DNA of 64,000 nt from Mytilus californianus (GCF_021869535.1 NW_026262679.1:117924001-117988000); one strand, 5' to 3'. Positions 1-64,000 are shown, counted from the stretch's first letter. The notes: generated by a model from the letters alone, not told the origin. Numbers and translations: made by a program.

Positions 1-5
1 TGAAA

Positions 6-158
6 CAGTGGCGGATCCAGGGTTCAGGGTGAAAAGGGGGGACGTAATTAACCAAAATGATACACATCTATTTTTTAATGATTTTATGCTAAAAGAAAGA
101 TATTTTTTACAACCAAAGGGAGGGCGAACGCCCTCAACGCCCTCTGAGACTGCCAATG
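6..158 (+). mobile_element. Short MITE with CAGTGGCGGATCCAG-type terminal inverted repeat (right end degraded)
   Basis: Starts CAGTGGCGGATCCAG (6-20) and ends CTCTGAGACTGCCAATG, a decayed version of the CTCTGGATCCGCCACTG end seen at 3837-3853. Its G-rich then C-rich interior resembles that of 3730-3853. Confidence 0.6.
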
Positions 159-1701
159 TAAATGTGTACAGTAATTTGTGCAAATAAAAATCAAAGTACT
201 GAAGTACTGAAGTACTGAACATCGGATGACCGCAAGTTCTTGTGGATTGTCAAAAGCATTTGTCACAGAAAAAAATTACATCTCTATACCTGAAACTGAG
301 GTTAATGTACAGAGATATTATTTTTCTGAGACAAGTTCGTGCGTGGATGATGAATAAATGAAAGGAAACTCAACCTCACTGTAATAACTATTATATTGTA
401 GTGATACGAATCAGTATACACTGGTTTGTTGTTATATATTATATTAATATAACAGTTACATGTATATATAATTTTCATCCATTTGTATATCATTCTATTC
501 TACTATTCTAATAAGAGTGCAATGCAAAGTGCATTGTGGACACTCTTCTGTAAAAATTCGATTTTTCTGAAAGATTGGATATGAGTAGGCATTCATATTT
601 TCCCGCAAAAACAATCTTTCATGCAGAGTTACCGGTCCTTGCCGGGATTGTCGCAAAATGTTCTTGAGATATTCTTCCGCATGCTTTACCATATCAATGA
701 TTTTTACTTATATAATATATATATATATATATATCTAACGACAAAACATTTTCATATTATTAATTTATGTTCTAAACAAAAATATTGTTATCAGTATTCA
801 TTGAAGAGATGTATTTATAACAAACGATAAGGAATGTTATTTTGCACTCGTTAATATCCGCGTATTTATCATGTTTATAGATCGGTTACAAACCCAAAAC
901 GAAAGTTACGTAATTGAAATCTAGGCGATAGCAATACATCGGAATGCCCTCACGGTCATCGCGATGTAAAAATAACGAAAAAAAACATTGTGACACGCTT
1001 CACGCAAAGTTATGTCTTTATTTGTATTGCTTACGTTTCATAAGCTGTTATTTTTCTTATAAATGTGCATAACACCATAATAAATAAAAATTGTAACACG
1101 TCACACATTTCTCTATCAATGAAAGCTAAATTCAAATCCTGTTTTGCAACTAAAAAAACTAAAATTGACCTAGTTCCCTCCACTGATTGTTTTTAAAAAC
1201 CTCTTTAAAGTTTATTCCGAGCTGCCAGACGCAAAAAAAAAAACGTACAAAGGCGAAGGTATAAACTTTTAATGGTCCTTTGAATTAGAAAATATTATTA
1301 ATCTATATCAAATAACAGTCTATAAATGTTCATAGCACACGAGTTTGTCAGATATCATTATTTGTGTTGGCTTGGAACAAACTTACTGCATTTCATGCAA
1401 AACTGCAATAAAAAGCCTTTCTTGAGATCATTTCACTATAATTTAGATATGAGCTACGACCTAACATAAAAAGATATTCTACTACAAGATAGCTTATACA
1501 AATATGTCACGAAGGTAAAATATAATTGTTGACAACGCCTTGGCTAATATCTATATAGTTTTGCAAAACCTATGTGTGAAATGGCCGTTTGTGTTAAATA
1601 TTTCAATATCAACATGTTGATGTTATATGAATTTGACCAATATATCAAGGGAATACACAGAATTTTCAGACTATTTTATTATATTTTGGCAAATGGCCTT
1701 C

Positions 1702-1981
1702 TGTATATATGTGCCTGTTCCAAGTCAGGAGCCTGTAATTCAGTGGTTGTCGTTTGTAGCTGTATTACATATTTGTTTTTCGTTAATTGGTTTATATGAA
1801 ATCTGACCGTTAGTTTTTCTCGTTTGCATTGTTTTACATTTGTCATTTCGGGGCCTTTTATAGCTTAGTACGTGTTATGGGTTTCGCTCATCGTTGAAGG
1901 CCGTACGGTGTCCTGTAGTTGTTAACTTCTATGTCGTTTGTTCTCTGGTAGAAAGTTGTCTCATTGGCAATCATACCACAT
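1702..1981 (+). repeat. Dispersed ~280 bp repeat = 3' end of a Penelope-like element
   Basis: TGTGCCTGTTCCAAGTCAGGAGCCTG...TCATTGGCAATCATACCACAT is collinear with 56920-57185, which directly follows the PLE RT fragment. Confidence 0.8.
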
Positions 1982-1984
1982 ATG

Positions 1985-2280
1985 CCTATCGACAGGAAAT
2001 TTTGATACAACGTTTTTCTATGAGTTATGCCCCTTTGAACTTAGAATTTTGGCTTTAATATACTACTGCAACAGTTTGTCATCGCAACTTCTCTGAAACC
2101 ACTCAACAGAACTTTATGAAACTTTGTAGATAATAAGGACATAATTTGTAGATGTGCATATCCACAAGAAATTTTTGAAGGAGTTATGAGTCTTTGAACT
2201 TAGGAATCTGGTAAAATTTTGTTTGCTCAGTGACAATGTGAGGGCGTGGGGTATGTGAGCATGCTCACAAAGGTTCTTTA
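1985..2280 (-). mobile_element. HINE-like (Helentron-associated) element fragment with internal satellite-like units
   Basis: The motif GAGTTATG..CTTTGAACTTAG occurs twice about 160 bp apart, and there is a terminal GTGAGCATGCTCAC palindrome next to an A/T-run end. This resembles bivalve HINE elements (family assignment from memory). Confidence 0.5.
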
Positions 2281-2433
2281 ATTTACGTACTTGTATTCAT
2301 TAGTTTCGATCTTTTTTCAAAATGAATAAAATAGTCTGAAAACCCGTTGTATTCTCTTGTATAATGTTTGGTCTATGGAGGTCAATCGTAAGCATCAAAA
2401 TTCATAATTACGACTACGTTTCAGATTCATATT

Positions 2434-3853
2434 CAGGGGCGGATCCAGGATTTTGGAAAGGGGGGGCGAAGTATGGAAATATTTTGCCGAGCGGAGCGAG
2501 GGGAAAAATTTTTGGACCTTTTTTTGGGTAAAAAACATAAAATAAGTGTAAAATGCACGTTTTTAACGTTTCCTGACGTGGGGCATATATATTTTATAGT
2601 TAAAGTGTAAGGGTTTGATATTTTTGATGCCGTATTCTCCCCATTAATTGTCTATTATAAAATGATTGGATGGATCCAAAGCTATGTACTAATATATTTG
2701 ATGTGGGACTTGTCAGTAAAAAAATGACATGGAAAATTCTCGTTTGTTGTATGTTTAGTTAGCATAACCTCACGGATTTCTTGTTGTAAACCAGAAATAC
2801 GCCGGGCTATTCAATGAAATTTATCGACACGAGTTAAGAAAGACAAACAAGCAATTTTTATCCAAATGTTTGGTTGAAATATTTCACCCAACAAGGGAAG
2901 TGAGGGGTTCCAAATCAACCAAAGGCTTCGAATGAGTCTAAAATGACAACGAATTTATGAATGACGGTCGACAAGTGAAGACATAAAGGCCACACCCAGC
3001 AGGCAGGTTGCAGTCGGGCCTTGAAAAAAGTATTCATTATATCAGTTCGACGAAACAGACATTCCGGTAAGATATGGGATTAACATGCAAACCCCCGGCC
3101 CCAAAAAAATTACGCCCGTTTTTTTATTCATCATGTTCATTTAATGCTAAATAATTCTGTTGGAAATTTTTGTAATAGCAAAAAAGTGCACAAGATTATT
3201 GTTTTCAATCCAGATACGGCCAGAATTTTTGTTTAAGGCAAAAATCAGGGTCAGAATTTTTTCTCTCAAATATCTTAGACTGCCCCCTCAAATCAAATGG
3301 TCCGTACCTTAGACTTCAAATCTATCTAGAGCTTATTGCCTGGGGATCATTATTCAGCTATGTTATTAATAGGCTGGGGCGTGTGGGGTTAAACATGTTT
3401 TCGTAGTTAAATAATATTGCTGTGGAACTTTTTTTTCAAGAGAGTGTAATAGAGTATTACTTTCTGTTTGGTGGAATTGTGAAATAGAAGTCAATAAATA
3501 CGTTCTTGCTCAATCCTTTGTCGCTTTGAAGGTGTCATGCTTGTCATCCTCAGCCTAAGCAATGTGTTACTGTTATTTGAATTCAAAATGACTGAGTGAC
3601 GTTTTTTCAACGCACTGGTTAACTCCACCGTAGCGAATCACATGATTTTGACATAATCAATAATATATTACAGTAAATACGAGCGAAAAATATCTTTATA
3701 AGTAAAGAACTGTCGCATAAAAATTAAACACGCGGGAAATGGCAAAGTTCACGAATTCTAGTCTGATTAATCAATTTACAAAAAAAAAAACGTGCAAGCA
3801 AAAGGGGGGGGGGGGTCGTACGCCCTCTACGCCCCCCTCTGGATCCGCCACTG
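2434..3853 (+). mobile_element. Composite or deleted TIR element with CAGGGGCGGATCCAGG...TCTGGATCCGCCACTG ends
   Basis: Imperfect 16 bp inverted ends, with ATATT immediately outside both ends (2429-2433, 3854-3858). It could instead be two independent half-MITEs. Confidence 0.45.
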
Positions 3854-4130
3854 ATATTAGATTTCAATCTTTAAATTGGGTACCACATTACATTGAAGAT
3901 TATCATAGATTCATCAAGGGACTTAATTGACGGCTAATGAACTGGACACCTGAGCAGCTGGGATCCTCTTCATATTTGATCAGCGCAGAAAATCGTGGAC
4001 CATAACAAAAGTCCGATATATCATAGGAGCACTATATGGACAACGTGGTACTCCCATGTTTATACAAACGAAATTCCATAAAAAGTGAGAGAAGATACAA
4101 AGGGGACATTCGAAAATCATAAGAACAATG

Positions 4131-4620
4131 AAAACAGACAAAAGTATGGCCAAAAATAAAACAGACAAAAGTATGGCCAAAAATAAAACAGACAAAAGTA
4201 TGGCCAAAAATAAAACAGACAAAAGTATGGCCAAAAATAAAACAGACATAAGTATAGCCAAAAATAAAACAGACATATGTATGGCCAAAAATAAAACAGA
4301 CAAAAGAATGGCCAAAAATAAAACAGACATAAGTATGGCCAAAAATAAAACAGACAAAAGTATGGCCAAAAATAAAACAAAAATAAGTATAGCCAAAAAT
4401 AAAACAGACATAAGTATAGCCAAAAATAAAACAGACATAAGAATGGCAAAAAAAAAACAGACATAAGTATGGCCAAAAATAAAACAGACATAAGTATAGC
4501 CAAAAATAAAACAGACATATGTATGGCCAAAAATAAAACAGACAAAAGTATGGCCAAAAATAAAACAGACATAAGTATGGCCAAAAATAAAACAGACAAA
4601 AGTATGGCCAAAAATAAAAA
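4131..4620. repeat. 27 bp tandem array (~18 copies)
   Basis: Unit AAAACAGACAAAAGTATGGCCAAAAAT; it explains the KTDKSMAKN / SVLFLAILL repeat ORFs. Confidence 0.95.
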
Positions 4621-4641
4621 CGACGAAAGAACATTACATAG

Positions 4642-4826
4642 AAAGACCGTGCAACACGAACCCAACAAAACTAAAGACCGTGCAACACGAACCCAACAAA
4701 ACTAAAGACCGTGCAACACGAACCCAACAAAACTAAAGACCGTGCAACACGAACCCAACAAAACTAAAGACCGTGCAACACGAACCCAAAAAAACTAAAG
4801 ACCGTGCAACACGAACTCAACAAAAA
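4642..4826. repeat. 31 bp tandem array (~6 copies)
   Basis: Unit AAAGACCGTGCAACACGAACCCAACAAAACT with starts at 4642, 4673, 4704... Confidence 0.95.
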
Positions 4827-5744
4827 TCGGGGGCAAACTCATCTGCTCCGGAAGGGTAAGCAGTTCCTGCTCCACACGTGGCACCCGTCTCATTGCTCAA
4901 GCAAATACAAATCAGAGATAATAAGGCTCTTTCTGTAATGTCACAATCGAGCAACCAAGAGGACGGGATTGTGGTTACAACAAATGGAACATATCAGTGG
5001 TCACATGTGATACAAATATTCCCTCATGGTCAACTAAACCATGATGATGGCGTCCGTAAAACTTTCGAAGGGATGAATAACTTCAACTTCACCACTTGGA
5101 ACTCTTGATGTTTCTTTGTAAGCAGTTTCTCTCTATCAAGGAAATCATGATAAGAAACGTAAGCTCTGGAATACAGTATCAACTCGGAGATATATTCTTT
5201 GTATGCAGGTGTTGCTAGGTGCTATTAAAATGTTCCTACACAGAAATGGAAAGTTCAATTGAAAATTGGAATAATCTTTTTTGTCGAAAAGTTTAGTTAT
5301 GTTCGACTTCATATTTAAACGGCTATCAATTATAGAATCACAAGTGGAAAATCTTATTTTCATGTTCTACGCTTAGTTCACATAGGACTACAATCTAAAT
5401 TGGAGTTTATGAAGTAGCTAACAGTAGGTGGTAACATTGATACTATAATTCTTGAAATGGTTGTTGTAATCAATCGTATTTTTTTATAATAAATCTTCTT
5501 ATTTATTATAATAAAATAGTAACAAATTTCCTGAAAAAAGTGCAGATAAATGTTTCGCAGCATGTAACTATAATAACAGAGAGCTTAGTCAATTGATGAC
5601 AAAAATTACGGAAAGGCTATTTCGTACTTTTATAAATTGACGGCACTGATCGATATTTCGATTTTATCTGTAATTCAATTCAAATGTTTACTTCTTGTTA
5701 TATCATACCAAATTCAGACTAGGGCTTCATAATAGTATAAAATT

Positions 5745-6508
5745 AAATTGAGAATGGAAATGGGGAATATGTCAAAGAGACAACAACCCGACCAAAGAGC
5801 AGACAACAGCCGAAGGCCACCAATGGGTCTTCAATGCAGCGAGATAATCCAACACCCGGATGTGGTCCTCAGCTGGCCCCTAAATAAAATTGTGTGCTAG
5901 TTCAGTGAAAATGGACGTCACACTAAACTCCAAAACATATAAATGAACTAAAATTAAAAAACATACTAGACTAACAAAGGCCAGAGGCTCCTGACTTGGG
6001 ACAGACGCAAAAATGCGGCGGGGTTAAGCACGTTTTGTGAGATCTCAACCCTCCCCCTATACCTATAGCCAGTGTAGAATAAAGAAACACATAGCAATAC
6101 GCACAGTAAAACTCAGTTTAAAAGAAGTCCGAGTCCGATGTCAGAATAGGTAACAAAAGAAACTAAGCAAAATGACAATGATACATAAATTAACAAAGGA
6201 CTACTAGCAGTTACTGACATGCCAGCTCCAGACCTCAATTAAACTGATTGAAAGATTATGTCTTCATCATATGAAAATCAAGTACAATCCCTCCCGTTAG
6301 GGGTTTAGTATCATACCATCATAAAATTTTTGAGAAGAACATAACCCGTATCATGCCAACAACTGGTTTTAGAATAAATGTGTTTATTTCCGATGCAAAG
6401 ACCCTATGAGTGAATCAATATTAACACCAAAATATGCAATCCTTAATGACTTGACAACAGTATCGTAACTATATCCTTTCCGAATAAGTCTGTTTAAAGG
6501 TTTGGTTA
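5745..6508 (-). mobile_element. 3' region of a second PLE-related repeat family
   Basis: Contains AGGCTCCTGACTTGGGACAG (reverse complement of the CCCAAGTCAGGAGCCT motif shared with the PLE 3' ends), GAGACAAC and GCGGGGTTAA blocks. No coding remnant is seen. Confidence 0.55.
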
Positions 6509-6619
6509 AAAACCCCGTTGAGCACTGCATTGTCAGAATGCAATTTTTCCTGTGGCAGTTTTTTTGTAAGCAGGAGCTTTTAAGTATGTATAATTTGAAA
6601 TCTAAATAATAATTGTAAA

Positions 6620-7005
6620 ACTAGAACAATCTTACAAAAGCCAGGAGTGATATTCATTATCATGTATGCCAAATTATACTATCATACACAAGCCAGGAGT
6701 TATATATATCATCATGTAGGCCAAACTAGATTACTTTAAAGCTAGAAGTTATATTTTTTTTATTTTTTAGGCCAAACTAGACCAATCCTACAAAACCCAG
6801 GAGTGATATCGATTATTCTGTTTGCCAGACTATACCAATCCTACAAAAGCCAGGAGGGGTATCGATTATTCTGTAGACCAAACGAGACCAATCCTACAAA
6901 AGCCAGGAGTGATATATGTTATTATGTAGGCCAAACTAGACCACTACTACAAAAAACCAGGATTGATATCTATTATTTTGTAGGCCTAACTAGACCAAAG
7001 ACCAT
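6620..7005. repeat. Degenerate 53 bp tandem array (~7 copies)
   Basis: ACCAATCCTACAAAA at 6781, 6834, 6887 (period 53). Confidence 0.85.
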
Positions 7006-7124
7006 TACGTGAGGATGAAACATTCAATATAATACTTCCATGGTTATACAAAGAGAAATAAAGAATAACTATATATATATCTACTGTTCCAGCACTGTCA
7101 CACGATAAAGAGGATTAAACGATC

Positions 7125-7505
7125 GCCCACATGTTTAACCCCACCACTTTTCTTTATTTGTCGGTCTCCAGCCAAGAGTCTAGTGGTTGTTAGAAGCTGA
7201 TGTCTGCCATAATTGTTTTTCGTTTAAAGGTATAAGATTTAATCAGGCGACTGGTTTTATTATTCGAATTGCTTCACATTTTGTATTATCTGCGTCTCTT
7301 ATAGTTTACTATACGGTTTAGGTTTAGCTTAGTGTTTGTCGTACAAGTAGGTGCGAGTCGAGATTTGTTTTAAATATATGTATATAGTATATTCAGTATA
7401 AAAATAATAGTTTTTTTTTTAATTTAGTCTCGCACCTGTGGCCGTACCGTGACCTGTAGTTTATAAATTTGCCTCATTGGCAATCATACCACGTCTCCTT
7501 ATTTA
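7125..7505 (+). repeat. Degenerate PLE 3'-end copy
   Basis: CACATGTTTAACCCC...GCCGTACCGTGACCTGTAG...CTCATTGGCAATCATACCAC, with an internal insertion. Confidence 0.6.
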
Positions 7506-7781
7506 TATGCTCTATTTAGATGACAAGAACAGTTCAAGTGTATGCAATAACCTTCCATATATACAGAACCAAAAAGTAATCATCTGTTATCCTGCTTAAT
7601 TCAATTGTTTCCAGTGGGTGAAATTACTTAATACAATTACGTACGTCAATCGAACATTGAGTCGTCATTCCTTTTTACGGCATTGATTCAACGTCAAAGC
7701 ATGTTATTCTAATTATTACACATGATTTCCCTCGAAGTGTCAAATGCACAGAAGCACATTGGTTTGTTACAATGAGCTATG

Positions 7782-7942
7782 TAGAACATCATCCTTGGAA
7801 CGTAGAAGCCATTCATTAAAGTTTCTTACGAGTATAGAACATCATCCTTGGCCTTGGAACGAAGAAGCCATTCAAAAAAGTTTCTTATGAATTTAGAATA
7901 TCATCCTTGGAACGTAAAAGCCATTCATAAAAGTTTCTTATT
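7782..7942. repeat. Three tandem copies of a ~54 bp unit
   Basis: TAGAACATCATCCTTGGAACG.AGAAGCCATTCA..AAAGTTTCTTA repeated three times. Confidence 0.85.
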
Positions 7943-8097
7943 AGTAATTGTTGTTTTTAGAAAGAAAAACATAAATTATAAACTTTCACGAGAATAAAAT
8001 TTTAGATAGAAAGTTCGTGATGATGTTTTCGTTAATTTTAGTTTCGCACATTAGATAAAAAATAAGTAAAATGGTGAAAGAAAAAAAATCGGTTTTG

Positions 8098-8370
8098 GAA
8101 TCTGATGTTCAGTGGTTGTCGTTTGTTGATGTGGTTTATAAGTGTTTCTCGTTTCTCGTTTCTTGTTTTTTATATAGATTAGACCGTTGGTTTTCCTGTT
8201 TGAATGGTTTTACACTAGTCAATTTTGGGGCCCTTTATAGCTTGCTGTTTGGTGTGAGCCAATGCTCCGTGTTGAAGGCCGTACTTTGACCTATAATGGT
8301 TTGATTTTACAAATTGTGACTTGGATGGAGAGTTGTCTCATTGGCACTCATACCACATCTTTTTATATCT
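8098..8370 (+). repeat. PLE 3'-end copy (subfamily variant)
   Basis: TTCAGTGGTTGTCGTTTG...GTTGAAGGCCGTAC...GAGAGTTGTCTCATTGGCACTCATACCACATCT. Confidence 0.8.
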
Positions 8371-8748
8371 ATTAACATTTTACATTTTTTTTATATTTAT
8401 TTCTTCTTTAAGTAACTGCGAGCAAACTTTTATCAGGTATATTGTTGTAATTCATTTGTGTTTTTATATTTTATACCAATCACAATAATTGTATATTGTA
8501 GAGTGCTACCTCTGCACTGATCTTTATCGCACGGTCTTTTATAGAACTTTTTATTCTATTGATTGAAAAAAAAAAGATGTTTATATTCCTGTCCTGAGTC
8601 CAAACTTTTTCGCTAGTTGTTTTTAGTTATATGTTAGTTTTTTTTCTAATAGGATATTTGGTTTCAGTGGCAGATCTTTTATTTTCTCTGTTAAAATTTT
8701 GTATACTAGCAGCGATATGTAGCGTGACAAATTTGGTAAACAAAATAA

Positions 8749-9255
8749 AACAATTCGTAAGGGGTACCGCTGAACCCTGTGCCTCGCCTGCGATTGCTGC
8801 TGTCAGTGTAAAAGTGTAACGAGTCCATTTATCAATGAAATACAGAATTTAAAAAAAATCAAACTTTTTCTTTAGATAGTATTTCTTGGTCTTGAAGATT
8901 AGCCTCTGTCCAAGTTTCATAACAATCCATGAAGGTTTACAAATTATCATGTAAAAAAAATTTAATCCAAGGCTGTCTGTAAATGTTAACTGTAATAAAA
9001 CTAAGTCCATCTATCAAAAAAAATTCGGAAAAATGAAAATGAATATTTTAAAAATTTTGCTCTGGATACTTTATATTGGTCATAAACAAGCTTCTGTCCA
9101 AATTTCATAAATTTCCACGAAGATTTGGCAAAGTTAATTGACATAGTTATGTCTAAAAAAAACTGTAACCACAGACTGAACCTAAATGTTGACGCCGCAA
9201 ACGCCGACGACGGAATCTAGGATCACTATGTCTCGCTTTCGACATCTCGACAAAA
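8749..9255 (+). mobile_element. HINE-like element
   Basis: AACAA start, GACGCCG/GACGACG microsatellite-like stretch near the 3' end, and a terminal TGTCTCG...CGACA hairpin followed by an A-run. Confidence 0.5.
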
Positions 9256-9312
9256 AAGAGATGTGGTATGATTGCCAGTGAGACAACTATCCACCAGAGT
9301 GCAAATGACGTG
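9256..9312 (-). repeat. Terminal fragment of the PLE 3'-end repeat
   Basis: AGATGTGGTATGATTGCCAGTGAGACAACTATCCACCAGAG is the reverse complement of the repeat terminus. Confidence 0.75.
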
Positions 9313-10146
9313 CATATAGGCATAACCTTGTTATTCAGTTCCTAAGGATGTCATGTTAACCTCTTAATGTCTACTGCTTTAATTGTTTTGTTTTTTATTG
9401 TTTGACAAGGTATTGAAATAAATATCTAGCAATTTACAACATAAAAACCTGTAAACATAGTTAAGTTTAGAATATTATAAAAAAAAACGAAAACTGATTA
9501 AACGTAAGTTTTATCCTAAACATTATGCAAACTGGTGGCTTCTTATCAGATCTTTCTATACTTGATCATAGTAAGTGAAATGGCAGGTTGCTTTTATCTG
9601 TAAATTGATTTGCCATTATTTATAATATTTATTTATCATCAACAAATGTTCTATGTTCATTTTAATCCTGTAAATGAACAGTTAACATTAAGAACACTTA
9701 AAATTGTTGAAAGAAATATTACTCTATATTGATTTCATAAAAACATATTTATTCAAGGGATACCTCCATCGTTTTATTGAAGAAAATCATTAAATGATGA
9801 TATCTCCTATATTTTCAAACAAGGGAAAACAAGATTAATTTCCACATTCATTTCCTTATTAAACGGATATGCAATGAATGAAAATAGAATACCGTTCCAA
9901 TCCCTATTGGTTTCCAACATTAAGTTTAAAGTAGAACATACTGATGATATTGTTATATTAATACTGGAAGGAAATTTTAATTCGGACCGATTGTATTGAA
10001 AAAAGGACATAAAAGTACAGTTATATAATCCGGGATTTTAAAATTCTTTTTAAGAAATAATAATCCTGTAATAGTGTTTAGTATGATACTATCTTTCGTA
10101 CTTTGTGCCTTTAATATATTAGTACTTATTTTCGAGTACATTTCAG

Positions 10147-10211
10147 ACCAATGAAAGTGACTACTCTAAGACTTATTCTTGTTACTTTAATAGCGAACAT
10201 TTAAAACAAAC
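10147..10211 (+). other. Candidate 65 bp exon of an unidentified gene
   Basis: TTTCAG acceptor, GTAAAT donor, and an open frame TNESDYSKTYSCYFNSEHLKQ. No homology recognised. Confidence 0.2.
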
Positions 10212-10459
10212 GTAAATATAAACAACAAGTATTCTCTTCGACTTTGAGTTGACAATTGTTTGTTTAAATTCTTAGTTTCTCATTGTTGAAGGACCATTAT
10301 CGTTCGTCATAATACATGTATTAGGTTACCAGGTTACCATAATGTAATGTAATTGTCATGAAGTAAGGCTTTTGTGTCATTCTTGGAGCTTATAAATCGA
10401 ATAAAAACCGTTGTTTCTCATGTGAAATAAAATGTGTACATGTACATTGCATGATTTAT

Positions 10460-10540
10460 ACAACAATGGCGGGTGTGACTAGTGGAGCAGGCACTCTGAA
10501 CCCTTTAAGATTACCCCGGTTTTTAGTGGGGTTCTCATAA
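10460..10540 (+). repeat. Fragment of the PLE 3' region seen at 4820-4890
   Basis: GGGTGTGACTAGTGGAGCAGG...CCCCGGTTTTTAGTGGGGTTC. Confidence 0.6.
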
Positions 10541-10997
10541 CGATCATGCAAGACCCTGACGGATAGTCATTCGTTGCTTATTAATGATTATCTCATACAT
10601 AACCGGATAGTCACCCATTGCTTACTAATTATCATTTCATACCGACCCTGCAAATCCTTACGAACAGTCATTCATTACTTACATGTATCAATGATTGTAT
10701 AATACCGACTCTACAAGACCCCCACGAATAGTCATCCAATGTCGTTAAACTCCCCGCAGTGAAACTTTGAGAAGTCATATCTAAAGCATCTGAATATTGA
10801 AGTATTTGATATACATGTGTTTTCAAGTACAGTTTGATTATAAATCATGTTCAACTGTTTGTAAAACTATGTTGACTTTTGCAAATCAATTTAAATACAT
10901 TACTTATACTTGAATACTAGTTCTATCTGTGTTTCTATATAATTCCGTAATTTAGAAGTAATTGCGGAATAATTAAGCGCTTCGTACTAAAATTTGT

Positions 10998-11480
10998 GCG
11001 CACGCTTTTAAAATCCTATAAAATTATAAAAAGTAGCATTCAATTCAAATGTTTACATTTCAATGCTACAACTATGAAATTACGAGTTAAATCAACTATT
11101 TTGTTTGTTTTTCTATGCATTGTTTTAAAGTTGTAACGGAGATCACGTTCAGTAATAGATGTTGCATTTTATTTCAGTATAGAATGGTTCTATTTATAAT
11201 TTTTGGGGGTGTAAAAGCGTTGACGAAGAACATTTTGTATGAAGCGCCTATGAAATGCTTCCTTCTAATAGTGTGTGCACGATCAACGCTTTTATAAGAC
11301 CAACGCTTTTATAACCCTATAAAATTATAAAAAGAAGCATTCAATTCTTCTTATACATTTTTATGCTACAACGATTAAATTTAGAGTTATATCAAGCAGC
11401 CTTAGCTTTTCGTTTGTTTCTCTATGTATTGTTTTAACATTGTCAAGGATAGCATGCGCAGTCATAGCTGTTGTATTTTA
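10998..11480. repeat. Tandem duplication of a ~300 bp unit (second copy partial)
   Basis: CCTATAAAATTATAAAAAG.AGCATTCAATTC...TGCTACAAC...CTATG.ATTGTTTTAA occurs at ~11016 and ~11317. Confidence 0.75.
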
Positions 11481-11715
11481 TACGGAAATTTAATATGATA
11501 TTGAAATCCTCACGATCGTTGTCAGCCAATCAAAATGATGGATTCTAATAATACATACATAAAATGTAAGTATACGGAAATAAAATATAACTTTTGAAAT
11601 GCCTCGGCCAATCAAAATTACGGAATCGTATGAAACTTCTATGTTATGCAATTATTTGTACGAACACTTACTTCATTTGTACGCATGTTTACTTTATTTG
11701 AAAGTATATTTTCAT

Positions 11716-11772
11716 TCTGAAGAGAAATTTATTGTCGAAATGCACATCTGGTGCAGTAAAAATTGGTTCCGT
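11716..11772 (+). ncRNA. Decayed type I minimal hammerhead ribozyme (PLE/retrozyme-type)
   Basis: CTGAAGA-GAAA tttat TGTC-GAAA-TGCACA-TC-TGGTG. The catalytic core and AUC triplet are intact, stem II has one mismatch, and the 5' strand of stem I is lost. Homologous to the minus-strand copy at 46245-46290. Confidence 0.6.
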
Positions 11773-11900
11773 TCATGTTATCAATAATCATTTTTGGTTT
11801 ACGTGTACGTACATTGTATGTGTACTGTATTTGTTAGAATGCTTACTTTATGAGAAGATTCTACTCGGAAAAGCTGTGAATTTTTCTATATAAGGGCATA

Positions 11901-13275
11901 AGTGTATGCAATTGGGTTCAAAACAAAAACTTACACAACTATCAGAATTATGTATTACCGTCAATGAAACATGTATTGAAAATGTTCATTCTTTCAAATT
12001 ACTTGGAATTGACATTGATGAAAATTTAAGCTGGGAGGATCATGTTGATCGTATATGCAAGATTATCTCATCTAAAATATCACTTTTGTTTAAAATTAAA
12101 GTATATTTGCCTGTATACACAAGACAACTATTTTATAATGCATATATTCTACCATATATAGACTATTGTAGTTCAGTTTGGGGAAATTTATTACAAAAAG
12201 ATTCAGATAGAATCATAAAACTTCAAAAAAGAGTAGCAAGAATTATACTTGAATGCGATATTTCTGTTCCATCTAATTTTATGTTTTCATCTTTAAAATG
12301 GCTATCTTTTACAAAAAGAATAAAATACCAACAATCAATTCTAATGTATAAAATTGTAAATGGACTAACACCTGATTACTTAAAAATGCTAAATATTAAT
12401 GATGTGCAACACCACAACTTACGGTCTGTCTCTAATATAGACAATAACTGTTTAGTGTCTTTAAATATCAGCTGTATTTGTACGAGGCTAAGAAACAGGT
12501 GTAATGCGAGCTTCAGCGAGCTATTACTCCTGTTTCGAGCCGAGTACAAATACAGCTGATATTTAAAGACACTAAACAGTTATTGTCTTTATCCTGCAAT
12601 TAAATTTGTACATTTTTTCCCATCCCAATCGTTGAATTTGTTTTTGAAAGAAATCGACATGACTTAAACGCGGACCGCAATGAGGACCCCAAATTGAACT
12701 GTGACGTAAACAGTAATTTGACATAACCGTTCGCTCGCAACAGAAGCAGGATACCAGGAGACTATATACGTCTAGTATACGTATATCGCTTCGTGTTATC
12801 CGACACCTGTATTAGTATAGTAGAAAGGTCGATTGCAGGATAAAATGATCTATTTGTTCCAAGACCAAATACAAATTTTTATAAAAAATCTTTTCATTAT
12901 TCTGCAACAAAGGTATGGAATAATTTACCACTCAAAATAAAAAATTGTCGAAATGTGGAATTATTTAAGAAACATTGTTATAATCATTTTCTTGAAAATT
13001 CTATGCAAGTCGAATAATTTGTTTTCTTTCTTTTATTGTAAGAATAAGAAAATTTAATCAAAACTTTACCAATTATTGCCATTTATTGCCATTTGTATGT
13101 TTGAATGATTGAATTGTGTATATACAAGTAATATATATTGTATTTTAATATATGAATCGAATGTATGAATGTTAACTGTATACATGTATTTTGTTTGAGG
13201 GCCTCAATGAAAATTAGACTACTTCTAATTGAGTTACCCTCTTTAAATAAAGAATTTATTATTATTATTATTATT
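11901..13275 (+). mobile_element. 5'-truncated CR1-group (CR1/L2/Crack) LINE: RT thumb, 3' UTR and (ATT)n tail
   Basis: FKLLGIDIDENLSWEDHVDRICK...YIDYCSSVWGN...LQKRVARII. After the 12437-12843 insertion it resumes as NDLFVPRPNTNFYKKSFHYSATKVWNNLP. It has a 3' stem-loop, an (ATT)n tail and ATA at both junctions. Confidence 0.9.
12437..12843. mobile_element. Palindrome-plus-body element C
   Basis: Perfect 45 bp arms at 12439-12483 and 12544-12588. The body is bounded by TTATCCTGCAAT (12589-12600) and ATTGCAGGATAA (12832-12843). It interrupts the LINE reading frame cleanly (RSVSN|NDLFVP). Confidence 0.9.
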
Positions 13276-14419
13276 ATACGATACAGTTACATGGGAGGTA
13301 ATGACGTTGCTAACGTAAAATGTTATTTCGCGACGTCAAACTGTGACATATCTGGAAAAGATGCATTTTTCGACTGATTTTTATCATTCAGACTGATTTA
13401 ACTTGAAAACGAGTTCATGGACCCCTCTTTTTTGAAATGACACTAGGTTTTATTACATATGAAGATTATTTGTACCAATTTTTATGAAAAAGTCACCGAT
13501 GAAAATTTTTTAAATTAGATAAATATACCGTTTTTTTCTGAAATCATGAAACTTTAATAAAAATTGATTATTTCCAAAGAACCAAAAAAGTTAGGTATGT
13601 TTATCCAAAGGATAGAAATGTCCAAAACAACGAAATTTTGATTAAATGTCTAAAATTTCCACCCCATTTATCCCTTAAAGTAGCACATGAAGGTATATTT
13701 TTTATTACATATTTGAATTGACTAGGTGAAAAATAGTTTGTATGCAAATTTTCGTAAAAAAATCACCGTGGGATCAAAACTGTATCGTATGCCCATAAAG
13801 AGGTTACAAAACACAGAACATAATTTACATAAACATGTCGCGGTGTTTATAAAGACTTTTGTTAAATTTTGGTAATACTCCTATATTCATTATTAGATTA
13901 GAAAACAATAATAAAATATTCGTATTCTTTAATCGATATGTTTTTTATCACACTGTAAGCATATAAAATTGTATTTTTGTCAGACGAATGAAACTTGCAT
14001 GCAGTGTTGGCTTATTTACGCCCTCTTTCATTTATTAGATCATTTTCATCAAAATGTTGCCGCTCTAATTTAATGAGTTTAGAAGACGTTATAACCTTTT
14101 TTCATCTCAAACGTACGTAAATGTTATTTGTAAATGGAAATGTAATTGTTTTAACTTAGTTTTATAAATAGTAATTTGAAATATTCTCTAACTAGCTGTC
14201 TTACTTTTCAAGAAATACAATGATGTCTATTAACTTTTAAACCATGTAATAATTATATTCACACGTCGTAAAATATTTATAGTGTTTTGCAAATTGTTGC
14301 AGGTTTGTCTGCAAGAGATATTCTTGATAAGGAAACTTGAGTTTTCAGTAAGGAGAACTTTACAGGTCCAGTTTTTATGTTTATGTTTTTATGTAAATTG
14401 TTTTTGTGACTCGTACTGA

Positions 14420-15095
14420 TCTTTTGTGTTAAGCCAATTGCTTCTGTTTTTTTTTACAGTTTGTTCTTTATGTTGTGCTGTTACACCACTCTCCCATATT
14501 AGGGGAGGGTTGAGCGCTCACACTACATATTCTTTATGTGCCTGTCCCAAGTCAGGAGCCTGTAGTTCAGTGGTTGTCGTTGGTTCATGTCTGTCATATT
14601 TGTTATTCGTAAATTGTTTTGTAAACAATTAGGCCGTTAGTTTTCTCGTTTGAATTGTTTCACATTTTGCATGTCTGGTCCTTTAAGGTGGTACCAAACA
14701 CCTTGATTAAAATTAATTTGGCTCGTTTAATTTTCATAAAATTTTGACAAAATATTTACTTTGACCCTTTGACAAAAATATAGAAATTTCAAAAAACTTG
14801 AATCACACGCTTTATCGGAAAAATTTCATTGGATATATAACAGTTTGACAAACACTAATTTTGATCATTGAGAAGCTTATTATTTCCTTAACATTAGAAC
14901 GTGAGTAAAACGTTCAGCTGATTTTTACAGAGTTATCTCCCTGTAGTGTTATGTACCACCTTAATAGCCGTTTATACGGTATGAGCTTTCATTGTTAAAA
15001 GTCGTACGGTGGCATATAATTACTCACATCCACTTCATTTGAACTCTGGTGGATAGTCGTATCATTGGCAATCATACCACATCTCCTTATTTTTA
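14420..15095 (+). repeat. PLE 3'-end copy interrupted by a MITE
   Basis: Collinear with 56820-57190 once 14687-14964 is removed. Confidence 0.85.
14687..14960. mobile_element. Kolobok-type MITE (274 bp)
   Basis: TTAA|GGTGGTAC...GTACCACC|TTAA, with the host repeat continuing on both sides. Confidence 0.9.
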
Positions 15096-15384
15096 TATTA
15101 TTATATGGTGTTTACATAGTATTCAAGATAATTGCCAAAAACACACAACTCTTATAAAGAGTCGATTTATCATTTGGTTTATGTTGCCTTATTAGTATAT
15201 CTTATTTTGCTGACCATGTTTGAGTTTGCAGTTATTTTTTAGCTGTTCTTGATTTTAGAAAAATTGATTAAAAAGCATACATAAATTTTATATTCATAAT
15301 GTAAGGGTATAATTTCCTATAAGGAGTCGATTGTTTTTTTTCATTTACTTGACGTGTTTGTAGACCTTATTTATCTTATATTTA

Positions 15385-16165
15385 TCACACATTGTAAGGT
15401 TACAGATTGTCTACATCATATATGAGGAATATCACACATTGTAAGGTTACATGTACAGATTGTCTACATCATATATGAGGAATATCACACATTGTCAGGT
15501 TTGAGATTGTCTACATCTCACAAGGGGAATATCACACATTTTCAGGTTCCATTCTTATTGTCTACATCATATACGGGGAGTATTACACATTGTCAGGCTA
15601 GGAATTGTCTACATTATATATGGGGAATATCACACATTCTAAGTTCGAGAAAGTCTACATTTCACACATTGTCTGGTAAGAGATTGTCTACATTATATAC
15701 GGGGAATATCACACATTTTCAGGTTTGATATTGTCTGCATCATATACGAGGAATATCACACATTTTCAGGTTAGAGATTTTCTACATTATATATGGGGGT
15801 ATCACACATTGTAAGGTTACATGTACTGATTGTCTACATCACATACGGGGTTCAGGTTAGGAATTGTCAACATCATATATGGGGAGTTTCACACATTGTA
15901 AGGTTACATGTACAGCAGATTGTCTACGTCATATATGAGGAGTATCACACATTGTAAGGTTACATGTACAGCAGATTGTCTACGTCATATATGAGGAATA
16001 TCACACATTGCAAGGTAAGGAATTGACTACACCATATACGGGGATCAGGTTAGGAATTGTTTACATTATATATGGAGAATATTTCCCATTGTCAAGTTAG
16101 GTTGTCTACATTAGATATATGGGGAATATCACACATTGTCAAGTAAGAGATTGTCTACATCATGT
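15385..16165. repeat. Tandem array, variable 47-56 bp unit (~15 copies)
   Basis: TCACACATTGT.AGGTT...ATTGTCTACATCATATA.G.GGAATA repeated. Confidence 0.9.
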
Positions 16166-16589
16166 GGGGTATATCTCTAAGTAAGTGAAAAGTGCATGCT
16201 ACCTAAAGCTAAGTATTTTTGTCAGCATATAACATTCTTGATCTCAGCGTTCGGTTGTACAAACATGTAACCTATGTATATTTGACTGTAACGAACGTTT
16301 ATGTTGATTGCTTCAATGTAGTTCTTAATTAGAACCAAGCACATTTAATTGTAGAGACACACCAGTCCTTTATACATTTCACGTTATAATGTATGAAATT
16401 GGAGAACTGTAATCAAAAAGGAATAATTAAAAAACACTTAGTCTTTATCGTAAACCTGATGAGGTGTTCTGAAATAAAAAAAAAAAAACACTAACACAAA
16501 CCAAATGACAACAAAAGCGATTTAAAACGATTAAACAATAATACTAACTTTCCGAAGTAGCATTAGTCTATGCGTATATGAAGTCACCT

Positions 16590-17115
16590 CTTAATCACTG
16601 CATCTACAATTATAACTTTTTCGTGTGGGAATTAGGGGATACATATAGTATGTCCCCTACCTTAATCATTACATCTATAATTTAAGGAATTGGGTGATTT
16701 TTATATTAAGTACCCCTAATCATTGAATCAATGCTAATAACTTTCCGATGTTGGAATTAGGTGATCCTTTTTTAACCCCCCTTTCCTTCTTTCACCACTC
16801 CATCAACTTTCCCGTGTATGACATACGCGATCTTTCTAGTAACCCCCTCCCCCTTTATCAATAACTTTCCCTTAAATTACCCCCCCCCCCCATTTAATCA
16901 CTACACAATTCTATAAAATCCTTATATATATATAACCACTACATCTATGAGAATAACTTTTCAATGTAGGAGTTAGGCGATCCTTATATAACCCCCCTTT
17001 TATCACTACATCAATAATTATAAATTTCCCATGTAGGGCATAGGTGATCATTATATTATCCCCCTTTTTAATCACTACATCTATAACTAGAAGTTTCCGA
17101 TGTAAAAATTAGGCG
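16590..17115. repeat. Highly degenerate ~65-70 bp tandem array
   Basis: Recurrent AATCACTACATCTA...ATAACTTTCC...TTAGG.GATC...CCCCC. Confidence 0.7.
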
Positions 17116-17273
17116 TTCCCGCTAGCAATGATATCAAAATCACAAATTACGATATAATGATTCTTCAGAATACAATAGTAGTGATACCATAGCATACGAT
17201 ACAATGATGCTTCAGAATATAATTACAATGATACCATGGCATACGATACAATGATGCTTCAGAATATAATTAC

Positions 17274-19098
17274 AACAAGAAATGATTGTAACAGGATGCT
17301 GTTACGAAGACTCCCAAACAAAGTTCACATAATTACAGTCATTCCCATGGTCGCCGGACATTGGGCAAAGTCCAGTAAAAATTGGTTTGGTCCAGTAAAG
17401 TGATATGCATTAGTGACCCCTGGAGACTGACCTTATATATCATTCAAATCTTCGTGACATGACAAACAGGAATATATATGGTTTAAGGGTGGGGATCTTT
17501 ACTATTTACAAGATATTTGAACATATTCAAATGACAGGGGTTGGGGATGACCCCTTGGGGATGACCCTGTATATCATTCACATCATCTTGGCATGACAAA
17601 CCAGAATATACATGGTTTAGGGGTGGGGATCTTCACCATTTACCAGATATTAGAACTTTCTCAAATTACAGGGGGTAGGGGGTAATCCCTGGGGACTGAA
17701 CCTATATATCCTTCAAATCTTCTTGACTTGGCGAATAGGAATATATATGGTTTAGGGGTGGGGATCTCGACCATTTACAAGATATAAGATCATTGGGGGT
17801 GATGGAACCCTTGGGGACTAACCCTATATATCATTCGAATATTTGTGACATGACAAACAGGAATATATATGGTTAAGGAGTGGGGATCTCGACCATTTAC
17901 AAAATATTAGAACTTTCTCAAATGGCAGGTGGTGGGGTGACCCCTAGAGACTAATTTCTTATATAATTTGATGTGCTGTTTCATGACAAACCAGAATATA
18001 TATGGTTTAGGGGTGGGGATCTCGACCACTTACAAGATATTAGAACTTTGTCAAATGGCAGGGGGTAGGTTTGCCCCTGGGGACTAACCCTTTATTTCAT
18101 TTGATGTGCTTTATCGTGTAGAACATTTTCAATAATATAGATTGTGTCTATCACTTACTGTTTTCAAGTTATAATCATTTGAAAATAAAAAATATAAAAT
18201 CCCATAGGGTTTCTATAGTAAACCCCTCCCTTCTTTTTGCCCCTCAAAGTACCCCTTTTTAGACCTCAATGCACAAACGAAACCCTGATTGCCCCACTAG
18301 ACATGTTAGTCTAACATATTGTGAAACCTTAAGTAAATCTGACTAGCGGTTTTCGAGAACGGGTGCGGACAAGTTCATTTAAAAATGCGGCGGAAGAGGA
18401 AGAGGGAAGAGGAAGAGGAAGAAGAATAATAACTAGAATTGCCATTGCAAGCAAGAGCGGATGTCACCTGCCCCCATTGCCACGGTTACGGAAGCCATTT
18501 TGAAAATTCTAAAGTCGAATGCTAGATAAATATATACCAGTTAACATTTCTGTAAAATTTTGTTAAGTTTGGAGCATTTTGATTTTTTTTTACACTTTAG
18601 CTGTTTCCACGGCAACGGCGGCCATTTTGGAAATTCCAAAGTCAAAAGTCTCATCTTCACTTGCCAGTTAACAATTATATTAAGTTTCATTAAATTTGGA
18701 GCATTTTGAAATTTTTAGACATTTTTGTATTTGTGATGTTTCCATGATAACAGTGTCTGTTTCCACAATTTCAAAGACAGATGCCACATTGGCACATGAC
18801 AGGGAACATACCATGAAAGAATCACGGTGTTTGGCCTACCATGTTAAGTGAGTAAATGCCACTGAAAGAATTTTCCCATAGGGTCCAATGGTAAACTTTT
18901 TCTCCGGTTTCCATGGCAATGGCAGCCATTTTGGAAATTCCAAAGTTAAATGCACGGACAAAAATGTTGGAAGAATAATAATAATAATGAAGAAACGGAG
19001 AAAAAGCAATATGTCACCTCACATTGTCGATCGGGTGACATAATTATTATAAGAACTGAGCAAAAACAATGTCTCCAAACTTTGTTTGGGAGACTTAA
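17274..19098 (+). mobile_element. HINE-like element with an internal ~134 bp tandem array, inserted in the 47 bp satellite
   Basis: AACAAG start. Subterminal IR AAGACTCCCAAACAAAGTT (17307-17325) matches AACTTTGTTTGGGAGACTT (19078-19096) at 18/19. There is a 3' GTCTCC...GGAGAC hairpin, and GGGGATCT recurs at 17491, 17625, 17760, 17882 and 18015. Confidence 0.85.
18431..19043 (+). mobile_element. Second HINE-like element nested in the (AAG/AAT)n tract of the first
   Basis: AACTAG start, ATGTCACC at 18461 and 19011, terminal GGTGACAT at 19034-19041 (hairpin), and its own (AAT)n microsatellite. Confidence 0.8.
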
Positions 19099-19852
19099 TA
19101 ATACCATGAAATACGATACAATGATACTTCAGAATGCAATAGTAATGATACCATAGCATATGATACAATAGTAATGATACCATAGCATATGATACAATAG
19201 TAATGATACCATAGCATACGATACAGTGGTGCTGCAGAATATAATTACAATGATACCATAGCATACGATACAATGATGCTTCAGAATGCAATAGTAATGA
19301 TACCATAGCATACGATACAATGATGCTTCAGAATATGATTACAATGATACCATGGCATTCGATACAATGATGCTTCAGAATGGAATAGTAATGATACCAT
19401 AGCATACGATACAATGATGCTTCAGAATACAGTTGCAATGACACTATAGCATACGATACAATGATGCTTTAGAATATAATAGTAATGATACCATAGCATA
19501 CAATGCAATGATGCTTCAGAATACAGTTACAATGATACCATAGCATACGATACAATGATTCTTCAAAATATAATAGCAATGATACCATAGCATACAATAC
19601 AATGATTCTTCAAAATATAATAGCAATGATACCATAGCATACAATACAATAATGCTTAAGAATACAGTTGCAATGATACAATAGCATAAGAAACAATGAT
19701 GCTTCAGAATACAATAGCAATGTTACCATAGCACACAATACAATTGTGCTTAAGAATACAATAGCAATGATACAATGATGCTTCAGAATGCAATGGCAAT
19801 GATACCATAGCATACAATACAACGATGCTTTACAATACAGTTGCAATGATAC

Positions 19853-20403
19853 TATACAATTATAGCCTTTGTAGGAGGTCGATACAAGGATATATTGACC
19901 TGAAAGAAGTATATTGACTGAGGACGAAGTCCGAGGTCGATATACTTCTTTGGGTCGATATATCCTGTATTGACCTCATAAATAGGCTATAATTGTTATA
20001 TTATTAATTTCCGACCATATTTGTATCAAAATCGTCATTTGATTTTGTTGTAATTCTATAGATATCATATTGTCTTCTAGACAATAACAACAGATTAGTT
20101 GTTATTTCATTTACTTTTTTGATGTTTTTTTTACATGTTATGTATTTGAAGATTTTTTTTCTTCAAATAATCGATCATAGATATTTTTTTTATAAAACTT
20201 TTAACAATATCATGAAATTCATAACATGACGTCACAAAGTATATCGGTTTTTAGATATTCTAAAAATAACCGTGCAATATGCTTTTTGCCGTGCAATATG
20301 CATTTTGCTATCCGCCGTTTTCTCTCTACCTTCGAAAATATAGTTTAACATGTGACTATCCCTGAACGAATCAAATTAGTTAAAATATACGAATTAATAA
20401 TAT
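19853..20403. mobile_element. Palindrome-plus-body element A
   Basis: Palindrome at 19853-19998 centred on GGAC-GAA-GTCC. The body is bounded by ATATTATTAATT (19998-20009) and AATTAATAATAT (20392-20403). Inserted in the 47 bp satellite. Confidence 0.85.
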
Positions 20404-20523
20404 CATTGTATATGATACAATGATGCTTCAGAATATAATAGCTATAATACCATTGCATACGATATAATGATACTTCAGAATACAATACTACGGCGATAGA
20501 TATAAAGATATTGTTCATACTTA

Positions 20524-20886
20524 ATATTATTAATCGAATATTTTTAAGGATTTGTGATTCGTGAAAACTTGATCACATGTACATTTGTATTTGCTCAGTT
20601 TGCACGCCAATACTGTTGTGTTTAGCTTTTCGTAGGTCAAAAACAGCATATTGCACAGGGCATACAGCATGTTACTAAAAATAGATTCTAGAAATCCCCA
20701 ATTTTACATTGTTCATGCTATAGTTGTTGATTAATAATATAACAATTGTAGCCTTTGGTTGAGGTCAATACGATGTTATATCGACCCAGAGAAGCATATC
20801 GACCTCGGACTTCGTCCTCAGTCAATATGCTTCTCTTAGGTCGATATAACCTCGTATCGACCTCATACAAAGGCTATAATTGTATA
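20524..20886. mobile_element. Palindrome-plus-body element B (same family as A, opposite orientation)
   Basis: The body is bounded by ATATTATTAATC (20524-20535) and GATTAATAATAT (20729-20740). The palindrome at 20741-20886 is centred on GGAC-TTC-GTCC and is nearly the reverse complement of A's palindrome. Confidence 0.85.
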
Positions 20887-21571
20887 ATATCATGACTGAC
20901 AGATATTTTAAAAACAGTTTTTAACTAGGTGTGAGGATAATTTTCTTTTGACAAATTTACACAGAGTGAAAAACATTTGAATGATTTTTTGAAACACTCT
21001 AAAATAAATCTTTTTTGGTAAATATTGGTTTAAGAAAATGATACCACAACGCCGAAAATATTATATTTCCGCTGGCAACAACGCCGTCATTGCATCATCA
21101 TCAACGCAGTTTTTCATGGACGGTGAAAGCAGTACACACATCAAGAGAAGGCGTAATACACAATGATTGATTAACACTGTATCTTTGTCAAATATCAAAA
21201 AATGATCTCCTGCCTTTACAAATATTTGGCCGTTTCTACTACAAGATATGGTTTTGGTTATTTTGTAGTCTGTTGAAATTGTCTAAATGGCTATTTAATG
21301 CACCGAGCACCTAACAACTACCTGTAAACAGTCGATTTATATCATTATAACCTATACATCTTACAAATATACACATTTGTACCTAATGTTCTTCGTTTTA
21401 TATTAACTGAAACATGATCTATTATATATGTTAGATTAAAAATAAATGGTTTATGAAACAGTTTTCATTAAAAGCCGTTAACAAAGCCATTTATTTGAAA
21501 TAACAACATAATTTGATAAATAGGTGCAAGTGTATCAATTCTGACGCATCTAATTTTTAATTTATATGTAG

Positions 21572-21626
21572 CATGCTGAAAGTCTTAAAGATTTATCAGA
21601 CAAAGTTATTAAACATGTGTCAGAAG
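21572..21626 (+). other. Candidate 55 bp exon of an unidentified gene
   Basis: T-rich tract plus TAG acceptor, AG|GTGAAA donor, and an open frame HAESLKDLSDKVIKHVSE. No homology recognised. Confidence 0.2.
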
Positions 21627-21834
21627 GTGAAACGTAGATATCTTTTAATGACAGAATCGTTAGTTTTCTTTTTCTTAGTTTTACGGTGTTGGAATTTGAA
21701 TATCCTGTATATGTTAATTCACAAGTAGTGCAACATGCATATATAGGACGCCCAGCTTAGACTTTATGTCTGATTTAATTAACATGGTGACCGATATATG
21801 GCGGTTTGATGAAGTGCTTATTGACAAAATGTGA

Positions 21835-21975
21835 AAAAATTCAAAGAGAAATCCAACGGCCTGATTCATGTTAAAACGACTAGCGAAAAACAAATAAGAC
21901 AATCCAATGAATTACAGACTCTTGACTTGGTACAGCACAGAAGAATGGGGCGGGGTTAATATGTTTGAGAGTGCT
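21835..21975 (-). repeat. Partial PLE 3'-end copy
   Basis: AACGGCCTGATT...CGAAAAACAAATA...ACAGACTCTTGACTTGGTACAG...GCGGGGTTAA is the reverse complement of part of 56895-57030. Confidence 0.65.
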
Positions 21976-22116
21976 GAAATCCCCCCTTACCTGCAAGAAC
22001 AGCATATAAGAATCAGGCTGAAAAGGCAATGATTCTACTAACTTTGAAATCCCCCTTTACCTGCAAGAACAGAATATAGGAATCAGGCTGAAAAGGCAAT
22101 AATTCTACTAACTTTG
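21976..22116. repeat. 70 bp tandem duplication
   Basis: GAAATCCCCC.TTACCTGCAAGAACAG...TTCTACTAACTTTG at 21976 and 22046. Confidence 0.9.
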
Positions 22117-22296
22117 TCTGTCTATTATAATTTAGGGATTAACTTGTTAGCGGACGCCCGACCCTTCATCTGACTTGGGATAGCGGTATAACAGCACAAC
22201 GCATTGCTAAGTTATAGAACACTTACTAGAGGCCGAGATAAAACAATATTTAACAACTTTTTTGTTCCATTTAGTGACATAATCGTAATTAATGTT

Positions 22297-23590
22297 ACAA
22301 CCCAAATCACTACTGACTGGGAAGCATGACAACCTCCGCAAGGAAAAGTAGTGATAAGCAGGTACTATATAATAGATGTTAATTGAGTACAACCCCAATC
22401 ACTACTCACTGGGAAGCATGACAACCTCCGCAAGGAAGAGTAGTGATAAACAGGTACTATATAATAGATGTTATTTGAGTACAACCCCCAATCACTACTG
22501 ACTGGGAAGCATGACAACCTCCGCAAGAAAGAGTAGTGATAAACAGGTACTATATAATAGATGTTAATCGAGTACAACCCCAATCACTACTGACTGGGAA
22601 GCATGACAACCTCCGTAAGGAAGAGTAGTGATAAGCAGGTACTATATAATAGATGTTAATCGAGTACAACCCCAATCACTACTGACTGGGAAGCATGACA
22701 ACCTCCGTAAGGAAGAGTAGTGATAAGCAGGTACTATATAATAGATGTTATTTGAGTACAACCCCAATCACTACTGACTGGGAAGCATGACAACCTCCGT
22801 AAGGAAGAGTAGTGATAAGCAGGTACTATATAATAGATATTAATTGAGTACAACCCCAATCACTACTGACTGGGAAGCATGACAACCTCCGCAAGGAAGA
22901 GTAGTGATAAGAAGGTACTATATAATAGATGTTAATTGAGTACAACCCCAATCACTACTGACTGGGAAGCATGACAACCTCAGTAAGGAAGAGTAGTGAT
23001 AAGCAGGTACTATATAATAGATGTTAATTGAGTACAACCCCAATCACTACTGACTTGAAAGTATGACAACCTCCGCAAGGAAGAGTAGTGATAAGCAGGT
23101 ACTATATAATAGATGTTAATTGAGTACAACCCCAATCACTACTGACTGGGAAGCATGACAACCTCCGCAAGGAAGAGCAGTAGTAAGCAGGTACTATATA
23201 AGAAATGTTAATTGAGTACAACCCCAATCACTACTGACTGGGAAGCATGACAACCTCCGCAAGGAAGAGTAGTGATAAGCAGGTACTATATAATAGATGT
23301 TAATTGAGTACAACCCCAATCACTACTGACTGGGAAGCATGACAACATCCGCAAGGAAGAGTAGTAGTAAGCAGGTACTATATAAGAAATGTTAATTGAG
23401 TACAACCCCAATCACTACTGACTGGGAAGCATGACAACCTCCGCAAGGAAGAGTAGTGATAAGCAGGTACTATATAATAGATGTTATTTGAGTACAACCC
23501 CAATCACTACTGACTGGGAAGCATGACAACCTCCGCAAGGAAGAGTAGTGATAAGCAGGTACTATGTAATAGATGTTAATTGAGTGCAAA
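22297..23590. repeat. Homogeneous 92 bp tandem array (~14 copies) with an internal inverted repeat
   Basis: Unit starts at 22391, 22483, 22576 and 22668. Each unit holds ATCACTACT...AGTAGTGAT. Confidence 0.95.
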
Positions 23591-23950
23591 TCAAACAACA
23601 GGATTTGTCAGCAGCAAATGTGTACAGTATCAAAGTTTTCTTATTATATTTATACGGCATTCAACATTCCATTTATTCTTCTCGTAAATAAGTAAAAATG
23701 TTTCATTAGAAGCAAACTATGCAATTAATTAATTTCAAGTAATATATGATTTAAACAGAATCTTTCATTAGATAAAAGTACATTGAAACTTGAGCACATC
23801 AATAAAAATATCACAAGTTATTACTACAAACAAACAAACAAACAAACAGGCAGACAAACATGGTAGTATAATCAATTACAACTTATTGACTCCAATTGCA
23901 GTGAAACCAAGATTTTTTTTCAGGACACATGTCAATCCAACGAAGATTTA

Positions 23951-24203
23951 TGGATTAATTGCTTGTTGGTGTTTAACGCCACTTTTAGCACTTATGACGA
24001 TATCGCAATGGCCAGTATTTATTGGCGGAGGAAGCCGAAGAGAATCACCGACATTTGGCAGGAAACTGGCAATCCTAACCAATTAAGATTGGAGTCAAAC
24101 GCATCTGCCATGAATGTGAGGAGGTTCCAACTCACAACCTCAGTGTTGACAGGCTAGTGATACAGTTTATGCACTACTTAGACCACTCGGCCACCGAAGC
24201 CCC
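23951..24203 (-). mobile_element. tRNA-derived SINE (V-SINE/RUDI-like)
   Basis: On the minus strand: A box TGGCCGAGTGG, B-box-like GAGTTGGAACC, central ...CGGCTTCCTCCGCCAATAAA, and a 3' AAAAGTGGCGTTAAACACC. Confidence 0.8.
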
Positions 24204-26008
24204 TTCCAACCAAATAGAAAACACTGAAACTCAAAATTGATCAAACGCTTGAAGGAAAGTATTTATTTTGTCTAATATCCTCGGAAACAAAAGCAACTTT
24301 TAATTAGTAAAACGTTTATTATTTCTTTGAGATAGAAATAATTTAAGACTTCTATATACTTCTTTTTTCTTTCAAAACTTCCATCTTTCAATTATAAAAA
24401 AATCATAATAACAGTAGAAATACAGAATTCATTAATATTCGTTAGTTAACAGAAAATATAAGTTTTTGATTTATTTTTACAAATGAAAAACGTTGAGGAA
24501 AAATACGGTCGACAGCAAAATAAACCTGGAATAATAACATATTTAGGTTTCCCATCGTATTAAATGGACAAATTCTCAACCGTTTTGACGTTTTAAGTAA
24601 TACAAACATTTATTTAACAATCTATGATAAAATGCCTACATATATTAAAATTGAACATAATTTTAAGATACGTGCTAGAATTGAAAATAAGGTGACGTTA
24701 GTATACACGGTGAGTAAAGGTGATACAAATGTAACCTGATTGAGGAATGGACATGTTCTCATTCGGTTATTCTGCTTTCTATCAACAATAGAAGCAGGTA
24801 TTTATTTGTGTGTCAGATATTTATTCAAGGGCTTCTTTTGAAGGATATTTTTATTAAAAGTATTGAAACATTTAAATTATACATTATACAGAAAAATCAA
24901 ACACCATTTTTCCTTCCTTGGTTCTGGTGTAGATTTCATTATTCCGTTGTAAGAGAAAACAATTTCATTTACCGTACACGTATTCATAAATAAAACATAA
25001 AACGATTCATTCATTTAATTCACAGTGGGTGCATAAGCCAATAATCTCTTTGATCCATTCAGTGTTAAAACATGTGTCATTTGTGTTGTACCAATTTAAT
25101 CAGAATTTGTATTTTGTGGTCATTAAGTTACAACTTGATTTGTGTTTTATATCCGTATTATAGATAACATTGATTAATCATTTTTGTTCGACCATAAAAT
25201 ATATACGGATTAAAAACAGTGATATCCATGTGTTAGTCGTAAGAGTATGTCAGAGTGTTTCTATACATATCAAATCTTATATGTATATTGTTTGAGAAAC
25301 ATAAAGCTGTAATATCGAACTGAGCGAGCTGTGGCAAAGCCATTGCAAAGAAAGTGAAACCATGCATGAAAACATAATGTAGGAAGCAACATAACATATT
25401 ACATGTATCTTATTTCTAATGGGCTCCGCAATAATGATTTTCCGTAGTTTTTCGTTCGTCGTTCTCTGACGTCATTTATAAGCTTGATTTTTGGCCAGTG
25501 TTCGGTATTTTTAAAAGTAGCCTTCAATCCTCTTGCGATCTACCCTATAACAGAACTTATTAATAAATTTGAAAACCTATCTGTAACAGTTTTTAATCTT
25601 TTACTAAACTGACAATTCTCCATTCTTGAATTTTTAAAACATACACGTTCTTAATATGAATTTTCTTGCCAATGCTTGCAACGAAAATAATAATTGATAT
25701 AAAAAAATCCTATATAATTGAATCTTTTTCTCTCTGTAATGTTTGTGTTTCATCTTAATTTATTACAACTGTAAATAATTATGAATTCCAAATCAAAATA
25801 ATATGCCACCATTAACATGAATTAGCACAATTACACAACAGGTGGTTTTATTTTAGGGTAAACAGAACCTATCTAGTGCTTTAATATTTGATGTCTGAAA
25901 AAGTTTCAATCCAGTAGTCATTTAAAAAAGCTGAATTATTATCACTATCTTTATTTCAAAAAACCTACAACTAGTACGGTAACAAGTAATGTAAATTTAA
26001 AAATTTAA

Positions 26009-29000
26009 TGGACCGAAATACCTCACGGCTAAATTTGGTCTTATTTTGAAGATAAGTATAATACCCTTTGATTAAGGCATGTCGTAGAGTGCCAAAGTGG
26101 TGCAGATGTTTGAAAACTGTGGTCAAAGGTCAAAAGGGGGGATTTTAAAAAAATCGCAATTTTTTGACATTTTGGACAATTTCTCGGTAGTCCCTCATGA
26201 TAAATGAGAAAAAAATTATATGGAATCATGCTCTGGGAGTGTTGCACAAATTCAGCTTGTCATATTTATGCCAGTAGTGATAAATACCCCCGCATCCAAC
26301 ATGGAAGAAAATGATAAAAATTATCTTTATCTACAGAAATTATCGACAAAAAATATTTATATTTAATATTTAGCTGTGTAATAATATATGACAACATATA
26401 AAGATATTTTTGGGAAAGTTTTGTTAACATGCCATAAAGAACAAAGGAGAAATAAGTACAGTATAATTAACACCCGGTCCATGATTCAATGAAAAAATGA
26501 TGAAATTCATTATTATTTTTTTAAACCCAAAAGAATGTTGGAACTATAAAAAATAGTCTTGATGCATAAATGTTAGCATGAACACGATAGTATATGCATT
26601 TTATTTTATGTTAATAGGTCAATCAGTACGAGAGCAATATCATATCGAAAATGTGTGTCCCCTTTTTTATAAAACAACACGAACAATGGAATAGAGAGCA
26701 TACTCTTGACATAAATCGATTTTAAAGCACGATATATATCAAACAAACACGATTCACAGAGATTATGATAAAAATGAAGATATTTGTGTATATTTCTGTA
26801 ACACTTGACATCAATATGCACGTCCATTTGAAGTGGTAACGGAAAACTAAGACAAAAATGTATCGATTTGATGTCATGTTATAATTTCAAAATATTCGAC
26901 AAAGTCTTCAGTTGGTTTACAAGCCCACCAACCACGTCAAGGTCGGAAAAATCATTTTATATTTCTTTTTTTTATTTTTTGTTAAGAGAGAAAACCTCCC
27001 TATACACGTCAAGTAAAAAAAGCCACTTGCAGCAAACACATGACTTATTGGACATTAAGATTAAAACTTATTCACCATCCTCATCGTTGCAATCTTCTAA
27101 CAGTCTGATGAGTAAGCTGGTTTCTACAATCATCACTGCCCTGACAACCACAAATGCTTGTGCATGACAAATTTTGTTCATAGCATACACACGATTTGCT
27201 ACAAATAGTTTTGCCTTTGCATGTGCAAACAAGCTCCTGTAGAAAGTCGGAAGACATTAGCCCTTCAAAATATACTTGATTTATGGAGCTATTCCCATTG
27301 TCCTTCCATATTCCAGAGGTGATCTAAGTGGTGTTTTGGCGATATGAGCATTCATCCAGACTAACACTTGTAGTGAAACTCTAAAAATGTGTTCTCTGAA
27401 TGATGCCTCTGAAGGAGGTAGTCACACTAAAGAAGCATCCTTAGATAGCGCTGACTTCACTATCAATTTATTAAGATCAGCATGTACTGATTGAGCCTTG
27501 CCTTTGGGGTCATATAGATCAGCGATAAATTGTCTTCCCACTGCAATAGATGTTTCAATATCAGAACCAGCTAGATTTGTCAATTCCGAAGAAAGAAGAC
27601 GTCGTATCGCATCCCGTTAGAGTGTGAGCAGCTGGTAGGGTGCTAGACATCACTGGTCCAATAACATTGCATATGTCGTGTACATGTATAAACAACCTTG
27701 CGTCTTTGATTGAAGAAACCTCAGTGTACGACCCGCAAAAGCCATGTGAATGTAAAGTTTCAATAAGATTTTTCGAACCATATTCATGATGCAGCTGAAG
27801 AGCCAGTGCTAAACTAAAAGAGGTGTCCTGGTTTTTATGCAGGGATATCACACACTCAGTTAAAGCAATACATTTCCGTACAGTATCACATGGGAGTGAA
27901 TTGTAATCATTCTTCATTCAAAATGAAAACATTTGTCATCTATTAACCTGGCAAGAAAATTTATCAAAGAGGTAGGTATAAATTGTAAAGCTGTAGGGAT
28001 AGAAACTTATGAAGGAGATGAATAATATTCATTTGAAATTTTGAGCGATCGTAAACTGCTTCTCAAACTTTTTGACGCATCATGAAGGGTCTGATCTTCC
28101 TGATGTATGGAATCATTTACAAAACGAAATGCTTTCTTTTTCACAAACAGATCATCGTGTAGACTTTCTGGAAAGGAATGTCATGCTCCGACTAATTTGA
28201 AGCATCATAATAAAGTTCCGTTTTCAAGTTCAGCATGTGGTTAGTAATGCATGCTGAATGACACAGTGCCGCGCTTGTCCTTGAAGTTATCTATAGAAAG
28301 TAAACTTACCATTGGATAGTCAGACTTGTCTTTTGCGGCATTTAAGATATTATCGGCACTTTCAATAGATTCGCTTTAATTGCTGATCTCGCTTGAATGA
28401 CTTTTGTCTACAGAATTCAATAAACATTTAGACCACTGTAATGGTAATGCCATAGAGCGTGTTTTAACGCAATTTGATTCATACACGGAATGTTTTGCAC
28501 TCGCTGTTGAGAATTGGTCTTTCCCTAATTGAAACGTTTCCAATTTTTTTTTCTACTTGGATAGGCTTTATAACACGACCTATGATACTTTATTTGTTCT
28601 AATGGATTCATTTTGGTTGAATCAAATTCATCATAAAGGCGGCGATAAACAGTACCCTGTCTCACATCTATTGCATTTAAAAGAGTATTTTACCCTTTTT
28701 CTGTTGTATTCGTTTGCAGAAATTTGGCAAATAACGCATTTTCATTTTCGGCATTTAGTGAGCAAATTTAACAGGACTCATGTCCATTATTTTCCGGGGT
28801 TTTTTCTCGGCGGTGTACCAATGTGGTCTAAAATTAGTCTATTCGAAAAACTCAACAAGAAAATAAAACACCTCAAAAGTTACTAAAACATAAAATCTGT
28901 ACTAAGTCAAAAATCTAGACACAAGCATTGATAAAAATCTATATTAAATACGAAAATAAAGAAAATACACAGTTTAATTCTTTGTAAAAACACAGCAAAT

Positions 29001-29555
29001 CATAAGTCAAGGGAAAATAGGAAAAGGGAGCGCAACAAGACTTATTGAGGTGAAAATTGAATAGTAAAACTGCTTTATGATGAATATTATAAAAAGGCCC
29101 GTAAAAGTAAATTTGTATGCTTTCTTAAACTTTTACTATTATTAAAACTTCTTGCATATTGGTTGTTCATCTATTTTTTGGGCAAATTGACTACTGGTAA
29201 TATATATAAGAAAAGTAACATACTTTGACAGACGGTAAGATTGAAAAAAATGTCACATACATTTGAAAATCGTCCAATTTACTCAATTCATATGTTCATG
29301 TGATATTAAAGTTTGATGTTGAATAAAAGCTGACACATAACTGTTTCATTTGATAACAACTGTTTGATGGTTTATTCATTCGGGAATTTATTATAAGCGT
29401 TCCCGAGTTTGAAAATGAAAAATAAAAAAATCGGAAAGTCACACTTTATCGCAATTTTACAAAAAACTGCACCGTGGGAAAACTAGGGCTAAAATGAAAG
29501 TATAATGTTTACTCTATCTGCATGTGAATTTTCAGCCGTGAGGTATTTCGGTCCA
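26009..29555 (-). mobile_element. Internally deleted Academ-type DNA transposon (~3.55 kb)
   Basis: Perfect 27 bp inverted repeat at 26004-26030 and 29534-29560 (TG...CA termini with TTAA on both sides if the outer bases are TSD), enclosing transposase remnants. Confidence 0.8.
27060..28500 (-). pseudogene. Academ transposase remnant (XPG-like GCDT motif and C-terminal Cys-rich domain)
   Basis: LALQLHHEYGSKNLIETLHSHGFCGSYTEV, LPAAHTLTGCDTTSSFFGI, LPPSEASFREHIFRVSLQVLVW and CTCKGKTICSKSCVCYEQNLSCTSICGCQGSDDCRN, with frameshifts and stops. Confidence 0.8.
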
Positions 29556-30340
29556 TTAAACTCTTTAAATAAGCGACTTTTTCTTGATTTGTCACTCTAC
29601 TAAACGCCTTCCTTCGACAAAAAAGACAATTCTCACATCAAATTATTATTTTTAACAAACTGAACTCGGAAACATTTATTTTGAGTAAAACTGCAGATGT
29701 GTTCCAAATGTTTCTCTCTTTTCTGATTATCACGCAGTTTTCGCGAGTAGCAACTATTCTTTTTTTTTTAATATTACAGTTGATGTTATGATAATTTAGA
29801 ATTTTATTAATGATTGTCTAATTTCTTATCGTTAAATACTTATCTCCATAAAGAATTATGCAAAATGAGAAATGAGAATAAAAACTTCTCTGATTTTTAT
29901 ATTTTAATTTATTTCTAAGACTGATAATCTTCATAAGATGAGTTCGGCTTGTAACATAGACGTTCAGGTACAAATATTATGTTAAATGCCTTAATGAAAC
30001 ATGGCATGACTGACTTGGCATAGATTACTGTTACGTCAATTCATAGAGGAAAGAAAACAATAAAATATATTCTATATAAAATAGAAAAGATTATCTAGAT
30101 GTTTTCGTGTTCCAGTTTTCTTAGTGTTGTTGCTCTTCTTTATTGGAGCAAAGTTGAAAGTTTAAAATATCATTAATTTAGACAGATCTTCTTTTTAAAG
30201 AATTTTTCAATTTATGGTGATATTTACCACCGGTACTTTGACCAGGTGTGTAATGCTACTTACAAATCATACATAATCAGTATTGTCTGAATAATAGTAC
30301 AGGTTTATTCTACAGTTCATAGCAAAACAATACAAATTAA

Positions 30341-30953
30341 GGTAGATGGGGTGTCTAAATTATAATCCATAGAATTTTTTAATAATTTGCCAAAATGTAG
30401 TTTATATCATGCTTTTTTGAAAAAAATAATAAAAAGAATGGGTCACGGGGCTTATTTTCACGCTACAGGATGTGCAAAATTGACAGATTTTGTATAGATT
30501 ATGCATGGAAAACGCAATATTCTGCCATAAAACGAAAACTATACCATAGAATTTTGAGATAAAATATGAGAAGATAGCTCTAATATTATACTTTCAGATT
30601 AGAAAAAGAAAAAATGGGATCACCGGGCCCGTTTTCTTGCTACATAATAAAATAGATAAATTCCTAACACATTCTATTGTAAAAGTAACTTTATCTGAAT
30701 TATCTGCCCTTACATTTGAGTTGCCTCCCCTTATGTGGCAAAGTTGGAAAAAATTGAATCAAACAAAAGTATTCTGTTTTTTTGTAAAATACAACCATAA
30801 ATATAATAAAACATGTCATTTTCTATATTAAAATGAAAATTCTTACACATGAATTACCCACTACTCTCAAAATTTGCACATTTTATTAAAGGTCTAGACC
30901 GATTTTTTTCTGGTATTTCAAAATCCAAGATGGAGGAAGACACCCTATCTACC
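30341..30953. mobile_element. Kolobok-type MITE (613 bp)
   Basis: TTAA|GGTAGATGGGGTGTCT...AGACACCCTATCTACC|TTAA (15/16 TIR). Confidence 0.9.
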
Positions 30954-33913
30954 TTAAGCGAATACTAACGAGATTGATCAAAAGAACATTTCTATATGTT
31001 TTGGTTTGTTTCATAGCTCATTATTTAGTAAGAAGGACCTTTCATAACTGATGACTTTTCTATTAACCTTCCCCTTTACGCTTACTTAACTGATTTAGAG
31101 ACATCTTCAGTCCCAATACAACACTTCGAGCAAAGAGAAATCACAAAAATGATATATAGTACCGTCTATACTTAATATACTTTAAAAATTATATTTCACT
31201 GCTCCATTTTCACATTCATTGAACAAATTCACAAAATGAATAACACTTTTGATTTATCAGACGAGTTTTAAAAAATGCATATTCCGTTATTGAAAAATAA
31301 TAGTAGACTGTTTTAAATTGTTTCGGTTTTCAAATTAACAAGTCAAGTAAAGTTATAGGATTTCTTTTCTTTGTTTTCCTTATTTTTCTGTTTGCTGATC
31401 TGTTTTTATCTGTTATCGACGTTATATCAAAGATGATCTTTACATATATTTGTTACAACAATTTAAAACATTAATAAGACACCGATGTTCTCTCTATCAG
31501 TTGGAAGCATCATGGAGTGATGATGTAAACTTCAAGATTTTGTGATATCTGTTGCCTGTCAATCTTAACATATTTAGTGAGATTCCAACCTTTACTTACT
31601 AATAGGTATAACATTTTCTAATGTTTGCTAAATACCAATTAAAACATAGAAACAACTAACAACAAAGCAACAGAACTGTTGCCATGACTCAACTTAAAAT
31701 TAAGAATATCGATTCACTAAAAAATAAAACTGTTTTTTTTTTAATATCGGATACAGAATTGAAAAGGTTGCTGATCTTAATTTTCAGAATTAACCGTATG
31801 TCATGTTCAGTTAATATTGACATAATATTTCATATTCATGTTTTAAAGGAGGGTATCGTCAATAAAATAAGATGCATCTCTATACGCATCTAAAATCTAA
31901 ATAAATAATCAATGCTGTATTGTCACCATTATCAAACGAACAACATAGTTTTGATTTTGAAAACTACCCCAATACTTAAATAAGACCCTGAGAGGGTTGT
32001 TGTGAACATTATCCATAAAAAATAAAACAGATTAATAAAAAAAATAGGACCAAACTGTAAACTTCAACACTAACCTAAATTAGAATAGGACCAAATGTTA
32101 TATTATAACATTTATTTAACCTAAATTATAAATATATGTTGACATGATATTCTGACAGAGTCTTAAAAGTCGGCATGACATTCTTTTAACAGGTTGACAC
32201 GACATTCTGACATTGTCTTAACTTAGATTGACATTCTAATAACAGGTTGAAATGTCTATCTAGTAATGTCCTAAGTTGGACTCTTTCAATATGTTGACCT
32301 ATTAATCCGACTGTATACTAGGATGACGGAATTTTTGTTATTCTTATACCGAGTGTTTCTGTCATTGTGATAAACTTACTGGTAGACAGAAAGTTCTTAA
32401 GTTAGTATTCTGATCTCCATTATGAAGTTTAAATCGTCTGATAGTGATGTACTGTTTATCAATAGAAGTTCTATATTTTATTTTAATAGCTAGGTTTATG
32501 TCTTAGAACTGTTTATCAATACAAGTCATGAAATTAAGTTAGATGACTTGGCTTAACTGAAAATCTGAAATAAAGTTATCTCAATATGATTTGTTCATTC
32601 AAATGGATGCATTGTTTAACTGTCAATCTGGCTGTATACTGATCATCACAGGCAATTGACAAGACGACGGGTGCAAAATGAAAAGTCGGATAGGCTAACC
32701 CTTATGAAACCCCTAATATTACTCACAGTTTCCATAAATCTTGATGTACTTAGCTTTTGAATATATTTTTGGTTTTCGCCGTTCGTCTTTGGATGATTTT
32801 GTTGATAAGTACTCCTGTCACGTACGTTTTGATTTACATGTATATCGTTCACATATTGTCTTTTAAATTGTAACCTCTTATCCCCATTCTCTCTAGTAGA
32901 TTAGGTATTTCCTATAAGTTTTTTGTCGTATAAGATGTATTACTAAAAGGCAAATAACATTATTTCTGTTACGAATAAATCGTCCGCGACATATAGTCGT
33001 ATAAATCATTAATAAAAAGATGGAAGTATTGTACTAGTAACGAATAGGCTTTAAATAAAAGATACAACATAGTTTCCACCTGGCGTGGATAAATGAAAGA
33101 CTGTTAATAGTAACTATCTTATATTAGGTAACTATAGGAATCTTACATAAAAGTTGGTATTCAAGTAAAAATATACAAGATCAATACAAATGTTACTTTA
33201 ATGCAATCTGACTCAAATGCGACTTTTCACATAGTATTGTTGTCATGAACCCTACATTGATATAGGGTTGCCTAATGAACAACAATTTAGATCAAAACAT
33301 CGAATACACTGATAAAATTAAAACATTTATAGTGATTAAAAGAAAACCTATGTATCCAACACAATCTGATACTTTGATGCTTTTTTTCAAAGAGGAATGT
33401 CAATTATAAAGAAAAATCAAACACAAGTTTTTATTTGAATGTGATCCGACTATTACAGAACTTCAGTTTTGTAAATGCTTATACAAATATGTTTAGTACT
33501 TATGTGTTCTTTTGGATGTTCTAGTTGACTTATTTCTAAATGTAATTAATGAACTAATGAAATATTTATACAACATGTTATAAAATCCTAGCCGTTAATA
33601 TCACATAAAACACTTTTGATCGTTAATATCTGCTAAAATACTTTAAACAAGTTATTAAGTTCAGTATCATAATTAATTTAGAAATGTTCCGAACTTCCAA
33701 ACGTTTCCTTTGTGGGTAATACATGTAATTTAATTGTCGTTCAATTTTATCGTTGAATATCCATTGAAATATCCGAATCATGCACACCGTAAAATGTATA
33801 TGGTTTCCTACACAATATACCGGTTATGTTGAAAATAAATTCTAATTTTTCAATTCATTTAGTGTGATATTTGTTATCTTGTATTTGATACAACTTTATC
33901 AGTGAATGTTATT

Positions 33914-33929
33914 CAGAGGCGGATTGATG

Positions 33930-33963
<34 letters not shown>

Positions 33964-34120
33964 CAGGTTGGGGGTAGGGGAGGGGGCAGGTTTTGAGGGA
34001 AAAATTTGGTTGATTATTTAGGGACCACTGAAGCATGACTGGAGCGGGCCCCCTCTTATGGCAGTCAGTGGGATCCCCCCCCCCCCCCCCCCCCCATGTA
34101 AATTTCTGGATCCGCCACTG
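33914..34120 (-). mobile_element. CAGTGGCGGATCCAG-type MITE with G32 and C21 homopolymers
   Basis: CAGAGGCGGAT (33914) ... TCTGGATCCGCCACTG (34120), with G-run 33931-33962 and C-run 34075-34095. Confidence 0.75.
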
Positions 34121-35404
34121 ATATTTGGATTGCCTGCATGATTTTGCAAGAACCGAAAGAAAAATAGTATATGTACTAAAATTGGTAATAATTGTGTATA
34201 GTATTCTTTCAAAACTGAATGTCTTAATCAAGCAACTTGTACACCATACCTTTTTTCCTAACTTGGTATTATCCGGAGTGTAATCTTCTTGTGAATTGAT
34301 AAAAAAAAACATGCTTTCAACTGAGGGTTTCAAAGAGATTTGTATCATGATTATGACTAAAATGCAATATGTATCTCAAAAATAAAATAAAACAGAATAG
34401 CAAATGATGAATAAACATAAAAACAAACGATTAATTAAACAAAAATATATATTAAGTAAATGGAAGATACACTTACCTAAAGCAGAGCAGATTAATATCC
34501 ATAAACAGATTAATTTACCAGTAAAATTATCTACACATCCATTATTGACTCTCAATTTCAACCACATGTCTTTCCCGTCATTTTAGAACTAACACTCTAT
34601 ATAAAATTGCAATTAATTAATCCAATGAAAATAATGGTAACATAATTAATTACCCGCACAACAGCCAATAAACGGTTATAATGTCCTCAAAGTATAGAGC
34701 AGTTATCAAATATGCGACTGTAGGAAAAATAGTATTTGATTTGGGACATACCACTGTATTGTATTCACTTAACAGTTAGCGTAGGGATTCCTTTTCGATA
34801 TTAGCATTGAACGTGATTTATTAAATAGCGTACATTATATATCTCATCTCTTGGGTAAAAAGATTTCTTATCATTTAACTCCTGTCGTATATGCATTTGC
34901 ATAATTGATGATTTTACTTGTAAAGTTAAACACACTGATTTATACAAGTTAGGACCGACTTTAAAAACGTATATAAAGAAAATGCCTAATGGATTTTTTG
35001 TCAAGATGTGATGGTGTATTTCCTTTAAACCAGGGAATGTATCGTTATTCAAATATTTACTTAGTGATTTAAGTAAAATAAACGCAAATCTGATTTTAAA
35101 TTAATTAGCCATAGGAGATTATAGAGCAATTAAAGTGTAATCCCCTGCATTGTTGTAATCTTAACTCTTTATACAGGTCGAGTTATTTAAATACACATAT
35201 ATTATTAAATAACAGATATATAAAGTATTTGAATAGTCACTTAAGTTAGAATTTATAATAGTAGAAAAGCCTCTGTTGATGTCAAGATAGAAGCCAATGA
35301 GGCAGAGCTATCAAACAAATTTTTGAAAATATAATTTGTTTCCACAAATCCAAGAGTTCTTGATGATAACATAAATTCATCTCTTCAAACATTTTACAGA
35401 CACC

Positions 35405-35512
35405 ATGATAACTTAGGTGGTCTTTACGGGACATCTATGTCATGTATATCCTACATCATCATAACTAAGGTGGTCTTTACGGGATATCTATGTCATGTAT
35501 ATCCTACATTTC
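35405..35512. repeat. ~54 bp tandem duplication
   Basis: CAT.ATAACT.AGGTGGTCTTTACGGGA.ATCTATGTCATGTATATCCTACAT twice. Confidence 0.9.
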
Positions 35513-35559
35513 CTGTTCTTCATTAATCAGCATAGTGACCATATCACAAGTGAACAGGA

Positions 35560-38500
35560 ATAAACACATATCTGAGGGAATAACCAGTAACAGGAATATC
35601 GTCACACCTGACTATTTAATCAGTAGACAGGAAACATGTTACACTTGACTATATAACCAGTAAACAGGAATATTGTCACACCTGACTATATAATCAGTAG
35701 ACAGGAAACACGTTACACTTGACTACATAACCAGTAAACAGGAATATTGTAACACCTGACTATATAATCAGTAGACAGGAAACACGTTACACTTGACTAT
35801 ATAACCAGTAAACAGGAATAAGGTTACGCTTGACTATATAACCAGTTACATGAATATCGTCACACCTGACTATATAATCAGTAGACAGGAAACACGTTAC
35901 ACTTGGCTATATAACCAGTAAATAGGAATAAGGTCACACCTGACTATATAACCAGAAAACAGGAATAACGTCACACCTGACTATAATCAGTAGACAGTAA
36001 AAACGTCACGCTTGACTATATAACCAGAAAACAGGAACAACGTCACACCTGACTATAATCAGTAGACAGTAAAAACGTCACGCTTGACTATATAACCAGT
36101 AAACAGGAATAAAGTCACACTTGACTATATAACCAGTAAACAGGAATAACGTCACCCTTGACTATATAAACAGTAAACAGAAATAACGTCACGCTTGACT
36201 ATATAACCAGTAAACAGGAATAACGCCAACCTTGACCATATAACCAGTAAACAGGAATAACGTCACACTTGACAATATAACCAGTAAACAGGAATAACGT
36301 CACGCTTGACTATATAACCAGTAAACAGGAATAATGTCACACTTGACCATATAACCAGTAAACAGGAATAACGTCACACTTGACTATATAACCAGTAAAC
36401 AGGAATACCGTCACCCTTGACTATATAACCAGTAAACAAGAATAATGTCACATTTGACCATATAACCAGTAAACAGGAATAACGTCACCCTTGACTATAT
36501 AAACAGTAAACAGAAATAACGTCACACTTGACCATATAACCAGTAAACAGGAATAACGTCACACTTGACTATATAACCAGTAAACAGGAATACCGTCACC
36601 CTTGACTATATATCCAGTAACATGAATAACGTCACACTTGACCATATAACCAGTAAACATGAATAACGTCACACTTGACCATATAACCAGTAAACAGGAA
36701 TAACGTCACACTTGACCATATAAACAGTTAACAGAAATAACGTCACACTTGACAATATAACCAGTAAACAGGAATAACGTCACACTTGACTATAAAACCA
36801 GTAAACAGGAATACCGTCACACTTGACTATATAACCAGTAAACAGGAATAACGTCACCCTTGACTATATAACCAGTAAACAGGAATAACTTCACACTTGA
36901 CTATATAACCAGTAAACAGGAATAACGTCACACTTGACCATATAACCAGTAAACAGGAATAACGTCACACTTGACTATATAACCAGTAAACAGGAATACC
37001 GTCACCCTTGACTATATAACCAGTAAACAAGAATAACGTCTCATTTGACCATATAACCAGTAAACAGGAATAACGTCACCCTTGACTATATAAACGGTAA
37101 ACAGAAATAACGTCACACTTGACTATATAACCAGTAAACAAGAATAATGTCACATTTGACTATATAATCAGTAGACAGGAAAAACGTCACGCTTGACTAT
37201 ATAACCAGCAAACAGGAATAACGTCACACTTGACTATATATCCAGTACATAGGAATAAATACACACATGACAAAACAACCAATGAAAAAAAAACTACGTA
37301 CATGGCCATATGACAAGTAAGCAGGAATAACGTCACACTTGATTATATAACCAGTAAAGAGGAATAACGTCACACTTTCAAGTAAACAGGAATAAAGTTA
37401 CACTTGACTATATAACCAGTAAAAATGAATAACGTCATATAACCAGTAAACAGGAATAACGTTACACTTGACAAAATAACCACTTAACAGGAATAACGAC
37501 ACGCCTGTCTAAATCTGTCTATATAACACGTAAACAGGAATAACGTCATACTTGACTTTATAACCAGTAAACAGAAATAATGTCACACTTGACAATATAA
37601 CCACTAAACAGGAATAACGTCACACCTTTCTAACCTGTCTATATAACAAGTAAACAGGAATAACGTCATACTTAACTATATAACCAGTAAACAGGAATGA
37701 AGTCACACTTACAAGTAAACAGGATTAACGTCACACTCGACCGTATAACCAGTAAACAGGAATAACGTCACACTTGACAATATAAACAGTGAAAAAGGAA
37801 ACCCACTTACCTGACCATATAACCTGTGAACAGGAGTAATGTCATTCCTTACTATATAAACAGTAAACAGGAATAACGTAACTGTGACACAGGCCTATAA
37901 AACCAGTAACCAGGAATAAAGTAACACTTGATTATAAAACCAGTAAACAGGAATAACGTCACACCTGTCTATATAACAAATAAACAGGAATAACGTCACA
38001 CTTACAAGTAAACAGTAATGAAGTCACACATGACTATATAATCAGTAAACAGGAATAACGTCACACTTGACAATATAACCAGCAAACAGGAATAACACTA
38101 TACTCGACAATATACCCAGCAACCAAAAATAACATTATACTTGACAAAACAACTAGTGAACAAAGAAAAAACCCACGTATATGACCTTATCGCACCGCGG
38201 GTAAATTATGACGTTGTGATTGGTTGAACGACGTCACGTGGTGACCCCTATGGATCCGTAGGGGGTAAGTAAATTTCATATGGGGTTCATGACGTCACGT
38301 CTACTGTTAATGGTGACGTCATCTATTGATGTTATTGCATTTCATCTTTTATTTTTCTACAAAACGCGGCAGGAAATGTCCCGCATGCGATAAATTCGTT
38401 ATACGGTTCCCTACTGACCCCCTACGGACCATAGAGGGTGAGTAAAATACATAGAAGATTAGGCCTTCGGCCTCACCCCCTATGGATTTTACTAACCCTC

Positions 38501-38800
38501 TATGGATCCGTAGGGAGTCAGTAGCGAACCATATGACTTATAATATAACCAATAAACAGAAATAACGTCACACTTGACAATATAACCACTAAACTGGAAT
38601 AACGCCACACTTAACAATATAACGAGTAAATTGGAATAACCATTTATCTGACCATATAACCGGTATATAGGAAATACCATACGCCTGATTACATAACCAC
38701 TGAACATGAATTAGTACGCGCCTGAACTTATAGTAAGTAAATACAAATAACCCAACTTATAGCCAGTAAACAGGAATAACCACACACCTATTCTAAACCA
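35560..38800. repeat. 37 bp satellite array (main block)
   Basis: Unit ATAACCAGTAAACAGGAATAACGTCACACTTGACTAT (period 37 at 36244/36281), interrupted at 38187-38541. Confidence 0.95.
38187..38541. mobile_element. Palindrome-plus-body element D
   Basis: The body is bounded by TTATCGCACCGCGGG (38187-38201) and CCCGCATGCGATAA (38380-38393). Palindrome arms at 38401-38454 and 38480-38534 surround AGGCC-TTC-GGCCT (38461-38473). TTAT is at both ends. Confidence 0.85.
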
Positions 38801-38826
38801 TACGCAAAAATTGGTAACCACAAACA

Positions 38827-39140
38827 TTATACAATTATGGCCCGCTGAGGAGGTGAATATCCAAATTTTGTTTATCTGACGTTAAGTGACGTCCCACTTT
38901 AAAGGGAGTTAACTCGTGATCATTGAGGTACGACAAGGGTTATTCACCGGGGAATAATAGGGTTGTTCGAGAGGCTTCAATTTGTCGGGGTTATTCATCG
39001 GTGATAATAGGGTTGTTCAATGGAGGCTTCAATTTGTTGGGGTTATTCACCGCTCCTGCCAATTTTTGGAAAAACATCGAAAATAATTTATGACACGTGA
39101 TTCCGTATTAGCCAATCAAATAATTGACAAAATAATTACT
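38827..39140. mobile_element. Probable degenerate member (H) of the palindrome-element class
   Basis: Starts TATACAATTATGGCC (14/15 with the A/B terminus TATACAATTATAGCC). Contains a GGTGAATA...TATTCACC inverted pair, an internal ~50 bp tandem duplication and an AGCCAATCA box. Confidence 0.4.
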
Positions 39141-39141
39141 A

Positions 39142-39981
39142 TTTATCATATACTTAGCATTAATATGATAGCTTTTGCATATGTGTAATGAACGGAAGTA
39201 CACAAGCCATAATTTCCCACCCGGGCTGATAACCCATATCAGGGGCGTCTCGTGCAAAAAAAACCATAACAGTGCCTCTCGTGCAAGTTACTTCCGGTAT
39301 TTCCGGTATCGTATGTTTACTTTTCCATTGTGGCGTCAGATATTTTTTATTATGACGTCAAAATTTTACGGGAACTTTTGGGATGTCCAGTAATGGCGGA
39401 CAAAAAGCGATAAGGTTTATTGGATCCAGTGGTAAATCTGTTTGTACAGAACCAGCTGTTATTGAAAAAAAAGATGTTAACATGGCTAAATCCGATGATA
39501 TAGATTTTCAAAATGATGCTAGTTTACAATTAGTTCTTGCTGATTAAAGGCCATTGACAAATATGAATCATCTCACATAGTACAACATGTAGTAATAATG
39601 ATCATAAAACTGTAAATACTTCCTCCATGCTTCCAGCTTCCAAATTTTTAATGTTTCAAAATTCCTCTATAGGAAATGGTACCATAATATATATGGAGGT
39701 AGTGATGCTTTTGTTGGACAATTATAGTGTATTTGTTGGATTCATGATTTAACTTCTTTAAAAAGTTTTTGACTATTTTAGTTATTTCATTTGTTTATTT
39801 GCCTTACATAAAACAATTGTCGGAAGTATATGATAAAGAGATTAATACATGACCTTTTCCATATCGGCCCGGGTATCATCCCTCGACCAATATCAGCACC
39901 TCGACTAAGTCTCGGGCTGATATGGGGGTCTCGGGTTATACCCGGGCCGATATGGAAAAGGCCATGTATTAATCTCTATAT
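39142..39981. mobile_element. Palindrome-plus-body element E
   Basis: The body is bounded by a perfect 14 bp IR, TTTATCATATACTT (39142-39155) and AAGTATATGATAAA (39824-39837). Palindrome arms at 39837-39876 and 39938-39977 match 39/40, centred on GAC-TAA-GTC. Confidence 0.9.
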
Positions 39982-40014
39982 AATGTAAGGTATAATAATC
40001 AACATTATATGATA

Positions 40015-41245
40015 AACTGAATAACCACACGTCTGACCCTAACAACTGCCCATATAACCAGTTAATGGGAAATACATAACACATGACTTTAAACAGTAAC
40101 CAGGAATTCACACACCTGACCATATAACCAGTAAACATGAATAACCGCGCACCTGACCGTAAATAAACAGTAAGCTGGATTGATTACACACCTGACCAAA
40201 ATATAAGCAGTAAGCAAGAACAATAACACACCTGGTCATATAAAATGTGAACAGGAACAACCGCACACCTGACAATATAACAGTAAATAAGAATGACCGC
40301 ACACTTGACCATAAACCAGTAAAACAATAACTGCACACCTGACCACAAACCAATAAGGGACCGTTCAATATTTATCAGAGTGATGGGCCAGTGCATTCTT
40401 AACATTGTTTCATTAAAAAAGTTGATACCCATCCTTTTAAATTCTGCAAAAAAGTGCTTGCACATCTCAAAATTCTATAACAAAAGTGCTTGCCCCTCTA
40501 AAACTTAAAAGAATAGTCTTTAGTGTAATTCAAAATACTTGTACACTGTGTAAGACTGGTATTTGAAATATTTTTGGAACAAAATATTGCTACATATATC
40601 GATCCTTTATCTGTCTTTAAGATATCAATATAGAATATCATCCATACGATAAAATCATCTATAGATATTAAAAAAAGATCTTGCCTATCCAAATATTTAC
40701 ACAAAAAAAGTGCTTGCCCCGCCCCATTTTGCACATACCCATCCATCTGATAAATATTGAACGGTCCCTAAACAGGATTAACCGCACACCTGACCATATA
40801 CCAGTAAACAGGAATAACCGCACAACTGATCCAAGTGACAGGAATGACCATATACCTGATTATATAACAAGTGACAGGAATGACCACACATCTGATTATA
40901 TAACAAGTGACAGGAATGACCACATGACCACACACCTGATTATATAGCAAGTGACAAGAATGACCATATACCTGATTATATAACAAGTGACAGGAATGAC
41001 CACACATCTGATTATATAACAAGTGACAGGAATGACCATATACCTGATTATATAACAAGTGACAGGAATGACCACACATCTGATTATATAACAAGTGACA
41101 GGAATGACCACATGACCACACACCTGATTATATAGCAAGTGACAAGAATGACCACACACCTGATTATATAACAAGTGACGGGAATGACTACACACCTGAT
41201 TATATTACAAGTGACAGGAATGACCACACACCTGATTATGCACCC
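40015..41245. repeat. Diverged continuation of the 37 bp satellite, ending in a 36 bp variant block
   Basis: ATAACCAGTAAACAGGAATAACCGCACACCTGACC-type units, then ATATAACAAGTGACAGGAATGACCACACATCTGATT (period 36 at 40867/40903). Confidence 0.85.
40357..40768. mobile_element. MITE with GG termini and TAA TSD (Zator- or Harbinger-type)
   Basis: TAA|GGGACCGTTCAATATTTATCAGA...TCTGATAAATATTGAACGGTCCC|TAA (23 bp perfect TIR). Removing it restores the satellite unit CCAATAAACAGG. Confidence 0.9.
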
Positions 41246-42250
41246 ATTTTACTAGTGAAATGGATTATCCACACACGTTATCATATGAATAGTAAACCAA
41301 AATAGATATAAACAATGCACTTTAAGAATTGATGTTATATCGTATGCTATGGTATCATTACTATTTTATTCTATATAGCTATATTGTAATTTTTTTTTTG
41401 GTGGTTTCTTGTCAGTGTTGATAGCTTAACTAAATTGGGATCTTATCTTTTATCTGTGGGAAAATCATACCAAAGGTTGTCGAAAGTGGACGCAATAACT
41501 GTACTTACAGAAAAGCTTCTAAAAGCTGACGAAAGATTTGTTATAACGTGTAGCATGAATATTTAATCGAGAAAATTAATTAATATTGCTTTGTCTGTAC
41601 AAGGCTCATTAGGAATCTTTGCCATTATGAAACATTTGAAACGACAATTTATAGAAAATGAATCATTGCATTTGTGACTACTTGTTAGACGGATGTTGTT
41701 GCATGAATTATTATGCTATAATTTTAACTGAATACAATAACAATTCTTTGATTGATACTGTGATATAAAACCCTGTGTTCAGTCTGATAGTATTTAATGT
41801 AATATTAAATCTTTGATTGAAACTATGATTTCATTTATGAGACAGTTAGTACAATATTGCTGCATTGATTTGAACATCGTTTTATACAATGCTTAAATGC
41901 TTGTTCCTTAACATCAAATATTCTTTAGCATTTATTACGCTAGGGATAACTTCTTCAACATTTGATGACCACAATTTCGAATAGAGATAATTGGGATTGT
42001 TCTAGGATTAACAAATTACTCATGTGAAAGTTTAGTAACATATATGGGTTTTTAGAAGAAAATTGGTATTTTAGTATAAGAATCTGTAATTATAAAACAC
42101 CTTTTTTTTCTAGTACGAAATAAACACTTGTTACAATTCCCGGAAATAAACGTATCTGGCCTTGAGTGTAGTGTGGTATGATGTATCCATACAGACCAAA
42201 GGGCAAGCTTGTGATTTATCCCGCCTAGGCCTTTTTTTTCTATTCTCAAA

Positions 42251-42493
42251 TCATGATTATCCCGCCTGACGCCTTTTTGTCTACACACGAGATAAATATA
42301 TACTTCTTGACGTGTATTTGTCTACACACGAGTCATAACTATACTACTTGACGTGTACTTGTCTACACACTAGTCATGATTATCCCGCCTGACGTCTTTT
42401 TGTCTACACACGAGTCATAACTATACTACTTAACGTGTATTAGTCTACACACGAGTCATAATTATTCCGCCTGACGCGTTTTTGTCTACTCAC
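42251..42493. repeat. ~41 bp tandem array with two alternating variants (6 copies)
   Basis: All units end GTCTACAC.C.AG; the variants are TTATCCCGCCTGACG and CTATACTACTTGACG. Confidence 0.9.
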
Positions 42494-42536
42494 GAGTCAG
42501 CATTGTCCATTGTCTATTGTTTTGTATCTGAAAGAT

Positions 42537-43780
42537 GTATCACACGGCTTTGTGTTCTGTATTTTTATGCTGTATCACACAGCTTTGTGTTCTGTATTTT
42601 TATGCTGTATCACACAGCTTTGTGTTCTGTATTTTTAGGCTGTATCACACAGTTTTGTGTTCTGTATTTTTATGCTGTATCACACAGCTTTGTGTTCTGT
42701 ATTTTTAGGCTATATCACACAGCTTTGTGTTCTGTATTTTAGGCTGTATCACACAGCTTTGTGTTCTGTATTTTTATGCTGTATCACAAAGCTTTGTGTT
42801 CTGTATTTTTAGGCTATATCACACAGCTTTGTGTTCTGTATTTTTATGCTTTATCACACAGCTTTGTGTTCTGTATTTTAAGGCTATATCACACGGCTTT
42901 GTGATCTGTATTTTTATGCTGTATCACACTGCTTTGTGGTCTGTATTTTTAGGTTATATCACACAGCTTTGTATTCTGTATTTTTAGGCTGTATCACACA
43001 GCTTTGTGTTCTGTATTTTTATGCTATATCACACAGCTTTGTGTTCTGTATTTTTAGGCTATATCACACAGATTTGTGTTCTGTAATTTTATGCTGTATC
43101 ACACAGCTTTGTGTTCTGTATTCTAGGCTGTATCACACAGCTTTGTGTTCTGTATTTTATGCTGTATCACACAGCTTTGTGTTCTGTATTTTTAGGCTAT
43201 CTCACACAGCTTTGTGTTCTGTATTTTTAGGCTATATCACACGGCTTTGTGTTCTGTATTTTTATGCTATATATCACAAGGCTTTGTGTTCTGTATTTTT
43301 TGGCTGTATTACACAGCTTTGTGTTCTGTATTTTTAGGCTATATCACACAGCCTTGTGTTCTGTATTTTTAGGCTATATCACACAGCTTTGTGTTCTGTA
43401 TTTTTATGCTGTATCACACTGCTTTGTGCTCTGAATTTTTAGGCTATATCACACAGCTTTGTGTTCTGTATTTTTAGGCTATATACACGGCTTTGTTTAT
43501 TATATTAAAAGGCTGTATGATACTATCACTAGGCTTGTTTACTATATTTGTAGGTTGTATCGCACGCCATTTTGTTCTGTATTTAGAAGCTGTATTACTT
43601 GGATTTGTGTACTATAATAAGGCTGTATCACAGGGCGCAGTGTTCTGTATTCGAATGGTGTATCAGAAGAATTCGTGTATACTATATTTGAAGGCTGTAT
43701 CACACGCCTTTGTGAATATTATTTAAATATGCTGTATCACACGACATTGTGTACTGTATTTGAATGGCGATGGATATGTG
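42537..43780. repeat. 35 bp satellite array (~27 good copies, then decaying)
   Basis: Unit TGTATCACACAGCTTTGTGTTCTGTATTTTTATGC (period 35 at 42541/42576). Confidence 0.95.
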
Positions 43781-44232
43781 TACTAGTATATTGTTTTTGA
43801 ATTTGTACTGTATCACACGCCAGATTGGTGTATTGCATTTAAATGTTGGGTCACACTTGACCAATTGGAAACTGTAAAGATAAAACGATGTGTAGAGAGA
43901 AAAAAAAACCCGCTTGTAATCTGAATTTCACACAACTCCAGTACTGAAAATTGAAATTGAACATTGCAAACATCAAAACAGAGTAAAATTTTTCATTTTG
44001 ATACCAATGGTTGAAACATACCAAATAAAATACTTTACATTTATTTTTGTAAATTTTTTTTTGCATATATTATCATAGCCTTCACCTTTTAACTATATAC
44101 CCATTTACATTTTTACATTACTTAATCCGACAATTTTGAAATAAGCATGAATAGAATGAATGTTTACATATTATAAAGAATCTTTTAATTAGAGAAAACC
44201 CAAAGGATTGACACAGGTATAGAAATGTGCTA

Positions 44233-44580
44233 ACAAGGACTGGAGGTTTATAGCTTGTGATATGGTAACACGGACTGGATGTTTATCATAGCTTGTGATA
44301 TGGTAACACGGACTAGTGAATTAGAGCTTGTAATATTGTTACCTGAACTGGAGTTTTAAAGCTTATGATATCGTGACCTGGGCTGGAGGTTTAAAGCTTG
44401 TGATATGGTAACAAGGACTGGAGGTTTAGAGCTTGTAATATGGTAACAAGGACTAGAGAATTAGAGCTTGTGATATGGTAACCTGGACTGAAGGTTTAGA
44501 ACTTGTGATATGGTAACCTGGACTAGAGGTTTAAAACTTGTGATATGGTAATCTGGATTGTAGGTTTAGATCTTGTAATA
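44233..44580. repeat. 35 bp tandem array (~10 copies)
   Basis: Unit AACAAGGACTGGAGGTTTAGAGCTTGTGATATGGT. Confidence 0.9.
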
Positions 44581-44972
44581 CATGTAGCATGTGAATCAGA
44601 GCGATATTGTACATTATTTGTAGACTCAAACAGATATATAATACATTCTTGTATTATACTAATTTACTTTCTCAGTTCAATGTTCCAAATTAGATGATTT
44701 TTAATTCTGCAAGAGTCAATATATATAGAAATATATATTTATATAAAATGGTAGAAAATCCCGTCACAGATATTTTTATGGACGTATATACCACACATTA
44801 TATCTAATACAATATCCACGAGCTAAAATGAATCTAATTTAATATGTATATAAAGATGATTAAATTCTTCCTCGGATATGCTTCGGTGTAGCATGAAATA
44901 ATAATACTGGAGTGTTATATTCTGGTTAATCCCGTAAATTGATTGATTACTTTGACAGGGGATATCAGACCA

Positions 44973-45750
44973 TTATAAAATGATATCAGATTTACATGGC
45001 ATTTTTGTTATATCAGATGTATTATCAACCCAAGGTTCAATATCAGCCCAAGAGCCGAAGGCTCGAGGGCTGATATTTACAGAGGGCTGATAATACATCT
45101 ACCATGAAAAATGACATGTTATGATCTTTTTATCATAATTATGCTTCAACAATGGAGAAAAATAACAGTTTAATATATCACCCTTTTAAGTGGTTCTCAA
45201 GTAGAAGTTCTAAAAGTGAAAAGTTCACGGACGACGGACGCCAATTGTAATACATCCGATAGGAAATCTTTCATCATATGCCTCAACAGAGGGGAAAAAC
45301 AACAGTATATTATATTTTTATAAATATAATATTGACGATAAAAAAAACAAAAAAAAACATAATGAACACTGTTTGGAAAATTAAACATTTGTAAATTAAC
45401 TTGCTAAATTATGCTGGAAACTTTGAAAAATGCATTTATTGTATCATTTGTTTTGCATTTTACATTATATATTTTCCTGTTTCCTAATATTTGTTTTGTA
45501 CCTTATTTTGTTATGTTTTTTTTTCACTGAAAACGTACCATTGGGGTGTATTATCCGGATTTTGCCGAGTTTTGACGGAGATGTATGTGATAATATTGAC
45601 GGAAAGGCATGTGATAATTTCCAAATGCAGTCGATAAATTTTTCATATCAGTCCAGTTAGCACCATTTCGGAAAATATGGAATTCACGTAAATTTAATGC
45701 TATTATCATTCTGTAAAAAATATAAGTTATTTACTCTAAGTATATGATAA
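44973..45750. mobile_element. Palindrome-plus-body element F (related to E)
   Basis: Nested arms at 45015-45031/45084-45100 and 45039-45049/45067-45077 surround GAGCC-GAA-GGCTC. The body is bounded by TTATCATA (45130-45137) and CTAAGTATATGATAA (45736-45750); the latter is the exact inverse of E's distal 15-mer. Confidence 0.75.
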
Positions 45751-45850
45751 TAATTCTTTATTTTCATATAAGTAAAACATGATTATACACTGTGAACAAA
45801 AACGGAGATTAGAATGGATATTAATGTTGAAATCAGGACACTCCAGAATA

Positions 45851-45995
45851 ATATAATTGTTATTCGGGCTTCATAGGGGATATGGGCTCATATTCCCTGT
45901 AAGTGTTTTGGTGGCTCAGGGGTATTAAACGCTAACAGGGAATATGAGTCCATACATATACTTTGTGTAAAATCCCGAATTACTATTTACAGTAT
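45851..45995. mobile_element. Isolated long palindrome G (body not identified)
   Basis: TATGGGCTCATATTCCCTGT (45881-45900) and ACAGGGAATATGAGTCCATA (45935-45954) pair at 19/20, with an outer TATTCGGG / CCCGAAT pair. Confidence 0.65.
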
Positions 45996-46209
45996 ACAGC
46001 AAAAACTGATTTTAGGCAACAAGACAAGTAATATTCTAATTCAGTACGTTAATTAAAACATCTTTTACGTAAGAACCTCTTATAACTATACACATTTGTC
46101 ATGTACAACCTACAGCATCTTTTGATTTGAATTGATACGGATTTTTGATGGAAACCGATTCGTCTCAGTTGAATAAAAATATGCTGGAATATGGTAATCA
46201 CACGACCTC

Positions 46210-46525
46210 CATTATAAAATATCATAAACGGTACCAATTTCAATGCACCCCATGCGCATTTCGACAATTGATGTCTCTTCAATGTGATACTCGAGGCCAA
46301 AATATAAGAATTTCCAAAATCTAATACAAATGTTTCAGAGCGGATCAAACCAAAAAGAATTTAAAGTATTGCCAAATCCGGACAAGGATCTAGAGCTTTG
46401 CAAGAGGAAGATATATTCCTTAATTTGAAATAATTTCCAAAATTTTATAACCACAAATTTTTATCAAACAATATCCGTATTTACATGCCAGAACCGAAGT
46501 CCTGGCTACTGGGTTGGTGATACCC
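46210..46525 (-). mobile_element. Decayed hammerhead-bearing repeat unit (retrozyme or PLE terminal-repeat type)
   Basis: Minus strand GAGTATCACATTGAAGA-GACA tcaat TGTC-GAAA-TGCGCA-TG-GGGTG, homologous to 11716-11772. The core C and the cleavage triplet are mutated. Confidence 0.6.
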
Positions 46526-46554
46526 ATTAAAAATGGTAGACCAGCCAGATAAAA

Positions 46555-46598
46555 ATTAGATGTGGTTTGATTGCCAATGAGACAACTATCCACCACGT
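46555..46598 (-). repeat. Terminal fragment of the PLE 3'-end repeat
   Basis: AGATGTGGTTTGATTGCCAATGAGACAACTATCCACCA. Confidence 0.7.
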
Positions 46599-47369
46599 GA
46601 CATCATACAAACAGTAAAAACAAGCAACAGGGATCATGGTCAAAGTATCATATCTATTGTATAGTAATATCTAAAGGAAAATACAACATAATATTTGTTA
46701 AGAAAATTGGTTCTTTTTCTCTGATTTAAAAGCAATATCCGGAGTTCTAATACAATTATTTCTGACATGAAACAGATTTTTATTATTCTCTTGATATTTG
46801 CTTTATCATATAACAAAATAACTCTACAATGGTCAATTATTGCATGTTATCGAACATATATGTTTGATGCAGCGAACTTTTGTTATTGAATAATGTTTGG
46901 AGTGTTTTAGAGAATTGATGGTTACTGTGATTGGAATATATTGAAGATACTGTGTAGCCCATTACGTTATATGTTACCGATGTACTGAATATTAGATAAT
47001 TTTGTGTAACCATTTTATCTGAACCACTGATTGTTCTGGCTGGTCTACCATTTACCATTTGACTCAATTTGGCAAATTAGGCTAAACTTATAACATAGGA
47101 ATTAAGCATTCAGATGAGTTTTGATTATATTGTTTTTTATTAAGTTATATATTGTGCAAATTAGATTCAGCGAACAATGGTTATTATTAAGCTATTTGTT
47201 TCTAAATATAATTTAAGACAATAATACAAAATAAGTAAATTATTTGAACATGATAGAGTACACGAATTTACAAGCGATAAAACATTTTTGTGACATGCAT
47301 TTGAGCCATCATACTTTATGGTATTTGATAAATAAATTCTCTGAAAGATAATTCAATATGCTTCATAAT

Positions 47370-47755
47370 GTGAGTCGGTTGACCGTTATGGAAATTCAAT
47401 ATCTGTTTGACAGATGATCACTGATAAGTTCCAACTGTCGTAACCATAGTTCCTACCTCTTTTGCTCAATGTGACCTCATCGAATACAACTATTTATACT
47501 TACATGAACAATAAAACGGGTGCCACAAAAAATGGGGGTGATCTCAGGTGCAGCAGGAACGACTTAAACTGCCGGAGCACCTGAGATCACTCACGATTTT
47601 AGTTGTGGTTTGTTGTGCTCAGTCTAGAATTTTCTATGTTGTGCTTTGTAGACTGTTGTTTGTCTTTTCGTATTTTTCGTGATTTGACCTGGCTTTATTA
47701 GTTTATCTTCCACTTTCGCGTTTGAATATATTTTTGGTATCTGTCGCCTCTCTTT
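47370..47755 (+). repeat. Degenerate PLE 3'-region copy (family of 4090-5365)
   Basis: GGTTGACCGTTATGGAA...ACGGGTGCCAC...CCGGAGCACCTGAGATCAC...TTGTGCTCAGTC...GGTATCT is the reverse complement of blocks in 4090-5050. Confidence 0.6.
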
Positions 47756-48185
47756 AATAGAAATATTAACTGTATTATTTCTTCTTCAGTTGAGATAATT
47801 GGGAAACGGTAAAAAATTTAAGTAGTACTACAAACCATCCCAATTGCCAGTTTTCATGGTTCGTGTTTAGTTGTTGTAGCTTGCATCCCAATATACACAC
47901 GTAGTTGATGAAATCGGAGTTCTATTTAGTCCTGGTACAAACTTGAGCTTAAATGTCTAGGTGGAGAAGTAGTTAAAGAATAACAAAAAATAACAACAAT
48001 ACCAACAACAAACTTGTGTACCCTTTATGGAATGATATGTTAGTAATGATCAAAACGCATACACGTTATTGACTGTTTTCTTGTTTACTTTGTGTAATCA
48101 AAACGATTAAGCTGCATGGTACCAAGATTCAGAGACTTCACCGTCGTCTACACATGTGTTATACATTTTTTAATTGTTTGGATAA

Positions 48186-49296
48186 TGCGGCGTTCACACA
48201 GTGCCGATTATGGCTCCCGTTTGAGATCAGACAGCGCTAAGACACGAAATGTGAAAAAGTCGGATTACTATCCTCAATGATCTGGAATGTCCTATCATTG
48301 TCTCAACGCAGTCGTATACGTTCGTAACAGATTCCTACGGATCGGGAATGGTCCAGAGAGGTCGGCCAAGCATCCCGACACTTAGGTGCGTCCCGTAACA
48401 TTCGGGGAAACTCATCCGATTTTGTCTAGTCGGATTACAATCGTGACTACATAATATATGTCGTGACAGATTCTGCTGTATCGGATCAAAATCGTAACTA
48501 AGTTCTGTGTTTTCTGGACGGTGACCTGTGGAATGGGCATGATCTGGAGAAATTTGTCATTGCTGTTTTTGTCGATTAGGTCCAGATTGCATCTAGATCT
48601 TGGCGAATGCGAACCGCCTTTGTTCCGGAACAGTTCCGTTATTAATACGAAATTCGGCAATTATACCCACGTCGGAGTCCCGACAATTACAGAACACGAT
48701 ACGACGGAGTCCAGACAAAGCGTTTGCAATAAATAAATAAATAAATAATCTTTATTTCAAGAGGATAATCCCATTAGTTAAAACTAATCTTCCTGAGAGT
48801 CCTCAAATGCAATGCGGTACAGCAGCCTGTGATAGGATTGCGATCCGGTAGTACCTGATCATCCCAAATATGGCGATTTGTTTAAAAGACGGGACTATCC
48901 CATGAAACAGTTTTCTAACGGATATCTTCCGTCAACGTCGGTTTACTGTCTGGTCACTACATCTGATCTCTGTCGGATCGCATTCGGTAGAATCGTGACG
49001 CTGTCGGGACATATCCGGTCGTTTTTTTACCAAATTAAAAAAAGATACAAATTGAATTAGAATCCGATTGAGAACGGGATAATCGGGACAAATCCGGCTG
49101 GAAACGGATGAATTTGGACGCTTCCTGAACAATATCTGATTTTTGTCGTGATTAAATAAATGTTTTTACAAATTTTAATTAAAGTTTGAATTTCCAGCCG
49201 CGATTCACCGGATCTTGATCAGACTTTTGACAAAATTTGATCGGAAATGGTCCTATCATGGACTGCAGTAAAAATCGCGAATGTGTGACCCCGGCT
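48186..49296. mobile_element. PIF/Harbinger-type non-autonomous element
   Basis: TAA|TGCGGCGTTCACAC...GTGTGACCCCGGCT|TAA, with a CpG-rich interior distinct from the flanks. Confidence 0.7.
48731..48807 (-). mobile_element. 77 bp extreme 3' end of a CR1-group LINE
   Basis: (TTTA)n tail, GAGGA...TCCTC and ATTAG...CTAAT stem-loop like 13195-13275, and a TGCAAT duplication (48725-48730, 48808-48813). Confidence 0.8.
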
Positions 49297-50439
49297 TAAC
49301 AATAAATTCGTCAATTTGTCTAGCAATAGATGTCACTGATTTAACTTGGTGAGACGGGAATAAGATCTAAGGAGAAAAAAAATTCTCTCGAATATAGACA
49401 CTAATAATGTTATTTCACGGAATAATTCCAAGTTTTGATACATGTACACTGTTGGTCGGATCATTCCAATGCATCTTTACAAATAAAATGCTCAGCGTGC
49501 AACAGATTGTTAGTTTTTTTGTGTATTCTGAACTGCTATTTATTTATCATGTCTCCGCTGTCTTTTTAACTTACGTTTTTTTTTTAGTTCCCTTACATCT
49601 CCAATGGCTGTAAAAATCACCTCTTTTACCCGTAAGAGACCAACATGGGTCCGTACTACTTGCAATCTTTTAACCATATGAATATTCAAAAAGGTACAAA
49701 ATTCTTTTTTTTATTATTCCTGTGGCATTGTGGGGTTTGGTTTTAATTGTACTGAACTGTTGATGACATTTTCTTACGATGTCTTTCTACCACGAATCTT
49801 TGCAAAACGATGTAAATAGCCCAACGCAAAAATAATCTTAATGCATAATTAAGATTTATATGGACGAAAATCAACATAAAACTATGTTTACAAGGCGCGA
49901 GATTAGATATAGAGAATTTATATTTCCCAAGATGGTAACAACCTTTAATTGATATTAGCAACGATGTTTTATGTTATCCATGACAATAAAAACGAAATCG
50001 TTACTTGCCTGTTTGTTTATGATTGTTATTTCCCGCCAAATTCATGCCTTTTTCTTTTCTTAAGCGTGGCTGAGTTGTAGGTTGTACAATTTATAACTTC
50101 AAATGCATGCCTTTTGATATATTGCTGCGGGGAAGATGTCTATCAGAGAACCAGTGGGGTATTTTTAAACCATACTCGTACAGAACATGAAGTTATAAAC
50201 ACAGCAACGTAGCCATGTGTTCGCTACTCTCTCATCAGGGTTACAATTCCGTCCCATTGCTCCCAATGGAGTAGTCTAGGAGTCACTGTGGTTCAACAAT
50301 GACAGACTTTATGCTTTTAATGTTCACGAATGAATAAATCAAGGTAACAGTAATTTTGTCGATAGTTCATCTATTGATCTTTGAAATTCGTGAATAAACA
50401 CCAGTATTCTAGGACCTCTGTTTGTAGTATTATCCAACA

Positions 50440-50748
50440 GGCGCTTGGTAAATGAATAATTTTTTCTTTTTCCTTTTTTAGACGTTGAATTCTAATTTAA
50501 GTAAAATTTATTGTCCGAAAACTGGAAAATCCTTCTTTTTTAATAAATTAAACCCCATAACTAGGAAACGTAAAATCTAAAATTTATAAAAATTGAAAGA
50601 GAGATCACGTCAATAGATATACCCAATTCATTAAAGTTTCATGCACATTTGTTAAAGCGTTTTTGAGTTTAAATTGTCCGCCATGTTGACGACGGACGAA
50701 CGGACGGACAACGGTGTACCATAATACGTCCCGTAAACGGGCATATAA
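50440..50748 (+). mobile_element. HINE-like element, 3' part
   Basis: GACGACGGACGAACGGACGGAC microsatellite followed by the terminal CCCGT-AA-ACGGG hairpin and TATAAA. Confidence 0.65.
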
Positions 50749-51255
50749 AGAGGCTTAAGGGTCTTGGTGTGAAATAAATTCAAGAGAAATTGCTGCATAT
50801 CTCTTTATCTTATGAAAAAAGGAAATTTGACGAATTTGTCGTTTAGCGTTCAGATTGATAATCTTTCAGAAATACTTATTACGTAATTGAACAATCATTA
50901 TATATATATATGGTTCGGGATTTCACTTCGGGGAAGGGTCCTAAAGAAGAATTATTTTTTGTAGAAAATTTACAGGTTTTGTGGTTATTGGCCATACATA
51001 TGTATTAAATAAAATGCAAAAAACATGCTTAAAATATTTCCTAATCTAAAATAGCAAAAATACAAAATTTTAACAAATAGTTCATTCAAAAAAGGTTAAC
51101 GAATCAGATAAGTACTACAGAGAACTTCTAAATGCTTGTTACAACGTCTTTAGTCAGTTTAAGTTCGAGGTATGTAGTCAAAAACAAATAAAGGTAACAT
51201 CTCAACAATAAATTTCTTCCTTGAACACAGCTGGGTGAACATTCGAAATTTTAAA

Positions 51256-52095
51256 TCACACATCAGAATCCTCGTCCTCACCGCAAGTGAATAATAGTCC
51301 GGGAATCTGTCCAAATTTTGTGTCAGTTCCATTTCTACTGTATTACGACTTACTGAATTAGAAACGAACTGTCCCACAGTTTACGCTTGTTGTCCCACCA
51401 TTGGCTTGGTAGGTATCAAGTCCTTCTGCATTCGTCAGTTTCACGACAACAGTATGTGTCTTGCTATTTGTGAAAGTGACCGGATGTTCTAACAACTCAG
51501 GGTATGTATGTTGAGATTCACTAGTTTTCAATCTTGTTCGTCTCGTTTCAACCTCATTGTCTACCTAGTCGTACAAGGAGCATGTGATATCGTACACACC
51601 CTCGCCAAGGTAGGAGCCGTAAACGAGAACACCATGTAAAATTATAGGACGGTTTGTTGTGAAGGCAATAGCACCAGGTTCCCCACCGCAATACCAAGAG
51701 CCATTTTCGTATCATGATAGAATGGTACCGGATACATATTTGAATAGGACGGGTATCTTCCGAATCTTTGGCCTCAAGTTCGTCAATTTTTTCTTTACGT
51801 TCATGTGTTATAAATGCAGTTATTTTGCTACCTTTCTGATAAAAGAATGTGAATACTTCAACCTTCTTTGTCTGACAAGATATCCATTTCTGAAATTACA
51901 TCCGTAAAATACTCTTACCCCATAAGCGGGAATCTAATTTTAAAATACAAAAGGTGACCAAGCTCGGCGCGCTGATTTTCAATGTTAACGTCTTTGTCCT
52001 TCTTGGTACATTTGTTCAAAGCCCATTTGAGCACACATGACAAATTTGTCTGTCCATCAACTCGTAATTAGTCGTCCTGCAGTACAAGGTCTATA
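51256..52095 (-). pseudogene. Intronless BACK-PHR (BTB/BACK/PHR, BTBD1/2/3/6-like) pseudogene, N-terminal BTB missing
   Basis: Translates as VLKWALNKC...ENQRAELGHLLYFKIRFPLMG*EYF...DIL; CIRYH...WYCGGEPGAIAFTTNRPIILHGVLVYGSY...; SRNGTDTKFGQIPGLLFTC. There are at least 5 in-frame stops and 2 frameshifts. Confidence 0.85.
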
Positions 52096-52097
52096 CA

Positions 52098-52432
52098 ATG
52101 AGAGCTAAGCTCGAGGAATTCATTTGAGTGCAAGACCTCTGGTGCATGAATTCTTAGGTCAAGGTCAGATGAACCATGCCAGACAGACACGTACACCTTA
52201 CAATCAGTCTATGCATTAAATATAGTTGATCAATTGCTTATAGTATCTAAGAAACAAACTTGCCATGAAAACTAACATTAACCAATGAACCATGAAAATG
52301 AGGTTAAGGTCAGATGAAACCTGCCAGAGAGACATATACTAAACACCTTACAATCATTTTTACACCAAATATAGTTGACCTATTGTTTATAGTTTAAGAA
52401 AAACAGAACAAAACACAAAAACTTTCGTTTTT
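52098..52432 (+). mobile_element. HINE-like fragment with two ~150 bp units, abutting the pseudogene
   Basis: AAGGTCAGATGAA.C.TGCCAGA.AGAC...CACCTTACAATC...AAATATAGTTGA at ~52161 and ~52307. Confidence 0.6.
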
Positions 52433-53536
52433 TTTGGTGCCATTACATGTCTAATGTATTATATATTCTTTCCCCACCTACAACATTTATTAAGATTAAC
52501 TCGGATTTTACTCATTAATTTACTGTCTATTTCATAGTTAATGAAAATGGAGACTGTCTTTGACTGGGAAGTCCAAACCTATATTACTGACCTTTGTTAT
52601 TTATAAGTTATCATTATAATGACTTTCCTGTACAAAATAAAACTTTTTGCATTTCTTTTTTATTTCATCCACATACATGTATATAATCCTCGTCTTTTCT
52701 CTTTGCCACAAGACTATGTTCTTAGTATCCCTGACGAATCCAGACTCTTGAGTCAGAGCGTCCCTGATGAATCAAAACTTCAGACTTTAGACTCGTAGTG
52801 ACCCTGATTCAAACTGCAACACTAATGAAAAAAATCCCCAACATATTGGTATTTTTTTTTTTAATTCATAAATCATCATCAAATACACTTATTGCTTCGG
52901 AATTCTATTTTTAAAATTAACATTGACAAGTGCTGATTTCTATTCTTTTTGGTATTATATCATGACTATGTATCCCATAAACCATGATTTTTTAAATATT
53001 CCTTACCATTCGGAGCACAAAAAGCCCTTTTCAGGTATTCATTAGAATGTCCTCATTCACGACAATAAATATTTCGGTTTGTCTATGATTATCCGAGAGA
53101 ACAATATTTCCGTGCTACTTTACAATTTCAATTACTATTATTCTTAAAATTAACTTAATTCCTGTTTTAACAAAAGATAATAGATAAAGAGTTGAAAATG
53201 GGTTATTACTACTAAGGTACGTTATTTGTGATCAGCTTTCTGCCTGCATTGAAAGTTCTTTGTCAGAACATCTTTAAATATTTAAAAGTATTAGGGCAAG
53301 GCACTTTAGTAAAAACTTCATTTACCACCTATTTCTGAAACTATTATTCTTTTATTTATTTCACAGTTGAATTGAAGTTTTCTGAAGTAAATTGCTACCA
53401 CGTGGATTTTAAGTAGTATTAAATTTGTGTATTTTAAAAGTAAACAAACTTTTGTTACTGAAATCAGACAACTATTAGACGACAGCTTTTCGCGGCGCCT
53501 GACAGTGTGAATTATCGATAGATAATTACTATATGT

Positions 53537-53880
53537 GGGTTTGGTGGTCTAGTGGTTAAGACTGATGGCTTCAGTGCTGAAGGTCCTGGGTTCCATCCTG
53601 GAAATTTCAGTACATTAGAAGGTATGATTAACACAGAAACAAATACACAACAGAGTCCAAATGAAGCGTATTTAGTTAACCATAACCTCCCACACAAATC
53701 TCTGGTACCCAGACCGGAGTTTAAACTAGAATGGGTACTTTGAGGGCCTCAGTTGGTCAAAGTGGCCCCCGACTTTGACCAGAAGATCAATCTTCAGATA
53801 TCTCTTCGGTTTGTCTGTTTCCGCCGAGTTGCCCGTTGGTTCTCTCCGAGTACTTCGGCTTCCTCTACCATAATAACAAA
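53537..53880 (+). mobile_element. Degenerate SINE with tRNA-Glu-like head and V-domain-like core
   Basis: GGTGGTCTAGTGGTTAAGACT...GGTCCTGGGTTCCATCCTGG (A/B boxes; stems broken), and GGTTCTCTCCGAGTACTTCGGCTTCCTCTACCA at ~53838-53870 resembles the core of the 23951-24203 SINE. Confidence 0.5.
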
Positions 53881-54677
53881 CTTCCCGGTGTCCTAGCACT
53901 CCCACGGAATGGGTTTTGATTTGTCCATGGTGGGTGGTACATAAGTTAGTGACACATCTCCATTAATCCTGTTAAGGAGTGTACATGGATACCACTGTAC
54001 CCTCGCAGCTTTCGAGGAGAGCTCCAAATAACGGAGGTATCAACCAGTACATACAAAGACATGTATATACAATTTTTAAATTTTTTTATAGTACATTAAC
54101 TTTACAATCATAGTTCAACTTAGATTTTTTCCCTTTTTTAAATCTCATTTGAGAATTTGAAACAGTCTTTGTTACATCGCAGTTGTTTATAGGTTTGTTT
54201 GATGGTTTATCTTATCTTTATCTGTTTTTTAGTGATTTTATATGGTAATTTCTTTGTGCACAATTCTATAAAACATTTTGAAGTATGGTTTTCAATTTTT
54301 TGTTCCTGTAAATTGGCAAATTTAAGTTATATTGGATATCAGATACTAAGCTATCTGGTATACCAGTAAAAGTACTGGCCCTAGTATTGTGCCACGAAGA
54401 AGGCCTGATGTAACTGGTCTTTTTTCAAATAGTGTTTCCAAATAGTATTGTTTGTGTTTTATTGTATATGAATGATTTAATCTATTTGGTTGCCTGATCT
54501 TCGTCTTGGTCTGAATGCTTAAACGAAGATTTTGTATAATTTCAATTTTTTTTTTGTAAGAGACGGCAATTTTTGACGTCCAATATCAATGTAGATATTT
54601 ACCTTTCATATTTCACAAAATGTAAGCCAGGTATCTATGGTGAATTTAATTGAAGATGGTATTATCTTGACGTTCTT

Positions 54678-54860
54678 TCAAAGGCAAACGATGTTATTTT
54701 TCGCGACGTCAAACTGTGACATTTCGGGAAACGATGCATTTAACCATAAGCTTGAAAACAAGTACATGGACCTCTCTTTTTAAAAATGACATTTGGCTTG
54801 ATTTTGTATGAGGATTGTTTGTACCAATTTTTGTTAATTTGTTAATTTCTTCATTAGAAG
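54678..54860 (+). mobile_element. Fragment of the Kolobok-type family at 11894-13794
   Basis: TTCGCGACGTCAAACTGTGACAT...GATGCATTT...CTTGAAAAC.AGT.CATGGACC matches 13325-13430. Confidence 0.75.
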
Positions 54861-54894
54861 AAAAAAAAACGTTCCTCAAGCAAATGTTGAACAA

Positions 54895-57800
54895 AAAACT
54901 GAATCTTTTTTAAATGACATCACTATAAATCTAAACGAAATTCTCGATGTTATCAAAATTCTACATCTAAACAAGGCATCGTTACCTGATGTAATAAGTC
55001 ATAAGATGTTAAAAATTTGTCCCGAAAAGGTAGCCACACCCCTTCAAATAATTGTTGATAAAACTCCAGTGTTATCGCTATATTAAAAAGGGGGATAGCT
55101 GCCTTCCCTCTAATTATCGCCCAATATTATCAATAAGTTGTGTGGGAAAGGTTATGGGAACGAGTAGTATATAAACATATGTACAACCCTTTACAAATTC
55201 AAGAACTTATTTTTGAATACCAGTCTGGATTTTTACCAAAAACTTCAACTACTTATCAATTGACGGAAAATTACAATTGTATCATCAATTCACTGGAAAA
55301 AAAGGAAATGAACTGTTTTGTTTTTTGTGATTTTTCAAAGGCGTTTGATAAGGTTTGACATAAGGTACCACATGTATTATATAAATTAAAATCCTATGGA
55401 ATTCAAGGTAATCTACATAAATGGTTTCATGGCTATCTCAATGAAAGAAAACAAAGGGTAGTTATCAAACAGTCCTGTTCCTCTCCAAGATATGTTTTAG
55501 TTGGTGTCCCCAAGGGTCGGTCCTATGGCCTCTTCTTTTTATTATTCATATAAATGATATTGCAGAGAATCTATAATCACTTACTAGACTCTGTTAAGTT
55601 GTCAATTCTCTCAGTTATTCGAGTTACAAACTTATAGTAATCGATCTTTACCTGAATATCCTGGATGAATGGTCTAAAAGAAGGCTCATATCATTCAAAC
55701 TAGATAAAACTGAAATTATGCTTTTCTCGAATATCGAAGTACCAAATATGATCTTTACGTTTATTGGGTAAGATATTCCATTCACCGATTACCACAAACA
55801 CCTTGGAATTACACTTTGTAACGATGCAAAATGGCACAATTGTACCAAGTGTATCAAAATATATAAATACATAACGTAAGCTAAACTATAGACTTTAATT
55901 GATAAATTCAACAACACTTTTCGTTATCTTGATGATATTTTTTCGCTAAATAATCAAGAATTTTCTAAATATACTGCGAAATTTACCCAAAGGAACTTAC
56001 TTTAGATAAAGCAAACATAAACGGTAATAACTGTCCTTTCCTAGATTTAGATATTTCAGTTTTAGACGGGAAAGTCTACACTAAAATTCACGACAAAAGG
56101 GACGATTTTTCATTCCCTATTGTTAATTTTCCTTTTTTGGACGGTGATGTTCCTTTGGCACCATCTTACGAGGTTTATATTTAACAACTCGTTCGCTATG
56201 CCCGTGTCTGTTGTGACGTTTTGGATTTCAATGAACGTAACCTATGCATTACTGGTAAATTATTAAGTCAGAGATTTCGTTACCACACATTACTTTTTTT
56301 ACGGAGATGTTGTTTACCGAGCCCGGAAATTTAGTTACGATCCGGGTAAACTTATCGATTCTTTAATTAAACTTATTCTAAAAGGTTACCAATTCAACAC
56401 TATAACAAGATCTTTGAATATTGTTTTTATTGGTATTAATATTGATTTTTTTATCAGTAAATTAAAATCAAACTAAATATCATGTTTATATACATATGCA
56501 CATTCACGGCTCTACAATCTGTCGATACCTGTATCTTGGCATTGCACAAGGTCATGTTGTTCTCTGACTGTTAATGACGTCTTTACACTAAATCCATTGA
56601 ACGTTGGATGTGTACTGATTGATATTTTAGTCTTAGATGCATGATTTTTTTTATTAGTTGTTATTGGCTTTGAAATAGCTGTCAGTAACTACGAGTACAC
56701 TCAGATCTGTAATTGGTGTCTTTTTGTTGTGGGATGTATAAGTATCCTACCACGTCCACTCTGTTTTTGTTAGATGTATTTCTGCTTTTTATCCATCTGA
56801 TGAGTTAAGCCCTTTTCAACTGATTTTTATAGTTTGATCTTATGTTGTACTGTAACACCACTGTCCCAGGTTAGGGGAGGGTTGGTGCCATCAAACTAGT
56901 TTAACCCCGTCACATTCTATATGTGCCTGTCCCAAGTCAGGAGCCTGTAATTCAGTGGTTTTATATCATATTTGTTTTTCGTTCATTATTTTGTACATAA
57001 ATCAGGCCGTTAGTTTTCTCGTTTGAATTTTTTTACATTTGTCATTTCGGGGCCTTTTATAGCTGACTATGCGGTATGGGTTTTACTCATTGTTGAATGA
57101 CGTACGGTGACCTATAGTTGTTAATGTCTGTGTCATTTGGTCTCTTGTGGAGAGTTGTGTCATTGGCAATCATACCACATCTTCTTATTTTTATATATTA
57201 GCAGGTCAAACTTAGAAAAACTATACTTAGTACATATACGACCGATTTTTGAATATGTCAGTGAAGTTTGGGATATACTATGTGGAATTTTTAATACTAG
57301 CAAACAAGAAAAAATGGAACTTGAAGCTGCAAGAATTTTAACTGACTTTGAAATATTTACCAAAAAAAAAAATATTTATTAAGAAATTGGATAGGAATCT
57401 CTCCAGGACCGTCGCAGAAGAAGAAAACTGCAAATGCTATACAACGCGTATAACGGAAACGCCCCTAATTATCTTGGTGAATTGATGCCACCATCGATAC
57501 AATGCTTTAAAAAATGGTGTAGATATTATATTACCTTTCTGTAGAATTTCGATAAGTAGTGATTCATTTATCCCTATTAAGCAATGTAATAGATTAAACA
57601 TATATCTGTGCGAAAAACAGAAACGTCACCAAAATTTGAAAATTAATTAAAAAAAAGTTCTGGAGTGGGAAATAAAACGATGCCTAGTAACTATGCATTT
57701 GGTCCAAGAAAGTCAATATTTTTTAACGCAATTTAGATGTTCAGCTATATATATTACTTAATTTTGATCTTTTCCAAATAAATATTGTATCAGATCCATA

Positions 57801-57950
57801 TTGTCGCTGTGGGTTACCCCGTGAAGATTCTAATCATCTCTTCTTTATATGTTCTTTATATACAAATTTATATAGTAGTATAAATCTGACAAATAAGCAA
57901 AATGAGAAAATTTTTAGAAATGTTTTTGATTATATTGAAAAGACCAAAAG
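54895..57950 (+). mobile_element. Degenerate CR1-type LINE RT, split by a PLE insertion
   Basis: KGD...PSNYRPI, YQSGF, FCDFSKAFDKV, GVP(Q)GS, HKHLGITL and RKL.YRL|SRSNLEKLYLVHIRPIFEY.SEVWD, plus a C-terminal C.CG.P.EDSNHLFFIC motif. Many frameshifts. Confidence 0.9.
55895..57198 (+). mobile_element. 5'-truncated Penelope-like element: RT palm/thumb (stop at 56476) plus ~720 bp 3' region
   Basis: FNNTFRYLDDIFSLNN, PFLDLDI, KIHDKRDDFSFPIVNFPFLDGDVPLAPSYEVYI*QLVRYARVC. Both junctions restore the CR1 frame (RL|SRSN). Confidence 0.9.
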
Positions 57951-58049
57951 GAAGGAGAAGTTGGACTAACTTGTGTCTAATACTTTTGGTAATATTTTGG
58001 AAATAGAAGATGTTTAAACTAATACTACTAATTTATATGAACAAATCAC

Positions 58050-58300
58050 CGATGAATATTTTTTTAAATTGGATAAATATACAGCAAAACAAGCCGGTTT
58101 TTTTTTTTCTAAAATCATGAACATTTAATAGAAATGAATTATTTCCAAAGATTTGTTGCACAAATTTATAGCAATAAAGCATACGTATGTAAAGAAGATA
58201 TTCCAAAATGCTTTTACCAAAATCCGCTTGTGTTTATCTTTTGAAACAAAAAAATAGAAATGTCTGTCCAAAGGATAGAAATTACTAAGATATAAAAATT
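58050..58300 (+). mobile_element. Internal fragment related to the Kolobok-type family at 13500-13625
   Basis: TTTTTAAATT.GATAAATATAC...AAATCATGAA...ATTATTTCCAAAGA...TCCAAAGGATAGAAAT. Confidence 0.55.
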
Positions 58301-59424
58301 TTGAGTAAATGACAGGTTTACTTTGAGTTTCTTTAGAGACAAATTGTATTTTGATGTTCCATGTTAAGAATAACACTGCATTCAAAGAAACGGCATGTTC
58401 TTTGTTGGAATCAATTTTAGTTGAATGTTCTGTATAAACATAATTACTTTTACATTTTATGTTCGATGCAAGAAACAACATTAACATGCTTAATCTGTAG
58501 TTCTAATGAAGAAACAGTATTGCTTTCAAGATTTGGTAATATTTTTATGTTCGCTGTGGGAAACAGTTTAGCATCAAAGTTTTTGAAAAAGATGATTTTA
58601 TATTTTCGTTCGTTTTAAGAAACGGTTTTAGTCTGATATTCTTTGTTTGCAAGAGTCTCAAAGATTACGTTCTTAATCATTGTACAATTTATTTCTATTT
58701 CTTTAGATTTGAGATGCCGAGAAGATAAACTTGTAAAGTTTAAAGTAGGTGATACATACATCGTCATCAATCTGTGTAAAACCTCTCTACAACCTGCTGA
58801 TAAAATCATTTCAAATTGTTAGCAAATAAAGATGAAAAATATTTTTACAGCAGTGTAAAGTGGATGTTAATCTAATACAAGCAAGTTGTTACAAATTATG
58901 TCTGTTCTGATTTGATGTGAGATATCTTAATGAGGCATGTCATTACATCACTTTCTTACGTCGACACCTCTGGCAGGGAAAGCACGTTATGTCGCTTAAT
59001 ATACATTTTTGTTTCCAATTTGGGTTAGAAATACATATATAATAAAACAAGAAAATACATACATTATCAAAAAAGATTTACTCTGACGAATAGTTATGAA
59101 ATGCTTGATTAAAATTTATTGTACGAGTAATTTTTTCCCAGTAGTTTTAAAAGTAAATTAAGCCTATAAATATATTGTTTGCTCATTACTGTGTCAATTG
59201 TTTTATGATTAGGGCCAGGATAACGAAACATACCATTGTGTCTTTTATCTGGTTCACATTTTGTCTGATATCATGTCACTTAAGTACATTTTTTTTTGCT
59301 GTTGATGATTGCAGATATAGAATATGACTATATTATGAATTTTGATTATAAACAGGTTATTGACTGCATATACAATAGACACTGCATAAATGGCAAACCT
59401 TTGTTTGTTAGACAGAACTAAACT

Positions 59425-61411
59425 TACCCACCTTGTTATAACTGCCAGCAGACCTTGTGAAACATAACCAAGATACCCACCTTGTAATAACTTCCAGTAG
59501 ACCTTGTGAAACAGAACAAATATAACCACCTTGTAATAACTTCCAGTAGACCTTGTGAAACAGAACAAATATAACCACCTTGTAATAACTTCCAGGAGAC
59601 GTTGTGTAACAGAACAAATATAACCACCTTGTAATAACTTCCAGTAGACGTTGTGTAACAGAACAAATATAACCACCTTGTAATAACTTCCAGTAGACCT
59701 GCCTGGAACAGAGCTAATATAACCACCTTGTAATAACTTCCTGTAGACCTTGTGAAACATAACAAATATAACCACCTTGTAATAACTTCCAGTAGACCTT
59801 GTGAAACAGAACAAATATAACCACCTTGTAATAACTTCCAGTAGACGTTGTGAAACAGAACAAATATAACCACCTTGTAATAACTTCAAGTAGACCTTGT
59901 GTAACAGAACTAATATAACCACCTTGTCATAGCTTCCAGTAGACGTTGTGTAACAGAACAAATATAACCACCTTGTAATAACTTCCAGTAGACGTTGTGT
60001 AACAGAACTAATATAACCACCTTGTAATAACTTCCAGTAGACCTTGTGTAACAGAACAAATATAACCACCTTGTAATAACTTCCTGTAGACCTTGTGAAA
60101 CATAACAAATATAACCACCTTGTAATAACTTCCAGTAGACCTTGTGTAACAGAACTAATATAACCACCTTGTAATAACTTCCAGTAGACCTGCCTGGAAC
60201 AGAGCTAATATAACCACCTTGTAATAACTTCCAGTAGACGTTGTGAAACAGAACAAATATAACCACCTTGTAATAACTTCCAGTAGACCTTGTGTAACAG
60301 AAATAATATAACCACATTGTAATAACTTCCAGTAGACCTTGTGAAACAGAACTAATATAACCACCTTGTAATAACTTCCAGTAGACCTGTCTGGAACAGA
60401 GCTAATATAACCACCTTGTAATAACTTCCAGTAGACCTGCCTGGAACAGAGCTAATATAACCACCTTGTAATAACTTCCTGTAGACCTGCCTGGAACAGA
60501 GCTAATATAACCACCTTGTTATAACTTCCAGTAGACCTGCCTGGAACAGAGCTAATATAACCACCTTGTAATAACTTCCAGTAGACGTTGTGAAACAGAA
60601 CAAATATAACCACCTTGTAATAACTTCCAGTAGACCTTGTGTAACAGAAGTAATATAACCACCTTGTAATAACTTCCAGTAGACCTTGTGAAACAGAACT
60701 AATATAACCACCTTGTAATAACTTCCAGTAGACCTGTCTGGAACAGAGCTAATATAACCACCTTGTAATAACTTCCAGTAGACCTGCCTGGAACAGAGCT
60801 AATATAACCACCTTGTAATAACTTCCTGTAGACCTGCCTGGAACAGAGCTAATATAACCACCTTGTTATAACTTCCAGTAGACCTGCCTGGAACAGAGCT
60901 AATATAACCACCTTGTAATAACTTCTAGGAGACCTTGTGTAACAGAACTAATATAACCACCTTGTAATTACTTCCAGTAGACCTTGTGTAACAGAACTAA
61001 TATAACCACCTTGTAATAACTTCCAGTAGACCTTGTGTAACAGAACTAATATAACCACCTTGTAATAACTTCCAGTAGACGTTGCGTAACAGAAATAATA
61101 TAACCACCTTGTAATAACTTCCAGTAGACGTTGTGAAACAGAAATAATATAACCACCTTGTAATAACTTACAGTGGATCATGTGTAACATAACTAATAGA
61201 ACACAGTAGACCTTGTGAAAAAGAAATAATATAACGTCCTTGTAATAACTTCCAGTAGACCTTGTTAAACAGAACTTATATAACCACCTTGTAATAACTT
61301 CCAGTAGATTTTTATAAACAGAACGTATATAACCACCTTGTAATAACTTCCAGTAGACCTTGTGTAAGAGCACTAATATAATCCCCTGGGTTATTACTTT
61401 CAGTAGTCTGT
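59425..61411 (+). repeat. 49 bp satellite array (~40 copies)
   Basis: Unit ATAACCACCTTGTAATAACTTCCAGTAGACCTTGTGAAACAGAACAAAT (period 49 at 59522/59571). Confidence 0.95.
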
Positions 61412-61414
61412 CAA

Positions 61415-61980
61415 ACAAGGTCTACTGGAATAAACAACAAGGTGGTTATAGTACAATCACACAAGGTCTACTGGAATAAATAACAAGGTGGTTATAGTAC
61501 AATCACACAATGTCTACTGGAATAAATAACAAGGTGGTTATAGAACAATCACACAAGGTCTACTTGAATAAATAACAAGGTGGTTATAGTACAATCACAC
61601 AAGGTCTACTGGAATAAATAACAAGGTGGTTATAGTACAATCACACAATGTGTACTGGAATAAATAACAAGGTCGTTATAGTACAATCACACAAGGTCTA
61701 CTGGAATAAATAACAAGGTGGTTATAGTACAATCACACAAGGTCTACTGGAATAAATAACAAGGTGATTATAGTACAATCACACAATGTCTACTGGAATA
61801 AATAACAAGGTGGTTATAGTACAATCACACAAGGTCTACTGAATAAATAACAAGGTGGTTATAGTACAATCAAACAAGGTCTACTGGAATAAATAACAAG
61901 GTGGTTATAGTACAATCAAACAAGGTCTACTGGAATAAATAACAAGGTGGTTATAGTACAATCACACAAGGTCTTCTTGG
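61415..61980 (-). repeat. 46 bp satellite array (~12 copies), inverted relative of the 49 bp unit
   Basis: Unit ACAAGGTCTACTGGAATAAATAACAAGGTGGTTATAGTACAATCAC; its reverse complement contains ATAACCACCTTGT and TTCCAGTAGACCTTGT. Confidence 0.95.
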
Positions 61981-62984
61981 AGTGATAAGAAAGGGAATAA
62001 TGGTTGTGGAAGTATTAACTAAGGGGGTATATGCAAATCTGTCAAGCTCTAAAATTCACCCCGAATCTGAAATATTTGAGAATAAATGTAGCAGAGACTA
62101 TCAAAAGTCTGGATCAAAAATGATTATCGGATCCATATTAAATAAGAACAAAAGTCCGACTAAAGAGACAATAACTGACGATGTTCCTGACTTTAAGCAG
62201 CCACACACACATTTAACAGGATTAAAGTATTTATTTTATGTAACTCCTTCACCCAATTAATCTCGATCCGCTGACTAAGAGAAGGTGAACACGAGGAACA
62301 GTCTAGCAAAACATTTAACTTAAATAAACGTTATTACTAGATAAACAAAGATACAAGTACAAATAAATAGTAATAGATAATACCGTAGTAAATACTGCTT
62401 CCAGTTGCTGCAATCCAGCTAAAAGTAGTATACATGTATCTGCTTATATTAGACCATAGTATCCTACACTGTAATTTCGGAATTTGTACTTAGGAGGATA
62501 TTTCATATAGCAACGTACGTTATAAAGAGTAAAGGAAGAAACGATTTTGTGCAGTGCTCAGAACTCACATGTACAGAATTTCAAAGAATAAACAAAGGAA
62601 CCATTTGAGTCTTTGCATCGTAGTTTAGAATAGAAGACGGCTATTTATTCGAATAAATAATACTTATCTCATCGTATATACATATTTGAAACTTAATGCA
62701 AGAAAAAAGAAGAAAAAGAAAGAAAAGTTACTTTAGAACACTACAGCTTGTATCAATTAGAATATTTTATTTAATGGATAGATAGTAACTAAAATCTTCA
62801 AAGGAAATTTGTACATTTTATTAGGCATACAATAATTCATAAACAGTTCGTCGTGAATTTGTAAATGTTATCTGAAGTTTTGCAATTAGTATAATTATGA
62901 TTGTAAACAGCGTGATTTCATTAACCTTGATGCATCTCCCAGTAACATCTAAACGTCTGTAATACATATATTAATATTACAGAG

Positions 62985-63430
62985 TAAATAAACCTTATTA
63001 CTAACGGGATATCACATCCTAATTTTTAGCGGGGTTGAACGAGGTCCAAAACTGGTAGTGTCAGACGGCTGGATTTAAAAGCAGTACCTAACTTGTGTCA
63101 TCAACTCCTCCTACAGTTGTCAATCCAGATCCCGAAACTTTACATAAAGATTCCACATATGTTGAAGTTGTGCACCTGCTATAACGGAATTGTTTGAGGA
63201 TTTTTTTCTTATTTTTTCAGACTTGGGAACTTAGTCATTATTAAGCAAAATTTATGAAAGAGGGTAAACATTTTGTGTATTCAACTCTTACAGTTTTCCA
63301 CCCAAATCCCTGAAACTTCACAGGTATATTACACATATGTTGAAGTTGTGCACCTGTTTTTATGGAATGAAAGTTTTACATTTCATATTTCAAATATTTA
63401 CATATTCAGTATAGAGCATTCTCTATTGTT
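62985..63430 (-). mobile_element. HINE-like fragment with two ~175 bp units
   Basis: GAAACTT.ACA...ACATATGTTGAAGTTGTGCACCTG at ~63135 and ~63312, with a TTTTTAGC terminus near 63022. Confidence 0.5.
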
Positions 63431-63934
63431 TAAGAAACATTCTGCACAACCAGGCCATTTGAGTACTTTGGTCTATCTTTTAGGTAATGTTGTTTATTGA
63501 GCTTGTCAATTTAAATACGATCCATGTAAACTTATCAAACCATCATAAAGGTAGTCAATATATTACTACAGTAAGATATTTGAGTATAGTTTTATTGGCA
63601 CTATTATTGGTTTTGTTATTTAATAAACTAAACCTTAACGATGTATATATGTATTGCTACAGTACAGTTATAAAAACTAAAGGGCCTACATATTGTCGAT
63701 AATTATACTTGGTTTCTCACAGACTATTTATTACATCTCAACACTAAAGCAGTTGTATGTGATATTTTATTCCGTAAAACATGATTAATTTGTTATTTAT
63801 TAGTTGTAATTAGCACTGAACTAGCTTTCGATACCAGCATGTACTCTTAGGTCTATACTATTCGTCTTTTATCCCTTTGTCTTTTGTCTTTTTACTATTT
63901 AGTTTTTGAACTTCATACCGATTTGACGAGTCTA

Positions 63935-64000
63935 AGCCCTCACCAACTGAATTTTACAGTTTGTTCTTATGCCGTGCTTTCACGCCACTGTCCAAAGGTA
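63935..64000 (+). repeat. Start of another PLE 3'-region copy (runs off the window)
   Basis: AAGCC...CAACTGA.TTTT.CAGTTTGTTCTTATG...CCACTGTCC matches 56806-56870. Confidence 0.65.

Follow-up and report, generated by a model that had tools for sequence, protein, structure and literature searches.

Integron attC sites and the attP(+) hairpin of CTX phage are folded-DNA substrates of bacterial tyrosine recombinases. Cryptons, by comparison, are among the least understood of the eukaryotic transposons; their ends are said to be undefinable, and a known transposition substrate is lacking. In animal Cryptons no terminal repeats were found (Kojima and Jurka 2011, PMC3212892), which counts against a Crypton identity for the elements considered here, and the words "palindrome" and "hairpin" are absent from both that paper and the 2026 account of Glomhopper (PMC13465315). 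Another closely comparable group is Helentron/HLE2, for which the published scheme comprises inverted repeats (IRs) of 12-16 nt, a stem-loop on the 3' side of the right one, T-rich insertion sites and no TSD (PMC11417382, PMC4067079, PMC7492417).

A stretch of 64,000 nt from Mytilus californianus, the window of this analysis, holds six complete elements in five families (F1-F5), each made of an IR-bounded body and a hairpin-forming palindrome of 126-161 nt (Table 1). These are very probably non-autonomous ("miniature") DNA transposons of the DUF3504 type of Crypton, carried by a Mytilus-like mussel. Read body-first, the general layout is IR-L (11-22 nt, mostly starting with TTAT or ATAT), body, IR-R, 0-5 nt, a palindrome of 126-162 nt whose apex is a GC-rich stem with a 3-nt loop, and a tail of 3-6 nt; IR length per element is 11-15 nt, as in the pair TTTATCCTGCAAT / ATTGCAGGATAAA, which matches at 13/13 positions. 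An earlier note on this DNA had claimed such a two-module layout and at least four unrelated families. The layout holds for all six complete elements, three of them with boundaries known to a few bases, and the family count was also correct; among the families, F4 is a relative of F5. The palindrome without a body at 45851-45995 is shorter than those of the complete elements.

Table 1. Positions and parts of the elements in the window, with three recombinase-gene loci from elsewhere (locus coordinates).
Feature	Position	Strand	Length and state	Parts
F1	12437-12843	-	407 bp; complete	+ strand order: tail 12437-12439; palindrome 12440-12587 (within 12435-12592); IR 12590-12601 (TTATCCTGCAAT); body; IR 12832-12843
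F2	19853-20403	-	551 bp; complete	tail 19853-19855; palindrome 19856-19996 (within 19849-20004), apex GGAC-GAA-GTCC; IR 19997-20009; body; IR 20392-20403
F2b	20524-20886	+	363 bp; ends as in F2, body different	IR-L 20524-20535; IR-R 20733-20745; palindrome 20746-20883 (within 20734-20890); tail 20884-20886
F3	38187-38542	+		IR-L 38187-38201 (TTATCGCACCGCGGG); IR-R 38380-38393; spacer ATTC; palindrome 38398-38537, apex AGGCC-TTC-GGCCT; tail to 38542
Partial element	38827-39140	+	read from sequence	starts with half an F2-like palindrome arm (ACAATTATGGCC...); body with GACGT motifs; adjoins F4 start
F4	39142-39979	+	~838 bp	IR-L 39142-39153 (TTTATCATATAC); IR-R 39827-39838; palindrome 39839-39977 (within 39827-39987), apex GAC-TAA-GTC; short tail
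F5	44973-45750	-	778 bp; older element	palindrome ~44990-45117 (also delimited as 44994-45119), apex GAGCC-GAA-GGCTC; IR-like stretches adjoining palindrome and at 45740-45750
Solo imperfect palindrome	45851-45995	.	no body module attached	core 45881-45954; outer arms TTATTCGGG / CCCGAAT
L133			complete two-exon gene, 494-aa product	IR at 265 and 3363; palindrome 3377-3537
L135				17-nt IR
L137	1084-3595		second copy matches end to end, 95%	

Body and palindrome move as one unit. The whole units of F1-F5 are high-copy repeats, a first look giving no fewer than 1,000 candidates for each family, and both modules were covered by 40/40 top genome matches in each of the five families, the copies among these matches being 93-100% identical for F1-F4 and 82-87% for F5. 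At least 40 full-length copies of F1 were found at 95-98% identity. Palindromes and bodies occurring independently of one another, a prospect raised in the earlier note, were not the pattern of these matches. The existence of a solo palindrome, and of the pair F2 and F2b with ends, palindrome included, in common and bodies that are not, might be taken to indicate a chance or nested composite of a fold-back element and an ordinary cut-and-paste MITE. That reading is hardly credible, as the thing that repeats in all five families is the whole unit, and it is contradicted by empty sites that lose both modules together and by the lack of a TSD on either module.

That insertion of these transposons leaves no TSD was concluded from three kinds of empty site, namely LINE paralogues without the element, the host of a nested copy, and alleles of four other individuals that lack the insertions. 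For F1, the paralogous empty LINE sites read CTCTAAT/AATGATC, giving the bounds 12437-12843 with 1 nt ambiguous, and for a copy of F3 nested in C110 the host sequence reads AACA/GTAG. Contigs of individuals X1 and X3 skip exactly the 551 nt of F2, 19853-20403, with 0 ambiguous letters, and contigs of X2 and X18 have the same 551-nt skip plus 2 SNPs. F2b is missing from all four other individuals, the skip of 363 nt being placed at 20522-20884 with 6 ambiguous letters (TAATAT) and so compatible with 20524-20886; a 1,189-nt contig from X3 is without both F2 and F2b. The earlier observation of no clear TSD holds at the LINE paralogue, the nested copy and the empty alleles. Its coordinates were confirmed by empty sites for F1, F2 and F2b, and required correction at the ends of F3 (probably 38542, not 38541) and F4 (probably 39979, not 39981). 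The insertions are polymorphic among individuals and are still occurring in living mussel populations. Precise head-to-tail dimers of F2 are present in the genome, and one contig joint of X18 is of the "go back" kind; tandem copies could explain both the joint and the dimers.

The insertions of F1, F2 and F3, together with most copies of the autonomous Crypton CryM-1, have a target signature in common, TA at -9/-8 and NTA at +1 to +3. Across 50 pooled insertions, T was present at -9 in 41/50, A at -8 in 41/50, T at +2 in 49/50 and A at +3 in 41/50, with P from 1e-12 to 5e-23 at these positions; four of the six CryM-1 copies match each half of the signature. The 5' flanking base was T in 27 of the 29 independent F1 copies from which flanks were tabulated, varied among F2 copies (seven A, four T, one G) and likewise in F3, and on the 3' side +1 was variable and T fixed at +2. 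Targets bear partial microhomology to the joined ends of the element, with a mean of 2.3 nt for F1 and 3.5 nt for F2 against 1.0 nt by chance; the mean for F3 was 1.2 nt against the same 1.0 nt, and F2b has 6 nt, TAATAT.

Nine Crypton-type genes (DUF3504 + Phage_integrase) were fetched from this genome, namely CryM-1 and eight further tyrosine recombinase (YR) loci. Seven of the nine lie less than 1 kb from a 137-200 nt palindrome, and four are enclosed by a pair of IRs, the palindrome lying beyond one member of the pair. CryM-1 (L115/L118), about 2.99 kb long, has at least seven full-length copies (96-98%) with sharp ends in common, and runs from one end through a palindrome of ~140 nt, ATCAC, a 22-nt IR and gene pieces matching QRICH1, DUF3504 and Phage_integrase to the matching IR at the opposite terminus. 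Among the eight further loci, six have the 137-200 nt palindrome at 0.2-0.8 kb from the gene, and no long palindrome was present in the stretch examined around the YR genes of L132 and L134. Open frames matching DUF3504 and/or Phage_integrase were found in L115, L131 and L133-L138, three of them also matching QRICH1. Within the catalytic motifs NH..R and GH...Y, an alignment of 11 proteins shows no variation at N268, H269, G294 and Y304 and almost none at H295. The body of the autonomous relatives carries an intron-containing YR gene (QRICH1 + DUF3504 + Phage_integrase), which may point either way.

A search for long copies sharing the termini of the mini-elements, as had been proposed earlier, led to a YR gene for F5 and F4, gave weaker links for F3 and F2, and gave none for F1. 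The IR-R and palindrome of F5 match those of the YR-gene element in L137 at 89% over 97 nt (E 5e-31), with an unbroken run of 34 identical columns, counted from where IR-R ends, in the alignment of 3' modules; the 5' ends of the two are alike (TTATCATATAC vs TTATCAGATAT). The 3' module of F4 matches the Crypton-gene loci L136 and L137 at 76%. That of F3 matches at 73% a palindrome-bearing element beside the Crypton gene in L138; this element (3480-4033) is short, lies downstream of the gene and is not demonstrably the one that carries it. The only YR-coding link for F2 is a weak, cross-species one, to Pinctada (68% over 92 nt, E 8e-4), and for F1 no YR-coding master with homologous ends was seen among the Crypton-gene loci examined. 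Mobilisation by a Crypton tyrosine recombinase, as suggested in the earlier note, is supported by the same layout around DUF3504 + Phage_integrase genes, by the end module homologous to that of F5 and by the absence of TSDs.

The layout recurs in other bivalves. In M. coruscus (L139) the gene is surrounded by a 15-nt IR (one mismatch) and a palindrome of 162 nt, and Pinctada (L142) has the layout as well. For Mercenaria (L141), the motifs of the IR-R end, the palindrome edge and the tail lie 1.7 kb past the gene and no IR pair was found; the motif common to Mytilus and Mercenaria is TTAGAATC/GAAATAAT...ATTATTTC/TTAAAT. The stretch examined around the M. edulis YR locus (L140) had no long palindrome.

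Non-autonomous derivatives of RepHel rolling-circle Helentron/HLE2 elements (HINEs) have short terminal IRs that bound the body and a stem-loop terminator after the right repeat, and the window elements share this arrangement, though with a stem-loop of 126-161 nt, not a short one. This fit to the published scheme counts against a Crypton identity, as do the precise head-to-tail dimers of F2, which also suit rolling-circle movement. GAA triloops like those of F2 and F5 occur in Fusarium Helitron2 hairpins (PMC5148889), and the genome contains at least 126 Helitron_like_N matches and an intact 2,417-aa ORF with DUF6570, Rep, PIF1 and endonuclease. Yet a HINE origin is very improbable. In a limited sample of six Helentron lineages here and two M. 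edulis loci, covering 5.8 kb downstream of the helA ORF, 4-kb 3' windows in five other lineages and 10 kb on each side of two M. edulis genes, neither palindromes reaching 30 nt nor F-like ends were present, whereas the genes in IR-bounded bodies with such palindromes were tyrosine recombinases and never RepHel. The mixed 5' base of F2 and F3 and the conserved T at +2 do not agree with T^T insertion, and the palindromes published for HINEs are small, measuring 5-10 bp in mites and described as "short" in oyster. Helentron/HLE2 derivatives had been the initial reading from layout; no sampled Helentron here had such ends.

It is very improbable that some other enzyme, such as a nuclease of the HUH or hairpin-binding kind, recognises the ends and that the Crypton genes merely ride inside. 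The bacterial IS200/IS605 elements are palindrome-ended single-strand transposons without TSD, and the link from recombinase to ends is here one of sequence. However, at least five sequence-unrelated families (L115, L131, L133/L139, L135 and L137), along with the Pinctada and Mercenaria loci, pair a Crypton-type gene with the layout, and the bodies of L115, L133 and L137 hold no further open frame as long as 100 aa. That one gene type was captured repeatedly is unlikely.

As Cryptons, the window elements have kept their ends only and would be moved in trans by the recombinase of autonomous relatives. The recombinase may excise the element as a circle in which the tail is joined to IR-L, a joining that would create one large palindrome, IR-R-palindrome-IR-L, and the circle junction would recombine with a target that matches it loosely. 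The fold-back probably assists in presenting the two IRs or in bringing them into synapsis. As single-stranded DNA, each of the six palindromes is predicted to form one long hairpin of -33 to -64 kcal/mol (z -9.8 to -18.5, with 0/200 shuffles as good), with a 3-nt apex loop in five of the six. Comparison of F4, F5, L136 and L137 revealed two-sided changes that preserve 18 of 48 hairpin pairs, and self-complementarity of the palindrome is maintained by such changes. The arms are imperfect and the self-match of the F1 palindrome is similar, 82-88%, among the copies listed, so one arm is seemingly not recopied from the other at each move, and the hairpin-primed route of the earlier note is disfavoured. 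Conservation of pairing rather than sequence, the GC-rich apex stems with 3-nt loops, and palindrome edges conserved between Mytilus and Mercenaria prompt the tentative suggestion that the long palindrome is itself the recombination substrate, folded as a cruciform or single-strand hairpin whose base unites IR-R and IR-L. If this were true, the mussel Cryptons would be the first eukaryotic tyrosine-recombinase transposons to act on folded DNA, in the manner of integron integrases at attC and of XerCD with CTX phage.

The window contributes five non-autonomous families, exact empty alleles, a common target signature and cross-species conservation of end motifs. Mini-elements, matching recombinase genes, a target signature and the fold-back suffice for the donor, helper and target of a first Crypton transposition assay. 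Compared with known systems, DIRS1-like retroelements are similar in having a tyrosine recombinase, inverted terminal repeats with an internal complementary region and no TSD, but possess reverse transcriptase and RNase H and move via RNA, and the window elements have neither enzyme. One such element, L117 (RNase H + methyltransferase + YR), lies ~300 kb from the window. Helentron/HLE2 elements (HINE, DINE-1, Cg_HINE; PMC4067079, PMC7492417, PMC11417382) share the IRs round the body, the stem-loop after the right repeat, the lack of a TSD, AT-rich targets, tandem dimers and abundance in bivalves; they differ in a RepHel partner where a tyrosine recombinase is found here, in short published stem-loops and in the T^T target. 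Because of this mimicry, structure-based repeat annotators may misfile the present elements in bivalve genomes. The attC and attP(+) sites likewise combine a tyrosine recombinase with a long imperfect palindrome in which pairing rather than sequence is conserved, whereas the mussel host is eukaryotic, the palindrome is about twice as long, and a single-strand or cruciform substrate is hypothetical here. With Cryptons of the DUF3504-encoding CryptonA type (Goodwin 2003; PMC3212892; PMC13465315) the elements share a DUF3504 tyrosine recombinase as sole gene, introns, no reverse transcriptase, no true TSD and only short target microhomology, non-autonomous derivatives that far outnumber masters, and a circular intermediate as the proposed route. 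The mussel elements differ in being sharply bounded, with IRs of 11-22 nt, a palindrome of 126-162 nt outside one of them and a 12-nt target signature; they are of a known kind, non-autonomous Cryptons, with an end architecture that is new relative to the Crypton papers PMC3212892 and PMC13465315.

The genome that hosts the window is an AT-rich animal genome of 1.65 Gb in 175 contigs, with transposon proteins nearest to those of Mytilus coruscus (87%, and 97% in DNA for one element) and M. edulis (85-86%), which points to a mussel of Mytilus type. Six palindromes of 126-161 nt lie in the window where the earlier note had placed its elements. Folded as single-stranded DNA, each gives a single hairpin with an energy of -33 to -64 kcal/mol and a z-score of -9.8 to -18.5; in five of the six, a GC-rich stem carries a 3-nt loop at its apex. 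Every palindrome adjoins a body enclosed by its own inverted repeat (IR) of 11-15 nt. F4 and F5 are similar in IR and palindrome, F2 and F2b have common ends and different bodies, and there is no sequence relation among the remaining families. Genome searches returned 1,093-2,599 first-look candidates per family, and since both modules were spanned by all 40 hits scored for each, palindrome and body form a single mobile unit. Copies are 93-100% identical in F1-F4 and 82-87% identical in F5.

Elements of the window (window coordinates) and autonomous Crypton loci of the same genome (locus coordinates)
Element	Position	Features
F1	12437-12843	
F2	19853-20403	
F2b, sub-family of F2	20524-20886	
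F3	38187-38542	
F4	39142-39979	
F5	44973-45750	
CryM-1		In order: end GTTTTAG, ~140-nt palindrome, ATCAC, 22-nt IR, three gene pieces, matching IR as the other terminus
L133	IR at 265 and 3363; palindrome 3377-3537	13-nt IR (1 mismatch) around complete two-exon gene; palindrome just outside
L135		17-nt IR
L137	1084-3595	Second copy matches the unit end to end at 95%

The elements are densely grouped at 38187-39979, 19853-20886 and 44973-45995 (six to eight in the 64 kb), several of them abutting or sitting at most 120 nt apart in satellite-like AT-rich DNA, and by estimate this clustering is far above what genome-wide copy numbers would lead one to expect. Elsewhere in the window, a stretch of about 1.3 kb (60669-61986) is 67-69% identical to its own reverse complement; it could be an inverted satellite or a degenerate palindrome of large size.

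The earlier note had also claimed that the elements insert without target-site duplication (TSD), and empty sites of three kinds bear this out. F1 lies in a LINE of which four uninterrupted copies read CTCTAAT/AATGATC, so that the insert is exactly 12437-12843 with an ambiguity of 1 nt. This LINE family (flanks 12137-12436 and 12844-12943) is very young: at least 40 of its copies are 98-99% identical across the queried 300 nt. An F3 copy nested inside another F3 copy leaves the host sequence AACA/GTAG with no duplication, provided that the element ends in CTTATA. Finally, window 18800-21800 was compared with contigs of four other conspecific individuals, some of which join 19852 to 20404 with no ambiguous letters (F2 absent) and others 20521 to 20885 with six, TAATAT (F2b absent), while one contig of 1,189 nt is without both. 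In individuals X1 and X18, other contigs span the left junction of F2 in its filled state, and the F2 and F2b insertions are therefore both polymorphic. By these empty alleles the coordinates first proposed were exact for F2 and fell inside the six-letter ambiguity for F2b.

The initial lead was that these are Helentron/HLE2 rolling-circle elements or their non-autonomous derivatives (HINEs), whose published scheme combines inverted repeats of 12-16 nt with a stem-loop that follows the right one, and lacks a TSD (PMC11417382, PMC4067079, PMC7492417). The order of left IR, body, right IR and palindrome agrees with that scheme, GAA triloops occur in the hairpins of Fusarium Helitron2 (PMC5148889), and F2 copies occur as exact head-to-tail dimers (...TTGTATA/ATATTATT...). 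The Helitron_like_N hits of this genome number at least 126 and come from 12 lineages or more; they include one intact frame of 2,417 aa with DUF6570, Rep, PIF1 and endonuclease domains. Despite this good fit to the literature the identity was rejected, as the sampled loci of the rolling-circle transposase (RepHel) are without such ends: the sampling was partial, taking in stretches, mainly 3' regions, of six lineages of this genome (L065-L070) and 10 kb on each side of two M. edulis Helentron genes (L111, L112), and no long palindrome and no inverted repeats like those of the F families turned up in either set. A search for the 3' boundary downstream of the helA ORF gave hits dominated by an unrelated 747-bp repeat. 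That repeat, for which there are some 32,000 first-look candidates, lies just downstream of an apparently intact Helentron gene (L041 and L065, G000:C165:92339401-92351000; 2,417-aa frame with DUF6570, Helitron_like_N, PIF1 and Exo_endo_phos). A spacing of 2.33 kb at C2:101-114 kb, considered as a rolling-circle multimer, proved instead to be a macrosatellite containing a copy of F2b. Near the contig start, this array (C2:101083-113907; L113, G000:C2:106881-109270) has at least five units of 2,329 bp, each of which includes one complete copy of F2b together with an F4-like palindrome and has internal tandem repeats of roughly 110 bp.

The reading of the elements as Cryptons was tested on tyrosine-recombinase (YR) loci of our own choosing, a Phage_integrase search having scored 96 of 1,167 candidates. 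The family CryM-1 (L115, L118), about 2.99 kb long, has at least seven full-length copies that are 96-98% identical and start and stop at identical bases, and its gene pieces match QRICH1, DUF3504 and Phage_integrase. Of eight more recombinase loci, six show a palindrome of 137-200 nt at 0.2-0.8 kb from the gene. The catalytic motifs NH..R and GH...Y are conserved in the recombinases; a sequence search of solved structures with the recombinase returned no match. Once circularised, CryM-1 and L133 agree in cyclic order, and when both are read body-first only the direction of the gene differs. No long palindrome was found at L114, whose 347-aa YR family is the most abundant, at L116 (a 343-aa family) or at the DIRS-like L117. 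The 347-aa frame of L114 (G000:C24:63914601-63918400) is open, has at least 45 hits within about 6 bits of one another, and forms here a direct tandem of 1,712 bp. CRE-like GACGTCA motifs occur near the IR (F3 body 38200-38330, L115 125-165, L133 270-285), upstream of the gene in autonomous Cryptons and also within the gene-less F3 and F4 bodies, and they may be a retained promoter. Another high-copy repeat surrounds the Crypton of L137 (1-1097 and 3563-4100; G000:C110:122957351-122961450), and its uninterrupted copies hold one 23-nt stretch like the Crypton IR core (TTATCA.ATATTT), a pattern suggesting that the Crypton inserted into an att-like site or was cleanly excised from one.

The families of the window could be linked to such genes in different degrees. 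F5 and L137 are 89% identical over 97 nt of right IR and palindrome, with 34 consecutive identical columns from the end of the IR in the aligned 3' modules, and their 5' ends are alike too; F4 matches L136 and L137 at 76%. The link of F3 to L138 (73%) is weaker because the L138 palindrome is part of a short element that follows the gene. Among the loci sampled, no master (an autonomous, gene-coding element with the same ends) was found for F1, nor so far in this genome for F2 and F3; the 3' end pattern of F2 has 435 exact matches, and none of the 100 listed has a RepHel or YR hit in its vicinity. A Pinctada Crypton locus, in which an IR-bounded gene is followed by a 145-nt palindrome, resembles F2 in its IR and palindrome edges. 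The L133 family has a counterpart in M. coruscus, 97% identical across 3.3 kb, that shares its IR and carries a 162-nt palindrome, and this fixes the 3' end at ...ATTATTTCTTAAAT. A Mercenaria mercenaria locus (L141, CM038771.1) retains TTAGAATC/GAAATAAT...ATTATTTC/TTAAAT around an otherwise different palindrome of 171 nt (8122-8292); separate from it, and directly after the Crypton gene, is a self-inverted stretch of 1,224 nt (6447-7670; 86%). In the hairpins of F4, F5, L136 and L137, 18 of 48 pairs have changed on both sides and still pair. The arms are imperfect and their self-match (82-88%) is similar among the F1 copies listed, which speaks against a fresh copying of one arm from the other with every move.

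The insertion sites provided a further comparison. Fifty independent insertions from F1, F2 and F3 gave a signature of T at -9 (41/50, P 9e-13), A at -8 (41/50, P 5e-12), T at +2 (49/50, P 5e-23) and A at +3 (41/50, P 5e-12), which the window copies of F2 and F4 (the latter read by eye) fit in full and F2b matches save at -8. Four of the six CryM-1 copies agree with each half, and an autonomous Crypton thus has one target geometry in common with three families that are unrelated to each other, a geometry that differs from the Helentron target T^T. The N-T-A of the 3' flank mirrors the first bases of the element itself (TTA or ATA), and the TA...TA spacing of the target is one base out of register with the joined ends in F1 and F2. 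Mean microhomology to the joined ends is 2.3 nt in F1 and 3.5 nt in F2 against 1.0 nt by chance, and in F3, at 1.2 nt, it is not enriched.

Mobility as a unit, lack of a TSD, polymorphism, a recombinase gene within an IR-bounded body, common ends and a common target pattern are established for these elements by observation. The proposed excision as a circle would fuse right IR, palindrome and left IR into a single palindrome some 170-190 nt long, and integration would follow by recombination of this junction with a loosely similar site, the fold-back probably having a structural role. A scan of the junction between right IR and palindrome for lox/FRT-like cores (12-nt arms, 5-9 nt spacers) gave 5-10 matches of 12 and no consistent pattern. 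The elements of the window are most probably non-autonomous Cryptons. Such elements are already known, but animal Cryptons were described as being without terminal repeats (PMC3212892). A palindrome or hairpin is absent from that paper and from the 2026 account of DUF3504 Cryptons (PMC13465315), and a literature search likewise gave none. Microhomology with the target, enriched in F1 and F2 and not obligatory for insertion, is in line with what has been described for Cryptons.
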